Shown piece by piece: positions 1 to 64,000 of a stretch of 64,000 bases of DNA. Below the pieces are notes generated by a model, which was given only the letters and a program-made list of their open reading frames with translations, ran no database searches and was not told the origin of the DNA. How positions within the stretch are numbered: position 1 is the first letter of the stretch; each line of letters opens with the position of its first letter. The stretch lies in assembly GCA_964252035.1 (NCBI GenBank), contig CAXUOO010000302.1; one strand, 5' to 3'. The DNA comes from Podarcis erhardii (Eukaryota). A program made the position numbers and the translations under genes.

Positions 1-551
1 CTGGTGCATCTGGAGACACGGACTGTGTTTCTCTGAGTCTTATTAATTGCTATATTTTTTTCTTCGTGAGTCCAAGCCCCGTAGACGTCTGAAAACGGTG
101 TCACAATTGTGAGCGCACACACGATGCAGGCTGCTCGATTACGTAATTGATAAAGAATTCACTTCAAAGAAAGAGAGATAGAAGAAATTCAATATATTAT
201 ATTTTCTTATCATGGAGATCCAAAAATCTGCAAACAATGTGTAAAAAGATCTTCGTTTACTGCTGTACAGCCCGCCGCTCGAGATGGAACGAGTGTTATT
301 TACATATGCAGAAATGTGGTCAGACGTTTCATTTTTGTAGAACAGAAATGCGAGTGGCAACGCCAATCGTTCTAACAAGAAGGATGTCTCGGTCGATTTT
401 ACGCTTGCTAATTAGTTCTAAGAGGCTACAGTTTTTTTCTAATTTTTCATGTGATAAACAGATACCGCTTTGAATCGAAAGAGTTAAACAAATTGTTTGA
501 TTTTAATATTTTATGCTGCTCAGTGATTCACGGGAGATTGTTCTCTCAAAC

Positions 552-1600
552 CACGTTCCGCCTGTCTTGATACCGAGAAGAACACTTGACATAGATTTGC
601 TCAGAATTCTTGTCGTTTTTTTCGAAAAAGCACAGCAGTAATTCTGGGCGGTTCAGTTTATAGGTTCGATAAGTTTACGGATTCGACTGCTGATTTTGCC
701 CATATTGACAACGGGACGATAAACGTATCTGGTGATATGCTACACAAAATATAGGCAATCTATGAATCAGCTCCTGTTTTCAATCGTCTGCAACTACGTT
801 CGTACGTTATCACACTTCCAAAATAGGGTTTGGTTTTTGAATGTGTCAGATAAAATAGTTAACTTGGCCTACTTTTACAATTTGCAAAAATTAAAAAAAA
901 AAAAAGCTTCTGCTGCATTGGAAAGCGATGAAGGGAAAAAAAAAGTTAAGACGCCCTCACGTGAAAATTTTGCTGAGTTTTTTCTCGCGCTATAAATAAG
1001 CACGCCTCTCTTCTCGCCGAAAATAAGTTTTTGCCTCTGAGCACTGTATCTTTTTTCGAGCAATTATATGCTAATGCATCGTTTATAGGTAAGCTCTGGA
1101 TATCTTCAATAGGCTTAGTTCTGGAAGAGAGAAAAAATCGTACAGTAACATTTATGCGTATGTGCCATTGTTATTGTACCGCTCTTATTGAATGTAAATG
1201 ATTTCAAAATTTAGACTCTAAGTGGAACGAGTAGGTTCTTGGATCATGAATTGTCTAATCAGCGCCCTTTCCCAGCTGAGACTGCAACTCACGTTTAAAG
1301 CCTTGAGGATACGCTTACCGTGTCCGAATGCTTTGTATTAGTGCAAAATTATTTGCCGTTGAGACTTTGAGCAAACGCATATAAAGGAGACAAATGGCAT
1401 ATCATAGCGCTACTTTGAGCAGAAGTGTATACGACTCTTTCTAACTGATAGTAACGAATATAGACTTTTACTTACTTACTCTTGGTCGTGAAAATGCACT
1501 CCTCAGGGAATAAAATTTTCCATGTCGTTGACTGCAAAATTGAATTTGATAAGAGCGACAGTATCATGCTCTGGATGAAATCTCCCCTCTTTGCGCACTA
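552..1600 (+). repeat. Dispersed ~1.05 kb repeat, copy 1 (direct-orientation partner at 11639-12728)
   Basis: Colinear shared blocks with 11639-12728: cacgttc.g..tgtcttg, gcggttcagttt..aggttcgataagtttacg.attcgactgctg, aaacgtatctggtga, tacgttatcacact, agcgccctt, ctctttctaa.tgatag.aacg, tctcccct.tttgcgca. About 70% identity by eye. No terminal inverted repeats, LTR ends or ORF recognised. Confidence 0.9.
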
Positions 1601-3654
1601 TTTAGGAAGGCAAAAGGTTCTTTAAGTTGAATGTAGATTGTGACCTTGTGTAAAACAAACATACTACAACATTCCGTTCCTTTTCCTCAACACCCCCACG
1701 AAGAAAGCAGTTTTGTGAAGTCAAGGTTGTTTGACCTGCTCTGCATTGTATTTATCATTTGCGCGCACTTCCTTCAGCTGAATCTCATTAAATTTTGTGT
1801 ATCCAGTAGATCTGTTGTTTTAAATAGAGCGTTTGCACGTGCACTTTTTTTTCATGTTAATCTGACGCGTGTAAGTGCCATTTTCGGATTTGTAAAACTG
1901 TCTGAATAGCAGTAACAGGCTTTATAAGCAAAATATGCGTTTGTATACTAGTTGAAAGCCGGATGAGCTCTTGAATGGAACATTGGAGATCTTTATCTCC
2001 ACCGGCTCAGCCACTTATTCAACAATCCAGTACTCTGAGGCGGCTCTAACTAGGACCTTGCGACTCTGCATGATAACTGGTTTTTCAGGAGGTTCCAAGC
2101 CACACCTTCGCCTTCAAAGCTGCGGCGGGGAAATGTAAATGCGGGGCATACCATTAGTTGTTAACTCTATATATTGCAGGCCTGCCATTGGCAATTTTAG
2201 TAATGTGGGAACATCTGCGCGTTACGCGTCACTACGTTGTCTTAATTTGTCCTTTCATTTGTCGCGTGTTACTCATGTGCATCCTTCGTTCCAACTGTGT
2301 TGCTTGTTCGTACAGATGAATTTTATCGACCGACGTTGGCTAATAAAACGTGCAAACAGGAGCGCGAGAGAAATAAAACTTGCTTGTTTTGCGTAATTAC
2401 TGTTCTAGCAGAGAAAACAAGAGTAGAATCCATGACTTAAGATTCTATCTCTGTGTAGATAGGATCTCAAAAGCTTAAAACTTGCCCAAGGTTTTGACGA
2501 GCGCCGCGCACTGTATGCTACAACAATTTGAATGGTTTGCAAACCCCGACACAATTCAAATACACCCGCTGAAACCATTCTTCAAAAAAAATTTATGTGT
2601 ATTTCAATAAAATGTGTGATTCACATTGGCGGTGCACGCTATCTATTGAGCTTTGTTGGAAATGAAACAAAATCGCGAACTAGCACTGAAAGCAGCAAGG
2701 TGTGCATTGCGTCTTGGTCTGAAAGGATATCACAACACGAATAGCCAGGATATTAACTTCTTGACGAGTAAAATATACGGAGAGAAGGGCAACAGCATGT
2801 TTGGGGAGAAAATTTATTGATCATGTGCTTCTTCGATGAGGATTTTATTCAACCAGATTTTGAAGCTGCTTACTTGTTTTTGCACACACTCTGCGTGAAG
2901 TACACACTAAGAGAATACAATTCAGCTTAACGAACATGTCTGGTTAAAACAGTGTACTTAGCTGATGAGGTGATAATACACCTTGCAAATATTCGTTAAC
3001 GGGGACTATGCTCCAGATTGTGGCGTTTACCAAATTTCCTCTCTAATCGTCTTATGCTGAAGGAAATACGGAAATGGAGACAGTTATACGCGGCGCAGAG
3101 GCGGAATGGTAGCAATCCGTTGAGAAGTGACCATGTACGGGATTCGAAAATACTCGATCCGCTTATGAACTCCAAATAGTAAAATAATTTTTATATGCGC
3201 AATCTGCCTTCTAACTATGTGTTTCTCGTGCAGGGGCGAAATCCTGTGAATGCCTCGAAAACTTGATGGCTGCTTTCACACTTCATACAGACTCCTGCTC
3301 TCGTCCTTAACAGTTGAGTTATGCAGTACAATAATACTAACTTTGTACCAACGCAGTCCTTATTTTGTGCTTGCATTGCAGCGGCCGGATGAAAGGTGAA
3401 AAATGTGCACTTGCATCAAAGAAAAAGCACATTACCTTCAACTGGAGATTTGAAATGCTTAGCTAGCGCAGCACGCTAGCTCCGACTGAATTCTTCAAAA
3501 TAAAGCGAATTTCAACCTCCGTCTCACGCACTACATATGTAATTTAACAACCATGATAATTTTCTTAATTTCAACTCAGCTTACACTAGGAGGTCCTGCT
3601 TTCACACTCGTAGTATTTTGATTTTTTTTGTCGTGGGTTCGATTCTGAACGTTG

Positions 3655-5224
3655 CTTGTAAGGAATGTCTTGTTTGTAGATATCCTGTTATAGTCGGACT
3701 CTCTTTCATCGAGTATCTCGTATTATATGCGTGGAGAATATATGTCTTACAACGTGATAGTCAATATTCATAAACTATCTACGATCTTTATGGTTCTGAT
3801 GCCCGCACTCTTTGCAACTACTACTTACCGATACATACTGATTATTCGCATTATTGTATTCACGAATTGATGCGGTATCATACTTCCTAATTCCATTAGG
3901 GGCTACTTTATTTTTTTTTTTTCTACTTAGTAATGCAGAGCATAATCTCAAAGTATGGACCTGAAATGATTTGGACTATGTATCCTCCATAAGTAGTAGT
4001 CTTACGAAATAGACTACGAATTCCGTATACTGTTTTTTTTAGCGGATTAGCCATATAAGATATCAGTAGTTCATTAGGTGCATGTCTGTTCTTCGGATCA
4101 GTACCAGAATGCAGACTGAAAATCTTTTCTTCTTATTTTTATCTCTAATCTGTACTGCTATAATGCTTATACTTACATCATCTATTTTGACAGAATCTTT
4201 AGTAATGCTGTTAATGGATCTACATACTTATTATAAAGTCTATGACTGTACGTACTCAGGAGATAGCGTAATATATCAGCTTCAATTCTGGCTCTTCGAT
4301 CATCCAGAGGTCTATGTCTTATTTCTTCTTGGTGTTGAAGTTATTTCTCAGACAGTGTCAGCACATGCAACTCGTTCTGTATTTGGTGGATAATCTATTA
4401 TACTGGCTGAGCGTTGCAACACAATACTAGGTTTTATACTATGGACTCACTTAAACAGTAGAAAAATAATGACCGTTGGGTAGAGATACGTACTCGTGCA
4501 TATTTCTATGCGGCAACTTTAATGTGCACATTCTATAAACCGTAATAATCATCTGGCTCGGTACCTATATGTCTAGCAGCAATGTCACCAGGCATGTAAA
4601 TCTATGGTTTGCATTATCTTGTATTAATCGACTTACTTTGTGAGATACCACTGGTGTTGTAATGGAAATTGGGAATATGAACATAGCGTTACATAGTGCT
4701 CTTGCATAAATCTATGCGGCAACTATAATGTGCACTGTTGAAAAGTACTTAAATACTCAACTGGCTTGGTACCTGTATGGCTAGCAGCAATGTCACAAGA
4801 CATGTAGATCTATGGTTTGCATTATCGTTTATTATTCTATTTACTTTTTTGATATACCACTGGTGGAATAATTGGAAATGTTAGTATGAATTCTAGCACT
4901 ACATAGTTCATATTCGATTGTAGCAACATTAGGTGCTGTCATACCTGCAGTTTGTGCATTGATATATTATGCTAAAGATATCTTCGGAGACACACATAGT
5001 ATATGGATTGTCATTAAGTAAGTCCTTCATATCTTAATGTACGGTGCGTCATTTTCCGAAATAGTGCTCCTGGAACTTTTTTACCTATGCATTTACTCGC
5101 TTTCAATGTAATGCCCCAAATTACGTAATTTGATTACCAGGATTTTTTTTTCTTATATTAGCGCTATATTTCAACGCTAGGCAGTATTTCCAAAGTCATA
5201 ATCCTAGTTGTTTTACTATTTTAA
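3655..5224 (+). pseudogene. cox1: Degraded cox1 NUMT (nuclear copy of coccidian-type mitochondrial cytochrome c oxidase subunit I), near full length, with frameshifts and stops
   Basis: Frame-broken translation gives COX1 segments in the correct order: RIICVENI/SYNVIVNIHKLSTIFMVLMPALF (~3719-3815), DAVSYFLIPLG, WTMYPP, and ORF 4082-4393 ...LVMLLMDLH..YDCTYSGDSVIYQLQFWLFDHPEVYVLFL..ISQTVSAHATRSVFGG (HPEVY copper-ligand motif). Then MTVG..TRAYF, WLGTYMSS..DLWFAL, LGAVIPAVCALIYYAKDIFGDT, FLPMHLLAFNVMP, DYQD and STLGSISKVIIL. GDSV and RSVFGG match Toxoplasma-like cox1 as recalled, better than the metazoan GDPI pattern. Confidence 0.93.
4497..4908 (+). repeat. ~206 bp tandem duplication inside the cox1 NUMT
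   Basis: tctatgcggcaact.taatgtgcac at 4505 and 4711; ctggct.ggtacct.tatg.ctagcagcaatgtcac.ag.catgta.atctatggtttgcattatc occurs twice; tacatagt ends both copies. The copies differ at many sites. Confidence 0.9.
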
Positions 5225-5467
5225 CATAAAAGGACATAATGTATCCATAAATGGAACATGGTTCATCACCAAGAGTGATTTCAATCTGTCTGAGCCAAAG
5301 TAAGCTGTAAGACAACAATATATCAGGGACTTCACAAGCACAAAAAAATTGTATAAATACATGAGGGAGCGACTAGAATCCAACGTGTCACTCACTTCAT
5401 GAAAATCAAGAGCACTTTCACGCTATCTATCATGCCTTTCAAAGGTTTAATCCTGTAATTTTTATGA

Positions 5468-5656
5468 GGGATGCAAAGGTGCTCAGGGTCTAGTCGATTC
5501 TCAAATTGAATGGTAATTTATTTGAACAGCATCATATATACGACATGTGAAAAGACAAACAACGTTCACGCGCGACGATAACTACCCGACAGGAATTTCC
5601 TACTTTTGGACCGTCAGAATATAGCCGCCTTTTGGACTGAAGCACCGAGCAGGTGG
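5468..5656 (-). pseudogene. NUMT copy of apicomplexan mitochondrial LSU rRNA fragments (LSUD/LSUE-like), degraded
   Basis: The + strand has aaggtgctcagggtct (5476-5491) and actacccgacaggaatttcctacttttggaccgtcagaatatagccgcc (5581-5629). These match apicomplexan mtDNA as recalled: AAGGTGCTCAGGGTCTTACCG...TTACCCGACAAGGAATTTTGCTACCTTAGGACCGTT...CAGCCGCC, which is the reverse complement of the conserved LSU GGTCCTAAGGTAGC-AAATTCCTTGTCGGG region. Confidence 0.78.
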
Positions 5657-5854
5657 ATTGTATTGCACCTTTTCATCTGAGTTAGCAATGATGTACAATA
5701 GACGTCCTCCAAAACCATAACTTCGTAGTAAAAGTTGTCTGTGTTAGATATAAATCGTTTGAATACCTATGCATAACCTTTCAATTTGCTAGTCTGTGTA
5801 TCTCAATAGCTGACTGAGTTGTGCGATGATTATATCAAAGCTATTCAAAATTAC

Positions 5855-5896
5855 TTTCCTGACCCCAGGCTGGTTTAACAAGTGAACTATTAGGCA
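5855..5896. pseudogene. Probable further mitochondrial RNA-fragment block marking the distal end of the NUMT
   Basis: cctgaccccaggctggtttaacaagtgaactattaggc resembles the Plasmodium mtDNA stretch TGATCCCAGGCTGGTAAAAAATGTAAACTTTTAGCC, recalled from memory. Fragment name not assigned. Confidence 0.45.
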
Positions 5897-6622
5897 GGAT
5901 GTTTTGGAAATGTGCTGTAAACGCAATTAAAATATAAAGACACAGTTCAAGAGGTTCCCTTACAAAGACAATACTTTTTTACTTTCAAAAGAGTCAAAGA
6001 TGATGTCCACGTTTTAAAGTGCAGTGCAACATTACTTTAGAGAATGGTAAGTGAAGTGTATGCGGCCGTTCTCAGACCTATCAGATTTGTGTACTTTCTG
6101 CAGATTTAGGACAAAATAAATATTGGGTTTGATACTATTTCGGTTAGAAATTTTACATGGTTGCAGACTCATCAAGGAATTCTTCAGTCAAACTGAACGC
6201 GCAGAAGAGTACAACTTAGCCATACTATTCCACATGAATTCATTCAGGTTCAAGGCGTTTCAATGCTCAAGCATTTGAAGAGAGAAATTCATATTTCACC
6301 AAGTAACTGAGCATAAGGAGAGTTTTGGGTTTCTGTATTGAATTCGTGCTTTCCGATTTAGTAATAAAGGACCAAGTGAAGGACAAAGGGACTGATTTGA
6401 GATTTCAACTTGATATACATTTCTTCATATTAGTTCATAAATTGCGGGATCTAAATCGTATGTGAAAGCAATGTGCGGCACAGACTACCAATGCAAGAAT
6501 CGTCAAAAAACTCTTTAGTTTGGAAGTCTGTTTACCAATCTCGGACAGCAATAGGTCCTGAGGTAAAGTTCCAAGTAAGGTGCCTTTGAAAATCTGGTGC
6601 AGACGAACAATCTACAGAAGGA

Positions 6623-6653
6623 CGCAGGTAGGTTGTTTGACAACCTACCTGCG
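6623..6653. other. Perfect 14-bp inverted repeat / hairpin (loop TTG)
   Basis: cgcaggtaggttgt-ttg-acaacctacctgcg; all 14 pairs checked as Watson-Crick. Confidence 0.9.
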
Positions 6654-6713
6654 CAGCAGATGTGTATGCATGTGTCACGCTTTTAACGTCGAAAGAAACC
6701 CTCTATTTGCATT

Positions 6714-7124
6714 ATGACTTTTCGACTGCTTTGGCACCAGCAATCCTTATTACGCAGAGGGATGCAACCTACTATCGATCATGTTTACGCGCAGAGTATC
6801 ATGATCATTTGTCGAAGCGTACTTTTGCATTTCTTGCGACGTCTGCAAGGGCGCGTTCTGTACGAATTAAAAGTTGTTTGGACTCTCCAGGGAATTGAGA
6901 AATGGTATAAAGGAATTGAGCAAGTACTAACAAATACTAAAAATTTTAAAAAAAACGCGCGCAAAGCAACCGTCGGACTCTTTGAATATGAAAGGCCTAA
7001 AAAATTTGTTTTAAAGGTTTCAGCTGTAATATGGCGAGACTCATTTGTTGCGCTGCGGCAGATGACGACAAAACAAATGTTTGTAAACATGGATTCGCTG
7101 TGGGATTGCGCAATGAAATCTTGA
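6714..7124 (+). other. 136-aa ORF of unknown significance (possible decayed exon)
   Basis: Present in the ORF track with a protein-like middle (FLRRLQGRVLYELKVVWTLQGIEKWYKGIEQ), but no recognisable domain and it overlaps an antisense ORF. Confidence 0.12.
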
Positions 7125-9321
7125 GCAATTAGGCCAAAAGCAAGAAATACAGTGCGCACTAGGCAAACGCTGGCCTTTCCACCTCAGCGGTTGCGGCTCT
7201 ATGGAGTAGGATACAACTTTTGCGTCTATGCTTTGTGCAGAGATATCAATTGTAACTTCGCTACGAATTGTCTTGCTTGCGAACTAAAAATGTTACACAA
7301 AAGGGGAATACGAATTCAATGACTGCAAGTATGCCAGTTTATTATAACTAGCTTTAAACTCAGGCTTTCTTTGCATCTACAAATGTATACAAATAAGGTA
7401 CAGCCACTCGACAGAAAAGTTGCTGATTCACCTCTTACTTTTCCGCATGTGCCAAAGCTTTGTAGGAAGTTACCTTGTCGAAGCTATATCAAGTCCAAAC
7501 TCCCAAAATCCATAAATAACTTCAATGCTTATGTTTTCAATAAACTGTGAATGCTCAAGCATGACTTATAGTTTCACGATACGTTTTACTGTAACCATTG
7601 GCAATTCACAGCTCTCTCCATCCCAGAACCTGGCTAAAGATGCTATAAGAAACATAGTACGACAAATTTATGTTCTACTCAATACTTCCTGTTTATTATT
7701 GTTCCGTGCTTCTCTCCTGTCATATCTACATCGTCCGTCTGTAACGCGGACACAATAGCAGGACCCGGTCAATTTCATGTGCATCAAAAAATCACACAGG
7801 AACGACCAGTGGGGCGCAACATTTCCTTTAGGACTCCCAGCAATGCTCCTAGCTGGCTCACATACATTTGAGTATATGAGCAGCGAACATTATTTATCAT
7901 AAACTGCACTATTTTGAATCGGCTCCAAAGCCAGACTGACACCGTTCGTCACTTCCGGACGCACAAGCAGCTTCTAATTATGTACGCGTCTCGATCTAGC
8001 TGGAATTAAGCCAATGCAGTTCATGCCGAAAACTGGTTTTCAATCACGACTGGGAACGTTTGACAACACGTTAGTTCACCAAGAAGTATGTTATTGAGAA
8101 TTGTCAGAGAATGCAATTCGTAGGCTTGTAAGATGCAGCATATTTGCTTGTTCTTCTTGAATAGATGCACTCTGAAGAGAATTCCATGGTGTTTCTTAAC
8201 ATGACCGACCGCACACGCATTCATAATTTGCAGCGAGTTTCAGGAAGGTTTGACCCAGACACGCGAAGAAAACCATAAAGTGATTTCAATTGAAATATTG
8301 AACTGTAAAATTGTAAAGAGCAAGAAATCAGTTTATTTAGAATTGGAGAAAACCAACCTTTTCTATTTGCAAAATGGTGAAAAGCCTGTATCACAAGACG
8401 GCATGTCAAGAACCAGCTGTTGGCACGTAAACAAACCAAGCAGAAAATTTGGAGTTATCAGCTTTCCTTCGAAGGTATAGAAGCGACATTCGTACAGTCG
8501 TAAAAATTAACGTTCAGCTGTATAAGCTTAAAGTAAAATATATGGAGTATTTTGTATAGGAACGTCTAGATTCATTTGTACAATATTCATTTTTTTTATA
8601 GCAGCGATTGACTTCTGCAAACACACGCGTTAATGGCCGGAGACAACTGCAGGGCTGATGTCGATATGATATTCGCCTTGGAAGAAATTTTCTCAGCCAA
8701 ACTCTCCTAGTAGAAAGAAAATAAGCTAGCAAAGGCTTCTATTATGCTTGTTCGCATCAGCTATGGTATCCTCATAGTGCATTTACAGAAAATAGAAAGC
8801 ATTCTGATTGACGAGGTCAACTGTGTTGCAAGTTTGACGCTTGCAGCTGGTCTTAAGAAAAAAAGAGTGCATACGCAAAAACTTCATCTTGCGGTTAATG
8901 AATCTCATGACTACGAATCGTGACCGACTCGCTCATGATCTGCGAGAAAAAACGTCATGCAGAGATTGACGGATCTTTTCTCAACGAGTGTATCAAAGAT
9001 ATTAAAAAAGTCGAGGGGTAGCAAATGGGGAAGGAAGTTCTATTTGCAGCTGCAACTCTGCTCATATGCTTTTATAAAAGTTGTTTGTGTTAAAAATTTA
9101 TGGTTGCTTTGGCGAAAACGCATTTGTACGCTTGTGCGCCACAACGCAGAGTCATTTATTTCAAAATGTTGATCACATCTCTAGTAGATGCCCTACTAAG
9201 GCTTGATTTCCAGGTGATGTTTATGAAATAGCAAGACTTTCACATGAAGAAGCACAGGTACTCATATTGCTCATCAAGCATCAAGAATGTAAATAAAGTT
9301 CTGCTCGATTTCTAGAACTAC

Positions 9322-9345
9322 ATATATATATATATATATATATAT
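9322..9345. repeat. (AT)12 microsatellite
   Basis: Direct reading of the sequence. Confidence 0.97.
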
Positions 9346-11318
9346 GTGGAGACTCGCAAGATGGGTCGACGGTGTTCAAACGACGAAAATTTTGCAGAAC
9401 TTTTCGAAAACTTTCTCACTATGTTTGACAGTGCAGCGAATGCATCTAAAGGTCAGAAGCCGCTTACACCTATGATGACTTTGCTGTCTCTTCTTAATGC
9501 GTGCCAGTTTTAGCCGATAACAAGCTGGTACAGAATTATCTCGTGCAAAAAGAGGACAGCTTTGAAGACAAGTACCTAAGGCAGCCATGTCTGCCATGTC
9601 TCACGTGGCGCTCAGGGCATATTTACATTGGTCCTTGCTTTCGCTGAAAGCGAATCAACCGGTTGAGCCAGATTGGAGGAAACATTCTCAGGAATCAAAG
9701 CATTTTTGCTTTGGAGCAAATTATCTGCGCTTCGTGACCAACTCGATTTCTGCGCTTGATAATTCGGCTCGATCATAAAATTCTGTAACCGTCAATTTCC
9801 GGCTTCAGAATATACGCTGTTCTTACCGCTCTGGCAATTATCGTAAGTTGCTTCGCAGTTTGCAGCAAACATGCTTGTTCCGAGATCGTCGTAGGGAAAA
9901 CTAGAACGGCATTCCACAAATATTTTTTAGGGGTGCTAGGTTATTCCCGGTCCATGATACTGAAGTCAAGGGCTCTGCACTCGGGTGTGGCCCACGCTCA
10001 GAGACACTGCTTTGCGAATGCGATATCCCGCCGTCCTAGCAATGAGCTGCCGGCACAGGCCGCAATAGACCTTGGCATCTCCATACGAGTGAGGCTGATT
10101 TTTGCGGGCTCAATTGCACAACACGACCGCTCTTGATTGAGCAGAAAAATGCAAATATAGTATGCGCAACAAGGTGCGGCCGCAAGCAAGTGGCATTGCT
10201 CCAGTCTATATTTTTGTGTACGCTCGAAAGTTCTTCCTTTCTTGTAAGCTGTACTTCACTAATCCGTTTTTGAACTGCCATCACAGAGGAGCGCTAACGA
10301 TATCTGGCACTCGACTCCAGTAAGTTTACTTCCATAGAAATCTGAAAAAAGAGGCTTGGGTCTCTTCTGCTTTGCGCTGCTGCTTTTCCCCGTACATCAA
10401 ATGTTTCAACAAGAGCGCAAACAAGAGAAGATTTCCAAATTGCTACCCAGTTGTATTGATTCAATGTTCGAAGAGCAATTTCGATTCGCTGAGAACTATG
10501 TAAACACCCGTCAGTTTCGTACATACAGTTTTAAGACAAGCTTTACGCAAGAGGAATAGCAATCTCTCTTGCGCTTCATTGGGTGGACGTGAATTACAGC
10601 GTAAAAGTCCTAGCCGTCTCCGTTGTTCCAATAAAATCTCTATTTGGACTGTTTGGTTTACGTATTGAATCTTATACCTGCCTTCGCGTGATTGATCTCG
10701 AAGGTATATCTCTACTAAATTTCAAATCATGCCTCCGAAGGGACCCTATTTTTGTTAGAGCAAAAGGATGTTAGTATGTTCTTTGATGTACTAATTTCAT
10801 TCTTCCTAGCTCAATCCGTGGCTCACCAAGCGGCCATTAATCTACGTGCGAAACCGTTCCAGCCTTCAATTAAAGATCATATCAAAGCAAGCACTAAATC
10901 TACACATGTCTGGCTGCTGCCTTTGCAATTACTGAGTGAAGCCGCATATAAATCTAGAGAATACAAGCTATAAGTTAGCCCATCTCAGGAAATTGACTAC
11001 TTATAACTTTTCCTTTCTGTGATGAAAATGAATTTCTAAAACGGAGGACATCTTAAAACCCGGATAGCAGCTGCAATCTTCGAGTCACATTCACGTATGT
11101 CACTATACTACTGCTATTCAAGTATATGTGAAAAAACAGTTATACATGTGCAATGCTTGCATCAGCGGTGCTCTGCCTGCGTTCGCAGGCAGAGCACATG
11201 TATAACTGTTTTTTCACATATACGTGAATATGTTTTAGGACGTCTTCCGTTTGTGTGTGCCTGTACATTTCGTCTAGATTTGGCTTATGGCGTATTGTGT
11301 GCATATGTTTTTCATGTT

Positions 11319-11369
<51 letters not shown>
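11319..11369. repeat. (TA)~25 microsatellite with one interruption
   Basis: Direct reading; produces the spurious YIYIYI ORFs. Confidence 0.97.
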
Positions 11370-11372
<3 letters not shown>

Positions 11373-11514
11373 AGCGTATGCTTGTGGCTAGTCCTCAAAG
11401 GTTATAGTAGTATTTGTTTTGCCCATGAGAAATTTATCTGTTCGTACTGCAGACTCGCTCAATGCAAGCAACTCTCAGTTTGTAAAATCTTATAAAGTTG
11501 GAGCGGGATCTCTG

Positions 11515-11517
<3 letters not shown>

Positions 11518-11559
<42 letters not shown>
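11518..11559. repeat. (AT)21 microsatellite
   Basis: Direct reading of the sequence. Confidence 0.97.
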
Positions 11560-11562
<3 letters not shown>

Positions 11563-11638
11563 GATCTTCTCTCGGGAAAGTACGGGCGAGAAAAAGTACT
11601 ATTGTTCTGGTTTCGCTGACTCGTGCTAAAAAATACAA

Positions 11639-12728
11639 CACGTTCGGCATGTCTTGGTATCAAGAAGAAAACTTGACAAAGGTTTTCTCAGGATTTTGGT
11701 CGCTTGTTTTCGAAAAACAATCACTACTTCTGAGCGGTTCAGTTTGAAGGTTCGATAAGTTTACGAATTCGACTGCTGGTTTTGCCTATATCGACAGGAG
11801 GATTTTAAACGTATCTGGTGACTCTACGCGCTACCTGATCTACGCATATGCTGCACAAAATTTAGGCAATCTAGGAATCAGCTCCTTTTTTAAATTGTCT
11901 GCAACGACGTTCCTACGTTATCACACTACAAACGAAACGTTTGGTTTTTGAAGGTCCTAGATAATCTAGCTAACTTGTGGTCGCTTTACAGTTTGCAAAA
12001 ATACCAGAAGAAAAATGTCTTCTACTGCACTGGAAAACTGCGCAGCAAAAAAATCGTGGCAAGTCGCCCCCACGTGAAGTTCTTATATAGAGTTTTTCGC
12101 GCTACAAATTCTTATGCTTCTCTTTCCGCCGTCGAAATGGAATTTTCGTATCTGAACACTTTATCTCTTTTTAGGCAATTTTTGCTAACGCATCGTATGC
12201 TCTGAAGGTCGTCATAGGTTTAGTTCTGAAAGAAAGAGAAAATGGTCCAGCAATTTTTCATGCGTATGAGAACGCCATTGTCAACGTACTGCTCCTCCAA
12301 GATGTACTTATTTCAACATTTGGAATTTAGGTGGAATGAATGTGTGCTTTATATAATTTGCCATACCAGCGCCCTTCTTAGCCGAGACTACATATCATGT
12401 TGAGAGCCCTGAGAATACGATTACCGTATCCGGTTGCTTTTCTCTTCGAGCCATGCTTTTTTGAGTGCAGAACTATTTCTTCCCACAAAAACCTGAACAA
12501 ACGCATCGCTCGTCTACACGGGAGACATGTTGGCATTCAATACCGTTTCTTGAACCAGAAATGTCCCCGACTCTTTCTAAATGATAGCAACGGACGCAGA
12601 CTCTTTTTCTTCAATGTCTGAAGATGCACACTGAAAGATTAAAGTTTCTCCTGTCTTTGACTGCAAGCTAGATATTATTGAGCAATAAGATCATTCGAAG
12701 GATGATGTCTCCCCTATTTGCGCATTGT
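11639..12728 (+). repeat. Dispersed ~1.05 kb repeat, copy 2 (partner of 552-1600)
   Basis: Same colinear blocks as copy 1. Carries an extra ~25 bp (actctacgcgctacctgatctacgc, ~11821-11845) that copy 1 lacks. Confidence 0.9.
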
Positions 12729-12924
12729 ATATATATGTATTGGAGTGAGGAAAAAAACTGGAAAGAAAAATGATGGTCGACAGTAGAAATAGAGATACCA
12801 ATTGGGTGTTTCTACACACAGAAGAAAGAAGAAACTCAATTATGCGCGCAGTGTCGTTTTCTGCATTCGTGCATACACATACGCATGTATATAAAGTCTA
12901 TGAATTAGAGAAGAACTGTTGATC

Positions 12925-13700
12925 AGCAGAAAAAAAGATGTAGAAGAATACCAAATTTTAAGAAACCGTGGACGCGATTATGCTGTACAATATGATGAGC
13001 GAAATAAACTACAGGAAGGACACAGGAAAAGAGAACTGTATACATGAAGTTAGAAAACAGCAATAGACCACAATGCATAGAGGAAGAAGAAAACACGAAA
13101 GATGTTTCGAAATCGTAACAGAAGAGAGAAAGCGAGTAAAGAAGATAAGCAACACAGTGTCGAACAAAATGTAGCGAGTGGAAACACATCAATAAACAGA
13201 GCATGACAGAACGAAACATACGTATGTGAAGAAATGCTTACTCCAGCCGCAAAGAAGAATCAGTTAGCATATGGGAAGAACAGCTAGAGACGAGGCTTAG
13301 TTAGTCGTCGTTTATAAAAGCAGATATGAGTACAAATAGCAAGCAACGCAAACTGGTGCTAGCTACGACACCTTCGATACTTCTGCGACCAGCTTATGCA
13401 GGAGAGATGCGTCTGGAGAGAAAGAATTGAAGTGTGCAGCTTTAAGGGAAGAAAAAGAAACAAGTGAGAGAGAAAAAGCGATAGACATGCACGGAGAAAA
13501 CAGAGATGTGATTATGCAGAAGGAAGCGTAAGGGAGGTATCGAAGAAAATATAAATTGAAATGGATATGCTCACTCACAAGCAACACTTACAACGCCTTG
13601 CGAACAGGTGTTCGTGCAAACAAGAAAAGAGCCAAAATAAGAAGGAAAGAAAATCGAATCATACTCAGAAGCACCAATGCATACAAACACTTTTAGCGTG
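12925..13700 (+). pseudogene. Purine-rich stretch, possibly a decayed exon of a K/E/R-rich protein
   Basis: Strong A/G skew. + strand frames give charged peptides broken by few stops (RKKDVEEYQILRNRGRDYAVQYDERNKLQEGHRKRELYT; SGEKELKCAALREEKETSEREKAIDMHGENRDVIMQKEA*GRYRRKYKLKW). No homology recognised. Confidence 0.2.
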
Positions 13701-14411
13701 CGAATACTCACCTACAGACTCGTATAGATAAAGGACGCAAATCACATCGAGCGAACTGAATTTATGTTAGGGTCAAATTCTCATATATTTCCTCTAACAA
13801 AAAGATATTTGTCGACAGTTTATCGTAGACACTTTTGTAGTTTTTCGATAGAAGTGTAAGGCACGCTGAACGTTGAGTTTTAAATATGAAACAACACAAC
13901 CGTAAGTAGTTATTAATAACAACACACAAAAATGCATTGCATGCGGGCTTATGGTTACTCAATACGGACGCACAGAAACAATCATTCCCTTTGAATTCGT
14001 ACGAACGTGGTAAAATAACTCATACATATATGCAACCTTACATAAAAATACGAACACGGTACAGAGTGGCCCGTAAATCTCGAAACTTTTCTTACGATTC
14101 CCGATCATTCCGGCGAGATGAATAAATGAGAGTGCTAATTTTTTCCGCCTTACAACAGTATTCAGATGTCTTTATGCTGGCCTCTGTTATTGCAACCACC
14201 GCAACGTGCTTCTCGTAGAATGTATGACTGTTTGCACTCTAAATACATATCGCATGAGGGGAATATGGGCGGGTTCGAGGAACGGTCGACGGAGAATTGA
14301 AAAACAGTTTCTTTCTACAAACTTTAAGTTTCAACAACGCGCAGTATTCCTGACGGTCCATTAAAAAAAGAGACAGAGTGCTAGATCATTCTGACAGAAA
14401 AGGTGGGATCT

Positions 14412-14482
14412 TCTACTTGCGCAACAGTATACTTCATTTTCGTGGGGAATTTTTTTAAGTCTACTTGCGCAACAGTATACTT
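14412..14482 (+). repeat. 23-bp exact direct repeat, 48-bp period
   Basis: tctacttgcgcaacagtatactt at 14412-14434 and 14460-14482. Confidence 0.92.
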
Positions 14483-16191
14483 TATTTTCTTTATTGTGGC
14501 CACTCCCACAGGTATCACCATCTAATCTTGGTGAAAAAAGGTAACTAAGGGTCGTTTAACAACGCTATAAAGTGCATACAAGGTGCAGAATAATTTTCCT
14601 GAAAATACGTGGGGGAGCTGATTATATACGCAACAAATCATGCACCGGTAAATCATCTGAATTCGCTTCAAAACCAGATTTTTTTATATTTATTATTTTC
14701 GTTTGACACGTTCGAAATCGTCTGCAATGTGTTTTAACTCCACAGGTATATATAGCTGTCAATGTGGCATCGTTGAGAAGGACAAAGCTCTGAGAAAGAA
14801 GCTCAGTGAAAGCGCGGACCAACGCGTCTCTGAGTCCACATTTGTGACAAAATATGACATGATATATTAATCACGATACGGCAAGGTCACAGCAAGCTCG
14901 ATCGTTGTTGTTTCTATGAATTCCTCATTGTTTTCAATAGCGGAGGCGCTAGTATTTGAGAGTTAAAAAAATTTGGAGTAAACAGATACGTTGAGTTTTT
15001 CGAGGTGGAATTGTCAACAATATTCAATCAAGGTTGGCAGCGAAAGGATCTTTGAATGACCAAAATAATTCAAGCAGGTTCAACTGTGTGCCGGGCGCGT
15101 TCTGAGATGATATCGATAGCCACTCAATGGTGTGAAGCTGTGAGCGCTTTGCGTAAAGGGTATGCTTTAAAGGTGACGTTTCTTCATACTGTTTGATTGG
15201 TGACCATCTTACATAACAATTTCCTCATCAGGTTAAGTTCACATGCTGAATGCATAGAATGTCTTGTGCGCAATATATACGCTTTCGAATTCTCGACATA
15301 CGAGATGTAGAAGACAGAAACCACTTTGACAAAAAAAGAATTTTCCAGCTGTACACGCACATGCTGCCATTGTAGACGAGTTTGTGAAAAACGACCTGAA
15401 TGAGTTTCACGCATGCAACCCACAAGGAGCATGATGAACATTATGATCATGGAAAGTGACACTAGAATAGTTCAAAGAGGTGTGAGAAATCAAGTGCTTC
15501 GACACGATGCTGGAAAGTCTGTAGTGCGTTTTTCGAGCGCTCTGCAACGCAGTGCAAGTTACTGTGATTGGTGTGCCTTTCCGTTGGCGAAATTTAGACA
15601 ACCGTCCCTAAGAATATACAAAATAAGCCTACTTCATGGGCAACTTCGGCCTACAACTGTGGACACATTTGATACGGCGCTACCGATTAAAAAAAAAAAA
15701 TGCAGTTTTATTAAATACACTGACCACCTCATCAAGTACCTATGCAGAATTCCGTTGGTAGTGATTCAATATGAACCATCTGCCCGTACAAAAGGGTATA
15801 GGCCCACAGAGCGTGCGCGTTCGGTGGAAGTGTTGGTCAGAACAGCTAGTGAAGTGGTTAAGCTGAATGTGTTTTGCAAAATGATCTGCATCTGCAATGA
15901 TGTTATGCATACAAAACTCTCCACTTCTAACGAGTCAAAAAAGACTATTTTTTGCCACATTCAAACAACTCAACGAATATGTTTGATTCCTCACATTTGC
16001 CCTGCTTCAAGCAATTCTCTGAAAAAGAATAAATAGATGATTGTCGCGCGACGTCGTCAGCATGAATATCAAACATATACTCTGCAGATACTTAAAGTCA
16101 TATTCAAGCAAGCAAATAATAATAGCTGAGTATCCGAAGCGCGTGAACCTTGACCGGACAAGTCCGGACCGCAATTTTGCGCGGCGTTCAA

Positions 16192-16236
<45 letters not shown>
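16192..16236. repeat. Interrupted (TA)n microsatellite
   Basis: Direct reading of the sequence. Confidence 0.95.
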
Positions 16237-16239
<3 letters not shown>

Positions 16240-18282
16240 CTGGTACAGTGTAGGCTGCCCAGCTTGATTAGAGCGTGACGTTGTGGGCTCACGTTCTTTT
16301 TGTCTTACCGAGTGCTTACAGCACCTGCCTTGTTAGCCAGTGAAAGAAAAGTAGATATGCAGACCGCTGCCGCTACATTTGACTTCACTTTCGTTGACAG
16401 AAGGTGAGACTCTGCGACTTTAGTTGAAGATTTATCAACGACTAAGGAATATGGGCTATCACGTACAATCAATCGTTCTGTGTATTATAGATTCAAGTAA
16501 ACCGAAAAGGCGCGACATGGACAAAACCCTCGTAAGGCGGTGTGGGTTGTGAAAAACTAACTGGATCCTCCCCTTCAAAAACGACTGAAGAGTCAAAGCC
16601 AAAACGCGTTCAACCACAGATAAATACATGCTTCCTTTCATGCGTCATCGGAACAACCACATTTGCCAATCTATCTGGTGTTCAGTATTGCTCTTGCAAT
16701 TTAATCATAATCACGACGCAGCATGTTGCCACACTTCTCTTTTCTCGACGGTTTTGAGAAGCACATTGTCATGCACAAGACTTCAGCAATGACGAGGATC
16801 TCACCAGCAACGGGATTTTGGCTCCAGCCACTCTCTCAAAATTTAGCCGATTGCAAAGTAGATCAAGGAGCACTAACTAAGTGGATCTGAAAGGGACTGC
16901 TCCATTTATGATAAAATCATGTTCAACTTCGGGTCTAAATGTTCATGTTAAACGTACCCTTGATTAAAGGATCTAATCTCAATGCCAAGCCTCAAAAAAT
17001 TGCACCTGTAATTGTCCGAACTGCAGCACAATGTAGCTTAGCATACTGAGCTAGCACTCTGACACAAATGTAAGGTAATATAAGAGATATGAAGTCACTG
17101 AAAAGGCGACTGTATCACCTGTGGAAGTTACCCTTTCTATTGCAGTTGACGCCCTGTGAGTCTTTATTTGGGAGTATACTTTAGAGGCCTACGAGAGAAG
17201 AGGCAAAGGGGCTTGGATTATACAATTTTTCCTTCATCGGCTACCAGTAAGGCATAAAACAGTAGTTGCAACGCTAGACAAAAAAGCAGGCAGCGGTTAC
17301 GTCGAAGACCTAAAGACATTGAAAGGACGTTAACAACAAAACTACCTACTCTATAGGTGCCAGCGATCATCGATGATGATACTTGTGAAAGTAATACTTC
17401 AACAATACTCTTGAGGTATACGACCAAATAATATCTCCACAGTTGTTTGTTGTGCGAAGGTTTGTTGCCTTAACTCTCACGCGAAGCTGCAGCGACGGAA
17501 ACGCCAAAGTTTGGTCTTCCTCAGTAAGATTCAGAACTATAAATAAACGAGCCACCTCACTGTGGCTGTGCTTTTGTTAGTTCACACACAGCACACAACT
17601 GTTTGCCGTTGGCAGTCACACGGCTGTAAGAACTACTCTGCAGCTTAGCTGAGGGCTCGCGTGCGGTGAAGAACTGGAGTCAACCATTACAGGGGAAACT
17701 ACGTTCCTCGGAAACGTATGCTTGCCTTATTATGCTTCTGAACCCTGTCCGAAATCCCTTCCCTATCCCAGCACAATTGAATTGACGTGTGAAGTTCAAT
17801 TTCCATTCCTGGAGCAATCATTTTAAACAACGTTGTCTTTTCCAGAAACATTACTTGTTCGGGCATATTATACTGTGCAAACTAGGGGTAGAGATGATTT
17901 CCTTTACCTCCAGCTGCGCCTTTGCTTGTTGACTCAATTGATTAGACTTGGTGTCTAAAACGGCTTCGCTGTGAGACGTGTCTATTCTGCAAAATGCAAG
18001 GTAGTGAGTAAGCACGCGCAAATCCGTGACCCTGCAGGCGGAATCCATCCGCAGTTGACGACCCCAACTGAGCTGTCGCCATGTCGATTGCACAAATCCG
18101 AGTAGCAGGGAAAAAGAATCACAAGAGTTAAAAAAAAAAATTTCTTGGCAAAAGTTTTACATCTACGGTCAACATTTGTCAAACTGTCGACGAAAGCACT
18201 ATGTCAAATTCCCTCAGGATGAGACATAGTCTCACCGAGTCTAGGTCTAGGAGGTACGACTGTCTTTTCTTCATATGCTGAT

Positions 18283-18397
18283 TACTTTCTTATAAAGAGC
18301 AAACCATGTACAAAAATATCGAACTCAGCAGCAAAATTACTTGCGTACTTTGTTATAAAGAGCAAATTATGTACAAAAACACCGAATTCAGCAGCAA
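18283..18397 (+). repeat. 63-bp tandem duplication (two diverged copies)
   Basis: tacttt.ttataaagagcaaa..atgtacaaaaa.a.cgaa.tcagcagcaa starts at 18283 and 18346. Confidence 0.92.
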
Positions 18398-19653
18398 CGA
18401 GGACTTCTTTCTCACTTTGTAATCACGTTTTCATGTTCACAGGACACCAAGGACAACTACTAATCGGAAATCGCAGGGAAAGGTCTCTATGAGGATTCTA
18501 GGATTCTGTGCCTCCATGCTATTTTTGGCTCTCCTAGGTACGCTCCGGAAAGAATGTATTATATATAGATCAACCCGGTCCTTACGTATATATTGAGTAG
18601 AATTTTTATTTTTCAGTGATGCAGTGCCTCCCTCATACGCAATGCCTGCCGTCTATATTGAATAATTGTGCTCAAGTTTATAATCTATATTCTTCAGTGT
18701 TGCAGTGGGCACCTCATCCTATGGTGAAGGTCTTGCACGCCAACTCACAAAAGAATTCAGAATAGCGTTAAGAAAAAGTTCAAAATCTTTCAAGAATGGT
18801 GATCATTGTGTCTTTGGGTTTACGATTGTGCAGAACTGTATACATGACTTTAAGTTTGTGCACTCTTTATAGCCTTGCAGCATATGGTATAGGTAAGTAC
18901 AAGGGAATGATTGCATTGTTAGGGACGCGTGTCATGTCGTGAGTCAAAGAAAATTGGCTTTTTACCGGTGGCAGAGCATTTTTTCTGTTTGCCAAACCTC
19001 AGTCGTAACGCTGTAAGTGTACCTTGATGATTTTGAGAAAAAAACATCGTCCCTGGTGGATGCATATTTATGGGCTAGAAACTCTGCATATCTCTCCCGT
19101 CTCATTCAGTTCCAAAGTACGTATACCCGCGCGGCAGCTTCCAAAAAACCATTCGGGTCTGAGAGGATAAATTTTAGCCCCACGTTCCTGCTCTGCTCTA
19201 CTAAACCTACAACTCAAATGAAAGAACAGTGCTCTCGGCGTAGCGTCTGATATTCCCTCACTGTGTCATCATATGGAAGTTACGCTAAATGTATAAATAA
19301 ATATTGAGCACATTCCTGAGCCGAATCTCGGAAAAACGAAAGAGCTGCGCGGCTTAAATCGGGTTAAGCTTGATAGTAACCGATCAGCACAGATTCTCAT
19401 CCACCACATGTTTTTTTGAGATTCTTACACACTGGATCCTGCAGGAAGAGCACGCCAAACCGTTGTTGTAAAAAACCCCCATTTTCAGTTATTTCCTTTC
19501 TTAAGTTCTCTAAACTAGCGCATCAATAAAGGCACTTGCCAAGCGTTGTACTAATTCAGTAACGCGGGAAGAATTGCGTCCGTGCTCACTCATGGTGCGT
19601 CGAACAAATACAATCTGTTTTTCTATATATTGAAATGCGGAATGCCCTGTTAG

Positions 19654-19681
19654 GAAGGGTGCGGCGCTCGCTGCACCCTTC
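19654..19681. other. 12-bp GC-rich hairpin (one G-T pair, loop GCTC)
   Basis: gaagggtgcggc-gctc-gctgcacccttc. Confidence 0.75.
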
Positions 19682-20989
19682 AGAAACTTAATTTTTATGG
19701 CCAGTAACAAATTTTAGAGTGGAAAAAGACACGCACTGAATGCTAGGCATCAATATCCCATTGTATATCGTCTCCCACATTTGAAGATAATGAGGCTTCT
19801 ATAAAAGTAGTTTCTGTGCTCATGCACAGGCCACACTATAAGAGAAGAGATCTGATGCCGCACTTTACATATCTAATTAACGTGAAGAGAAAGTAAGATT
19901 CTGACTGACCTGACATATAAAATGAACTTTGTTTGGCTGAAGCCGGTTTCTATGCCTTCCTGTGTAGATTTTAAGTTCATAGAATATCCATGCTGGGACG
20001 GTCTTCACTGGCGAGCTATATTTCATCGCATTCAAGTCTTTATTTCCGCTGAACTCGAACTGGTGCAAAGCCTTGGCAGGTTCATGCTGCTTGTATAGGA
20101 CGTTTGAATGGTACATGCCACTTTCCTACTGTCTTGGGACCCCTAAACAACGGCGCCGGTTGTAGGCACCGTTTCCTGCATGCAGTATTGGTCTTCAGGT
20201 AATTCAAGATTTGTAAAGTACACATTGTGGAAGCTTCTTTGATTCTCTTATTCTCAGTGAAGATTGAACCATGCTCATCTTATAGCGACGTACGAATATG
20301 CATTGCATTGCGAAACACTTGTCTATAACATCCGGTCATATTGCAGGAATATTGAGAACAAACGGCATCCGACAACTTTTTTCGTGTTCAACTGTGCGGA
20401 TTAGAGCATACATCCACGCAGTGGCATCTCAGTCTTTGGAAGATGCGTTGTTTAGCAGAAGCATTTGCTGCCTGCGCGCTATTTCCGATGGTGGATGCAG
20501 GTGCAAGAAGAAATCTAACCTACAAACCGGTTAGCTTATATCAGCTAGTGAAAAAAATCGCACAATGACAGGCTTGCGAAATGATTACATGATGAGAAAT
20601 GGTCAATTGCAACAGAGTGCTGTTGCCGCTATAGGAAGTCAGAGTTAATCCATGTTAGCATAGATCGAATGTGTCATGCCAACAGAAAGCCCTAATTCAA
20701 AAAAAGCGTTTAATGAAAAGGTGCTGAATAAATCATCATTTTTATAGCAGCATGCGAATTACGTGCCTTGCCGACGAAATGCAAATACTTGGCAATTATG
20801 AGCAGTGAACATGAGGGAAGTTAAGGTCTCTACGCCTTGTCCTTCTATTTCAGGAACCGATATCATACGAGTGACTAAATCTGAACACAGTTTCGCCAAC
20901 GATATCGGAATTCAATGAGCAATAGCTGATTAGCGTGGATTCTCTAGAGGCATCAAGAGGATAGTCAATGTAGCACGTAGTAAAGTGTT

Positions 20990-21018
20990 CATATATATAT
21001 GTATATATATATATATAT
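20990..21018. repeat. Interrupted (TA)n microsatellite just before the large array
   Basis: Direct reading of the sequence. Confidence 0.93.
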
Positions 21019-21279
21019 GAAGATAACAGGCATGCAAGCAGCACATCATTATGTAAAAGGGGTACCTGGGCGTTCAAAATAGAAATAGGATAACTTATTG
21101 TATTGATTAGATTTCTGCTTCGAGTGGACCAACACTCGTGTCATCTTTTAAGAAGCTCCGTGACGTCTGCAGTCACTGCATGCGCAAGCAAAAAATATGA
21201 GCCTAACTTTTTTTTTAATTTGTCCCAAAGGATAGTTCAACCAACCCTAAAAGTACACTGTGCTTCTGAAAGAGAGGCG

Positions 21280-24200
21280 AAGATGCCTCTGCGTCTCTAA
21301 TACCTGTAAAACGCTTACGCTAATCACATACACATATCGCTGTTAAAAGAGGCATTTGCTGATTTATAAGTGTGTTAGTCATTTTGTTTCACTACTACAT
21401 TCTTCAGGTCGCACATACCTTAATGAAACTCAAGTGGAAATGATTATATCTCGTGCAATGTGTAACCCAGATTGACTGTGCTGCATGAGGAAATTTTCTT
21501 AGCAATGCATGATATAACTACTTGGAGTTTTCTTCAAGTGAGCATCGCAGCAGAAAAATTTATATCGCTGACTGGATGGGTGAAGCATTCTTGTCAAGGA
21601 AAGAGCCGTGAAGCGTATCTCCGGAAGCATCAGTCGCTATAGAAGCTCTACAGCAGCCATTTTAAAGGTTCGCATGGCAAACTAGACGAATTTCGGTCGG
21701 AAATAGACACTGTCCATAGATAACAGTGCATAGTTTGAATATCGGACTATTTTTACAAGTGAGCAACGCTGTACAATGTTATAAGACTATATTCGTCAAG
21801 TCGCAGTACTTCTGTTGACGTGTGTGAGATCAAAATTGGAAATGAAGGCTCGAGCTGTGCAGCACGATTTCGATGTTCGCGGTATCTGTAAAGCGTTGCA
21901 TTGCATAGATGGTATGAGTTGACGTCGAACACTAGGTAGCTTATAGTTCACGGTAGGTAGCATTTTATAAGCTTAACTCTGTTTCAAGATGTAGTTGATG
22001 TTTTTCTGCAGACAGGCATTAAGGCGCGGTGTTAGTGGTACAGACTGCGGTGCTTATTGTGTACATTCAGACGATGAGACTTCAAGCACATTTTTTTATT
22101 GTTCATCATCTATGGTTTTTGCAAAACAGCAACTCCGTGGAAGCGAGTTACAAAATGGAATATCTGTAGTATAAGAAGGCAGAAATTTTTTATTGCAGGG
22201 CGTGGACCCTTTATCTGTTTTCATTATCTCCAATGCAGGTTGCACCGTTGGATGGATGTTTTCAGCCAGTGAGCCGTGCACAGAATTTTTGAGCACCGCA
22301 GAATTCGTGGAACACTGCACAACAATTGCTATACAGTCTTGCGTCTAACAGACCATGCATCGTCAGTGTCTCTGCAATGCCTAGATGATAGTTCAGGAGA
22401 CAAAGACAAAATACTACCTTAGAAAAAAACGCGAGTGAGAAAGAGACATTGATGTGCCGTCTCGAGCAGTGCCAAGCGCAATTTGAATAAAAAGTGCAAT
22501 CTAATTGTGTTCAATAAACGGCAAGCGGTGCTCGTTTTTGGTGACTGTCTAGATGAAGAATTCGCACACAATGTGAACGGCCGTCGAAAAACCACTTGCA
22601 CGTGAGAAACTTCCAACTTTTTGTGCACCATGGAGTGAAGCGCAATCCCGTCACAACGTGCAACATCACGATTGTATACACAAGACAGACTTCGTTACAC
22701 AGTGCTACTGAACAAATGTATGCTTTTCGGAAACTTGACCACATTGCTTTCAAGGGAAGCATTTTTTGGTTCACCAGAGTGTTAGCCATATACTAGGTTG
22801 AGAAAGAATGGAAGATGATCACGTTTTTCGCAATATGTCACACTGATTGACTGTGCTGCATGGGACCAAAACTTTTTTTTAGCAGTGCGTAGTATGACTA
22901 TTTGAATGTTTCTATATGTGAGCTGCTCATTTGAAAGAAATAGGAGTATTGCTGTTTAAGCCGCACTACTCCTACTGTAGGCTATGTGGTGGAAGCACTC
23001 TTCTCAGGAACAAAGCCGTGAAGCGTACCTCCGGAAGCATCAGTATTAACGAAAAGCTGCAGAGCAGCCAGATCAAAGTCTCGCACTGCAAACTAGGTCA
23101 TTGGCGTTGCTTACGGAAGAGTTCATTTTCATATATAACGCTGCATAGTTTGATTATTCGAAATTTTTACACGTGAACAAAACAGTACAATAGAATAAGA
23201 CTATTTTCGTCAAGTTTCGCACTCTCTATTGAAGGCTGTGGGATAGAATTTGTAAATCAGGATTTGGGCGGTGCTGCTATGTTGTCTTGATGTTTGCGGT
23301 ATCTGTGAGCGTTGCACAGCAGAGATGGTATAAGCTTGCGTCAAACACAAGGTGGCTCGTAATTCGCGGTAGTGAGCACTTAGGTAGTTGGTGGTTTTTT
23401 GCAGTCACGATATTAAAGAAGAATAAATTATGTGGGAGGGAGCGTTGTAAATAGAGCAGACTGTGCTGTTAATTGTACACGTTCAGACAGTGAGACTTCG
23501 AGCCCTTTTTTGCATATTGCAGCACTTGAAGTTTGCAAAACAGCAACGCCGTAGAAGCGAGTTTCAAAAGGAATTCCTGTGGTATATGAAAGCAGCAGTT
23601 TTTTCAAGGCCTGCACCCTCTACTTGATTGAATTGACACAGCATCAGCATGAACTTCATTACAGGCTGCTCGGCTCAAAGTATGGCTTTAGACGATGAGC
23701 GGTGCAGTGAATTTCTGAGCATCGCAAACCTATAATAGGCTGCACAGAAACGTTTTACAGGCTTGCATCTGTGAGTCTATGCGTCATCATAGTCTCTGCA
23801 TCTTTCTGGTGATAATTCAGGCGGAAAACAGCGTGCTACTTTCAAAAGAAAGCGGGGGTAAGAGACAGGCATTTGCCTGACGTCTTGAGCACATTTGTAC
23901 ACTGTCTATAAATCTGACGTTCAAATAGCAGGAACTGAATGTTTTAAGCTAACTGTTCCGCTAAAGACTCCGCATTCTTTGCTTTCTAAACGGAAGTCGA
24001 TAAGCGACTCGCAGATATTATTTTTGCACTCTCTCTCTCGTAGTACAATGCGCAACCCCCTCACAGAAACGTCACACCACAAGTAGCGTAGGCATGAGTG
24101 TTTCCGTTTCAAACAGTGCAACGTCACATAAGTATATATCTCGAGTACCTAAAAAAAGCGTTTGCTGATCACTTACCTCTATCACTTTTAGGAACTGAAT

Positions 24201-24320
24201 TCTTTGATTTACCAGATTCATATACTATGAGGAGAATGACTGGAAGTTGATTACATGACTCGTAGATATATAACAGAGATTCACCGTGCTAGATGGAGGG
24301 CAGACGTATTCTCGCATCCA
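21280..24320 (+). repeat. Divergent left-edge layer: simple tandem A monomers (~1.41 kb period)
   Basis: agccgtgaagcgta.ctccggaagcatcagt at 21604 and 23014 (period 1410); anchors at 22271 and 23697 (period 1426). No B or C subunit lies between them. Confidence 0.85.
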
Positions 24321-27300
24321 GTGCAAGGCTTGACTACTTGATTGTCTGTACAAATGAACATAACATTAGAATAGAGTAAAAGGAATTTTTTTTTTTTTCA
24401 TGCCGCATTACGTCTATTGCAAGCCGCGTGGCTGAGACTGTGACTTCAAAACGTGAAGCCATTGCAAACTATTTCATCTGCGTTGGAAGATCAGATATCG
24501 TTGTAGCAGTGCAGGTCTATCCGGAAACCTGGGTGTAGGAGAGAGTGAACAAAACTGCAGAATACTGGAGCACTATTTTCGTTAAGTGGCATTACCTTTA
24601 TTAAAGGCTGTAAGATTGAAAATTTAAATTTGGACCTGTCCCGTGCAGCACGGTGTTGATACACGCAATTTTTGTGAGGTGTTGCACACGGCAGGCATAG
24701 GAAAACTTCGCGTTGAACGCTAGATTGCTCATTGATCACGGAAGACAGCATTATATTTATATATTTTTGTTTTATATCGTAGCATGTGTTTCTCTGCAGA
24801 CACCGCATTAGACAGCTCAAATGTACATAGATTCGGGTTGAAATAGTGCAGATTAGGGTTTCAAATATATAGTTCTAGACAGTCAAGCATGGGGCACATT
24901 TTTGTATTTTGCAGCATCGATGAAAAGTTGCAAAGGAGCATGATGAAAGATGGAATTTCACAATAGATATTCTGTGTTAGCCAGAGGCTAGATCTTTTCT
25001 AGCAAAGCATAAAGCGACTAGTTCATTGTGTTAATAAATGAACATAGCATCAGCATTACCTATATTGCACGTTGCTCTGTCGAGTGTGTGCTTTAGCATG
25101 CATGCAGCACCTTTTTCAACACTGCAGTAACACTGCACTAAATGTGAGCGGCTAGACACCAGCGATGACGAAGGCGAGTATGGCAAATGAGATTGACTGT
25201 GCTATGTGAGTGCCAGGATTTCTGTACAAATTCATGGTCTGACTACAGGATTGCCTTCACAAGTGACCGTACCATCAGAGGAAATTAGTAATGTATCAAT
25301 TCAAGGCGCTCTATTTCTAATTCAGGCTGCTTGGTTGAGGTTGTGATTGTAGAACGTGAGCCATGAAGCACAATTTCGGACAAGTCGCTAAATTTTTTCA
25401 AAAGATGCACAGCAGCCTTATCAAAAGTATGCTTTGTAAAATTGAGTTTATGCTATGTAGAATTTGGCACTTTTCTCGCAGAGCACTGTCTGTTTATTGG
25501 ATTGCTTTAACATGTGAAAACAGCATCAGAGTGAAAGAAACCCATCTTTTTTCATACCTATGTTTCCTACTGCTCACTACGCAGTCGAAGCATACTCTCG
25601 AAATGTGATCCGCAAAAAACACTTTTGATCTTTTCAGCATTTATAAGACGTTGCACAGCGGCAGTTTCACATGTTGCATTGCAATCTAAATCTACTGTGT
25701 GAGAGACGGGAGACCGCATTTCTGTCTCAGTGCAGACGTTTACTTTCTTCTAATTTCACAAGTAAACAAAACACTATAATACACTTGGGTACACTTTGTT
25801 AGGTCGAACTTGGTCTTTTTTAGGCTGTGCAAACCAAGACGTAAATCAAGACTTGAGCAGGGCGTCACTTTGTCGATGCTCGCCGTACCTGTGAAGCATT
25901 TCACGACAAGCGTAGTGTAGGCGAGCGTTGAAAACTCACTATTTACTTCATCAAAGAGACACCTTACGAGTAAACGTGTGTTTGATCAAGTTTTTTCGTG
26001 CCTACATATTGTTAAACTAGAATGTAAATCTTTATTCGTACGCCGCGATCCACTTTCTGGAAGCTGTGCGACTGGATATATGTTTAAAGATTGTAAGACG
26101 TGCAGCACGCTCTCAAGTTTGGAGCACAAAAGAAACAATTACACAACAACAGTAACAAAGGCTCTATTGTGACTATATGTGTAAATATTGAACAAGTTCA
26201 TTTGTACAAGAAAAATACAAACTCGGATGTTTCTGACCCTGTGAGACTAGACCTTTGTTAAAATATCTGTCACGTTCTCGGGATTTGATAGTGTGTGTCA
26301 ATTTGAAAAAGCGCATTACGCAACGACCCCAATGACACGTATTCAAAACGATCCTTGTTTGGAAACACATTAATACACTAGGCAACAGAGAACTCTTACG
26401 CTTCTGCCTTTCGTCTATTAATGTGCGGACTACGTCAGGAAAATGGCGCTGGTCAGGGTTACTGGAAAGTTTTGGTGACACGTCAGAGGAAAAGGAAAAA
26501 GTCTGCCTTAGAAAAAAACGCGACTGCGAACCAAGACGTTGGCGTGAAATCTTGCGTAATGCCAACCGCAAGTTGCGAATGTGTACGTCAATCACTTTAT
26601 ACTGTTTTCTTCTGTTTGCAAACAGCGAGCACTGAAGATTTCGCTAACCGTTTTGTTAAAGCATCCGCACAATTTGTTTTTTAGAACCGGCAGTCAAAAA
26701 ACGACTTACACATGAAACACTTTCTTTTTCTCTTCGACAGTGTTCGAGGCTCAAATCGTTCACAATATGCTAAATCACACGTGTAAACACAAGGGCGCCT
26801 TTTTCTCACAGTGCAGTTTTCTCCAAGTTTATACATCTCGAGCACCTGGAAAATGTGTATACAGATCGCTTATATAGATTGTTTTCAAAGAAAAAATTCT
26901 TCAGCTGACTGGCGTACCTATTTTCTAGAGTGTAGACACAGATTGACTGTATTACAGAGGAGATAGCTATACATTCAGGGTGCATGTTTGACTACTTGAT
27001 TGTCCTCATAAATATGAAAATGCAAGAGGATGAGGCAGAAGGCTTTTCTTCCAAGACGCGTTACCTTATTGCAAGCTGCATAGTTGATGCTTAAGTGTGA
27101 GGAACTCAACTGTGAAGCATACTTTCGGAGACGCACAGCAGCCATTTCAGAAGCTCACAATGAGATTAGACTAATTGTGATGCATGCAAAGCAGTCATTT
27201 TTTATATGTAGCTGTGCAGAGTCCGAATATTATGGATTCTTACAAGTGGAGAGAATAATATGAGCCTCTATCTGTCAAGTTGCATCACTTCTTTCTTTAA

Positions 27301-30300
27301 AAATCTTAAAATCCATTTATTGAAAAGAGATCATAGCTTTGCAGCACAATTTTGAAGTTTGCAATAGTCGAGGAGTGTTGCACAGCAGAAATGGTATAAG
27401 CTTGCGCTGAACTCAGGTAGATCGTGGTTCACGGTAAAGTGAATCTAAAATATATTGAACCTTTTTTTTCACAAGTCGCCGGTGTTCTTCTGCAGAAACG
27501 GCACGAAAGAAGACCAAATTTCCTCTAAGGCGTGTAGTTACTGCAGACTTTGCTGTTAATTGTATACATTCAGGCAGTGAGAATTCGAGATCACGTTTGT
27601 AGTTTGCAGCATCTACAAAGTTTGCAAGACGAAAAATTCGTAAAAAAAAATTCCAGATTAAAACTCCTGCGCTATATGAAAGTGGAAATGCTTTTCAAAA
27701 ATGTGAATTTTTCCATTGGCTGGATTCACATATAGACACAGCCACAGCATCACGTCCACTGCAAGATACTCTGTTCAATGTATGCCTTTAGAGCGTGAGC
27801 CGTTCAGTACATTCTCGACTATTGCAATATTCATAGAAGGCTGCCTCAAAACCTTTGCAGAAACATGCACCTATGAGACCACGCGTCGTCAAATGTTTTG
27901 CACTGTCCTGATGATAGTGCAGGCCAGAAAGCAAAATACTACTTTAAAGAAGAAAGAGTGAAAGGAGACGTTTGCTTGACGTCTCGCGCACTGCCAAGCC
28001 CAAGTTGAAAAACGTATTCTGTATATTTGAACTACTCTGTCTTCGAACAGCAAGCAATGGAAAATTTAGCTGACGGTTCGCTAAAAACTCCGCACGCTCT
28101 GATTTTTAAACGGCTGTCGAGAGACGACTCGCACATGGAAGTCTTGCATTCTCTTCTTTACAATGCGCAACCCCTTCACAAATCGCCACACACAAGTAGT
28201 GTAGGCAAGAGTCTGTCCGTCTTACACAGTGCAGCACCACATGTGTTCACATCTTGAGTACCAAAAAAATGCGATTGTTAATTACTTACCCATCTCTCTT
28301 CTAGAAAATTAATTCTTTGACGTACCAGATTCATACATTATGAGAAATATGATTAGAACTTGATTACGTGTATCGCAGACATATAACGTATATTCATTGT
28401 GTTAGTTGAGGGAAGAATTTTTGAGGCATTCATTGCATGATGTGACTACTTGATTGCCTTTACAAGTGCACAAAGGATGAAAATAGAGTAGAAAGCTTTT
28501 TCTTCATGCCGTATTACTTCTCTTGCAGACTGCGTGATTGAGACTGTGACTTCAGGACGTGAAGCCATTCTAGAGGCTCGCGTTGCCAGCCAGACCATCT
28601 GATTTGAAGAATGAGATACCGCTGTAGCAGTGCATTATAAATGGATTACCAGGTAGGTGAGAGAGTGACCAAAGCAGAAGAATAGTAGAAAATTATTTGT
28701 GTCAATTTCATCAATCAAAATAAGAAATCAGAATCTAAGCCGTGCAGCACGCTCTTAGTGCTCGCGGCTTTTTTATGAAGTGTTGCACACGGCATGCCTA
28801 GAAACTGCGCGTTGAACACTATGTCGCTGGTTCATCACGGAAGACAGCATCCTATTCACTTTGTGTTTTCTATCTTAGCGTGTGTTTTTGTGCAAAAACC
28901 ACATTAGACAGAATAAATGTACTTAGCTCCGGGCCTGTTGCATATAGTATTAGACAGTGAAACATTGGGCACATTTCAGTATTTCGCAGCATCGATGAGA
29001 AGTTGCAAAGCAGCACGTTGAAAGAGGGAATATCACACTGGATATCTGTGTTAGACGGAGGCTAGATCTTTTCTAGCAAAGCATAAATCGACTAGTTTAT
29101 TGTGTTGATAAATGAACATGGCAGCAGCATTATCTCCATTGCTGGATGCTCTGTCGATTGTGTGCTTTAGCATGAGCCCTGCAGCATTTTTTTCAACACT
29201 GCAGTACATCTGAGTGGTTAGACACCAGCGACGACGAAGGCGAGCACGGCAAGAAAGACTTAATTGTACTATGTGAACGCGAGATCTCTTTTCTAAAATT
29301 GAGAGTTGACTACATGATTGCCTTTACAAGTGACCGTAGCACCAGAAGAAAGTAGAACTGTTTCAATTCAAGGCGCCCTATTTCTGATTCAAGCTGCTTG
29401 GTTGAGAATGTGATTGTAGACAGTAAGCCGTGAAGCACAATTTCGGAAAATTCATTGATTTGGTTAGAGTTTGCACAGCTGCCTTATCAAAAACCTGCTT
29501 TCTAAAGCTGATTTACAATGTTACAAAAACTGGCACTTTTCTCGCAGGGCACGGTTTGTGTACTGGAATGCTTCCACATGTGAAAACAGCATCAGAGTGA
29601 AAGAAACCCATCTTTTTTCATACCTATGTTTCCTACTGCTCACTACGCAGTCGAATTGAACGCTCAACATGAGAGACGCAGAGCACACTTTCGACCTTTT
29701 CAGCATTTATAAGACGTTGCACAGCGGCAGTTTCACACGCTGCATTGCAATCTAAATCTACTGTGTGAGAGACGGGAGACCGCATTTCTGTCTCAGTGCA
29801 GACGCTTACTTTCTTCTAATTTCACAAGTAAACAAAACACTATAATACACTTGGGTACACTTTGTTAGGTCGAACATAGTCTTTTTTAGGCTGTGCAAAC
29901 CAAGACGTAAATCAGGACTCGAGCAGGGCGTCACTTTGTCGATGCTCGCCGTACCTGTGAAGCATTTCACGACAAGCGTAGTGTAGGCGAGCGTTGAAAA
30001 CTCACTATTTACTTCATCAAAGAGACACCTTACGAGACAGCGTGTGTTTAACCAAGTTTTTTCGTGCCTACATATTGGTTATACTAGAATGTAAATCTTT
30101 ATTCGTACGCCGCGATCCACTTCTGTAAGCTGTGCGACTGGATATATGTTTAAAGATTGTAAGACGTGCAGCACGCTCTCAAGTTTGGAGCACAAAAGAA
30201 ACAATTACACAACAACAGTAACAAAGGCTCTATTGTGACTATATGTGTAAATATTGAACAAGTTCATTTGTACAGGAAAATACAAACTCGGATGTTTCTG

Positions 30301-33300
30301 ACCCTGTGAGACTAGACCTTTGTTAAAATATCTGTCACGTTCTCGGGATTTGAGAGTGTGTGTTGATTTAAAAAAAACACGTTGCCAACAACTCCAGTCA
30401 ACACGATACTTGTCTAGAAACACATTATTACAATATGCGACGGAAAGCGTTTACGCTTCTGTCTTTCTCCTTACATTGATATATGCGGACCATGTCAGCA
30501 ATCTGGTGCTGATCAGGGTCACTGAAAAGTCTTGGTTTTACGTCAAACGAAAAAGAAAAAGACGACCTTTAAAAAAAACACAAGTCCAAACCGAGACTCT
30601 TACGTAAACATTTGCGCTATGGATCGCGAAGGGTTTGTACATCAATCACTTTATACCGTTTTATTCTGTTTTCAAACAGCGAGCGCTGACTTTTCCACTG
30701 CCCATCCTATTGATGCATCCGCACAATTTTTTTTTTGCACCGGCGCTGAATAAACGACTCACACATGAAACAGTTTCTCTCTCCCTTTAACATTGTTCAC
30801 AACACAGCTTTTCACAACATGCAGAATCAAATGTGTAAACGCAAAGGCGCCCTTTTCACACAGTGAAATTTTTTTTCCCAGTGTATACATCTTGAGTACC
30901 TGAAAAATGTGTATACAGATCGCTTGACCATATTGTTTTCAAGACAAAATGTCTTCACTTGACAGGCGTTCCTATTTCGTAGATCTGCAACACAGATTGA
31001 CTGTGCTACACGAGAGATAAATATACATTGACGGTGCAGGATTGACTTCTTAATTCTCTTTACAAGCATGAAAATCGCATTAGGATGAGGTAGAAGGCTT
31101 TCCTTCCAAGTCGCTTTATCGTCCTGCAACCTGCCTAGCTGAAGCTGTAGTTCGACAAATTGAGCCGTGGAGCCTTCTTTCGGACATCTCAGTATTCATA
31201 GAAACATGCAAAGAAGCCAATGCAGAAGCTCTGGTAGAGATGTAGACAAATTGTGATGCGCAGAAAGAAGATATTTTTCAATATGTAGCTGTGCATTCTC
31301 CGAATGTCATGCATTTTTACAATGCAACAGTGTACAGCAGAATATCAGGAGACACTTTTTATCAAGTCGCATCACATTCATCAATGACTATGCCCTTATT
31401 GATTTTGGACTTAAGCTTTGCAGCACAACTTTCGATTTCGCGGTATTTGAGAACTGCTGCTCAACAGAGATGGTGTACACTTGCGCTACACACTATGTAG
31501 CTTCTAGTTCACGGTAGAGAGCATTTCATAACTTTAACATAGTTTCACTAGGTGGCTGGTGTTCTTCTCTACACACGCCACTAAGCAAGACCAATTGTTT
31601 CTCTAGGGCGTGTAGATAGTGCAGACTCCGCTGTCAATTGTTCACATTCAGACGGTGAGACTTCAAGAACAAATTTGTAACAGCGTCTACAAATTCTGCA
31701 AAACGGACACATTTCATAGAACCGAGCTTCGAAATGAAAAGTTTTTCGCGAGTTAAAAAAGAGCATGGCGTGAATCCTCTACCTGATTGGAACTAAACGC
31801 AGCAACAGCATTACGTTTGTTGCAGGCGGCTTGGTTTATTGTATGCCTTTAGAAAGTGAGCCGTGCAGCACATTCTAGACCATTGCATTACCTACAGAAG
31901 GCTGCCCCAAAACTGTTGCGCAATCTCGCATATATGAGAACACGCGTCGTAAAATGTTCTGCAATATCCTGATGATAGTGCAGGCGAAAAAGCAAGACAC
32001 GAAATTTAGAAGATACAAAAGAGTAAAAAGAGACATTGGCCTGACGTCTTGCGCATTGCCGAGCAATATTTGAAAAAACATATCCTACGCTCATTGTATT
32101 ACTCTGTCTTTTAAATAGTAAGCACTGGACCATTTAGCTGACGATTCCGCTGAAGACTTTGCACGCTTTGCTTTCTAAAAGGCAGTCCATAAACGACTCG
32201 CACATGAGATTTTTTCACTCTCTTTTTTGTCGTGGTACTATGCGCAACCCCCTCACAAAGCGCCTCACCACAAGTAGTGTAGGCACGGGTGTGTCCGTCT
32301 TACGCAGTGTAACATCACATGTGCATATAACTCGAGTATTTGAAAAATGCGTATGCTGATCACTTACCCATGCCTCTTTATTTTTCTCTCATTCAGTGCA
32401 TGCTTTGATTACTTGATTATCTTTACATGTGAACAAAGCATTTGAAAAAAGTAGATGGATTTTTCTCATGCCGCATTACGTCTACTGCAGTCTGCGTGGT
32501 AAAAACGATAGCTTCAGGACGAGAAGCTCGCGTTGCCAATTAGACAATCTGCGTTGAGAGAAACCAGATATCGCTGTTGCAGTGCATTATTAGTCGAGCG
32601 ACTGGGTAGTTTCGAGAGTGAAAAAAGCAGTAGAGTAATAAAAAATCATTTTCGTCAACTTTATCAGATCGAATTAAGCAATCAGAACCTGAGTCGTGCA
32701 GCACGGTCTTGGTGATCGCGGTATTTGTGAAGTGTTGCACACGGCAGGCATGTAAAAAGCGTCGCGCTGAACGCCAGGTCGCTGGCTGATCACCGAAGGC
32801 AGTATCCTATATTCACTTTGTGTTTTTTTATTTTAGCGTGTGTTTTGTGCAACCACCACATTAGGAAGATCAAATGTACTGAGCCTTGGGCCTGTTGCAA
32901 ATAATGCAGACTGCGGTATTGATTATATAGTTCTAGACAGTGAAACATGGGGCACATTTCCATGTTTTGCAGCACCAATGGAAAGTTGCAAAGCAGCATC
33001 TTAAAAGATGGAATAACACACTAGATATTCTGTGCTAGACAAAGGCACCAACCTTTCTAGAAACGCATAAATCGACTAGTTCATTGTGTTCATAAGTGAA
33101 CATAGCATTAGCATTATCTGGATTGCGTGCTGCTCGGACGAATGTCTGCGATGACGAAGGCGAGCATTGCAAATGAGATGGGCTGTGCTACGTGTGTGCC
33201 AGAATTTCTGTACAAAGTCATGGTTTGACTACATGGCTGCCTTCACAAATGACTGTAACATCAGGAAAAAGTAACTGTGTTTTAATCCAAGGCGCTCTAT

Positions 33301-36300
33301 TTCTGATTCAGGATGCGTGGTTGAGAATGGGATTGTAGACAGTAAGCCGTGAAGAACACATTCGGACAAGTGATTAGTTCTTTGAAGGTTGCATAGCAGA
33401 TTTATCAAAGCCATGGTTTGTAAATTTGTTTTACTATGCTACGTAGAATCCGGCACTTTTCTTGCAGGGCACTGTGTATGTATTGGATTGCTTCTACATC
33501 TGAAAACAGCTTTTCTGTGAAGAAACCCATATTTATCCATACTTATGTTCTCTGCTGCATACTACGCAGTCGCTGTGAGCCGCAAAGCGCACTTTCGATC
33601 TCTTCAGCATCTATAAAACGTTGAAAAACAGCATTTTCACAGTCGCCGTTTTAAACTAATTCTACTGTTTGAGAGGTGGGAGACAGCGTTTCTGTCGCAT
33701 TGCAGACGTTTACTTTCTTCTAATTTCACAAGTAAACAAAACACTATAATACACTTGGGTACACTTTGTTAGGTCGAACTTGGTCTTTTTTAGGCTGTGC
33801 AAACCAAGACGTAAATCAGGACTCGAGCAGGGCGTCACTTTGTCGATGCTCGCCGTACCTGTGAAGCATTTCACGACAAGCGTAGTGTAGGCGAGCGTTG
33901 AAAACTCACTATTTACTTCATCAAAGAGACACCTTACGAGTAAACGTGTGTTTGATCAAGTTTTTTCGTGCCTACATAGTGTTAAACTAGAATGTAAATC
34001 TTTATTCGTACGCCGCGATCCACTTTTTGGAAGCTGTGCGACTGCATGTATGTTTAAAGATTGTAAGACGTGCAGCACGCTCTCAAGTTTGGAGCTCAAA
34101 AGAAACAATTACACAACAACCATAAAAAAGGCTCTATTGTGACTATATGTGTAAATATTGAACAAGTTCATTTGTACAGGAAAATACAAACTCGGATGTT
34201 TCTGACCCTGTGAGACTAGACCTTTGTCAAAATATCTGTTACGTTCTCGGGATTTGGTATTGTGTGATGATTTAAAAAAAAAACACGTTAAGCAACGAAT
34301 CCAGTCAACACGGTACTTGTTTAGAAACACATTATTACAATATGCGACGGAAAGCGTTTACGCTTCTGTATTTCTCCTTACATTAATATATGCGGACCAT
34401 GTCAGCAATCTGGTGCTGATCAGGGTTACTGGAAAGTCATGGTATTGAGTCAAGCAAACAACGAAAAAGACTACCTTGTAAGAAAACGGAAGAGCAAACG
34501 AAAGCACTGGCGTGAAATCTTGCGCTCTGCCATGCGCGCTTGAGAAATGTTCGTCAATCACTTTATACTATTTTTTTCTGTTTTCAAACAGCGAGCACTG
34601 ACGTTTCCGCAGTCCCTTCTATTGATGCATCCGCACAATTTTTTTTTGCACCGGCGGTGAATAAACGACTCACACATAAAACAGTTTCTCTCTCCCTTCA
34701 GCGTTGTTCACAACGCAGCTTTTCACAATATGCAGGATCATAAATGTAAACACAAGGGCGCCCTTTTCACACAGTGAAATGTTTTTCCAGTGTATACATC
34801 TTGAGTATTCTAAAACTGTGTATACAGGCCGCTTATTCACATTGTTTGCAGGAGAAGATCTCTGCGCTTGACTGGCGTACCTATTTTTTTTAGATCTGTA
34901 GCACAGGTTGATTGTACTACATGAGAGATAAATCTACACTAAGGGTGCGTAATTTGACTACTTGATTGACATTACAGGTATACACACCGCACTAAGATGA
35001 GTTAGAAAGCCTTCCTTCAGAGCCGCATTAACCTATTGAAGCTGCGTAGTTGAAGCTGTGATTTGAGGAGTTGACCCGTGAAGCGTACATTTGCACATCT
35101 CAGTATTCATAAAACTATGCAACATCCATTGCAGAAGCTTGAATGGAGATGTAGACTCATTCTGATGCGCAGGAAGGATAATAGTTTTTATATGTAGCTG
35201 TGCATAATCCGAAAACCGGAATATGATTACGAGGCAGAATGTACATTAAAATAGTATGAGACTCTTTTTGTCAAGTCACAGCACCTTCATTGAAAACGTC
35301 TTGTTATTGACTTTAGACTCGAGCACTGCAGGACAATTGTGATATTTGCATCTTTGAGAAGTGTTGCACAGCAGAAATGGTATAAGCTAGCGTTGAGCAC
35401 TAAGTAGCTTGTAGTTCACGGTAGAGAGCATTATACATATATTGAAACTTGTTTTGATAAGAAGCTGGTATTCTTCTCCAGAGAAGGCATTAAACAAGAC
35501 CAATTTTTCTCTAGGGCGTGTAGATAGTGCAGACTCCGCTGTTAATTGTATACATTCAGGCAGTGAGACTTCGAAAACACTTTAGTAATTTGCGCCCTCT
35601 ACAAATTTTGCAAAACAGAAAAATTTCGTACAACCGAGGTTCAAAATGAATCTTCTGTGTAATTAGGAAAACAGCACTTTCTCTAGCAAGGCGTGGATCT
35701 CCTACTTGATTGGAATCACCTGTAGACACAGCAGCAGCATTACGTCCATTGCAGGCTGCTCTGTATAATGCATTTCTTTAGAATGTGAGCCGTGCAGTAC
35801 ATTCTCGACCATTGCACTACGTATTAGGTGGCTGCACAACAACCGTTGTGCAAGGTTGCATTTTAAAGACCACACGCCGTCAAAGTCTGTGCAGTGTCCC
35901 GATGATAGTGCAGGCCAGAAAGAAAAGTACGACTTTAGAAGAAAAAAAAAGTGAGAAAGGGACACTGGACTGACATCTAGCGCATTGCCTAGTGAAATTT
36001 GATAAAATTTATTCTACGCACTTTGTATTATTCTGTCTTTTGAATAGCAAGCACTCAACGATATAGCTGTCGGTTTCGCTGAAGACTCCGCAAGCTTTGC
36101 TTTCTAAATGGCAGTCGATAAACGACTCACACCTCACAAAGCGCCACACCACATGTAGTGTAGGCACGAGTGTGTCCGTCTTATACAGTGCAGCACCACT
36201 TGTGTTTACATCTTGAGTACCTAAAAAATGCGTATGCGGATCACTTACATATCTCTTTTTCAAAAAATGATTTCCTTGGTTTACCAAAGTCATGCATTAT

Positions 36301-37789
36301 GAGGAGAATGACTGGAACCTGATTACATGTCTTGTAGAATTATAAAGTAGATATACTGTGCTAGATGGAGGGCAAAATTTTTGTCGCTATCAGTGCATGG
36401 TTTGACTACTTAATTGTCTTTACGAGTGAACAAACCAGTTGAATAGTGTAGATGGATTTTTCTGCATGCCGCATTACGGCTATTGCTGGCTGTGTGGTTG
36501 AGACTGTGACATTAGAACGTTATGCCATTTTAGAAGCTCGCACTGCAAACTATTCTATCTGCGTTGAGAAAAAACCAGTCATTTTTACAGCAGTGCATGC
36601 TGATCCAGGTACCTGGGTGTATTGAAGAATGAAAAGAAAAGTAGAATACCAGAACACTGTTTTCGTCAAGTGGCTTTACTTTTACTGCAGGCTGTGAGAC
36701 AGAATATTTGAATCAAGATTTGACCCGTGCAGCACGGTTTTATCTACGGGATTTGTGAGTCGTTGCACACAGCAGGCATGAGAAAACCTTGCATTGAACT
36801 CTTGGTTGCTTGCTGGTCACGAAACAGAGCATCCTATATTCAGTTTGTGTTTACATAGTAGCGTGTGTATTTCTGCAAACCCTACAATAGACGAAATACT
36901 TGTGCATAGACGTAGGCCTGTTGCAAAAAGTGCGGGGGTAGCTAGTGCATAGATTCTTTACGCAGATTAACTGTAATACCATGAAGATAAATGTACATTG
37001 AGGATGCATGGTCTGACTACTTGATTGTCTTTACGAGTATGGACACAGAACTAAGATAAGATAGAAAACCCTTTTTTCAAGTTGCATTACCGTATTGCAT
37101 GCTTCGTAATTGATGCTGTGATATGAAGAATTGAACCTTGATGCATACATTCGGACATCTCAGTATTCATAGAAACATGCAAAGGCGCCATTTCAGAAGC
37201 CCACATTAAAAATTAAACTAATTGTGATGCCCAAGAAAGAGACATTTCCTCTATGTAGCTGTGAAGAGTTCGAATACCAAGCATTTTCTCAAGGCAGCAA
37301 TGTACAGTAAAATATTTTGAAACTCTTTTTGTCAAGTCGCATCACCTTCATCAATGAGTTTGCCTTATTGGGTTAGGACCTGAGCTTTGCAGCACAATTT
37401 TGAATTTCGCGGTATTTGAGAACTGTTGCCCAACAGAGATGGTGTAGACTTGCGCTAAACACTAGGTAGCTCCTAGTCCACGGTAGAGAGCATTCTATAA
37501 ATCTAACATAATTCCACCAGGTTGCTGGTGTTCTTTTGTAGACGCGGCACTAAACAAGACCGAATTCTCTCTAGGGCATGTCGGTAGTGCAGAGTTCGCT
37601 GTTAATTGTTTACATTCAGAACGTAAGACTTCGGGAACACGTTTGTAATTTGCAGCGTCTCCGAATTCTGCAAGACAGAAGAATTTCGTAGAATCAAGTT
37701 TCAGAATGAATCTGTTGTGTAATTAAGAAAACAGCAATTTCTCTAGCATTTCTTGAACCTTCTACTTGATTGGAATGTAGGCACAGCAA

Positions 37790-40700
37790 CTCCATTACGT
37801 CCATTGCACGCTGCTCGACCCAACGTGTGCCTTTAGAGAGTGAGCCGTGCAGTACATTCTCGACTATTGAACTACCAACAGAAGGCTGCCCCAAAACCGT
37901 TGCACAAGCTCGCATATATGAGACCGCGCGTCGTCAAATGTTCTGAAATGTCCTGATGATAGTGCAGGTCAGAAAGCAAAAAACGACTTCAAAAGGAAAA
38001 AAGATTGAAGAAGATACATAGGCCTGACGTCTTGCGCATTGCCGAGCGATATTTGAGACAACATATTCTACGCACTTTGCATTACTGTGTCTCTTAAATA
38101 GCACGCACAAGACAATGTAGCTGACGATTCCGCTGAAAACTTTGCACGCTTTTCTTTCTAAACGGCAGTCGATAAACGACATGCACGTGAATGGTTTGCA
38201 CTCTCTCTCTGTCATGGTACAATCCGCAACCCCACACAAAGCGCCACACCACAGGTATTGTAGACACAAGTGTGTCCGTCTAACACAGTGCAGCGTGACA
38301 TGTGTATACATCGTGAGTACCTAAAAAATATTTATGCTGCTCACATACCCGTATCTCTTTCAGGAAAGAAATTCTTAAGTTTACCAGATTCTTACATTAT
38401 GAGGAGAATGACTGGAACTTGATTACATGTCTTGTAGATTTACAACGTAGATTTACTGTGCTAGATGGAGGGCGAAATTTTTCTCGCATTCAGTGCATGG
38501 CTTGACTACTTGATTATCTTTACATGTGAACAAAGCATTTGAAAAGAGTAGATGGATTGCTTTTCATGCCGCATTACGTCTATTGCAAGCTGCGTGGTAA
38601 AAACGATAACTTCAGGACGTGAAGCCATTCTAGAAGCTCGCGTTGCCAATTAGACCATCTGCAATGAGAGAAACCAGATATCGCTGTTGCAGTGCAGTAC
38701 TAGTCGAGCGACTGGGTAGTTTCGAGAGTGAAAAAAGCAGTAGAGTAATAAAAAATCATTTTCGTCAACTTTATCAGATCGAATTAAGCAATCAGAACCT
38801 GAGTCGTGCAGCACGGTCTTGGTGATCGCGGTATTTGTGAAGTGTTGCACACGGCAGGCATGTAAAAAGCGTCGCGCTGAACGCCAGGTCGCTGGCTGAT
38901 CACCGAAGGCAGTATCCTATATTCACTTTGTGTTTTTTTATTTTAGCGTGTGTTTTGTGCAACCACCACATTAGGAAGATCAAATGTACTGAGCCTTGGG
39001 CCTGTTGCAAATAATGCAGACTGCGGCATTGATTATATAGTTCTAGACAGTGAAACATGGGGCACATTTCCGTGTTTTGCAGCACCGATGGAAAGTTGCA
39101 AAGCAGCATCTTAAAAGATGGAATAACACACTAGATATTCTGTGCTAGACAAAGGCACCAACCTTTCTAGAAACGCATAAATCGACTAGTTCATTGTGTT
39201 CATAAGTGAACATAGCATTAGCATTATCTGGATTGCGTGCTGCTCGGACGAATGTCTGCGATGACGAAGGCGAGCATTGCAAATGAGATAAGCTGTGCTA
39301 CGTGTGTGCCAGAATTTCTGTACAAAGTCATGGTTTGACTACATAGTTGCCTTCACAAGTGATGTAACATCAGGAAAAAGTAACTGTGTTTTAATCCAAG
39401 GCGCTCTATTTCTGATGCAGGATGCGTGGTTGAGAATGGGATTGTAGAAGGTAAGCCGTGAAGTACACTTTCAGACAAGTCATTTGTTTTTTGAAAGTTG
39501 CGTAGCAGACTTATCAAAGCCATGGTTTGTAAATTTGTTTTATAATGCTACGTAGAATCCGGCACTGTTCTCGCAGGGCACTGTGTATGTATTGGATTGC
39601 TTCTACATGTGAAAACAGCATCCGAGTGAAAGAAACCCATACTTTTTCATACCTTTGTGTCCTACTGCTCACTACGCAGTCGAGTTATGAGCTCAACATG
39701 TGAGACGCAGAGCACACTTTCGATCTTTTCAGCATGTATAACACGCTGCACAGCAGCAGTTTCATAGGATGCAATGCACTCTAAATGTACTGTGTAAGGG
39801 ATGGGAGACAGCATTTCTGTCTCAGTGTAAGCGTTTACTCCATTCCAAGTTCTCGAATAACAAAACAGCAAAATTCAATAGAACTATTCTTTGTTACGTG
39901 AGACGTAATTTCCTCAAGACTGCGCAATCAAAGATATTACTCGAGAGCTGAGCGGGGCGTCACTTTGTCGTTGTTTGCCGTACCTGTGAAGCATTTCACA
40001 ACAAGCGTTGTGTAGGCGAGTGTTGAAAACTCACTACCTACTTCATCAAGGAGAAGACGCCTTGAAAGTCTATGTGTGTTTTATTAAGTTTTTTCGTGCC
40101 TACATATTGTTAAACTAGAATGTAAATCTTTTTTCGTACGGCACGATGCATTCCCTGCAAGCAGTGCGACTGGATATATGTTTAAAGAGCGTAAGCCGTG
40201 CAGCAAGCTTTCATATTTGATGCACACATGAACCAATTACACAGCAACAATAGCAAAGGCTCGTATTGCGATTATACGTTTACATATCGAGCAAAATCAC
40301 TTATCTAAGAAAAGTACAAACCCGGATGTTTCTGACCCTGTGAGACTAGACTTTTATTAAAATATCTTTCATGTTCTCGAAATTTGACAGTTCGTGTCGG
40401 TTTGACAAAGCACATTACGCAACGATTTCAAAAACACGTACTCAGAACACCCTTGTCTGGAAACACATTACTACACTCTGTGACGGAAAGCTTTTACGCT
40501 TCTGTCTTTCTCCTTCTAGTAATGTGCGGACCGTGTCAGCAATCTGGTGCTGATCACGGTCACTGGAGAGTCTTGGTTTTACGTCAAAAGAAAAAGAAAA
40601 AGACCACCTTTAAAGAAACCGCAAGTCCAAACCGAGACACTAACGTAATTGTTTGCGCTATGGATCGCGAAGGGTTTGTACATCAATCACTTTATACCGT

Positions 40701-43700
40701 TTTATTCTGTTCAAACAGCGAGCGCTGACTTTTCCACTGCCTCTTCTATTGATGCATCTGCACAATTTGTTTTTTGCACCGGCGGTGAATAAACGACTCA
40801 CACATGAAACAGTTTCTCTCCCCTTTTAACATCGTTCACAACACAGCTTTTCACAACATGCAGAATCAAATGTGTAAACGCAAGGGCGCCCTTTTCACAC
40901 AGTGAAATTTTTTCCCAGTGTATACATCTTGAGTACCTGAAAAATGTGTATACGGATCGCTTGACCATATTGTTTTCAAGACAAAATGTCTTCACTTGAC
41001 AGGCGTTCCTATTTCGTAGATCTGCAACACAGATTGACTGTGCTACACGAGAGATAAATATACATTGACGGTGCAGGGATTGACTTCTTAATTCTCTTTA
41101 CAAGTATGAAAATCGCATGAGGATGAGGTAGAAGGCTTTCCTTCCAAGTCGCTTTATCGACCTGCAACCTGCCTAGCTGAAGCTGTAGTTCGACAAATTG
41201 AGCCGTGAAGCCTTCTTTCGAACATCTCAGTATTCATAGAAGCATGCAAAGAAGCCAATGCAGAAGCTCTGGTAGAGATGTAGACAAATTGTGATGCGCA
41301 GAAAGAAGACATTTTTCTATATGTATTTGTGCAGAGTCCGAATGTCAAGCAATTTTTCAATGCAACAGTGTACAGCAGAATATCAGGAGACACTTTTTAT
41401 CAAGTCGCATCACATTCATCAATGACTATGCCCTTTTTGTTTTGGGACCTGAGCTTTGCAGCACAATTTTTGATTTCGCGGTATTTGAGAACTGCTGCTC
41501 AACAGAGATGGTGTACACTTGCGCTAAACACTAGGTAGCTTCTAGTTCACGGTAGAGAGCATTTCACAAATTTTACATAATTTCACTAGGTGGCTGGTGT
41601 TCTTTTCTACACATGCCACTAAGCAAGACCAATTTTTCTCTAGGGCGTGTAGATAGTGCAGACTCCGCTGTCAATTGTTCACATTCAGACGGTGAGACAT
41701 CGAGAACAAGTTTTTAACAGCGTCAACAAATTCTGCAAAACAGAAACATTTCGTAGAACGGAGTTTCAAAGTAAAACGTCTGTGCAATTAAAAACACCGC
41801 GAACTCTTTAGCAAGACATAAATTTTTTAATTGATTGCACTCACATGTCGACACAGCAACCCCATTACGTCCATTGCACGCTGCTCGACCCAACGTGTGC
41901 CTTTAGAGAGTGAGCCGTGCAGTACATTCTCGACTATTGAATTACCAACAGAAGGCTGCCCCAAAACCGTTGCATAAGCTCGCATATATGAGACTACGCG
42001 TCGTCAAATGTTCTGAAATGTCCTGATGATAGTGCAGGTCAGAAAGCAAAAAACGACTTTAAAAGGAAAAAAGATTGAAGAAGAAACATAGGCCTGACGT
42101 CTTGCGCATTGCCGAGCGATATTTGAGACAACATATTCTACGCACTTTGCATTACTCTGTCATTTAAATAGCCAGCACTGGACGACTTAGGTGACGATTT
42201 CGCTGAAGATTTCGCACGCTTTGCTTTCTGAACAGCAATCGATAAACGACATGCACGTGAATGGTTTGCACTCTCTCTCTGTCATGGTACAATCCGCAAC
42301 CCCACACAAAGCGCCACACCACAGATATTGTAGACACAAGTGTGTCCGTCTAACACAGTGCAGCGTGACATGTGTATACATCGTGAGTACCTAAAAAATA
42401 TTTATGCTGCTCACATACCCGTATCTCTCTCAGGAAAGAAATTCTTTGGTTTACCAGAGTCTTACATTATGAAGAGAATGACTGGAACTTGATTACATGT
42501 CTTGTAGATTTACAACGTAGATTTACTGTGCTAGATGGAGGGCGAAATTTTTCTCGCATTCAGTGCATGGTTTGACTACTTGATTATCTTTACATGTGAA
42601 CAAAGCATTTGAAAAAAGTAGATGGATTGCTTTTCATGCCGCATTACGTCTATTGCAGGCTGCGTGGTAAAAACGATAACTTCAGGACGTGAAGCCATTC
42701 TAGAAGCTCGCGTTGCCAATTAGACCATCTGCGTTGAGAGAAACCAGATATCGCTGTTGCAGTGCAGTACTAGTCGAGCGACTGGGTAGTTTCGAGAGTG
42801 AAAAAAGCAGTAGAGTAATAAAAAATCATTTTCGTCAACTTTATCAGATCGAATTAAGCAATCAGAACCTGAGTCGTGCAGCACGGTCTTGGTGATCGCG
42901 GTATTTGTGAAGTGTTGCACACGGCAGGCATGTAAAAAGCGTCGCGCTGAACGCCAGGTCGCTGGCTGATCACCGAAGGCAGTATCCTATATTCACTTTG
43001 TGTTTTTTTATTTTAGCGTGTGTTTTGTGCAACCACCACATTAGGAAGATCAAATGTACTGAGCCTTGGGACTGTTGCAAATAATGCAGACTGCGGTATT
43101 GATTATATAGTTCTAGACAGTGAAACATGGGGCACATTTCCGTGTTTTGCAGCACCGATGGAAAGTTGCAAAGCAGCATCTTAAAAGATGGAATAACACA
43201 CTAGATATTCTGTGCTAGACAAAGGCACCAACCTTTCTAGAAACGCATAAATCGACTAGTTCATTGTGTTCATAAGTGAACATAGCATTAGCATTATCTT
43301 GATTGCGTGCTGCTCGGACGAATGTCTGCGATGACGAAGGCGAGCATTGCAAATGAGATAAGCTGTGCTACGTGTGTGCCAGAATTTCTGTACAAAGTCA
43401 TGGTTTGACTACATGGTTGCCTTCACAAGTGACTGTAACATCAGGAAAAAGTAACTGTGTTTTAATCCAAGGCGCTCTATTTCTGATGCAGGATGCGTGG
43501 TGAGAATGGGATTGTAGAAGGTAAGCCGTGAAGTACACTTTCAGACAAGTCATTTGTTTTTTGAAAGTTGCGTAGCAGACTTATCAAAGCCATGGTTTGT
43601 AAATTTGTTTTACTATGCTACGTAGAATCCGGCACTGTTCTCGCAGGGCACTGTGTATGTATTGGATTGCTTCTACATGTGAAAACAGCATCCGAGTGAA

Positions 43701-46700
43701 AGAAACCCATATTTTTTCATACCTATGTGTCCTACTGCTCACTACGCAGTCGAGTTATGAGCTCAACATGTGAGACCCAGAGCACACTTTCGATCTTTTC
43801 AGCATGTATAACACGCTGCACAGCAGCAGTTTCATAGGATGCAATGCACTCTAAATGTACTGTGTAAGGGATGGGAGACAGCATTTCTGTCTCAGTGTAA
43901 GCGTTTACTCCATTCCAAGTTCTCGAATAACAAAACAGCAAAATTCAATAGAACTACTCTTTGTTACGTGAGACGTAATTTCCTCAAGGCTGCGCAATCA
44001 AAGATATTACTCGAGAGCTGAGCGGGGCGTCACTTTGTCGTTGTTTGCCGTACCTGTGAAGCATTTCAGAACAAGCGTTGTGTAGGCGACTGTTGAAAAC
44101 TCACTACCTACTTCATCAAGGAGAAGACGCCTTGAAAGTCTATGTGTGTTTTATTAAGTTTTTTCGTGCCTACATATTGTTAAACTAGAATGTAAATCTT
44201 TTTTCGTACGGCACGATGCATTCCCTGCAAGCAGTGCGACTGGATATATGTTTAAAGAGCGTAAGCCGTGCAGCAAGCTTTCATATTTGATGCACACATG
44301 AACCAAATACACAGCAACAATAGCAAAGGCTCGTATTGCGATTATACGTTTACATATCGAGCAAAATCACTTATCTAAGAAAAGTACAAACCCGGATGTT
44401 TCTGACCCTGTGAGACTAGACTTTTATTAAAATATCTTTCATGTTCTCGAAATTTGACAGTTCGTGTCGGTTTGACAAAGCACATTACGCAACGATTTCA
44501 AAAACACGTACTCAGAACACCCTTGTCTGGAAACACATTACTACACTCTGTGACGGAAAGCTTTTACGCTTCTGTCTTTCTCCTTCTAGTAATGTGCGGA
44601 CCGTGTCAGCAATCTGGTGCTGATCACGGTCACTGGAGAGTCTTGGTTTTACGTCAAAAGAAAAAGAAAAAGACCACCTTTAAAAAAACCGCAAGTCCAA
44701 ACCGAGACACTAACGTAAATGTTTGCGCTATGGATCGCGAAGGGTTTGTACATCAATCACTTTATACCGTTTTATTCTGTTCAAACAGCGAGCGCTGACT
44801 TTTCCACTGCCTCTTCTATTGATGCATCTGCACAATTTGTTTTTTGCACCGGCGGTGAATAAACGACTCACACATGAAACAGTTTCTCTCTCCTTTTAAC
44901 ATCGTTCACAACACAGCTTTTCACAACATGCAGAATCAAATGTGTAAACGCAAGGGCGCCCTTTTCACACAGTGAAATTTTTTCCCAGTGTATACATCTT
45001 GAGTACCTGAAAAATGTGTATACGGATCGCTTGACCATATTGTTTTCAAGACAAAATGTCTTCACTTGACAGGCGTTCCTATTTCGTAGATCTGCAACAC
45101 AGATTGACTGTGCTACACGAGAAATAAAAATACATTGACGGTGCAGGGATTGACTTCTTAATTCTCTTTACAGGTTTGTAAATCGCATGAGGATGAGGTA
45201 GAAGGCTTTCCTTCCAAGTCGCTTTATCGACCTGCAACCTGCCTAGCTGAAGCTGTAGTTCGACAAATTGAGCTGTGGAGCCTTCTTTCGGACATCTTAG
45301 TATTCATAGAAGCATGCAAAGAAGCCAATGCAGAAGCTCTGGTAGAGATGTAGACAAATTGTGATGCGCAGAAAGAAGACATTTTTCTATATGTAGTTGT
45401 GCAGAGTCCGAATGTCAAGCAATTTTTCAATGCAACAGTGTACAGCAGAATATCAGGAGACACTTTTTATCAAGTCGCATCACATTCATCAATGACTATG
45501 CCCTTTTTGTTTTGGGACCTGAGCTTTGCAGCACAATTTTTGATTTCGCGGTATTTGAGAACTGCTGCTCAACAGAGATGGTGTACACTTGCGCTAAACA
45601 CTAGGTAGCTTCTAGTTCACGGTAGAGAGCATTTCACAAATTTTACATAATTTCACTAGGTGGCTGGTGTTCTTTTCTACACATGCCACTAAGCAAGACC
45701 AATTTTTTCTCTAGGGCGTGTAGATAGTGCAGACTCCGCTGTCAATTGTTCACATTCAGACGGTGAGACATCGAGAACAAATTTGTAACAGCGTCTACAA
45801 ATTCTGCAAAACAGATACATTTCGTAGAACGGAGTTTCAAAGTAAAACGTCTGTGCGATTAAAAACACCGCGAACTCTTTAGCAAGACATAAATTGTTTA
45901 ATTGATTGCACTCACATGTCGGCACAGCAACCCCATTACGTCTATTGTACGCTGCTCGACTCAATGGATGCTTTTTGACAGTGAGCTGTGCAGTAAATTC
46001 TCGAGCATTGCATTACCTACAGAGGGCTGCCCCAATACCGTTGCATAAGCTTGCATCTACAAGACCACGCGTCCTCAAATGTTCTGCAATGTTCTGATGA
46101 TAGTGCATGTCAGAAAGCAAAAAACGACTTTAAAAGGAAAAAAGATTGAAGAAGAAACATAGGCCTGACGTCTTGCGCATTGCCGTGCGATATTTGAGAC
46201 AACATATTCTACGCACTTTGCATTACTCTGTCAATTGAATAGCCAGCACTGGACGACTTAGGTGACGATTTCGCTGAAGATTTCGCACGCTTTGCTTTCT
46301 GAACAGCAGTCGATAAACGACATGCACGTGAATGGTTTGCACTCTCTCTCTGTCATGGTACAATCCGCAACCCCACACAAAGCGCCACACCACAGGTATT
46401 GTAGACACAAGTGTGTCCGTCTTACACAGTGCAGCGTGACATGTGTATACATTGTGAGTACCTAAAAAATATTTATGCTGCTCACATACCCGTATCTCTT
46501 TCAGAAAAGAAATTCTTTGGTTTATCAGAGTCATAGAATATGAGGAGAATGACTGGAACTTGATTACATGTCTTGTAGATTTACAACGTAGATTTACTGT
46601 GCTAGATGGAGGGCGAAATTTTTCTCGCATTCAGTGCATGGTTTGACAACTTAATTATCATTATATGTGAACAAAGCATTTGAAAAAAGTAGATGGATTG

Positions 46701-48250
46701 CTTTTCATGCCGCATTACGTCTATTGCAGGCTGCGTGGTAAAAACGATAACTTCAGGACGTGAAGCCATTCTAGAAGCTCGCGTTGCCAATTAGACCATC
46801 TGCAATGAGAGAAACCAGATATCGCTGTTGCAGTGCAGTACTAGTCGAGCGACTGGGTAGTTTCGAGAGTGAAAAAAGCAGTAGAGTAATAAAAAATCAT
46901 TTTCGTCAACTTTATCAGATCGAATTAAGCAATCAGAACCTGAGTCGTGCAGCACGGTCTTGGTGATCGCGGTATTTGTGAAGTGTTGCACACGGCAGGC
47001 ATGTAAAAAGCGTCGCGCTGAACGCCAGGTCGCTGGCTGATCACCGAAGGCAGTATCCTATATTCACTTTGTGTTTTTTTATTTTAGCGTGTGTTTTGTG
47101 CAACCACCACATTAGGAAGATCAAATGTACTGAGCCTTGGGCCTGTTGCAAATAATGCAGACTGCGGTATTGATTATATAGTTCTAGACAGTGAAACATG
47201 GGGCACATTTCCGTGTTTTGCAGCACCGATGGAAAGTTGCAAAGCAGCATCTTAAAAGATGGAATAACACACTAGATATTCTGTGCTAGACAAAGGCACC
47301 AACCTTTCTAGAAACGCATAAATCAACTAGTTCATTGTGTTCATAAGTGAACATAGCATAAGCATTATCTGTATTGCGTGCTGCTCGGACGAATGCCTGC
47401 GATGACGAAGGCGAGCATTGCAAATGAGATGAACTGTGCTACGTGTGTGCCAGAATTTCTGTACAAAGTCATGGTTTGACTACATGGTTGCCTTCACAAG
47501 TGATGTAACATCAGGAAAAAGTAACTGTGTTTTAATCCAAGGCGCTCTATTTCTGATGCAGGATGCGTGGTTGAGAATGGGATTGTAGAAGGTAAGCCGT
47601 GAAGTACACTTTCAGACAAGTCATTTGTTTTTTGAAAGTTGCGTAGCAGACTTATCAAAGCCATGGTTTATAAATTTGTTTTACTATGCTACGTAGAATC
47701 CGGCACTGTTCTCGCAGGGCACTGTGTATGTATTGGATTGCTTCTACATGTGAAAACAGCATCCGAATGAAAGAAACCCATATTATTTCATACCTATGTG
47801 TCCTACTGCTCACTACGCAGTCGAGTTATGAGCTCAACATGTGAGACGCAGAGCACACTTTCGATCTTTTCAGCATGTATAACACGCTGCACAGCAGCAG
47901 TTTCATAGGATGCAATGCACTCTAAATGTACTGTGTAAGGGGATGGGAGACAGCATTTCTGTCTCAGTGTCAGCGTTTACTCCATTCCAAGTTCTCGAAA
48001 AACAAAACACCAAAATTCAATAGAACTATTCTTTGTTACGTGAGACGTAATTTCCTCAGGGCTGCGCAATCAAAGATATTACTCGAGAGCTGAGCGGGGC
48101 GTCACTTTGTCGTTGTTTGCCGTACCTGTGAAGCATTTCACAACAAGCGTTGTGTAGGCGACTGTTGAAAACTCACTACCTACTTCATCAAGGAGAAGAC
48201 GCCTTGAAAGTCTATGTGTGTTTTATTAAGTTTTTTCGTGCCTACGTATT
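37790..48250 (+). repeat. Homogenised core: ~2.6 near-identical copies of the 4070/4071-bp A-C-B higher-order unit
   Basis: Identical or near-identical ORFs recur at about +4070 (38643/42713/46784; 38900/42970/47041; 39769/43839; 40384/44454). Only scattered SNVs are seen by eye (about 98-99%). Confidence 0.95.
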
Positions 48251-51200
48251 GTTAAACTGGAATGTAAATCTTTTTTTCGTACGCCGCGATGCAGTTTCTG
48301 CAGGCTGTGCGACTGGATATATGTTTAAAGAACGTAAGCCGTGCAGCAAGCTTTCATATTTGGTGCACACATGAACCAATTACCCAGAAACAATAGCTAA
48401 GGCTTTTATGGAGACTATGCGTGTGCATAACGAACAAAATAATCTGTATAAGAATTGTACAAACTCGGATGTTTCTGACCCTGTGAGACTAGACATTTGT
48501 TAAAATATCTGTTACGTTCTCGGGATTTGATAGTGCGTGTTGATATTATAAAAACACGTTACGCAACGACTCCAGTCAACACGATACTTGTCTAGAAACA
48601 CTTCTTTACAATATGCGACGGAAAGCGTTTACGCTTCTGTCTTTCTCCTTACATTGATATATGCGGACCATGTCAGCAATCTGGTGCTGATCAGGGTCAC
48701 TGAAAAGTCTTGATTCTACGTCAAACGAAAAAGAAAAAGACGACATTTAAAAAAAAACGCAAGTCCAAACCGAGACTCTAACGTAAACATTTGCGCTATG
48801 GATCGCGAAGGGTTTGTACATCAATCACTTTATACTCGCTGTTTTCAAACAGCGAGCGCTGACTTTTCTGCTGCCCCTTCTATTGATGCATCCGCACAAT
48901 TTGTTTGTTGCACTGGCGGTGAATAAACGACTCACACATGAAACAGTTTCTCTCTTTCTTTAACATCGTTCACAACACAGCTTTTCACAACATGCAGAAT
49001 CAAATGTGTAAACGCAAGGGCGCCCTTTTCACACAGTGAAATTTTTTCCCAGTGTATACATCTTGAGTACCTGAAAAATGTGTATACGGATCGCTTGACC
49101 ATATTGTTTTCAAGACAAAATGTCTTCACTTGACAGGCGTTCCTATTTCGTAGATCTGCAACACAGATTGACTGTGCTACACGAGAAATAAAAATACATT
49201 GACGGTGCAGGGATTGACTTCTTGATTCTTTTTACAAGTATGAGGTAGAAAGCTTTCCTTCCAAGCCGCGTTATCTTATTGCAAGCTGCATAGTTGAAGT
49301 TTTAGTTTGACAAATTGAACCGTGGAGCCTTCTTTCGGACATCTCAGTCTTCATAGAAACCTGCAAAGAAGCCGATGCAGAAGCACGCATAGAGCTGTAG
49401 ACGAATTGTGATGCGCAGAAAGAAGACATTTTTCTATATGTATTTGTGCACAATCCTAATGTCAAGCACTTTTACAATGCAACAGTGTACACCAGAATAC
49501 TAGGAGATCCTTTTTGTCAAGTCGCATCATCTTTATTAATGACTTTGCTTTTTTCTAATATTTGACCTGATTCTTGCAGCACGATTTTGGATTTCGCGGT
49601 CTCTAGGAAATGTTGCCCAGCAGAGATGATTCAAACATGCGGTAAACACTGAGTAGCTCTTAGTTTACGGTAGAGAGCATTTTATACATCTAACATATTT
49701 TTACTATGTAGCTGGTGTTCTTTTGCAGACACGGAACTAAACAAGACCAATCTCGTTCTAAGGCGTGTGAGTAGTGCAAACGCCGCTAGTAATTTTATAC
49801 ATTCAGTCCGTGAGACTTCGAGAACACGTTTATAACAGCGTCTACAAATTCTGCAAGACAGAAGAATTGTAGAAGCGAGTTTCAAAATGAAACTCTTTGG
49901 CGATTAAACTAACAGCAATTTCTTTAACATGTCGTGGATCTTCTACCTGATTGGATTCACATGTAAACGCAGCAACAGCATTACGTTTGTTGCAGGCGGC
50001 TTGGTTTATTGTATGCCTTTAGAGAGTGAGCGGTGCAGTACATTCTAGACCATTGCATTACCTACAGAAGGCTGCCCCAAAACTGTTGCGCAAGCTCGCA
50101 TATATGACACCACGCGTCATAAAAGGTTCTGCAATATCCTGATGATAGTGCCGGCGAAAAAGCAACACACGAAATTTAGAAGATGCAGAAGAATAGAAAG
50201 AGACATTGGCCTGACGTCTTGCGCATTGCCGAGCGATATTTGAGAAAACATATTCTACGCACTTTGCATTACTGTGTCTCTTAAATAGCACGCACAAGAC
50301 AATGTAGCTGACGATTCCGCTGAAAACTTTGCACGCTTTTCTTTCTAAACGGCAGTCGATAAACGACTCGCACATCAGATTTTTCCACTCTCTTTTATGT
50401 CGTGGTACTATGCGCACCCCTCTCACAAAGCGCCTCACCACATGTAGTGTAGGCACGAGTGTGTCCGTCTTACACAGTGCAGCATGTCATGTGTATACAT
50501 CGTGAGTACCTAAAAAATATTTACGCTGCTCACATACCCGTATCTCTTTCAGAAAAGAAATTCTTTGGTTTATCAGAGTCATAGAATATGAGGAGAATGA
50601 CTGGAACTTGATTACATGTCTTGTAGAATTACAACGTAGATTTACTGTGCTAGATGGAGGGCCAAACTTTTCTCGCATTCAGTGCATGGTTTGACTACTT
50701 GATTATCTTTACATGTGAACAAAGCATATGAAAAGAGTAGATGGATTGCTTTTCATTCTGAATTACTTCTATTGCAGGCTGCGTGGTTGAGATTGTGACT
50801 TCAGGTGGTGAAGCCATTCTAGGAGTTCGCGTTGCCAGTTAGTTCATCTGCGTTAATAAAAAAGATATCGCTGTAGCACTGCATTTATTGTTCTTGCGAC
50901 TGGGTAGTTTCCAGAGTAAAAAAAGCAGTCGAGTAAGGATCGCGGTATTTGTGAAGTGTTGCACACGGAAGGCATGGAAAAACCACGCGATGAAGGATAC
51001 GTCGCTGGCTGACCACGGAAAACAGCATCCTATATTCACTTTGTGTTTTGATTGTAGTGTGTGTTTTTGTGCAAACGCCACATTAGACAGAACAAACGTG
51101 CTGAGCCTTGGGCCTGTTGCAAACAGTGCAGACTGCGCTCTTGATTATATAGTTCTCGACAGTGAAACGTGGGGCATATTCTTGTATTCTGCAGCATCAA

Positions 51201-54200
51201 TGAAAAGATTCAAAGCAGCATGTTGAAAGATAAAATATCACACTGAAAATTCTCTATTAGACGGAGGCTAGAACCTTTCTAGCAAGGCTTGAATCGACTA
51301 GTTCATTGTGTTCACATAGCATCAGCATTATCTATATTGCACGCTGCTCTGTCGAGTGTGTTCTTTAGCGTGAGCCGTATAGCACATTTTCGAACTCTGC
51401 GGTACATGTAAACGATTAGACAGCGATGACAAAGGCGAGCATTGCAAATGGGATTGACTGTGCTATGTAAGCGCTAAACGTTCTGGTAATATTCATGGTT
51501 TGCTTACATGACTGCCTTCACAAGTGACCGCACCATCAGCAAAACTAGTAGTGTATCAATTTAAGAGGCTCTGTTTCTGATACAGGCAGCTTGGCTGAGA
51601 ATGTGATTGTAGAAAGTAAGCCGTGAAGCACACTTTCGGACAAGTCATTAGTTCTTTAAATGTTGCACAGCATCCTTATCAGAATCATGGTTTGTAAATT
51701 TGTTTTACTATGCTCCGTAGAATTTGGCGCTTTTTTTGCAGGGCACTGTTTGTGTATTGGAGTGCTTCTACAAGTGAAAACAGCTTCCATGTTAGAAAAA
51801 CCCATATTTTTTCATACCTATGTTTCCTGCTGCTGACTACGCAGTCGAACTGTTTGCTGTGAGCTGCAAAGCACTCTTTCGATCTCTTCAACATCTATAA
51901 AACGTTGAATGCAGCATTTTCACAGGCTGCATTGCAAACTAGATCTACTGTGTGAGAGGTGGGAGACAGCGTTTCTGTCGCATTGCAGACATTTGATTCT
52001 TTTCAATTTCTCAAGTAAACACAACAGTATAATACACTAGGGTACACTCTGTTAGGTCGAACATAGTCTTTTTTAGGCTGGGCAAACCAAGACATAAATC
52101 AGGAGCTGAGCAGGGCGTCACCTTGTCGATGTTCGCCGTACCTGTGAAGCATTTCACAACAAGCGTTGCGTAGGCGAGCGTTGAAAACTCACTACTTACT
52201 TCATCAAGGAGAAAAAGCCTTAGAAGTCTATGTGTGTTTCGCTAAGTTTTTTCGTGCCTAGATATTGTTAAACTGGAATGTAAATCTTTATTCGTACGCC
52301 GCGATGCACTTTCTGCAAGCTGTGCGACTGGATATATGTTTAAAGAGTGTAAGCCGTGCAGCACACTCTCAAGTTTGGAGCACAAAAGAAACAATTACAC
52401 AACAACAGTAACAAAGGCTCTATTGTGACTATGTGTGTAGATATTGAACAAGTTCATTTGTACAGGAAAAATACAAACTCGGATGTTTTTGGCCCTGTGA
52501 GACTAGACTTTTGTCAAAATATCTGTTACGTTTCCGGGATTTGATAGTGTGTGTTGATTTGAAAAAAAAAACGTTACGCAACGACTCCAGTCAACACGAT
52601 ATTTGTCTAGAATCACATTATTACAATATGCGACGGAAAGCATTTACGTTTCTGTCTTTCTCCTTCTAGTAATGTGCGGACCGTGTCAGCAATCTGGTGC
52701 TGATCACGGTCACTGGAGAGTCTTGATTCTACGTCAAAAGAAAAAGAAAAGACGAGCTTTAAAGAAACCGCAAGTCCAAACCGAGACACTAGCGTAAATG
52801 TTTGCGCTATGGATCGCGAAGGGTTTGTACATCAATCACTTTATACCGTTATATTCTGTTCAAACAGCGAGCGCTGACTTTTCCACTGCCTCTTCTATTG
52901 GTGCATCTGCACAATTTGTTTTTTGCACCGGCGGTGAATAAACGACTCACACATGAAATAGTTTCTCTCTCCCTTTTACATTGTTCACAACGCAGCTTTT
53001 CACAACATGCAGGATCATAAATGTAAACACAAGGGCGCTCTTTTCACACATTGCAATTTTTTCCAGTGTATACATCTTGAGTACCTGAAAAATGTGTGAA
53101 CAGATCGCTTTTCCATATTGATTTCAAGAAAAGAATTCTTCACTTGACTGTCGTACCTATTTCGTAGATTTGTAACACAGGTTGACTGTACTACACGGGA
53201 GATAGAAATACATTGACGGTGCATGATTTGAGTACCTGATTGCCTCTACAAATATGAGCACCAACTAGGATGAGGTAGAAGGCTTTCCTTCCAAGTCACT
53301 TTATCGTACTACAACCTGCATAGCAGAAGCTGTAGTTAGACAAATTGAACCGTGAAGCATTCTTTCGGACATCTTTGTATTCATAAACACATGCAAAGCA
53401 GCCATTGCAAATGCTCACATAGAGATGTAGACAAATTTTGATGCGCAGAAAGGAGACATTTTTCTATATATAGCTGTGCAGAGGCTGAAGATCAAGCACT
53501 TTTACAATGCAACAGTGTACATTAGAATACTAGAGAACCCTTTTTTTATGTCGCATCACCTTCATCAATGTCTTTTGTCTAATTGATTTTAGATTTGAGC
53601 TTTGCAGCAAGATTTTGGATTTCGCGGTATTTGAGCACTGTTGCCCAGCAAAGATGGTGTGAACTTTCGCTGAACACTAGCTAGCTCCTACTTCAAGGTA
53701 GAGAGACTTTTATAGATCAAACATAGTATCACTAGATAGCTGGTGTTTTTTTGCGGACATGGCACTGAACAAGATTGAAGTCTTTCTAAGGCGTGTAGAT
53801 AGTGCATATTTTGCTGTCAATTGTATACATTTAGAAAGTGAGACTTCGAGAACACGTTTGTAATTTGCAGCGCCTACGAATTCTGCAAAACAGAAAATTT
53901 TATAGAACAGAGTTTCAAAAAATCTCCTGTGTAACTATGAAAACAGCAATTTCTCTAGCACGGCATGGATCTTCTACTTGATTGGATTTACATGTAGACA
54001 CAGCAACACCATTACCTTCGTTGCACGCTGCTCGGATTATTTTATGCGCTTAGAGAGTGAGCCGTGCAGTACATTCTCTACCATTACATTACCTATAGAA
54101 GGCTGCCTTAAACCCGTAGCACAGCTTTGCACCTATGAGACCACGCGCCGTCAGAAACTCTTCAATTTCTTGATGATAGTGCAGGCGAAAAGGCAAGAAA

Positions 54201-56154
54201 CGAAGTTTAGAAGATAAAGAAATTAAAAGGAGACATTGGTCTGACATCTCGCGCAGTGCCGAGCGATATTTGAAAAAACGTGTTCTACGCACTTTGTATT
54301 ACTCTGTCTTCTGAATAGCAAGCACTAAACGAATAAACTGACGGTTTCGCTGAAGACTCCGCACGCTTTGCTTCCTAAGCGGCAGTCGATAACCGACTCG
54401 CACATGAGATTTTCGCACTCATTCTCTGTCGCGATACAATGCGCAACCCCCTTAAAAAGCGCCACATTAGAAGTAGTGTAGGCACGAGTGTGTCCGCCGT
54501 ACACAGTGCAGCATGACATGTGTATACGAGTACCAAAAAAATGCGTATGCTGATCACTTACCCATATCTGTCTCAGAAAATGCGTTCTTTGATCTACCAG
54601 AGTCATATATTATGAGAAAACTGACTGGAACTTGATGACATGTCTTGTAGACATATAACGTAGATTTATTGTGCTAGATGGAGGGCAAACTTTTTTCCGC
54701 ATCCAGTGCATGATTGACGATTTACAGCTGAAGAGTGCATTTGAATAGAGTAGATGTATTTTTATTCATGTCGCATAACGTCTATTACAGGCTGCGTTGC
54801 TGAGGCTATGACATTAGGTCTGTTCCGTCTGCGTTGAGAAAAAACCCCGTTACCTTTATAACAGTTCATGTCTATTCAGATACTTGAGTATGTTTAAGAA
54901 TTGAAAAAAAAATTCGAATACCAAAACATTTTTTCGTCAAGTGGCATTACCTCTATTACAGGTTGTGAGACCGAGTATTTGAATCAAGACTTGATCCGTG
55001 CAGCACGGTTTAAATATTTACGGTATTTTTGAGTTGTTATACACAGCAGCTACGAGAAAGCCTTGCGTTAAACATCAGGTCGCTTGTTCATAACGAAAGC
55101 GAGCACGCTACATTTGTTTTGTGTTTACGTCGTAGCGTGTGTTTTTCTGCAAACCTTGCAATAGACGAAACACATGTGCATAGACTTGGGCCTGTTGCAA
55201 ATAGTGCGGAGGTAGCTTATACGTAGATCCTCAATACAGATTGACTGTACTACATCGGAGATTAATATACACTGAGGGTGCATGATTTGAATACTTGAAG
55301 GTCTTTGCAAGTATGAGCACCGCACTACAATGAGATTGAAAATTCTTCTTCCAAGATGCATAATCTTATTGCATGTTGCGTAGTTGATGTTGTGAGATCA
55401 CACACTCACAGGAATTGAACCGTGAAGCATACATTCGAAAACGCACAGTAGAAAATTCAGAAGCTCACACTGAAAACTGAAATAATTGCAATGCATGAAA
55501 AGCAGACAGTTTCTAAATGTAACTGTGAAGGATCCGAATATCAAGCAGTTTTACAAGGCAAAAATGTACAGTAAAATGATTTGAAACTCTTTTTGTCAAT
55601 TCGCACCAGCATCATCAATGACTTTGTGTTATTGATTTTGGATCTGGGCTTTGCAGCACAATTTTGGATATTGCGATATATGAAAAGTGTTGCCCTGCAG
55701 AGATGGTGTAAGCATGCGCTGAAAACAGAGTAGCTCCTAGCTCACGGTAGAGCATTTTATAAATCTAACATAAATTTACTAGGCAGCTGGTGGTCTCCTG
55801 CAGACGTGGTACTAAATAAGACCGAATTCTCTCTAGGGCTTGTCGATAGGCAGAGTTCGCTGTCAATTGTATACATTTAGAAAGTGAGACTTCGAGAACA
55901 CGTTTGTAATTTGCAGCGCCTACGAATTCTGCAAAACAGAAAATTTTATAGAACAGAGTTTCAAAAAATCTCCTGTGTAACTATGAAAACAGCAATTTCT
56001 CTAGCACGGCACGGATCTTCATCTTGATTGGATTCACATGTAGACACAGCAACACCATTACGTTCGTTGCACGCTGCTCGGTTTATTGTATGCGCTTAGC
56101 GAGTGAGCCGTGCAGTTCAGTATCGACCATTGCATTGCCTATAGAAGGCAGCCC

Positions 56155-59100
56155 CAAAACCGTAGCACAGCCTTGCACCTAGAAGTTCATGATTCGTCAG
56201 AGGCTCTGTAATGTCGTGATAGATGTGCGTGCAAAAAAGCAAAATACTACTATAACACAAGGAAAGAGTGAAGAAGAGACATTGGCCTGACGTCTTGCGC
56301 ACTGCCAAGCGCGAGTTGAAAGAACTTATTTTGTACGTTTTGTATTATAGTGTCTTTTAAATAGCAAGCAATGAACAATTTATCTGACGGTTCGCCTGAA
56401 AACTCCGCACGCTCTGAAATCTAAACGGCTGTCGATAGACGACTCGCACATGGGAGTCTTGCATTCTCTTCTGTACAATGCGCAGTCCCCTCACAAAGCG
56501 CCACACACAAGTAGTGTAGTCACGCGTGTGTCCGTCTTACACAGTGCAACATCACATGTAAATACATCTCGAGTACCTTAAAAATGCGTATGCTGGTCAC
56601 TTACACGTATCTCTTTCAGAAACTGAAATCCTCGCTTTATTAGAGTTATACATTATGAAGAGAATGCCTGGTAGTTGATTACATGTCTCGCAGACATTTA
56701 ACGTAAATTTACTGTGCTAGATGCAGGGAAAAGTGTTTGTCGCATTCAGTGCATGGTTGAGTACCTGATTGTTTATACAAGCAGGCAAAGCATTTGAAGA
56801 GAGAAAAAAGATCTCTCTACTTGCCCCAGTACTTCTATTGCAGGCTGCATGGTAGAGACTGTGACTTCAGGTAGTGAAGCCATTCTAGGAGCTCGCGTTG
56901 CCAGTTAGTTCATCTGCGTTAATAAAAAAGGTATCGCTGTAGCAGTGCGTTTATTAGTCGAGCGACTGGGTAGTTTCGAAAGTAAAAAAAGCAGTAGAGT
57001 AATAAAAAATCATTTTCGTCAACTTTATCAGATCAAATTAAGCAATCAGAACCTGAGTCGTGCAGCACGGTCTTGGGGATCGCGGTATTTGTGAAGTGTT
57101 GCACACGGCAGGCATGGAAAAACCACGCGATGAAGGCTGCGCCGCTGACTGATCACCGAAGGCAGTATCCTATATTCACTTTGTGTTTTTGATTGTAGTG
57201 TGTGTTTTTGTGCAAACGCCACATTAGACAGAACAAATGTGCTGAGCCTTGGGCCTGTTGCAAATAGTGCAGACTGCGCTCTTGATTATATAGTTCTCGA
57301 AAGTGAAACATGGGGCACATTCTTGTATTCTGCAGCATTGATGAAACGGTTCAAAGCAGCATGTTGAAAGACAATATATCACACTGAAAATTCTGTGTTA
57401 GACGGAGGCTAGAACCTTGCTAGCAAGGCTTGAATCGACTAGTTCATTGTGTTCACATAGCATCAGCATTATCTATATTGCACGCTGCTCTGTCGAGTGT
57501 GTTCTTTAGCGTGAGCCGTGTAGCACACTTTCGAACACTGCAGTACATATGAGCGATTAGACATCATCGACGACGAGGACGAGCATTGCGAAGGACATTA
57601 ACGGCGCTATGTGAGCGCCAAGGTTTTTCTGTAAAGTCATGGTTTTTTTACATGATTGCCTTCACAAGTGACCGTACCATCTGAAAAAACAGTAGTGTAT
57701 CAATTCAAGAAGCTCTATTGCTAATTCAGGCTGTGTGGCTGAGAATGTGATTGTAGAAGGTGAGCGGTGAAGCACACTTTCGGACAAGTCGCTATATGTT
57801 TTTAAAGGATGTACAGCAGCCTTATCAAAAGTATGCCTTGCAAAATTGAGTTTATGCTACGTAGAAGCTGGCACTTTTCTCGCGGGGCACTGTATGTGTA
57901 TTAGTTTTTGTTTCTAATTGTGAAACAGCATCCGAGTGAAAAAACCCATACTTTTTCATACTTATGTTTCTCCTCCTGACGACGCAGTCGACTTATACGC
58001 GGAAAATGTGAGCCGCAAAGCACACATTCGATCTTTCCAGAACCTATACGATATTGCACAACAGCGTTTTACTGCCTCGCATTGCAAGACATATTTCCTG
58101 TGAGAGAGATGGGAGACCGCATTTCTGTATCAGTGCAGACGTTTACTTTCTTCAATTTCACAAGTAAACAAAACAGTATAATACACTAGGGTACATGTTG
58201 TTAGGTCGAACTTGGTCTTTTTTAGGCTGCGCGAACCAAGACATAAATCAGGAGCTGAGCAGGGCGTCACCTTGTCGATGTTCGCCGTACCTGTTAAGCA
58301 TTTCACAACAAGCGTTGCGTAGGCGAGTGTTGAAAACTCACTACCTACTTCATCAAGGAGAAAAAGCCTTAGAAGTCTATGTGTGTTTCGCTAAGTTTTT
58401 TCGTGCCTACATATTGTTAAACTGGAATGTAAATCTTTATTCGTACGCCGCGATGCACTTTCTGGAAGCTGTGCGACTGGATATATGTTTAAAGATCGTA
58501 AGCCGTGCAGCAAGCTTTCATATTTGGTGCACAAATGAACCAATTACCCAGCAACAATAGCTAAGGCTTTTATGGTGACTATGCGTGTGCATAACGAACA
58601 AAATAATCTGTATAAGAATTGTACAAACTCGGATGTTTTTGACCCTGTGAGGCTAGACATTTGTTAAAATATCTGTTACGTTCTCGGGATTTGATAGTGC
58701 GTGTTGATTTTATAAAAACACGTTACGCAACGACTCCAGTCAACACGATACTTGTCTAGAAACACTCCTTTACAATATGCGACGGAAAGCGTTTACGCTT
58801 CTGTCTTTCTCCTTACATTGATATATGCGGACCATGTCAGCAATCTGGTGCTGATCAGGGTCACTGAAAAGTCTTGATTCTACGTCAAACGAAAAAGAAA
58901 AAGACGACATTTAAAAAAAAAGCATGTCCAAACCGAGACACTAACGTAAACATTTGCGCTATGGATCGCGAGGGGGTTGTACAACAATCACTTTATACTG
59001 TTTTATTCTGTTTTCAAACAGCGAGCGCTGACGTTTCCGCTGCCCCTTCTATTGACGCATTCGCACAATTTGTTTGTTGCGCTGGCGGTGAATAAACGAC

Positions 59101-62100
59101 TCACAGATGAAACAGTTTCTCTCTCCCTTTAACATCGTCCACAACACAGCTTTTCACAACATGCAGGATCATAAATGTAAACACAAGGGCTCCCTTTTCA
59201 TACAGTGAAATTTTTCCCAGTGTATACATCATGAGTACCTGAAAGATGTGTATACAGATCGCTTTTCCATATTGTTTTTTTAAAAAAAATTTTCGTTTGT
59301 CAGGCGTCCTTATTTCGTAGATTTCTAACACAGATTGATTGTACTACACGGGAGATAGGTATACATTGGGGATGCATGATTTGACTACCTGATTGCCTCT
59401 ACAAATACGAACACCCCCCCGTAGAAAGCTTTCTTTTCAAGCCGCATTATCTTATTGCAAGCTGCATAATGGAAGCTGTAGTTAGACAAATTGAACCGTG
59501 GAGCATTCTTTCGGACATCTCAGTATTCATAGAAACATGCAAAGCGGCCAATGCAGAAGCTCGCGTAGAGATGTAGACAAATTGTGAGGCGCAGGGAGGA
59601 GACATTTTTCTATATGTAGCTGTGCACAGTCCTAATGTCAAGCACATTTACAGTGCAGCAGTGTACAGCAGAATATCAGGAGACCCTTTTTGTCAAATCG
59701 CCTCATCTTTATCAAGGAATTTTTTTTTTTTAATATTGGACCTGATTCTTGCAGCACGATTTTGGATTTCGCGGTATCTAGGAAGCGTTGTTCAGCAGAG
59801 ATGATGCAAACATGCGTTAAACACTGAGTATCTCCTTGTTGACGGTAGAGCATTTTATAATTCTAACATAATTTTACCAGGCAGCTGGTGGTCCCCTGCA
59901 GACGTGGCACTAAGCAAAACCGAATTCTCTCTAGGGTTTGTCGATAGTGCAGAGTTCGCTGTTAATTGTATATTTCCAGAGAGTGAGTCTCCGGAAACAC
60001 GTTTTTTATTTGCAGCGTCTACGAATTCTGCATGACAGAAAACTTTCTAAAACCGAGTTTGAAACTAGACCTTTTGTGTATATGAAAAATAAGCAATTTC
60101 TTGAACAAGGCGCGTATCTTCTACTTGATTGGAATCTCATGTAGACACAGCAACATCATTACCTTCGTTGCACGGTGCTTGGTTTTTTGTATGCGTTTAG
60201 AGCGTGAGCCGTGCAGTACATTCTGTACCATTGCATTACCTGTAGAAGGCTGCTCCAAAACCGTAGCACAGCGTTGCACCTATGCGACCACTCGCCGTCA
60301 GAGACTCTTCAATGTCTTAATAGTGCAGACGAAAATGCAAGACACGAAATATAAAAGAAAAAAAAGTGTGAGAAGGGGCATTGGCCTGACTTCTCGCGCA
60401 TTGCCAAGCGATATTTGGAAAATCATACCTTCTGCACTTTTTATGACTCTGTCTTCTAAATAGCAAGCACTGGACGATTTAGCTGATGGTTCAGTTGACG
60501 ACTCCGCACGCTTTGCTTTAGAAACGGCAGTTGATAAACCACTAGCAATTGAGATTTTGGCACTCTCTCTCTGTCATGGTACAGTGCGCAGCCCCCTCGA
60601 AGCGCCACACTAAACGTAGTGTAGGCAAAAATGTGTTCGTTTTACGCAGTGCAGCGAGACATGTGTAGACATCTCGAGTATCTAAAAAGTGCGTATGCTG
60701 ATAACTTCTCCATGTCTTTTTCAGGAAATGAAATCTGTGGTCTACAAGAGTTATACATTGTGAGGGGAATGACTGGAGCTTTATTAGATGTCTCGTAAAG
60801 ATATTATAACGTAGATTTATTGTGCTAGATGGAGGGCAAATTTTTTTTCCCATTCAGTGCGTGGTTTGACAACCAGATTGTCTTTACTAGTAAACAAAGC
60901 ATTTGAAGAGAGTAGATGGAATTCCTTTTTTGCCGCATTACTTCTATTGCATGCTGCGTGGTTGAGACTGTGACTTCAGGACTTGAAGCCATCCTAGAAG
61001 CTCGCATTGCAAACTATTTATCTGCGTTGAGAGTAAAACCAGTTCCTTTATAACAGTGCATGTGTGTTCAGGTACCTGGGTGTAGTGAAGAGTGAAAAAA
61101 GTAAAAAACTGGAACACTATTTTCATCAAGTGACTTTACCTCTATTACAGGATGTGAGATTGCATTAATAAAGCAGATTCTGACCCGTGCAACACGTGTT
61201 TGATATTCACGGTATTTTTGAGTTGTTGCACACAGCAGGCATGGGAAACCTTTGCTTTAAACACTTGGTCGCTTGCTGATTACAAAACAGAGCATCCTAT
61301 ATTCATTTTGTGTTTACGTCGTAGCGTGTGTTTTTCTGCAAATTCTTCATTAGACGAAATACATGTACATAGACTTGGGCCTGTTGCAAGTAGTGCGGGG
61401 GTAGCCAATGCGTAGATTCTTAAAACAGATTGACCGTACTACATCGGAGATAAACCCACATTGAGAGTGCATGGTTTGACTACTTGATTGTCTTTACAAG
61501 TATAAGCACAGCATTAAGATGAGGTAGAAAGCTCTGTTTCCAAGCTGCGATACTTTATTGCATGCTGCGTAGTTGATGCTTTGATACGAGGAATTGAACC
61601 GTGAAGCATACTTTTGACCGTGCAGAATAGCAAATTCAGAAGCTTACATTGAGAACAAGAATATGTATGATGCATGTGAAGCAGACAAATTCTAAATATA
61701 GCTGTGCAGATTTCGAATCCGAAGCATTTTCTCAAAGCAACAACGTATAATAAAATGATTGAAGACTTTTTTTGTTAAGTCATATCTCCTTCATGAATGA
61801 CATTGTGCTATGGAATTTGGATCTGAGCTTCGCAACACAATTTTGAATTTTGCGATATTTAAGAATTGTTGCCCAGATGAAATGGTGTAAGCATGCGTTG
61901 AACACCAGGCAGCTCATAGTTCAAGATAGAGAGCACTTTATAAATCTAACAGAAATTTACCAGGCAGCTGGTGGTCTCCTGCAGACGTGGTACTAAATAA
62001 GACCGAATTCTCTGTAGGGCTTGCCGATAGGCAGAGTTCGCTGTCAATTGTATACATTTAGAAAGTGAGACTTCGAGAACACGTTTGTAATTTGCAGCGT

Positions 62101-64000
62101 CTACGAATTCGGCAAGACAGAAACGTTTCGTAAAACCGAGTTTCAAAATAAATCTCTTGTGTATTAAAAAAATTAGCAATTTCTCCAGCAAGGCGCGTAT
62201 CTTCTACTTGATTGGAATCTCATGTAGACACAGCAACACCATTACTTTCGTTGCATGGTGCTCGGTTTATTGTATGCGTTTAGAGCGTGAGCCGTGCAGT
62301 ACATTCTGTACCATTGCATTACCTATAGAAGGCTGCTCCAAAACCGTAGCACAGCCTTGCACTTAGAAGTTCATGATTCGTCAGAGGCTCTGTAATGTCG
62401 TGATTGATGTGCGTGCAAAAAAGCAAAATACTACTATAACACAAGGAAAGAGTGAAGAAGAGACATTGGCCTGACGTCTTGCGCACTGCCAAGCGCGAAT
62501 TCAAAGAACTTATTTTGTAAGTTTTGTATTATAGTGTCTTTTAAATAGCAAGCAATGAACAATTTATCTGACGGTTCGCCTGAAAACTCCGCACGCTCTG
62601 AAATCTAAACGGCTGTCGATAGACGACTCGCACATGGGAGTCTTGCATTCTCTTCTGTACAATGCGCAGTCCCCTCACAAAGCGCCACACACAAGTAGTG
62701 TAGTCACGCGTGTGTCCGTCTTACACAGTGCAACATCACATGTACATACATCTCGAGTACCTAAAAAATGCGTATGCTGGTCACTTACACGTATCTCTTT
62801 CAGAAACTGAAATCCTCGCTTTATTAGAGTTATACATTATGAGGAGAATGACTGGTAGTTGATTACATGTCTTGCAGACATTTAACGTAAATTTACTGTG
62901 CTAGATGCAGGGCAAAGTGTTTGTCGCATTCAGTGCATGGTTTGAGTACTAGATTTTTTATACAAGCAGACAAAGCATTTGAAGAGAGGAAAAAGATCTC
63001 TCTACTTGCCCCAGTACTTCTATTGCAGGCTGCATGGTAGAGACTGTGACTTCAGGTCGTGAAGCCATTCTAGGAGCTCGCGTTGCCAGTTAGTTCATCT
63101 GCGTTAATAAAAAAGGTATCGCTGTAGCAGTGCGTTTATTAGTCGAGCGACTGGGTAGTTTCGAAAGTAAAAAAAGCAGTAGAGTAATAAAAAATCATTT
63201 TCGTCAACTTTATCAGATCAAATTAAGCAATCAGAACCTGAGTCGTGCAGCACGGTCTTGGGGATCGCGGTATTTGTGAAGTGTTGCACACGGCAGGCAT
63301 GGAAAAACCACGCGATGAAGGCTGCGCCGCTGACTGATCACCGAAGGCAGTATCCTATATTCACTTTGTGTTTTTGATTGTAGTGTGTGTTTTTGTGCAA
63401 ACGCCACATTAGACAGAACAAATGTGCTGAGCCTTGGGCCTGTTGCAAATAGTGCAGACTGCGCTCTTGATTATATAGTTCTCGAAAGTGAAACATGGGG
63501 CACATTCTTGTATTCTGCAGCATTGATGAAACGGTTCAAAGCAGCATGTTGAAAAACAATATATCACACTGAAAATTCTGTGTTAGACGGAGGCTAGAAC
63601 CTTGCTAGCAAGGCTTGAATCGACTAGTTCATTGTGTTCACATAGCATCAGCATTATCTATATTGCACGCTGCTCTGTCGAGTGTGTTCTTTAGCGTGAG
63701 CCGTGTAGCACATTTTCGAACACTGCAGTACATAGGAGCGGTTAGACATCATCGACGACGAGGGCGAGCATTGCGAAGGACATTAAATGCGCTATGTGAG
63801 CGTCAACGTTTCTGTGTAAAGTCATGGTTTGTTTACATGATTGCCTTCACAAGTGACCGTACCATCTGAAAATATAGTAGTGTATCAATTCAAGAAGCTC
63901 TATTGCTAATTCAAGCTGTGTGGCTGAGAATGTGATTGTAGAAGGTAAGCGGTGAAGCACACTTTCGGACAAGTCGCTATATGTTTTTAAAGGATGTACA
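56155..64000 (+). repeat. 6184-6185 bp period duplication (A-C-B + A-C' super-unit)
   Basis: cgtagcacagccttgcac.tagaagttcatgattcgtcagaggctctgtaatgtcgtgat at 56161 and 62345. Near identity continues to the window end (ORFs at 57153 and 63338 are identical). Confidence 0.93.

What the first reader, a model, noticed from the sequence alone, without database searches (positions are those of the whole stretch)
21280..64000. Alpha-satellite-like higher-order repeat array of >42 kb in an apparently coccidian genome
Seen: four nested levels - a ~220-250 bp subrepeat, a ~1.45 kb monomer, 4.07 kb (A-C-B) and 2.05 kb (A-C') units, and a ~6.1-6.2 kb super-unit. From anchor spacings the order is A A(CB) ACB ACB AC' ACB ACB ACB ACB AC' ACB AC' AC... 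Known: higher-order organisation with a homogenised core is typical of primate alpha satellite. Toxoplasma centromeres are described as lacking a defining repeat, and its known tandem repeats (529-bp REP, B1, subtelomeric satellites) are simpler; this unit matched none of them as I recall them. Inference: an undescribed centromeric, pericentromeric or subtelomeric heterochromatin satellite.
Basis: partly seen in the sequence, partly recalled or inferred. Interest (0 to 1): 0.8.

Follow-up and report, generated by a model that had tools for sequence, protein, structure and literature searches.

The report
Nested kilobase satellite in lizard parasite
A block of at least 43 kb of non-coding DNA, built from repeats nested inside repeats, is real, but it belongs to a single-celled parasite assembled together with a wall lizard, and it looks like ordinary decaying satellite DNA whose place on the chromosome is unknown.

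Summary
A head-to-tail array starts at 21294 and runs off the window end (42.7 kb seen). Monomers A (1.49 kb), C (0.8 kb) and B (1.76 kb) descend from one unit. A faint ~240-250 bp sub-repeat lies underneath.

The array is non-coding: no shared reading frame, no ancestral ORF in the consensus, no Rfam or tRNA hit. Most copies are only 70-86% alike. Only three units (36960-49157) form a young core (88-99%).

The DNA is not lizard DNA. CpG is not depleted (0.92-0.97), CpG sites do not mutate faster (ratio 1.10), and a cox1 pseudogene in the flank uses TGG at every conserved Trp. "Coccidian" itself rests on unchecked notes of this scan about other pieces.

This scan had already noted similar layered kilobase arrays on two other pieces of the same assembly (s1-263147, s1-224470).

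Contigs from four runs of four samples and studies hold the array. They suggest several times more copies than the window holds, and a flank present in roughly 2-5 diverged copies.

Centromeric, subtelomeric or neither cannot be told here. I favour a subtelomere-like heterochromatin satellite, by analogy with Toxoplasma.

The parts
21294..64000 (+). Whole tandem array as seen in the window (42.7 kb). All copies are direct, and the array continues beyond the window end.
   Evidence: nhmmer with H1/H2 profiles; self-BLAST
21294..25087 (+). Left edge: an A tail, a truncated A, and the most diverged AC copy (70-73% to the other A-C copies; tree branches 0.34 and 0.19).
41027..45093 (+). Reference ACB unit (4067 bp): A about 41027-42520, C about 42521-43325, B 43328-45091.
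36960..49157 (+). Young core: three ACB units. A-C parts are 88-97% alike and B parts 93-99%.
49161..64000 (+). Region of 6.1-6.2 kb super-units (ACB + AC'). The pairs A_55236/A_61425 and A_53175/A_59328 are sisters in the tree.
41912..41924 (+). One instance of the recurrent box GAGCCGTGCAGYA, the mark of the old ~240-bp sub-repeat (55 instances in the array).
   Evidence: not significantly more conserved than its surroundings
20500..21293 (.). Non-repeat flank that abuts the array. It is itself present in roughly 2-5 diverged (~85%) copies in the runs where I could estimate it.
   Evidence: summed depth 18-33 against about 5-6 per exact contig in X1; contigs with 48-69 differences beside near-exact ones

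Best explanation
This is non-coding satellite DNA of a non-vertebrate cobiont. Notes on other windows of the same wall-lizard assembly identify that cobiont as a coccidian parasite.

It grew by successive rounds of tandem amplification. A ~240-250 bp repeat became a ~1.45 kb monomer. That monomer triplicated and diverged into A, C and B. The ACB block (4.07 kb) was amplified. Later, ACB + AC' blocks (6.15 kb) and a three-unit core were amplified again.

Unequal crossing-over and gene conversion keep reshuffling it. Copies at the edge escape exchange and decay. Nothing in it is under detectable sequence constraint.

Shown: the structure, the absence of coding or known RNA genes, the non-vertebrate origin, and its presence in several independent samples.

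Indicated by contig depth: more copies than the window holds, and a low-copy duplicated flank.

Inferred: it is packaged as H3K9me-type heterochromatin in a gene-poor, duplicated region. The most likely setting is a subtelomere-like region (my odds about 40%), as for the TgTARE/sat350 blocks of Toxoplasma. Less likely are a pericentromere or centromere (about 20%) and an interstitial block with no role (about 40%).
For: Structure.

Non-coding:
- No ORF over 156 codons in the array copies, and stop-free stretches are scattered over both strands without a shared frame.
- Conservation is flat along the units.
- The consensus unit has no ancestral ORF: longest 149 aa, against a 95th percentile of 160 in shuffles.
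- No Rfam family and no tRNA.

Neutral-like decay: transition/transversion ratio 1.22. The box is not significantly better kept than its surroundings (345 of 5000 permutations).

Exchange:
- Identity is mosaic. B_39258 against B_43328 is 99.2%, while the A-C parts of the same two units are 90.2%.
- The non-adjacent A_30990 groups with A_41027/A_45097, and pairs 6.15 kb apart are sisters.

Edge decay: the leftmost copies are the most diverged.

Not lizard:
- CpG observed/expected is 0.97 in the flank and 0.92 in the array.
- C>T/G>A changes at CpG occur at 1.10 times the non-CpG rate.
- The cox1 pseudogene at about 3900-4950 has TGG at all five conserved Trp positions and 35.6% GC. UGA=Trp is not known from myzozoans other than Perkinsus (PMC9550989). 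It is the rule in vertebrate mtDNA (established knowledge).
- Toxoplasma-like coccidia are rich in NUMTs (PMC10636329).

Real DNA and more copies:
- Four runs of four different samples and studies hold contigs on all 30 bins of the laid stretch. Near-exact contigs (97-100%) were listed for X1, X3 and X6.
- Up to 26 distinct contigs cover one place.
- Summed depth is 75-380 in the array, against about 5-6 per exact contig in X1. That is several times the copies the window itself supplies.

Analogy: Toxoplasma satellite blocks lie almost only in subtelomeres, are heterogeneous, are shared between chromosome ends together with non-repeat fragments, and carry heterochromatin marks (PMC9498087, PMC4008256).
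Against: - No telomere repeat of either type (TTAGGG, TTTAGGG) is in the window.
- The position of the window on its scaffold is unknown.
- The duplicated flank could be a low-copy dispersed repeat rather than a shared chromosome-end segment.
- No gene of the parasite lies in this window: 26 flank ORFs gave no Pfam hit. 'Coccidian' therefore rests on earlier unchecked notes plus my three tests, which show only 'not vertebrate, donor mtDNA without TGA=Trp'.
- 41% GC is well below the ~52% reported for Eimeria tenella (PMC11912684). My recollection is that Toxoplasma is similar.
- Copy numbers come from summed contig depths, which the tool itself warns are not copy numbers.
Confidence: 0.7

Rival explanations
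1. Centromeric or pericentromeric satellite of the parasite. The layered array (young core, older flanks) would carry CenH3 or the flanking H3K9me3/Chromo1 heterochromatin, one locus per chromosome.
For: - There is a young core flanked by older copies, in a gene-free setting.
- There are more copies than the window holds.
- The scan noted similar arrays on two other pieces.
- Some Toxoplasma pericentromeres hold ~1-kb repeats, 2-5 copies each (PMC3302879).
Against: - Only the left part of the array is seen, so 'flanked on both sides' is unproven here.
- Core-and-edge layering arises in any array that evolves by unequal exchange.
- More than half of the Toxoplasma pericentromeric regions lack repeats, and the repeats that exist are small and unlike each other (PMC3302879).
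- The duplicated flank fits chromosome ends better.
- No conserved protein-binding box stands out.
Confidence: 0.17
2. The lizard's own satellite or macrosatellite. The window would be host DNA and the coccidian label wrong.
For: - The contig sets of all runs holding it are host-sized, 1.3-1.6 Gb.
- Most windows of this genome are lizard.
Against: - CpG is not depleted, and CpG sites show no excess of transitions over the whole divergence history of the copies.
- The NUMT has TGG at every conserved Trp.
- The share of words varies from 0.70 to 0.08 among runs of one sample, and from 0.39 to 0.08 among samples of one species label. That is expected for a cobiont whose load varies.
Confidence: 0.03
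3. A tandem array of genes, tiny exons or a non-coding RNA gene. The units would be kept because each yields a product.
For: - A 13-nt box recurs 55 times on one strand.
- All units have one orientation.
- Satellites of Toxoplasma give rise to small RNAs (cited in PMC9498087).
Against: - There is no shared open frame, no exon-like conservation peaks and no ancestral ORF.
- There is no Rfam or tRNA hit.
- The box is not significantly constrained.
- No RNA run holding the stretch was listed. This says little about silence.
Confidence: 0.06
4. Assembly artefact: a shorter array inflated by the assembler.
For: The two closest B copies differ by only 0.8%.
Against: - Every other pair of units differs by 3-30%, so copies are individually recognisable.
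- Contigs of other samples and studies match single copies at 97-99% (records 9, 11 and 13 of X3).
Confidence: 0.02

Closest known systems
Toxoplasma gondii subtelomeric satellites (TgTAS-like regions with TgTARE1-3; sat350/680 family, sat240)
   Same: Both are coccidian, non-coding, heterogeneous tandem repeats in gene-poor DNA, with copies at more than one locus. In Toxoplasma the non-repeat fragments are shared between ends as well. The basal period is of the same order: 240-300 bp there, about 240-250 bp here (PMC4008256, PMC9498087).
   Different: - The old short period here is overlaid by 1.45, 4.07 and 6.15 kb levels, and the block exceeds 42 kb.
- No telomere repeat is in view.
- Sequence similarity could not be tested.
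- No chromatin data exist for this parasite.
Primate alpha-satellite higher-order repeats
   Same: Diverged monomers (about 63-79% alike) are grouped into multi-monomer units that repeat as blocks. There is a younger core and more diverged copies toward the edge.
   Different: - The monomer is 1.45 kb, not 171 bp.
- Block copies are mostly 70-86% alike, not 95-100% (the latter from established knowledge).
- The organism is different, and the resemblance is one of design only; I did not compare the sequences.
- No CENP-B-like constrained box was found.
- Centromere function is untested.
Toxoplasma pericentromeric repeats (~1 kb, 2-5 copies, on chromosomes II, V, IX, XI, XII)
   Same: Kilobase-sized tandem units in coccidian heterochromatin (PMC3302879).
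   Different: Those are tiny (2-5 copies) and unlike each other. This one has at least 34 full or partial monomers in the window, and more elsewhere.
Vertebrate macrosatellites (D4Z4, DXZ4 type)
   Same: Kilobase units in long head-to-tail arrays.
   Different: From established knowledge, those have highly similar units and an ORF or defined protein-binding sites. Here there is no ORF and the copies are old and diverged. The genome is not a vertebrate one.

Membership tests
Higher-order-repeat (HOR) satellite | Head-to-tail monomers related by descent | tested here: met
   A, C and B share 63-79% identity in alignable parts, E down to 2e-30. 13 internal hits against 0 in 20 shuffles. All copies are on the + strand.
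Higher-order-repeat (HOR) satellite | A fixed multi-monomer block repeated as a unit | tested here: met
   ACB 4.07 kb, AC' 2.05 kb, ACB+AC' 6.1-6.2 kb.
Higher-order-repeat (HOR) satellite | Block copies far more alike (about 95% or more) than monomers within a block | tested here: inconclusive
   True for three units only (88-99%). The other copies are 70-86% alike, only modestly above the 63-79% between monomers.
Alpha satellite proper | ~171-bp AT-rich monomer of primates, often with a CENP-B box | tested here: not met
   The monomer is 1.45 kb and the basal period about 240-250 bp. The genome is non-vertebrate. The recurrent box is not constrained.
Centromeric satellite | CenH3 occupancy; one locus per chromosome at the Hi-C contact focus | not testable with these tools
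   No chromatin or Hi-C data and no access to the rest of the assembly.
Coccidian subtelomeric satellite (TgTAS/TgTARE type) | Lies between the telomere repeat and the first genes | tested here: inconclusive
   No TTAGGG or TTTAGGG run in the 64 kb. The array runs off the window end, so what follows is unknown.
Coccidian subtelomeric satellite (TgTAS/TgTARE type) | Shared between several chromosome ends, including non-repeat fragments | tested here: inconclusive
   The flank 20500-21293 is present in roughly 2-5 copies at about 85%, and the array in several times the window's copies. Whether those loci are chromosome ends is unknown.
Coccidian subtelomeric satellite (TgTAS/TgTARE type) | Sequence similarity to sat350 / sat240 | not testable with these tools
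   No ToxoDB or nt search was available, and I did not type sequences from memory.
Tandem gene array / macrosatellite with ORF | An open reading frame or RNA gene kept in each unit | tested here: not met

The most novel reading that the evidence does not exclude
The kilobase-monomer, layered arrays seen on this and on two other pieces of the assembly are the centromeres of an uncultured lizard coccidian. I know of no description of satellite-based regional centromeres in Apicomplexa, so this would be a first. Known cases differ: Toxoplasma centromeres were mapped only by CenH3 ChIP and Hi-C (PMC8092015), most of its pericentromeres lack repeats (PMC3302879), Plasmodium centromeres are defined by sequence (PMC3302879), and Cryptosporidium is proposed to be holocentric (PMC13739221, title).
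Probability: 0.12. Interest if true: 0.75.

Novelty: new member of a known kind. Interest (0 to 1): 0.38.

Why it matters
The papers I could find on coccidian chromosome architecture deal mainly with Toxoplasma, where satellites are short-period and confined to chromosome ends, and most pericentromeres lack repeats. I found no description of a coccidian with tens of kilobases of nested kilobase-period satellite, present in more copies than one locus holds.

If it holds up, repeat-rich heterochromatin evolves in this group much as it does in animals and plants. It would also give a marker for finding the chromosome ends or centromeres of a parasite that cannot be cultured, using Hi-C data that already exist for the host specimen.

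It is also a practical warning. Part of this lizard assembly is parasite DNA, and the same parasite DNA turns up in other lizard sequencing runs.

Tried and rejected
- TRF found nothing because its period limit is 500. This is not evidence against the array.
- Rfam at gathering threshold and ARAGORN: nothing.
- Coding tests: ORF lists, conservation profile and ORFs of the consensus unit against shuffles. No coding signal, so I rejected the gene or exon array reading.
- Pfam on 26 flank ORFs and four others: only COX1, plus one weak sub-threshold match (WH_RGF3, 17.6 bits against a cut-off of 27).
- Naming the donor of the cox1 pseudogene failed:
  - PDB sequence search gave yeast, plant and animal COX1 at nearly equal scores.
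  - The word-index protein search found nothing, which its length rule makes meaningless.
  - The ESM Atlas returned COX1 fragment clusters of mixed taxa.
- The 210-codon frame at 15404-16033 is not protein-like by the Atlas and is not on record as a gene.
- Selective constraint on the recurrent box: not significant.
- I first read the window as lizard DNA from earlier notes. I rejected that after the CpG tests.
- In-window copy counts by long HSPs were not comparable with short contigs. I redid them with 300-bp fragments.
- I did not use the big representative protein search, because the protein family was not in doubt.
- No search against ToxoDB or nt was possible, so 'matches no named repeat' is untested at the sequence level.
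Full report
**1. What is in the sequence**

The window is 64 kb, 41% G+C, with no N. Self-BLAST shows a dense set of direct matches with offsets near 2.05, 4.07, 6.1-6.2, 8.1 and 10.2 kb and so on. No inverted matches stand out among the strongest hits listed.

I took 41027-45093 (4067 bp) as the reference unit. The rest of the array can be laid out as alternating halves H1 (reference positions 1-2300) and H2 (2302-4067).

Profile HMMs built from 12 H1 and 8 H2 copies place the first recognisable copy at 21294. They find nothing upstream, and they show that the last copy is cut by the window end.

A majority consensus of the unit shows that it is itself three diverged copies of one older monomer:
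- A (1-1494) matches C (1495-2295) at 66% over 403 bp, E 2e-30.
- A matches B at 63% over 420 bp, E 4e-27.
- The monomer heads match at 69-79%.
- There are 13 internal hits of 35 bits or more, against none in 20 Markov shuffles.

The order read is: a, A, AC, B, ACB, A|C B, AC', ACB x4, AC', ACB, AC', ACB...

Below the monomer there is a faint older period:
- Shared 7-mers are enriched at lags 240-260 (z 7.2). They are also enriched at 740, 800 and 1420-1480 (z 9-11).
- A box GAGCCGTGCAGYA occurs 55 times on the + strand of the array. About 2 matches are expected by chance in the whole window.
- There are seven boxes per unit. Each is followed some 35 bp later by TTGCACAGCAG, and two spacings are 249-250 bp.

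All four nested levels are thus real, the lowest one weakly.

**2. Age structure**

H1 copies are 70-87% alike and H2 copies 79-86%. The exception is three adjacent units (36960-49157), whose parts are 88-99% alike.

The trees show the following:
- The two leftmost A copies have the longest branches (0.34 and 0.19).
- The pairs A_55236/A_61425 and A_53175/A_59328 lie 6.15 kb apart and are sisters. This is a super-unit duplication.
- The non-adjacent A_30990 groups with A_41027/A_45097.

Identity is also mosaic. The B parts of two units are 99.2% alike, while their A-C parts are 90.2% alike.

This is what unequal crossing-over plus gene conversion produces in a tandem array, with decay at the edge. 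It resembles the layered look of primate centromeres but is not specific to them. "Homogenised core" applies to 12 kb only; the bulk is old.

**3. It does not code for anything detectable**

- The array copies hold no ORF over 156 codons, and stop-free stretches lie on both strands without a shared frame.
- Conservation along the units is flat, without exon-like peaks.
- The consensus unit, which should restore an ancestral ORF if there had been one, has a longest frame of 149 codons. The 95th percentile of shuffles is 160.
- No Rfam family reaches its threshold, and there is no tRNA.
- The recurrent box is only marginally better kept than its surroundings (345 of 5000 permutations reach the observed excess).

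**4. Whose DNA is it**

Earlier notes of this scan first suggested a lizard. Three tests of my own say the window is not vertebrate DNA.

1. CpG observed/expected is 0.97 in the flank and 0.92 in the array. From established knowledge, methylated vertebrate DNA of this G+C content has about 0.2-0.4.
2. Across all copies, C>T/G>A changes at consensus CpG sites occur at 1.10 times the rate at other C/G sites. There has been no methylation-driven decay during the whole history of the array.
3. The flank holds a decayed cox1 pseudogene at about 3900-4950.
   - Pfam COX1 scores E 2e-13 for the ORF 4070-4390, and the gene continues with frameshifts and stops.
   - All five conserved Trp positions are TGG, and its G+C is 35.6%.
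   - Vertebrate and most animal mitochondria write Trp mostly as TGA (established knowledge).
   - Among myzozoans, UGA=Trp is known only from Perkinsus (PMC9550989).
   - Toxoplasma-like coccidia are exceptionally rich in such nuclear copies of mitochondrial DNA (PMC10636329).

The run data also fit a cobiont whose load varies. The share of sampled words differs strongly among runs of one sample (0.70, 0.61, 0.08) and among samples of one species label (0.39 to 0.08).

Other agents of this scan, working on other pieces of the same assembly, found spliced genes with coccidian affinities. They called the source a coccidian assembled together with a wall lizard. I could not repeat that on this window, because its 21-kb flank has no recognisable gene. 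So "coccidian" is adopted from unchecked notes. "Not lizard, donor mtDNA without TGA=Trp" is what I show.

The 41% G+C is lower than the ~52% reported for Eimeria tenella (PMC11912684). Gene-poor Toxoplasma chromosome-end and centromere regions are described as over-using A+T-rich trinucleotides such as TAA, CTA and ATT (PMC4008256).

**5. Is it real, and how many copies are there**

Twelve runs from four studies and two coded species labels hold part of 18000-27999. I laid the contigs of four runs (four samples, four studies) on 20500-26499 at 80% likeness or more.
- All four runs cover all 30 bins.
- Near-exact contigs were listed for three runs. Examples are X1 at 24434-24814 with 0 differences and X3 at 23451-23813 with 3 differences.
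- Up to 26 distinct contigs cover one place.
- In X1, exact contigs have depth about 5-6.
- The flank sums to 18-33 and the array to 75-380.

I then cut the window into 300-bp pieces and applied the same 80% rule. The window itself supplies only 1-8 copies per place. The runs therefore hold several times more copies than the window.

The 800 bp of flank next to the array is itself present in roughly 2-5 copies of about 85% identity. Contigs with 48-69 differences lie beside near-exact ones. The tool warns that summed contig depth is not a copy number, so these are rough figures.

The scan's notes list similar kilobase-monomer, layered, gene-free arrays on two other pieces of this assembly (s1-263147 and s1-224470). 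This kind of thing was found before on other DNA of the same genome. I could not compare the sequences.

An assembly expansion is unlikely. All unit pairs but one differ by 3-30%.

**6. What it most likely is and does**

It is satellite DNA. It is a selfishly or neutrally amplified, non-coding tandem repeat that evolves by unequal exchange, in a gene-free and partly duplicated region.

By analogy with Toxoplasma, such blocks would be heterochromatin at chromosome ends. In Toxoplasma:
- satellite blocks are found almost only in subtelomeres;
- they have heterogeneous units of 240-680 bp;
- they are shared between several chromosome ends together with non-repeat fragments;
- they carry H3K9me3, H4K20me1 and H2A.X (PMC9498087, PMC4008256).

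On the centromere side, more than half of the Toxoplasma pericentromeric regions lack repeats. Those that have them hold only 2-5 copies of ~1-kb units (PMC3302879).

My odds are: subtelomere-like about 40%, pericentromeric or centromeric about 20%, interstitial block without a role about 40%. No telomere repeat is in the window. Nothing here can settle the location.

**7. Comparison and novelty**

In design it is a higher-order repeat. It is not alpha satellite: the monomer is 1.45 kb, the organism is different, and no constrained box was found. Most of its block copies are far from homogenised.

The closest described relatives in biology are the Toxoplasma subtelomeric satellites. This one differs by its kilobase-scale nested levels and its size. 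I found no description of such an array in a coccidian in the papers I could search. I could not run a sequence search against ToxoDB or nt.

I file it as a new member of a known kind (satellite DNA), of moderate interest. The interest would rise sharply only if the arrays turned out to mark the centromeres.

Noticed in passing
window 3900-4950 (+): A decayed nuclear copy of mitochondrial cox1 (Pfam COX1, E 2e-13 for the ORF 4070-4390). It has frameshifts, stops and an internal 207-bp tandem duplication (4490-4697 / 4696-4907). All five conserved Trp codons are TGG and G+C is 35.6%, so the donor mtDNA did not use TGA for Trp.
   Followed up: partly
window 552-1597 and 11639-12724: A 1.1-kb dispersed direct repeat, 70% identical, unrelated to the array.
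   Followed up: no
window 15404-16033 (+): A stop-free frame of 210 codons, longer than chance readily gives in 64 kb. It has no Pfam hit, low protein-likeness in the ESM Atlas, and is not on record as a called gene.
   Followed up: partly
window 20500-21293: The non-repeat flank next to the array is present in roughly 2-5 diverged (~85%) copies in the runs laid. Either the array junction lies in a segmental duplication or the flank is a low-copy dispersed repeat.
   Followed up: partly
window 9322-9345, 11328-11369, 11518-11559, 16205-16234: Four (AT)n microsatellites of 24-42 bp in the flank, and none in the array.
   Followed up: no
runs X1-X12: The same DNA at 97-99% identity occurs in runs of two coded species labels and four studies, with very uneven shares even within one sample. 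The cobiont seems widespread in these hosts' sequencing data.
   Followed up: partly
window C|B junctions, e.g. 25087-25162, 29161-29228, 51359-51423, 57500-57568, against 39255-39258: Older units carry about 60-70 bp between C and B that the three young core units lack. Contigs of other samples show a variant junction at 25071-25162 with 18 other letters.
   Followed up: no
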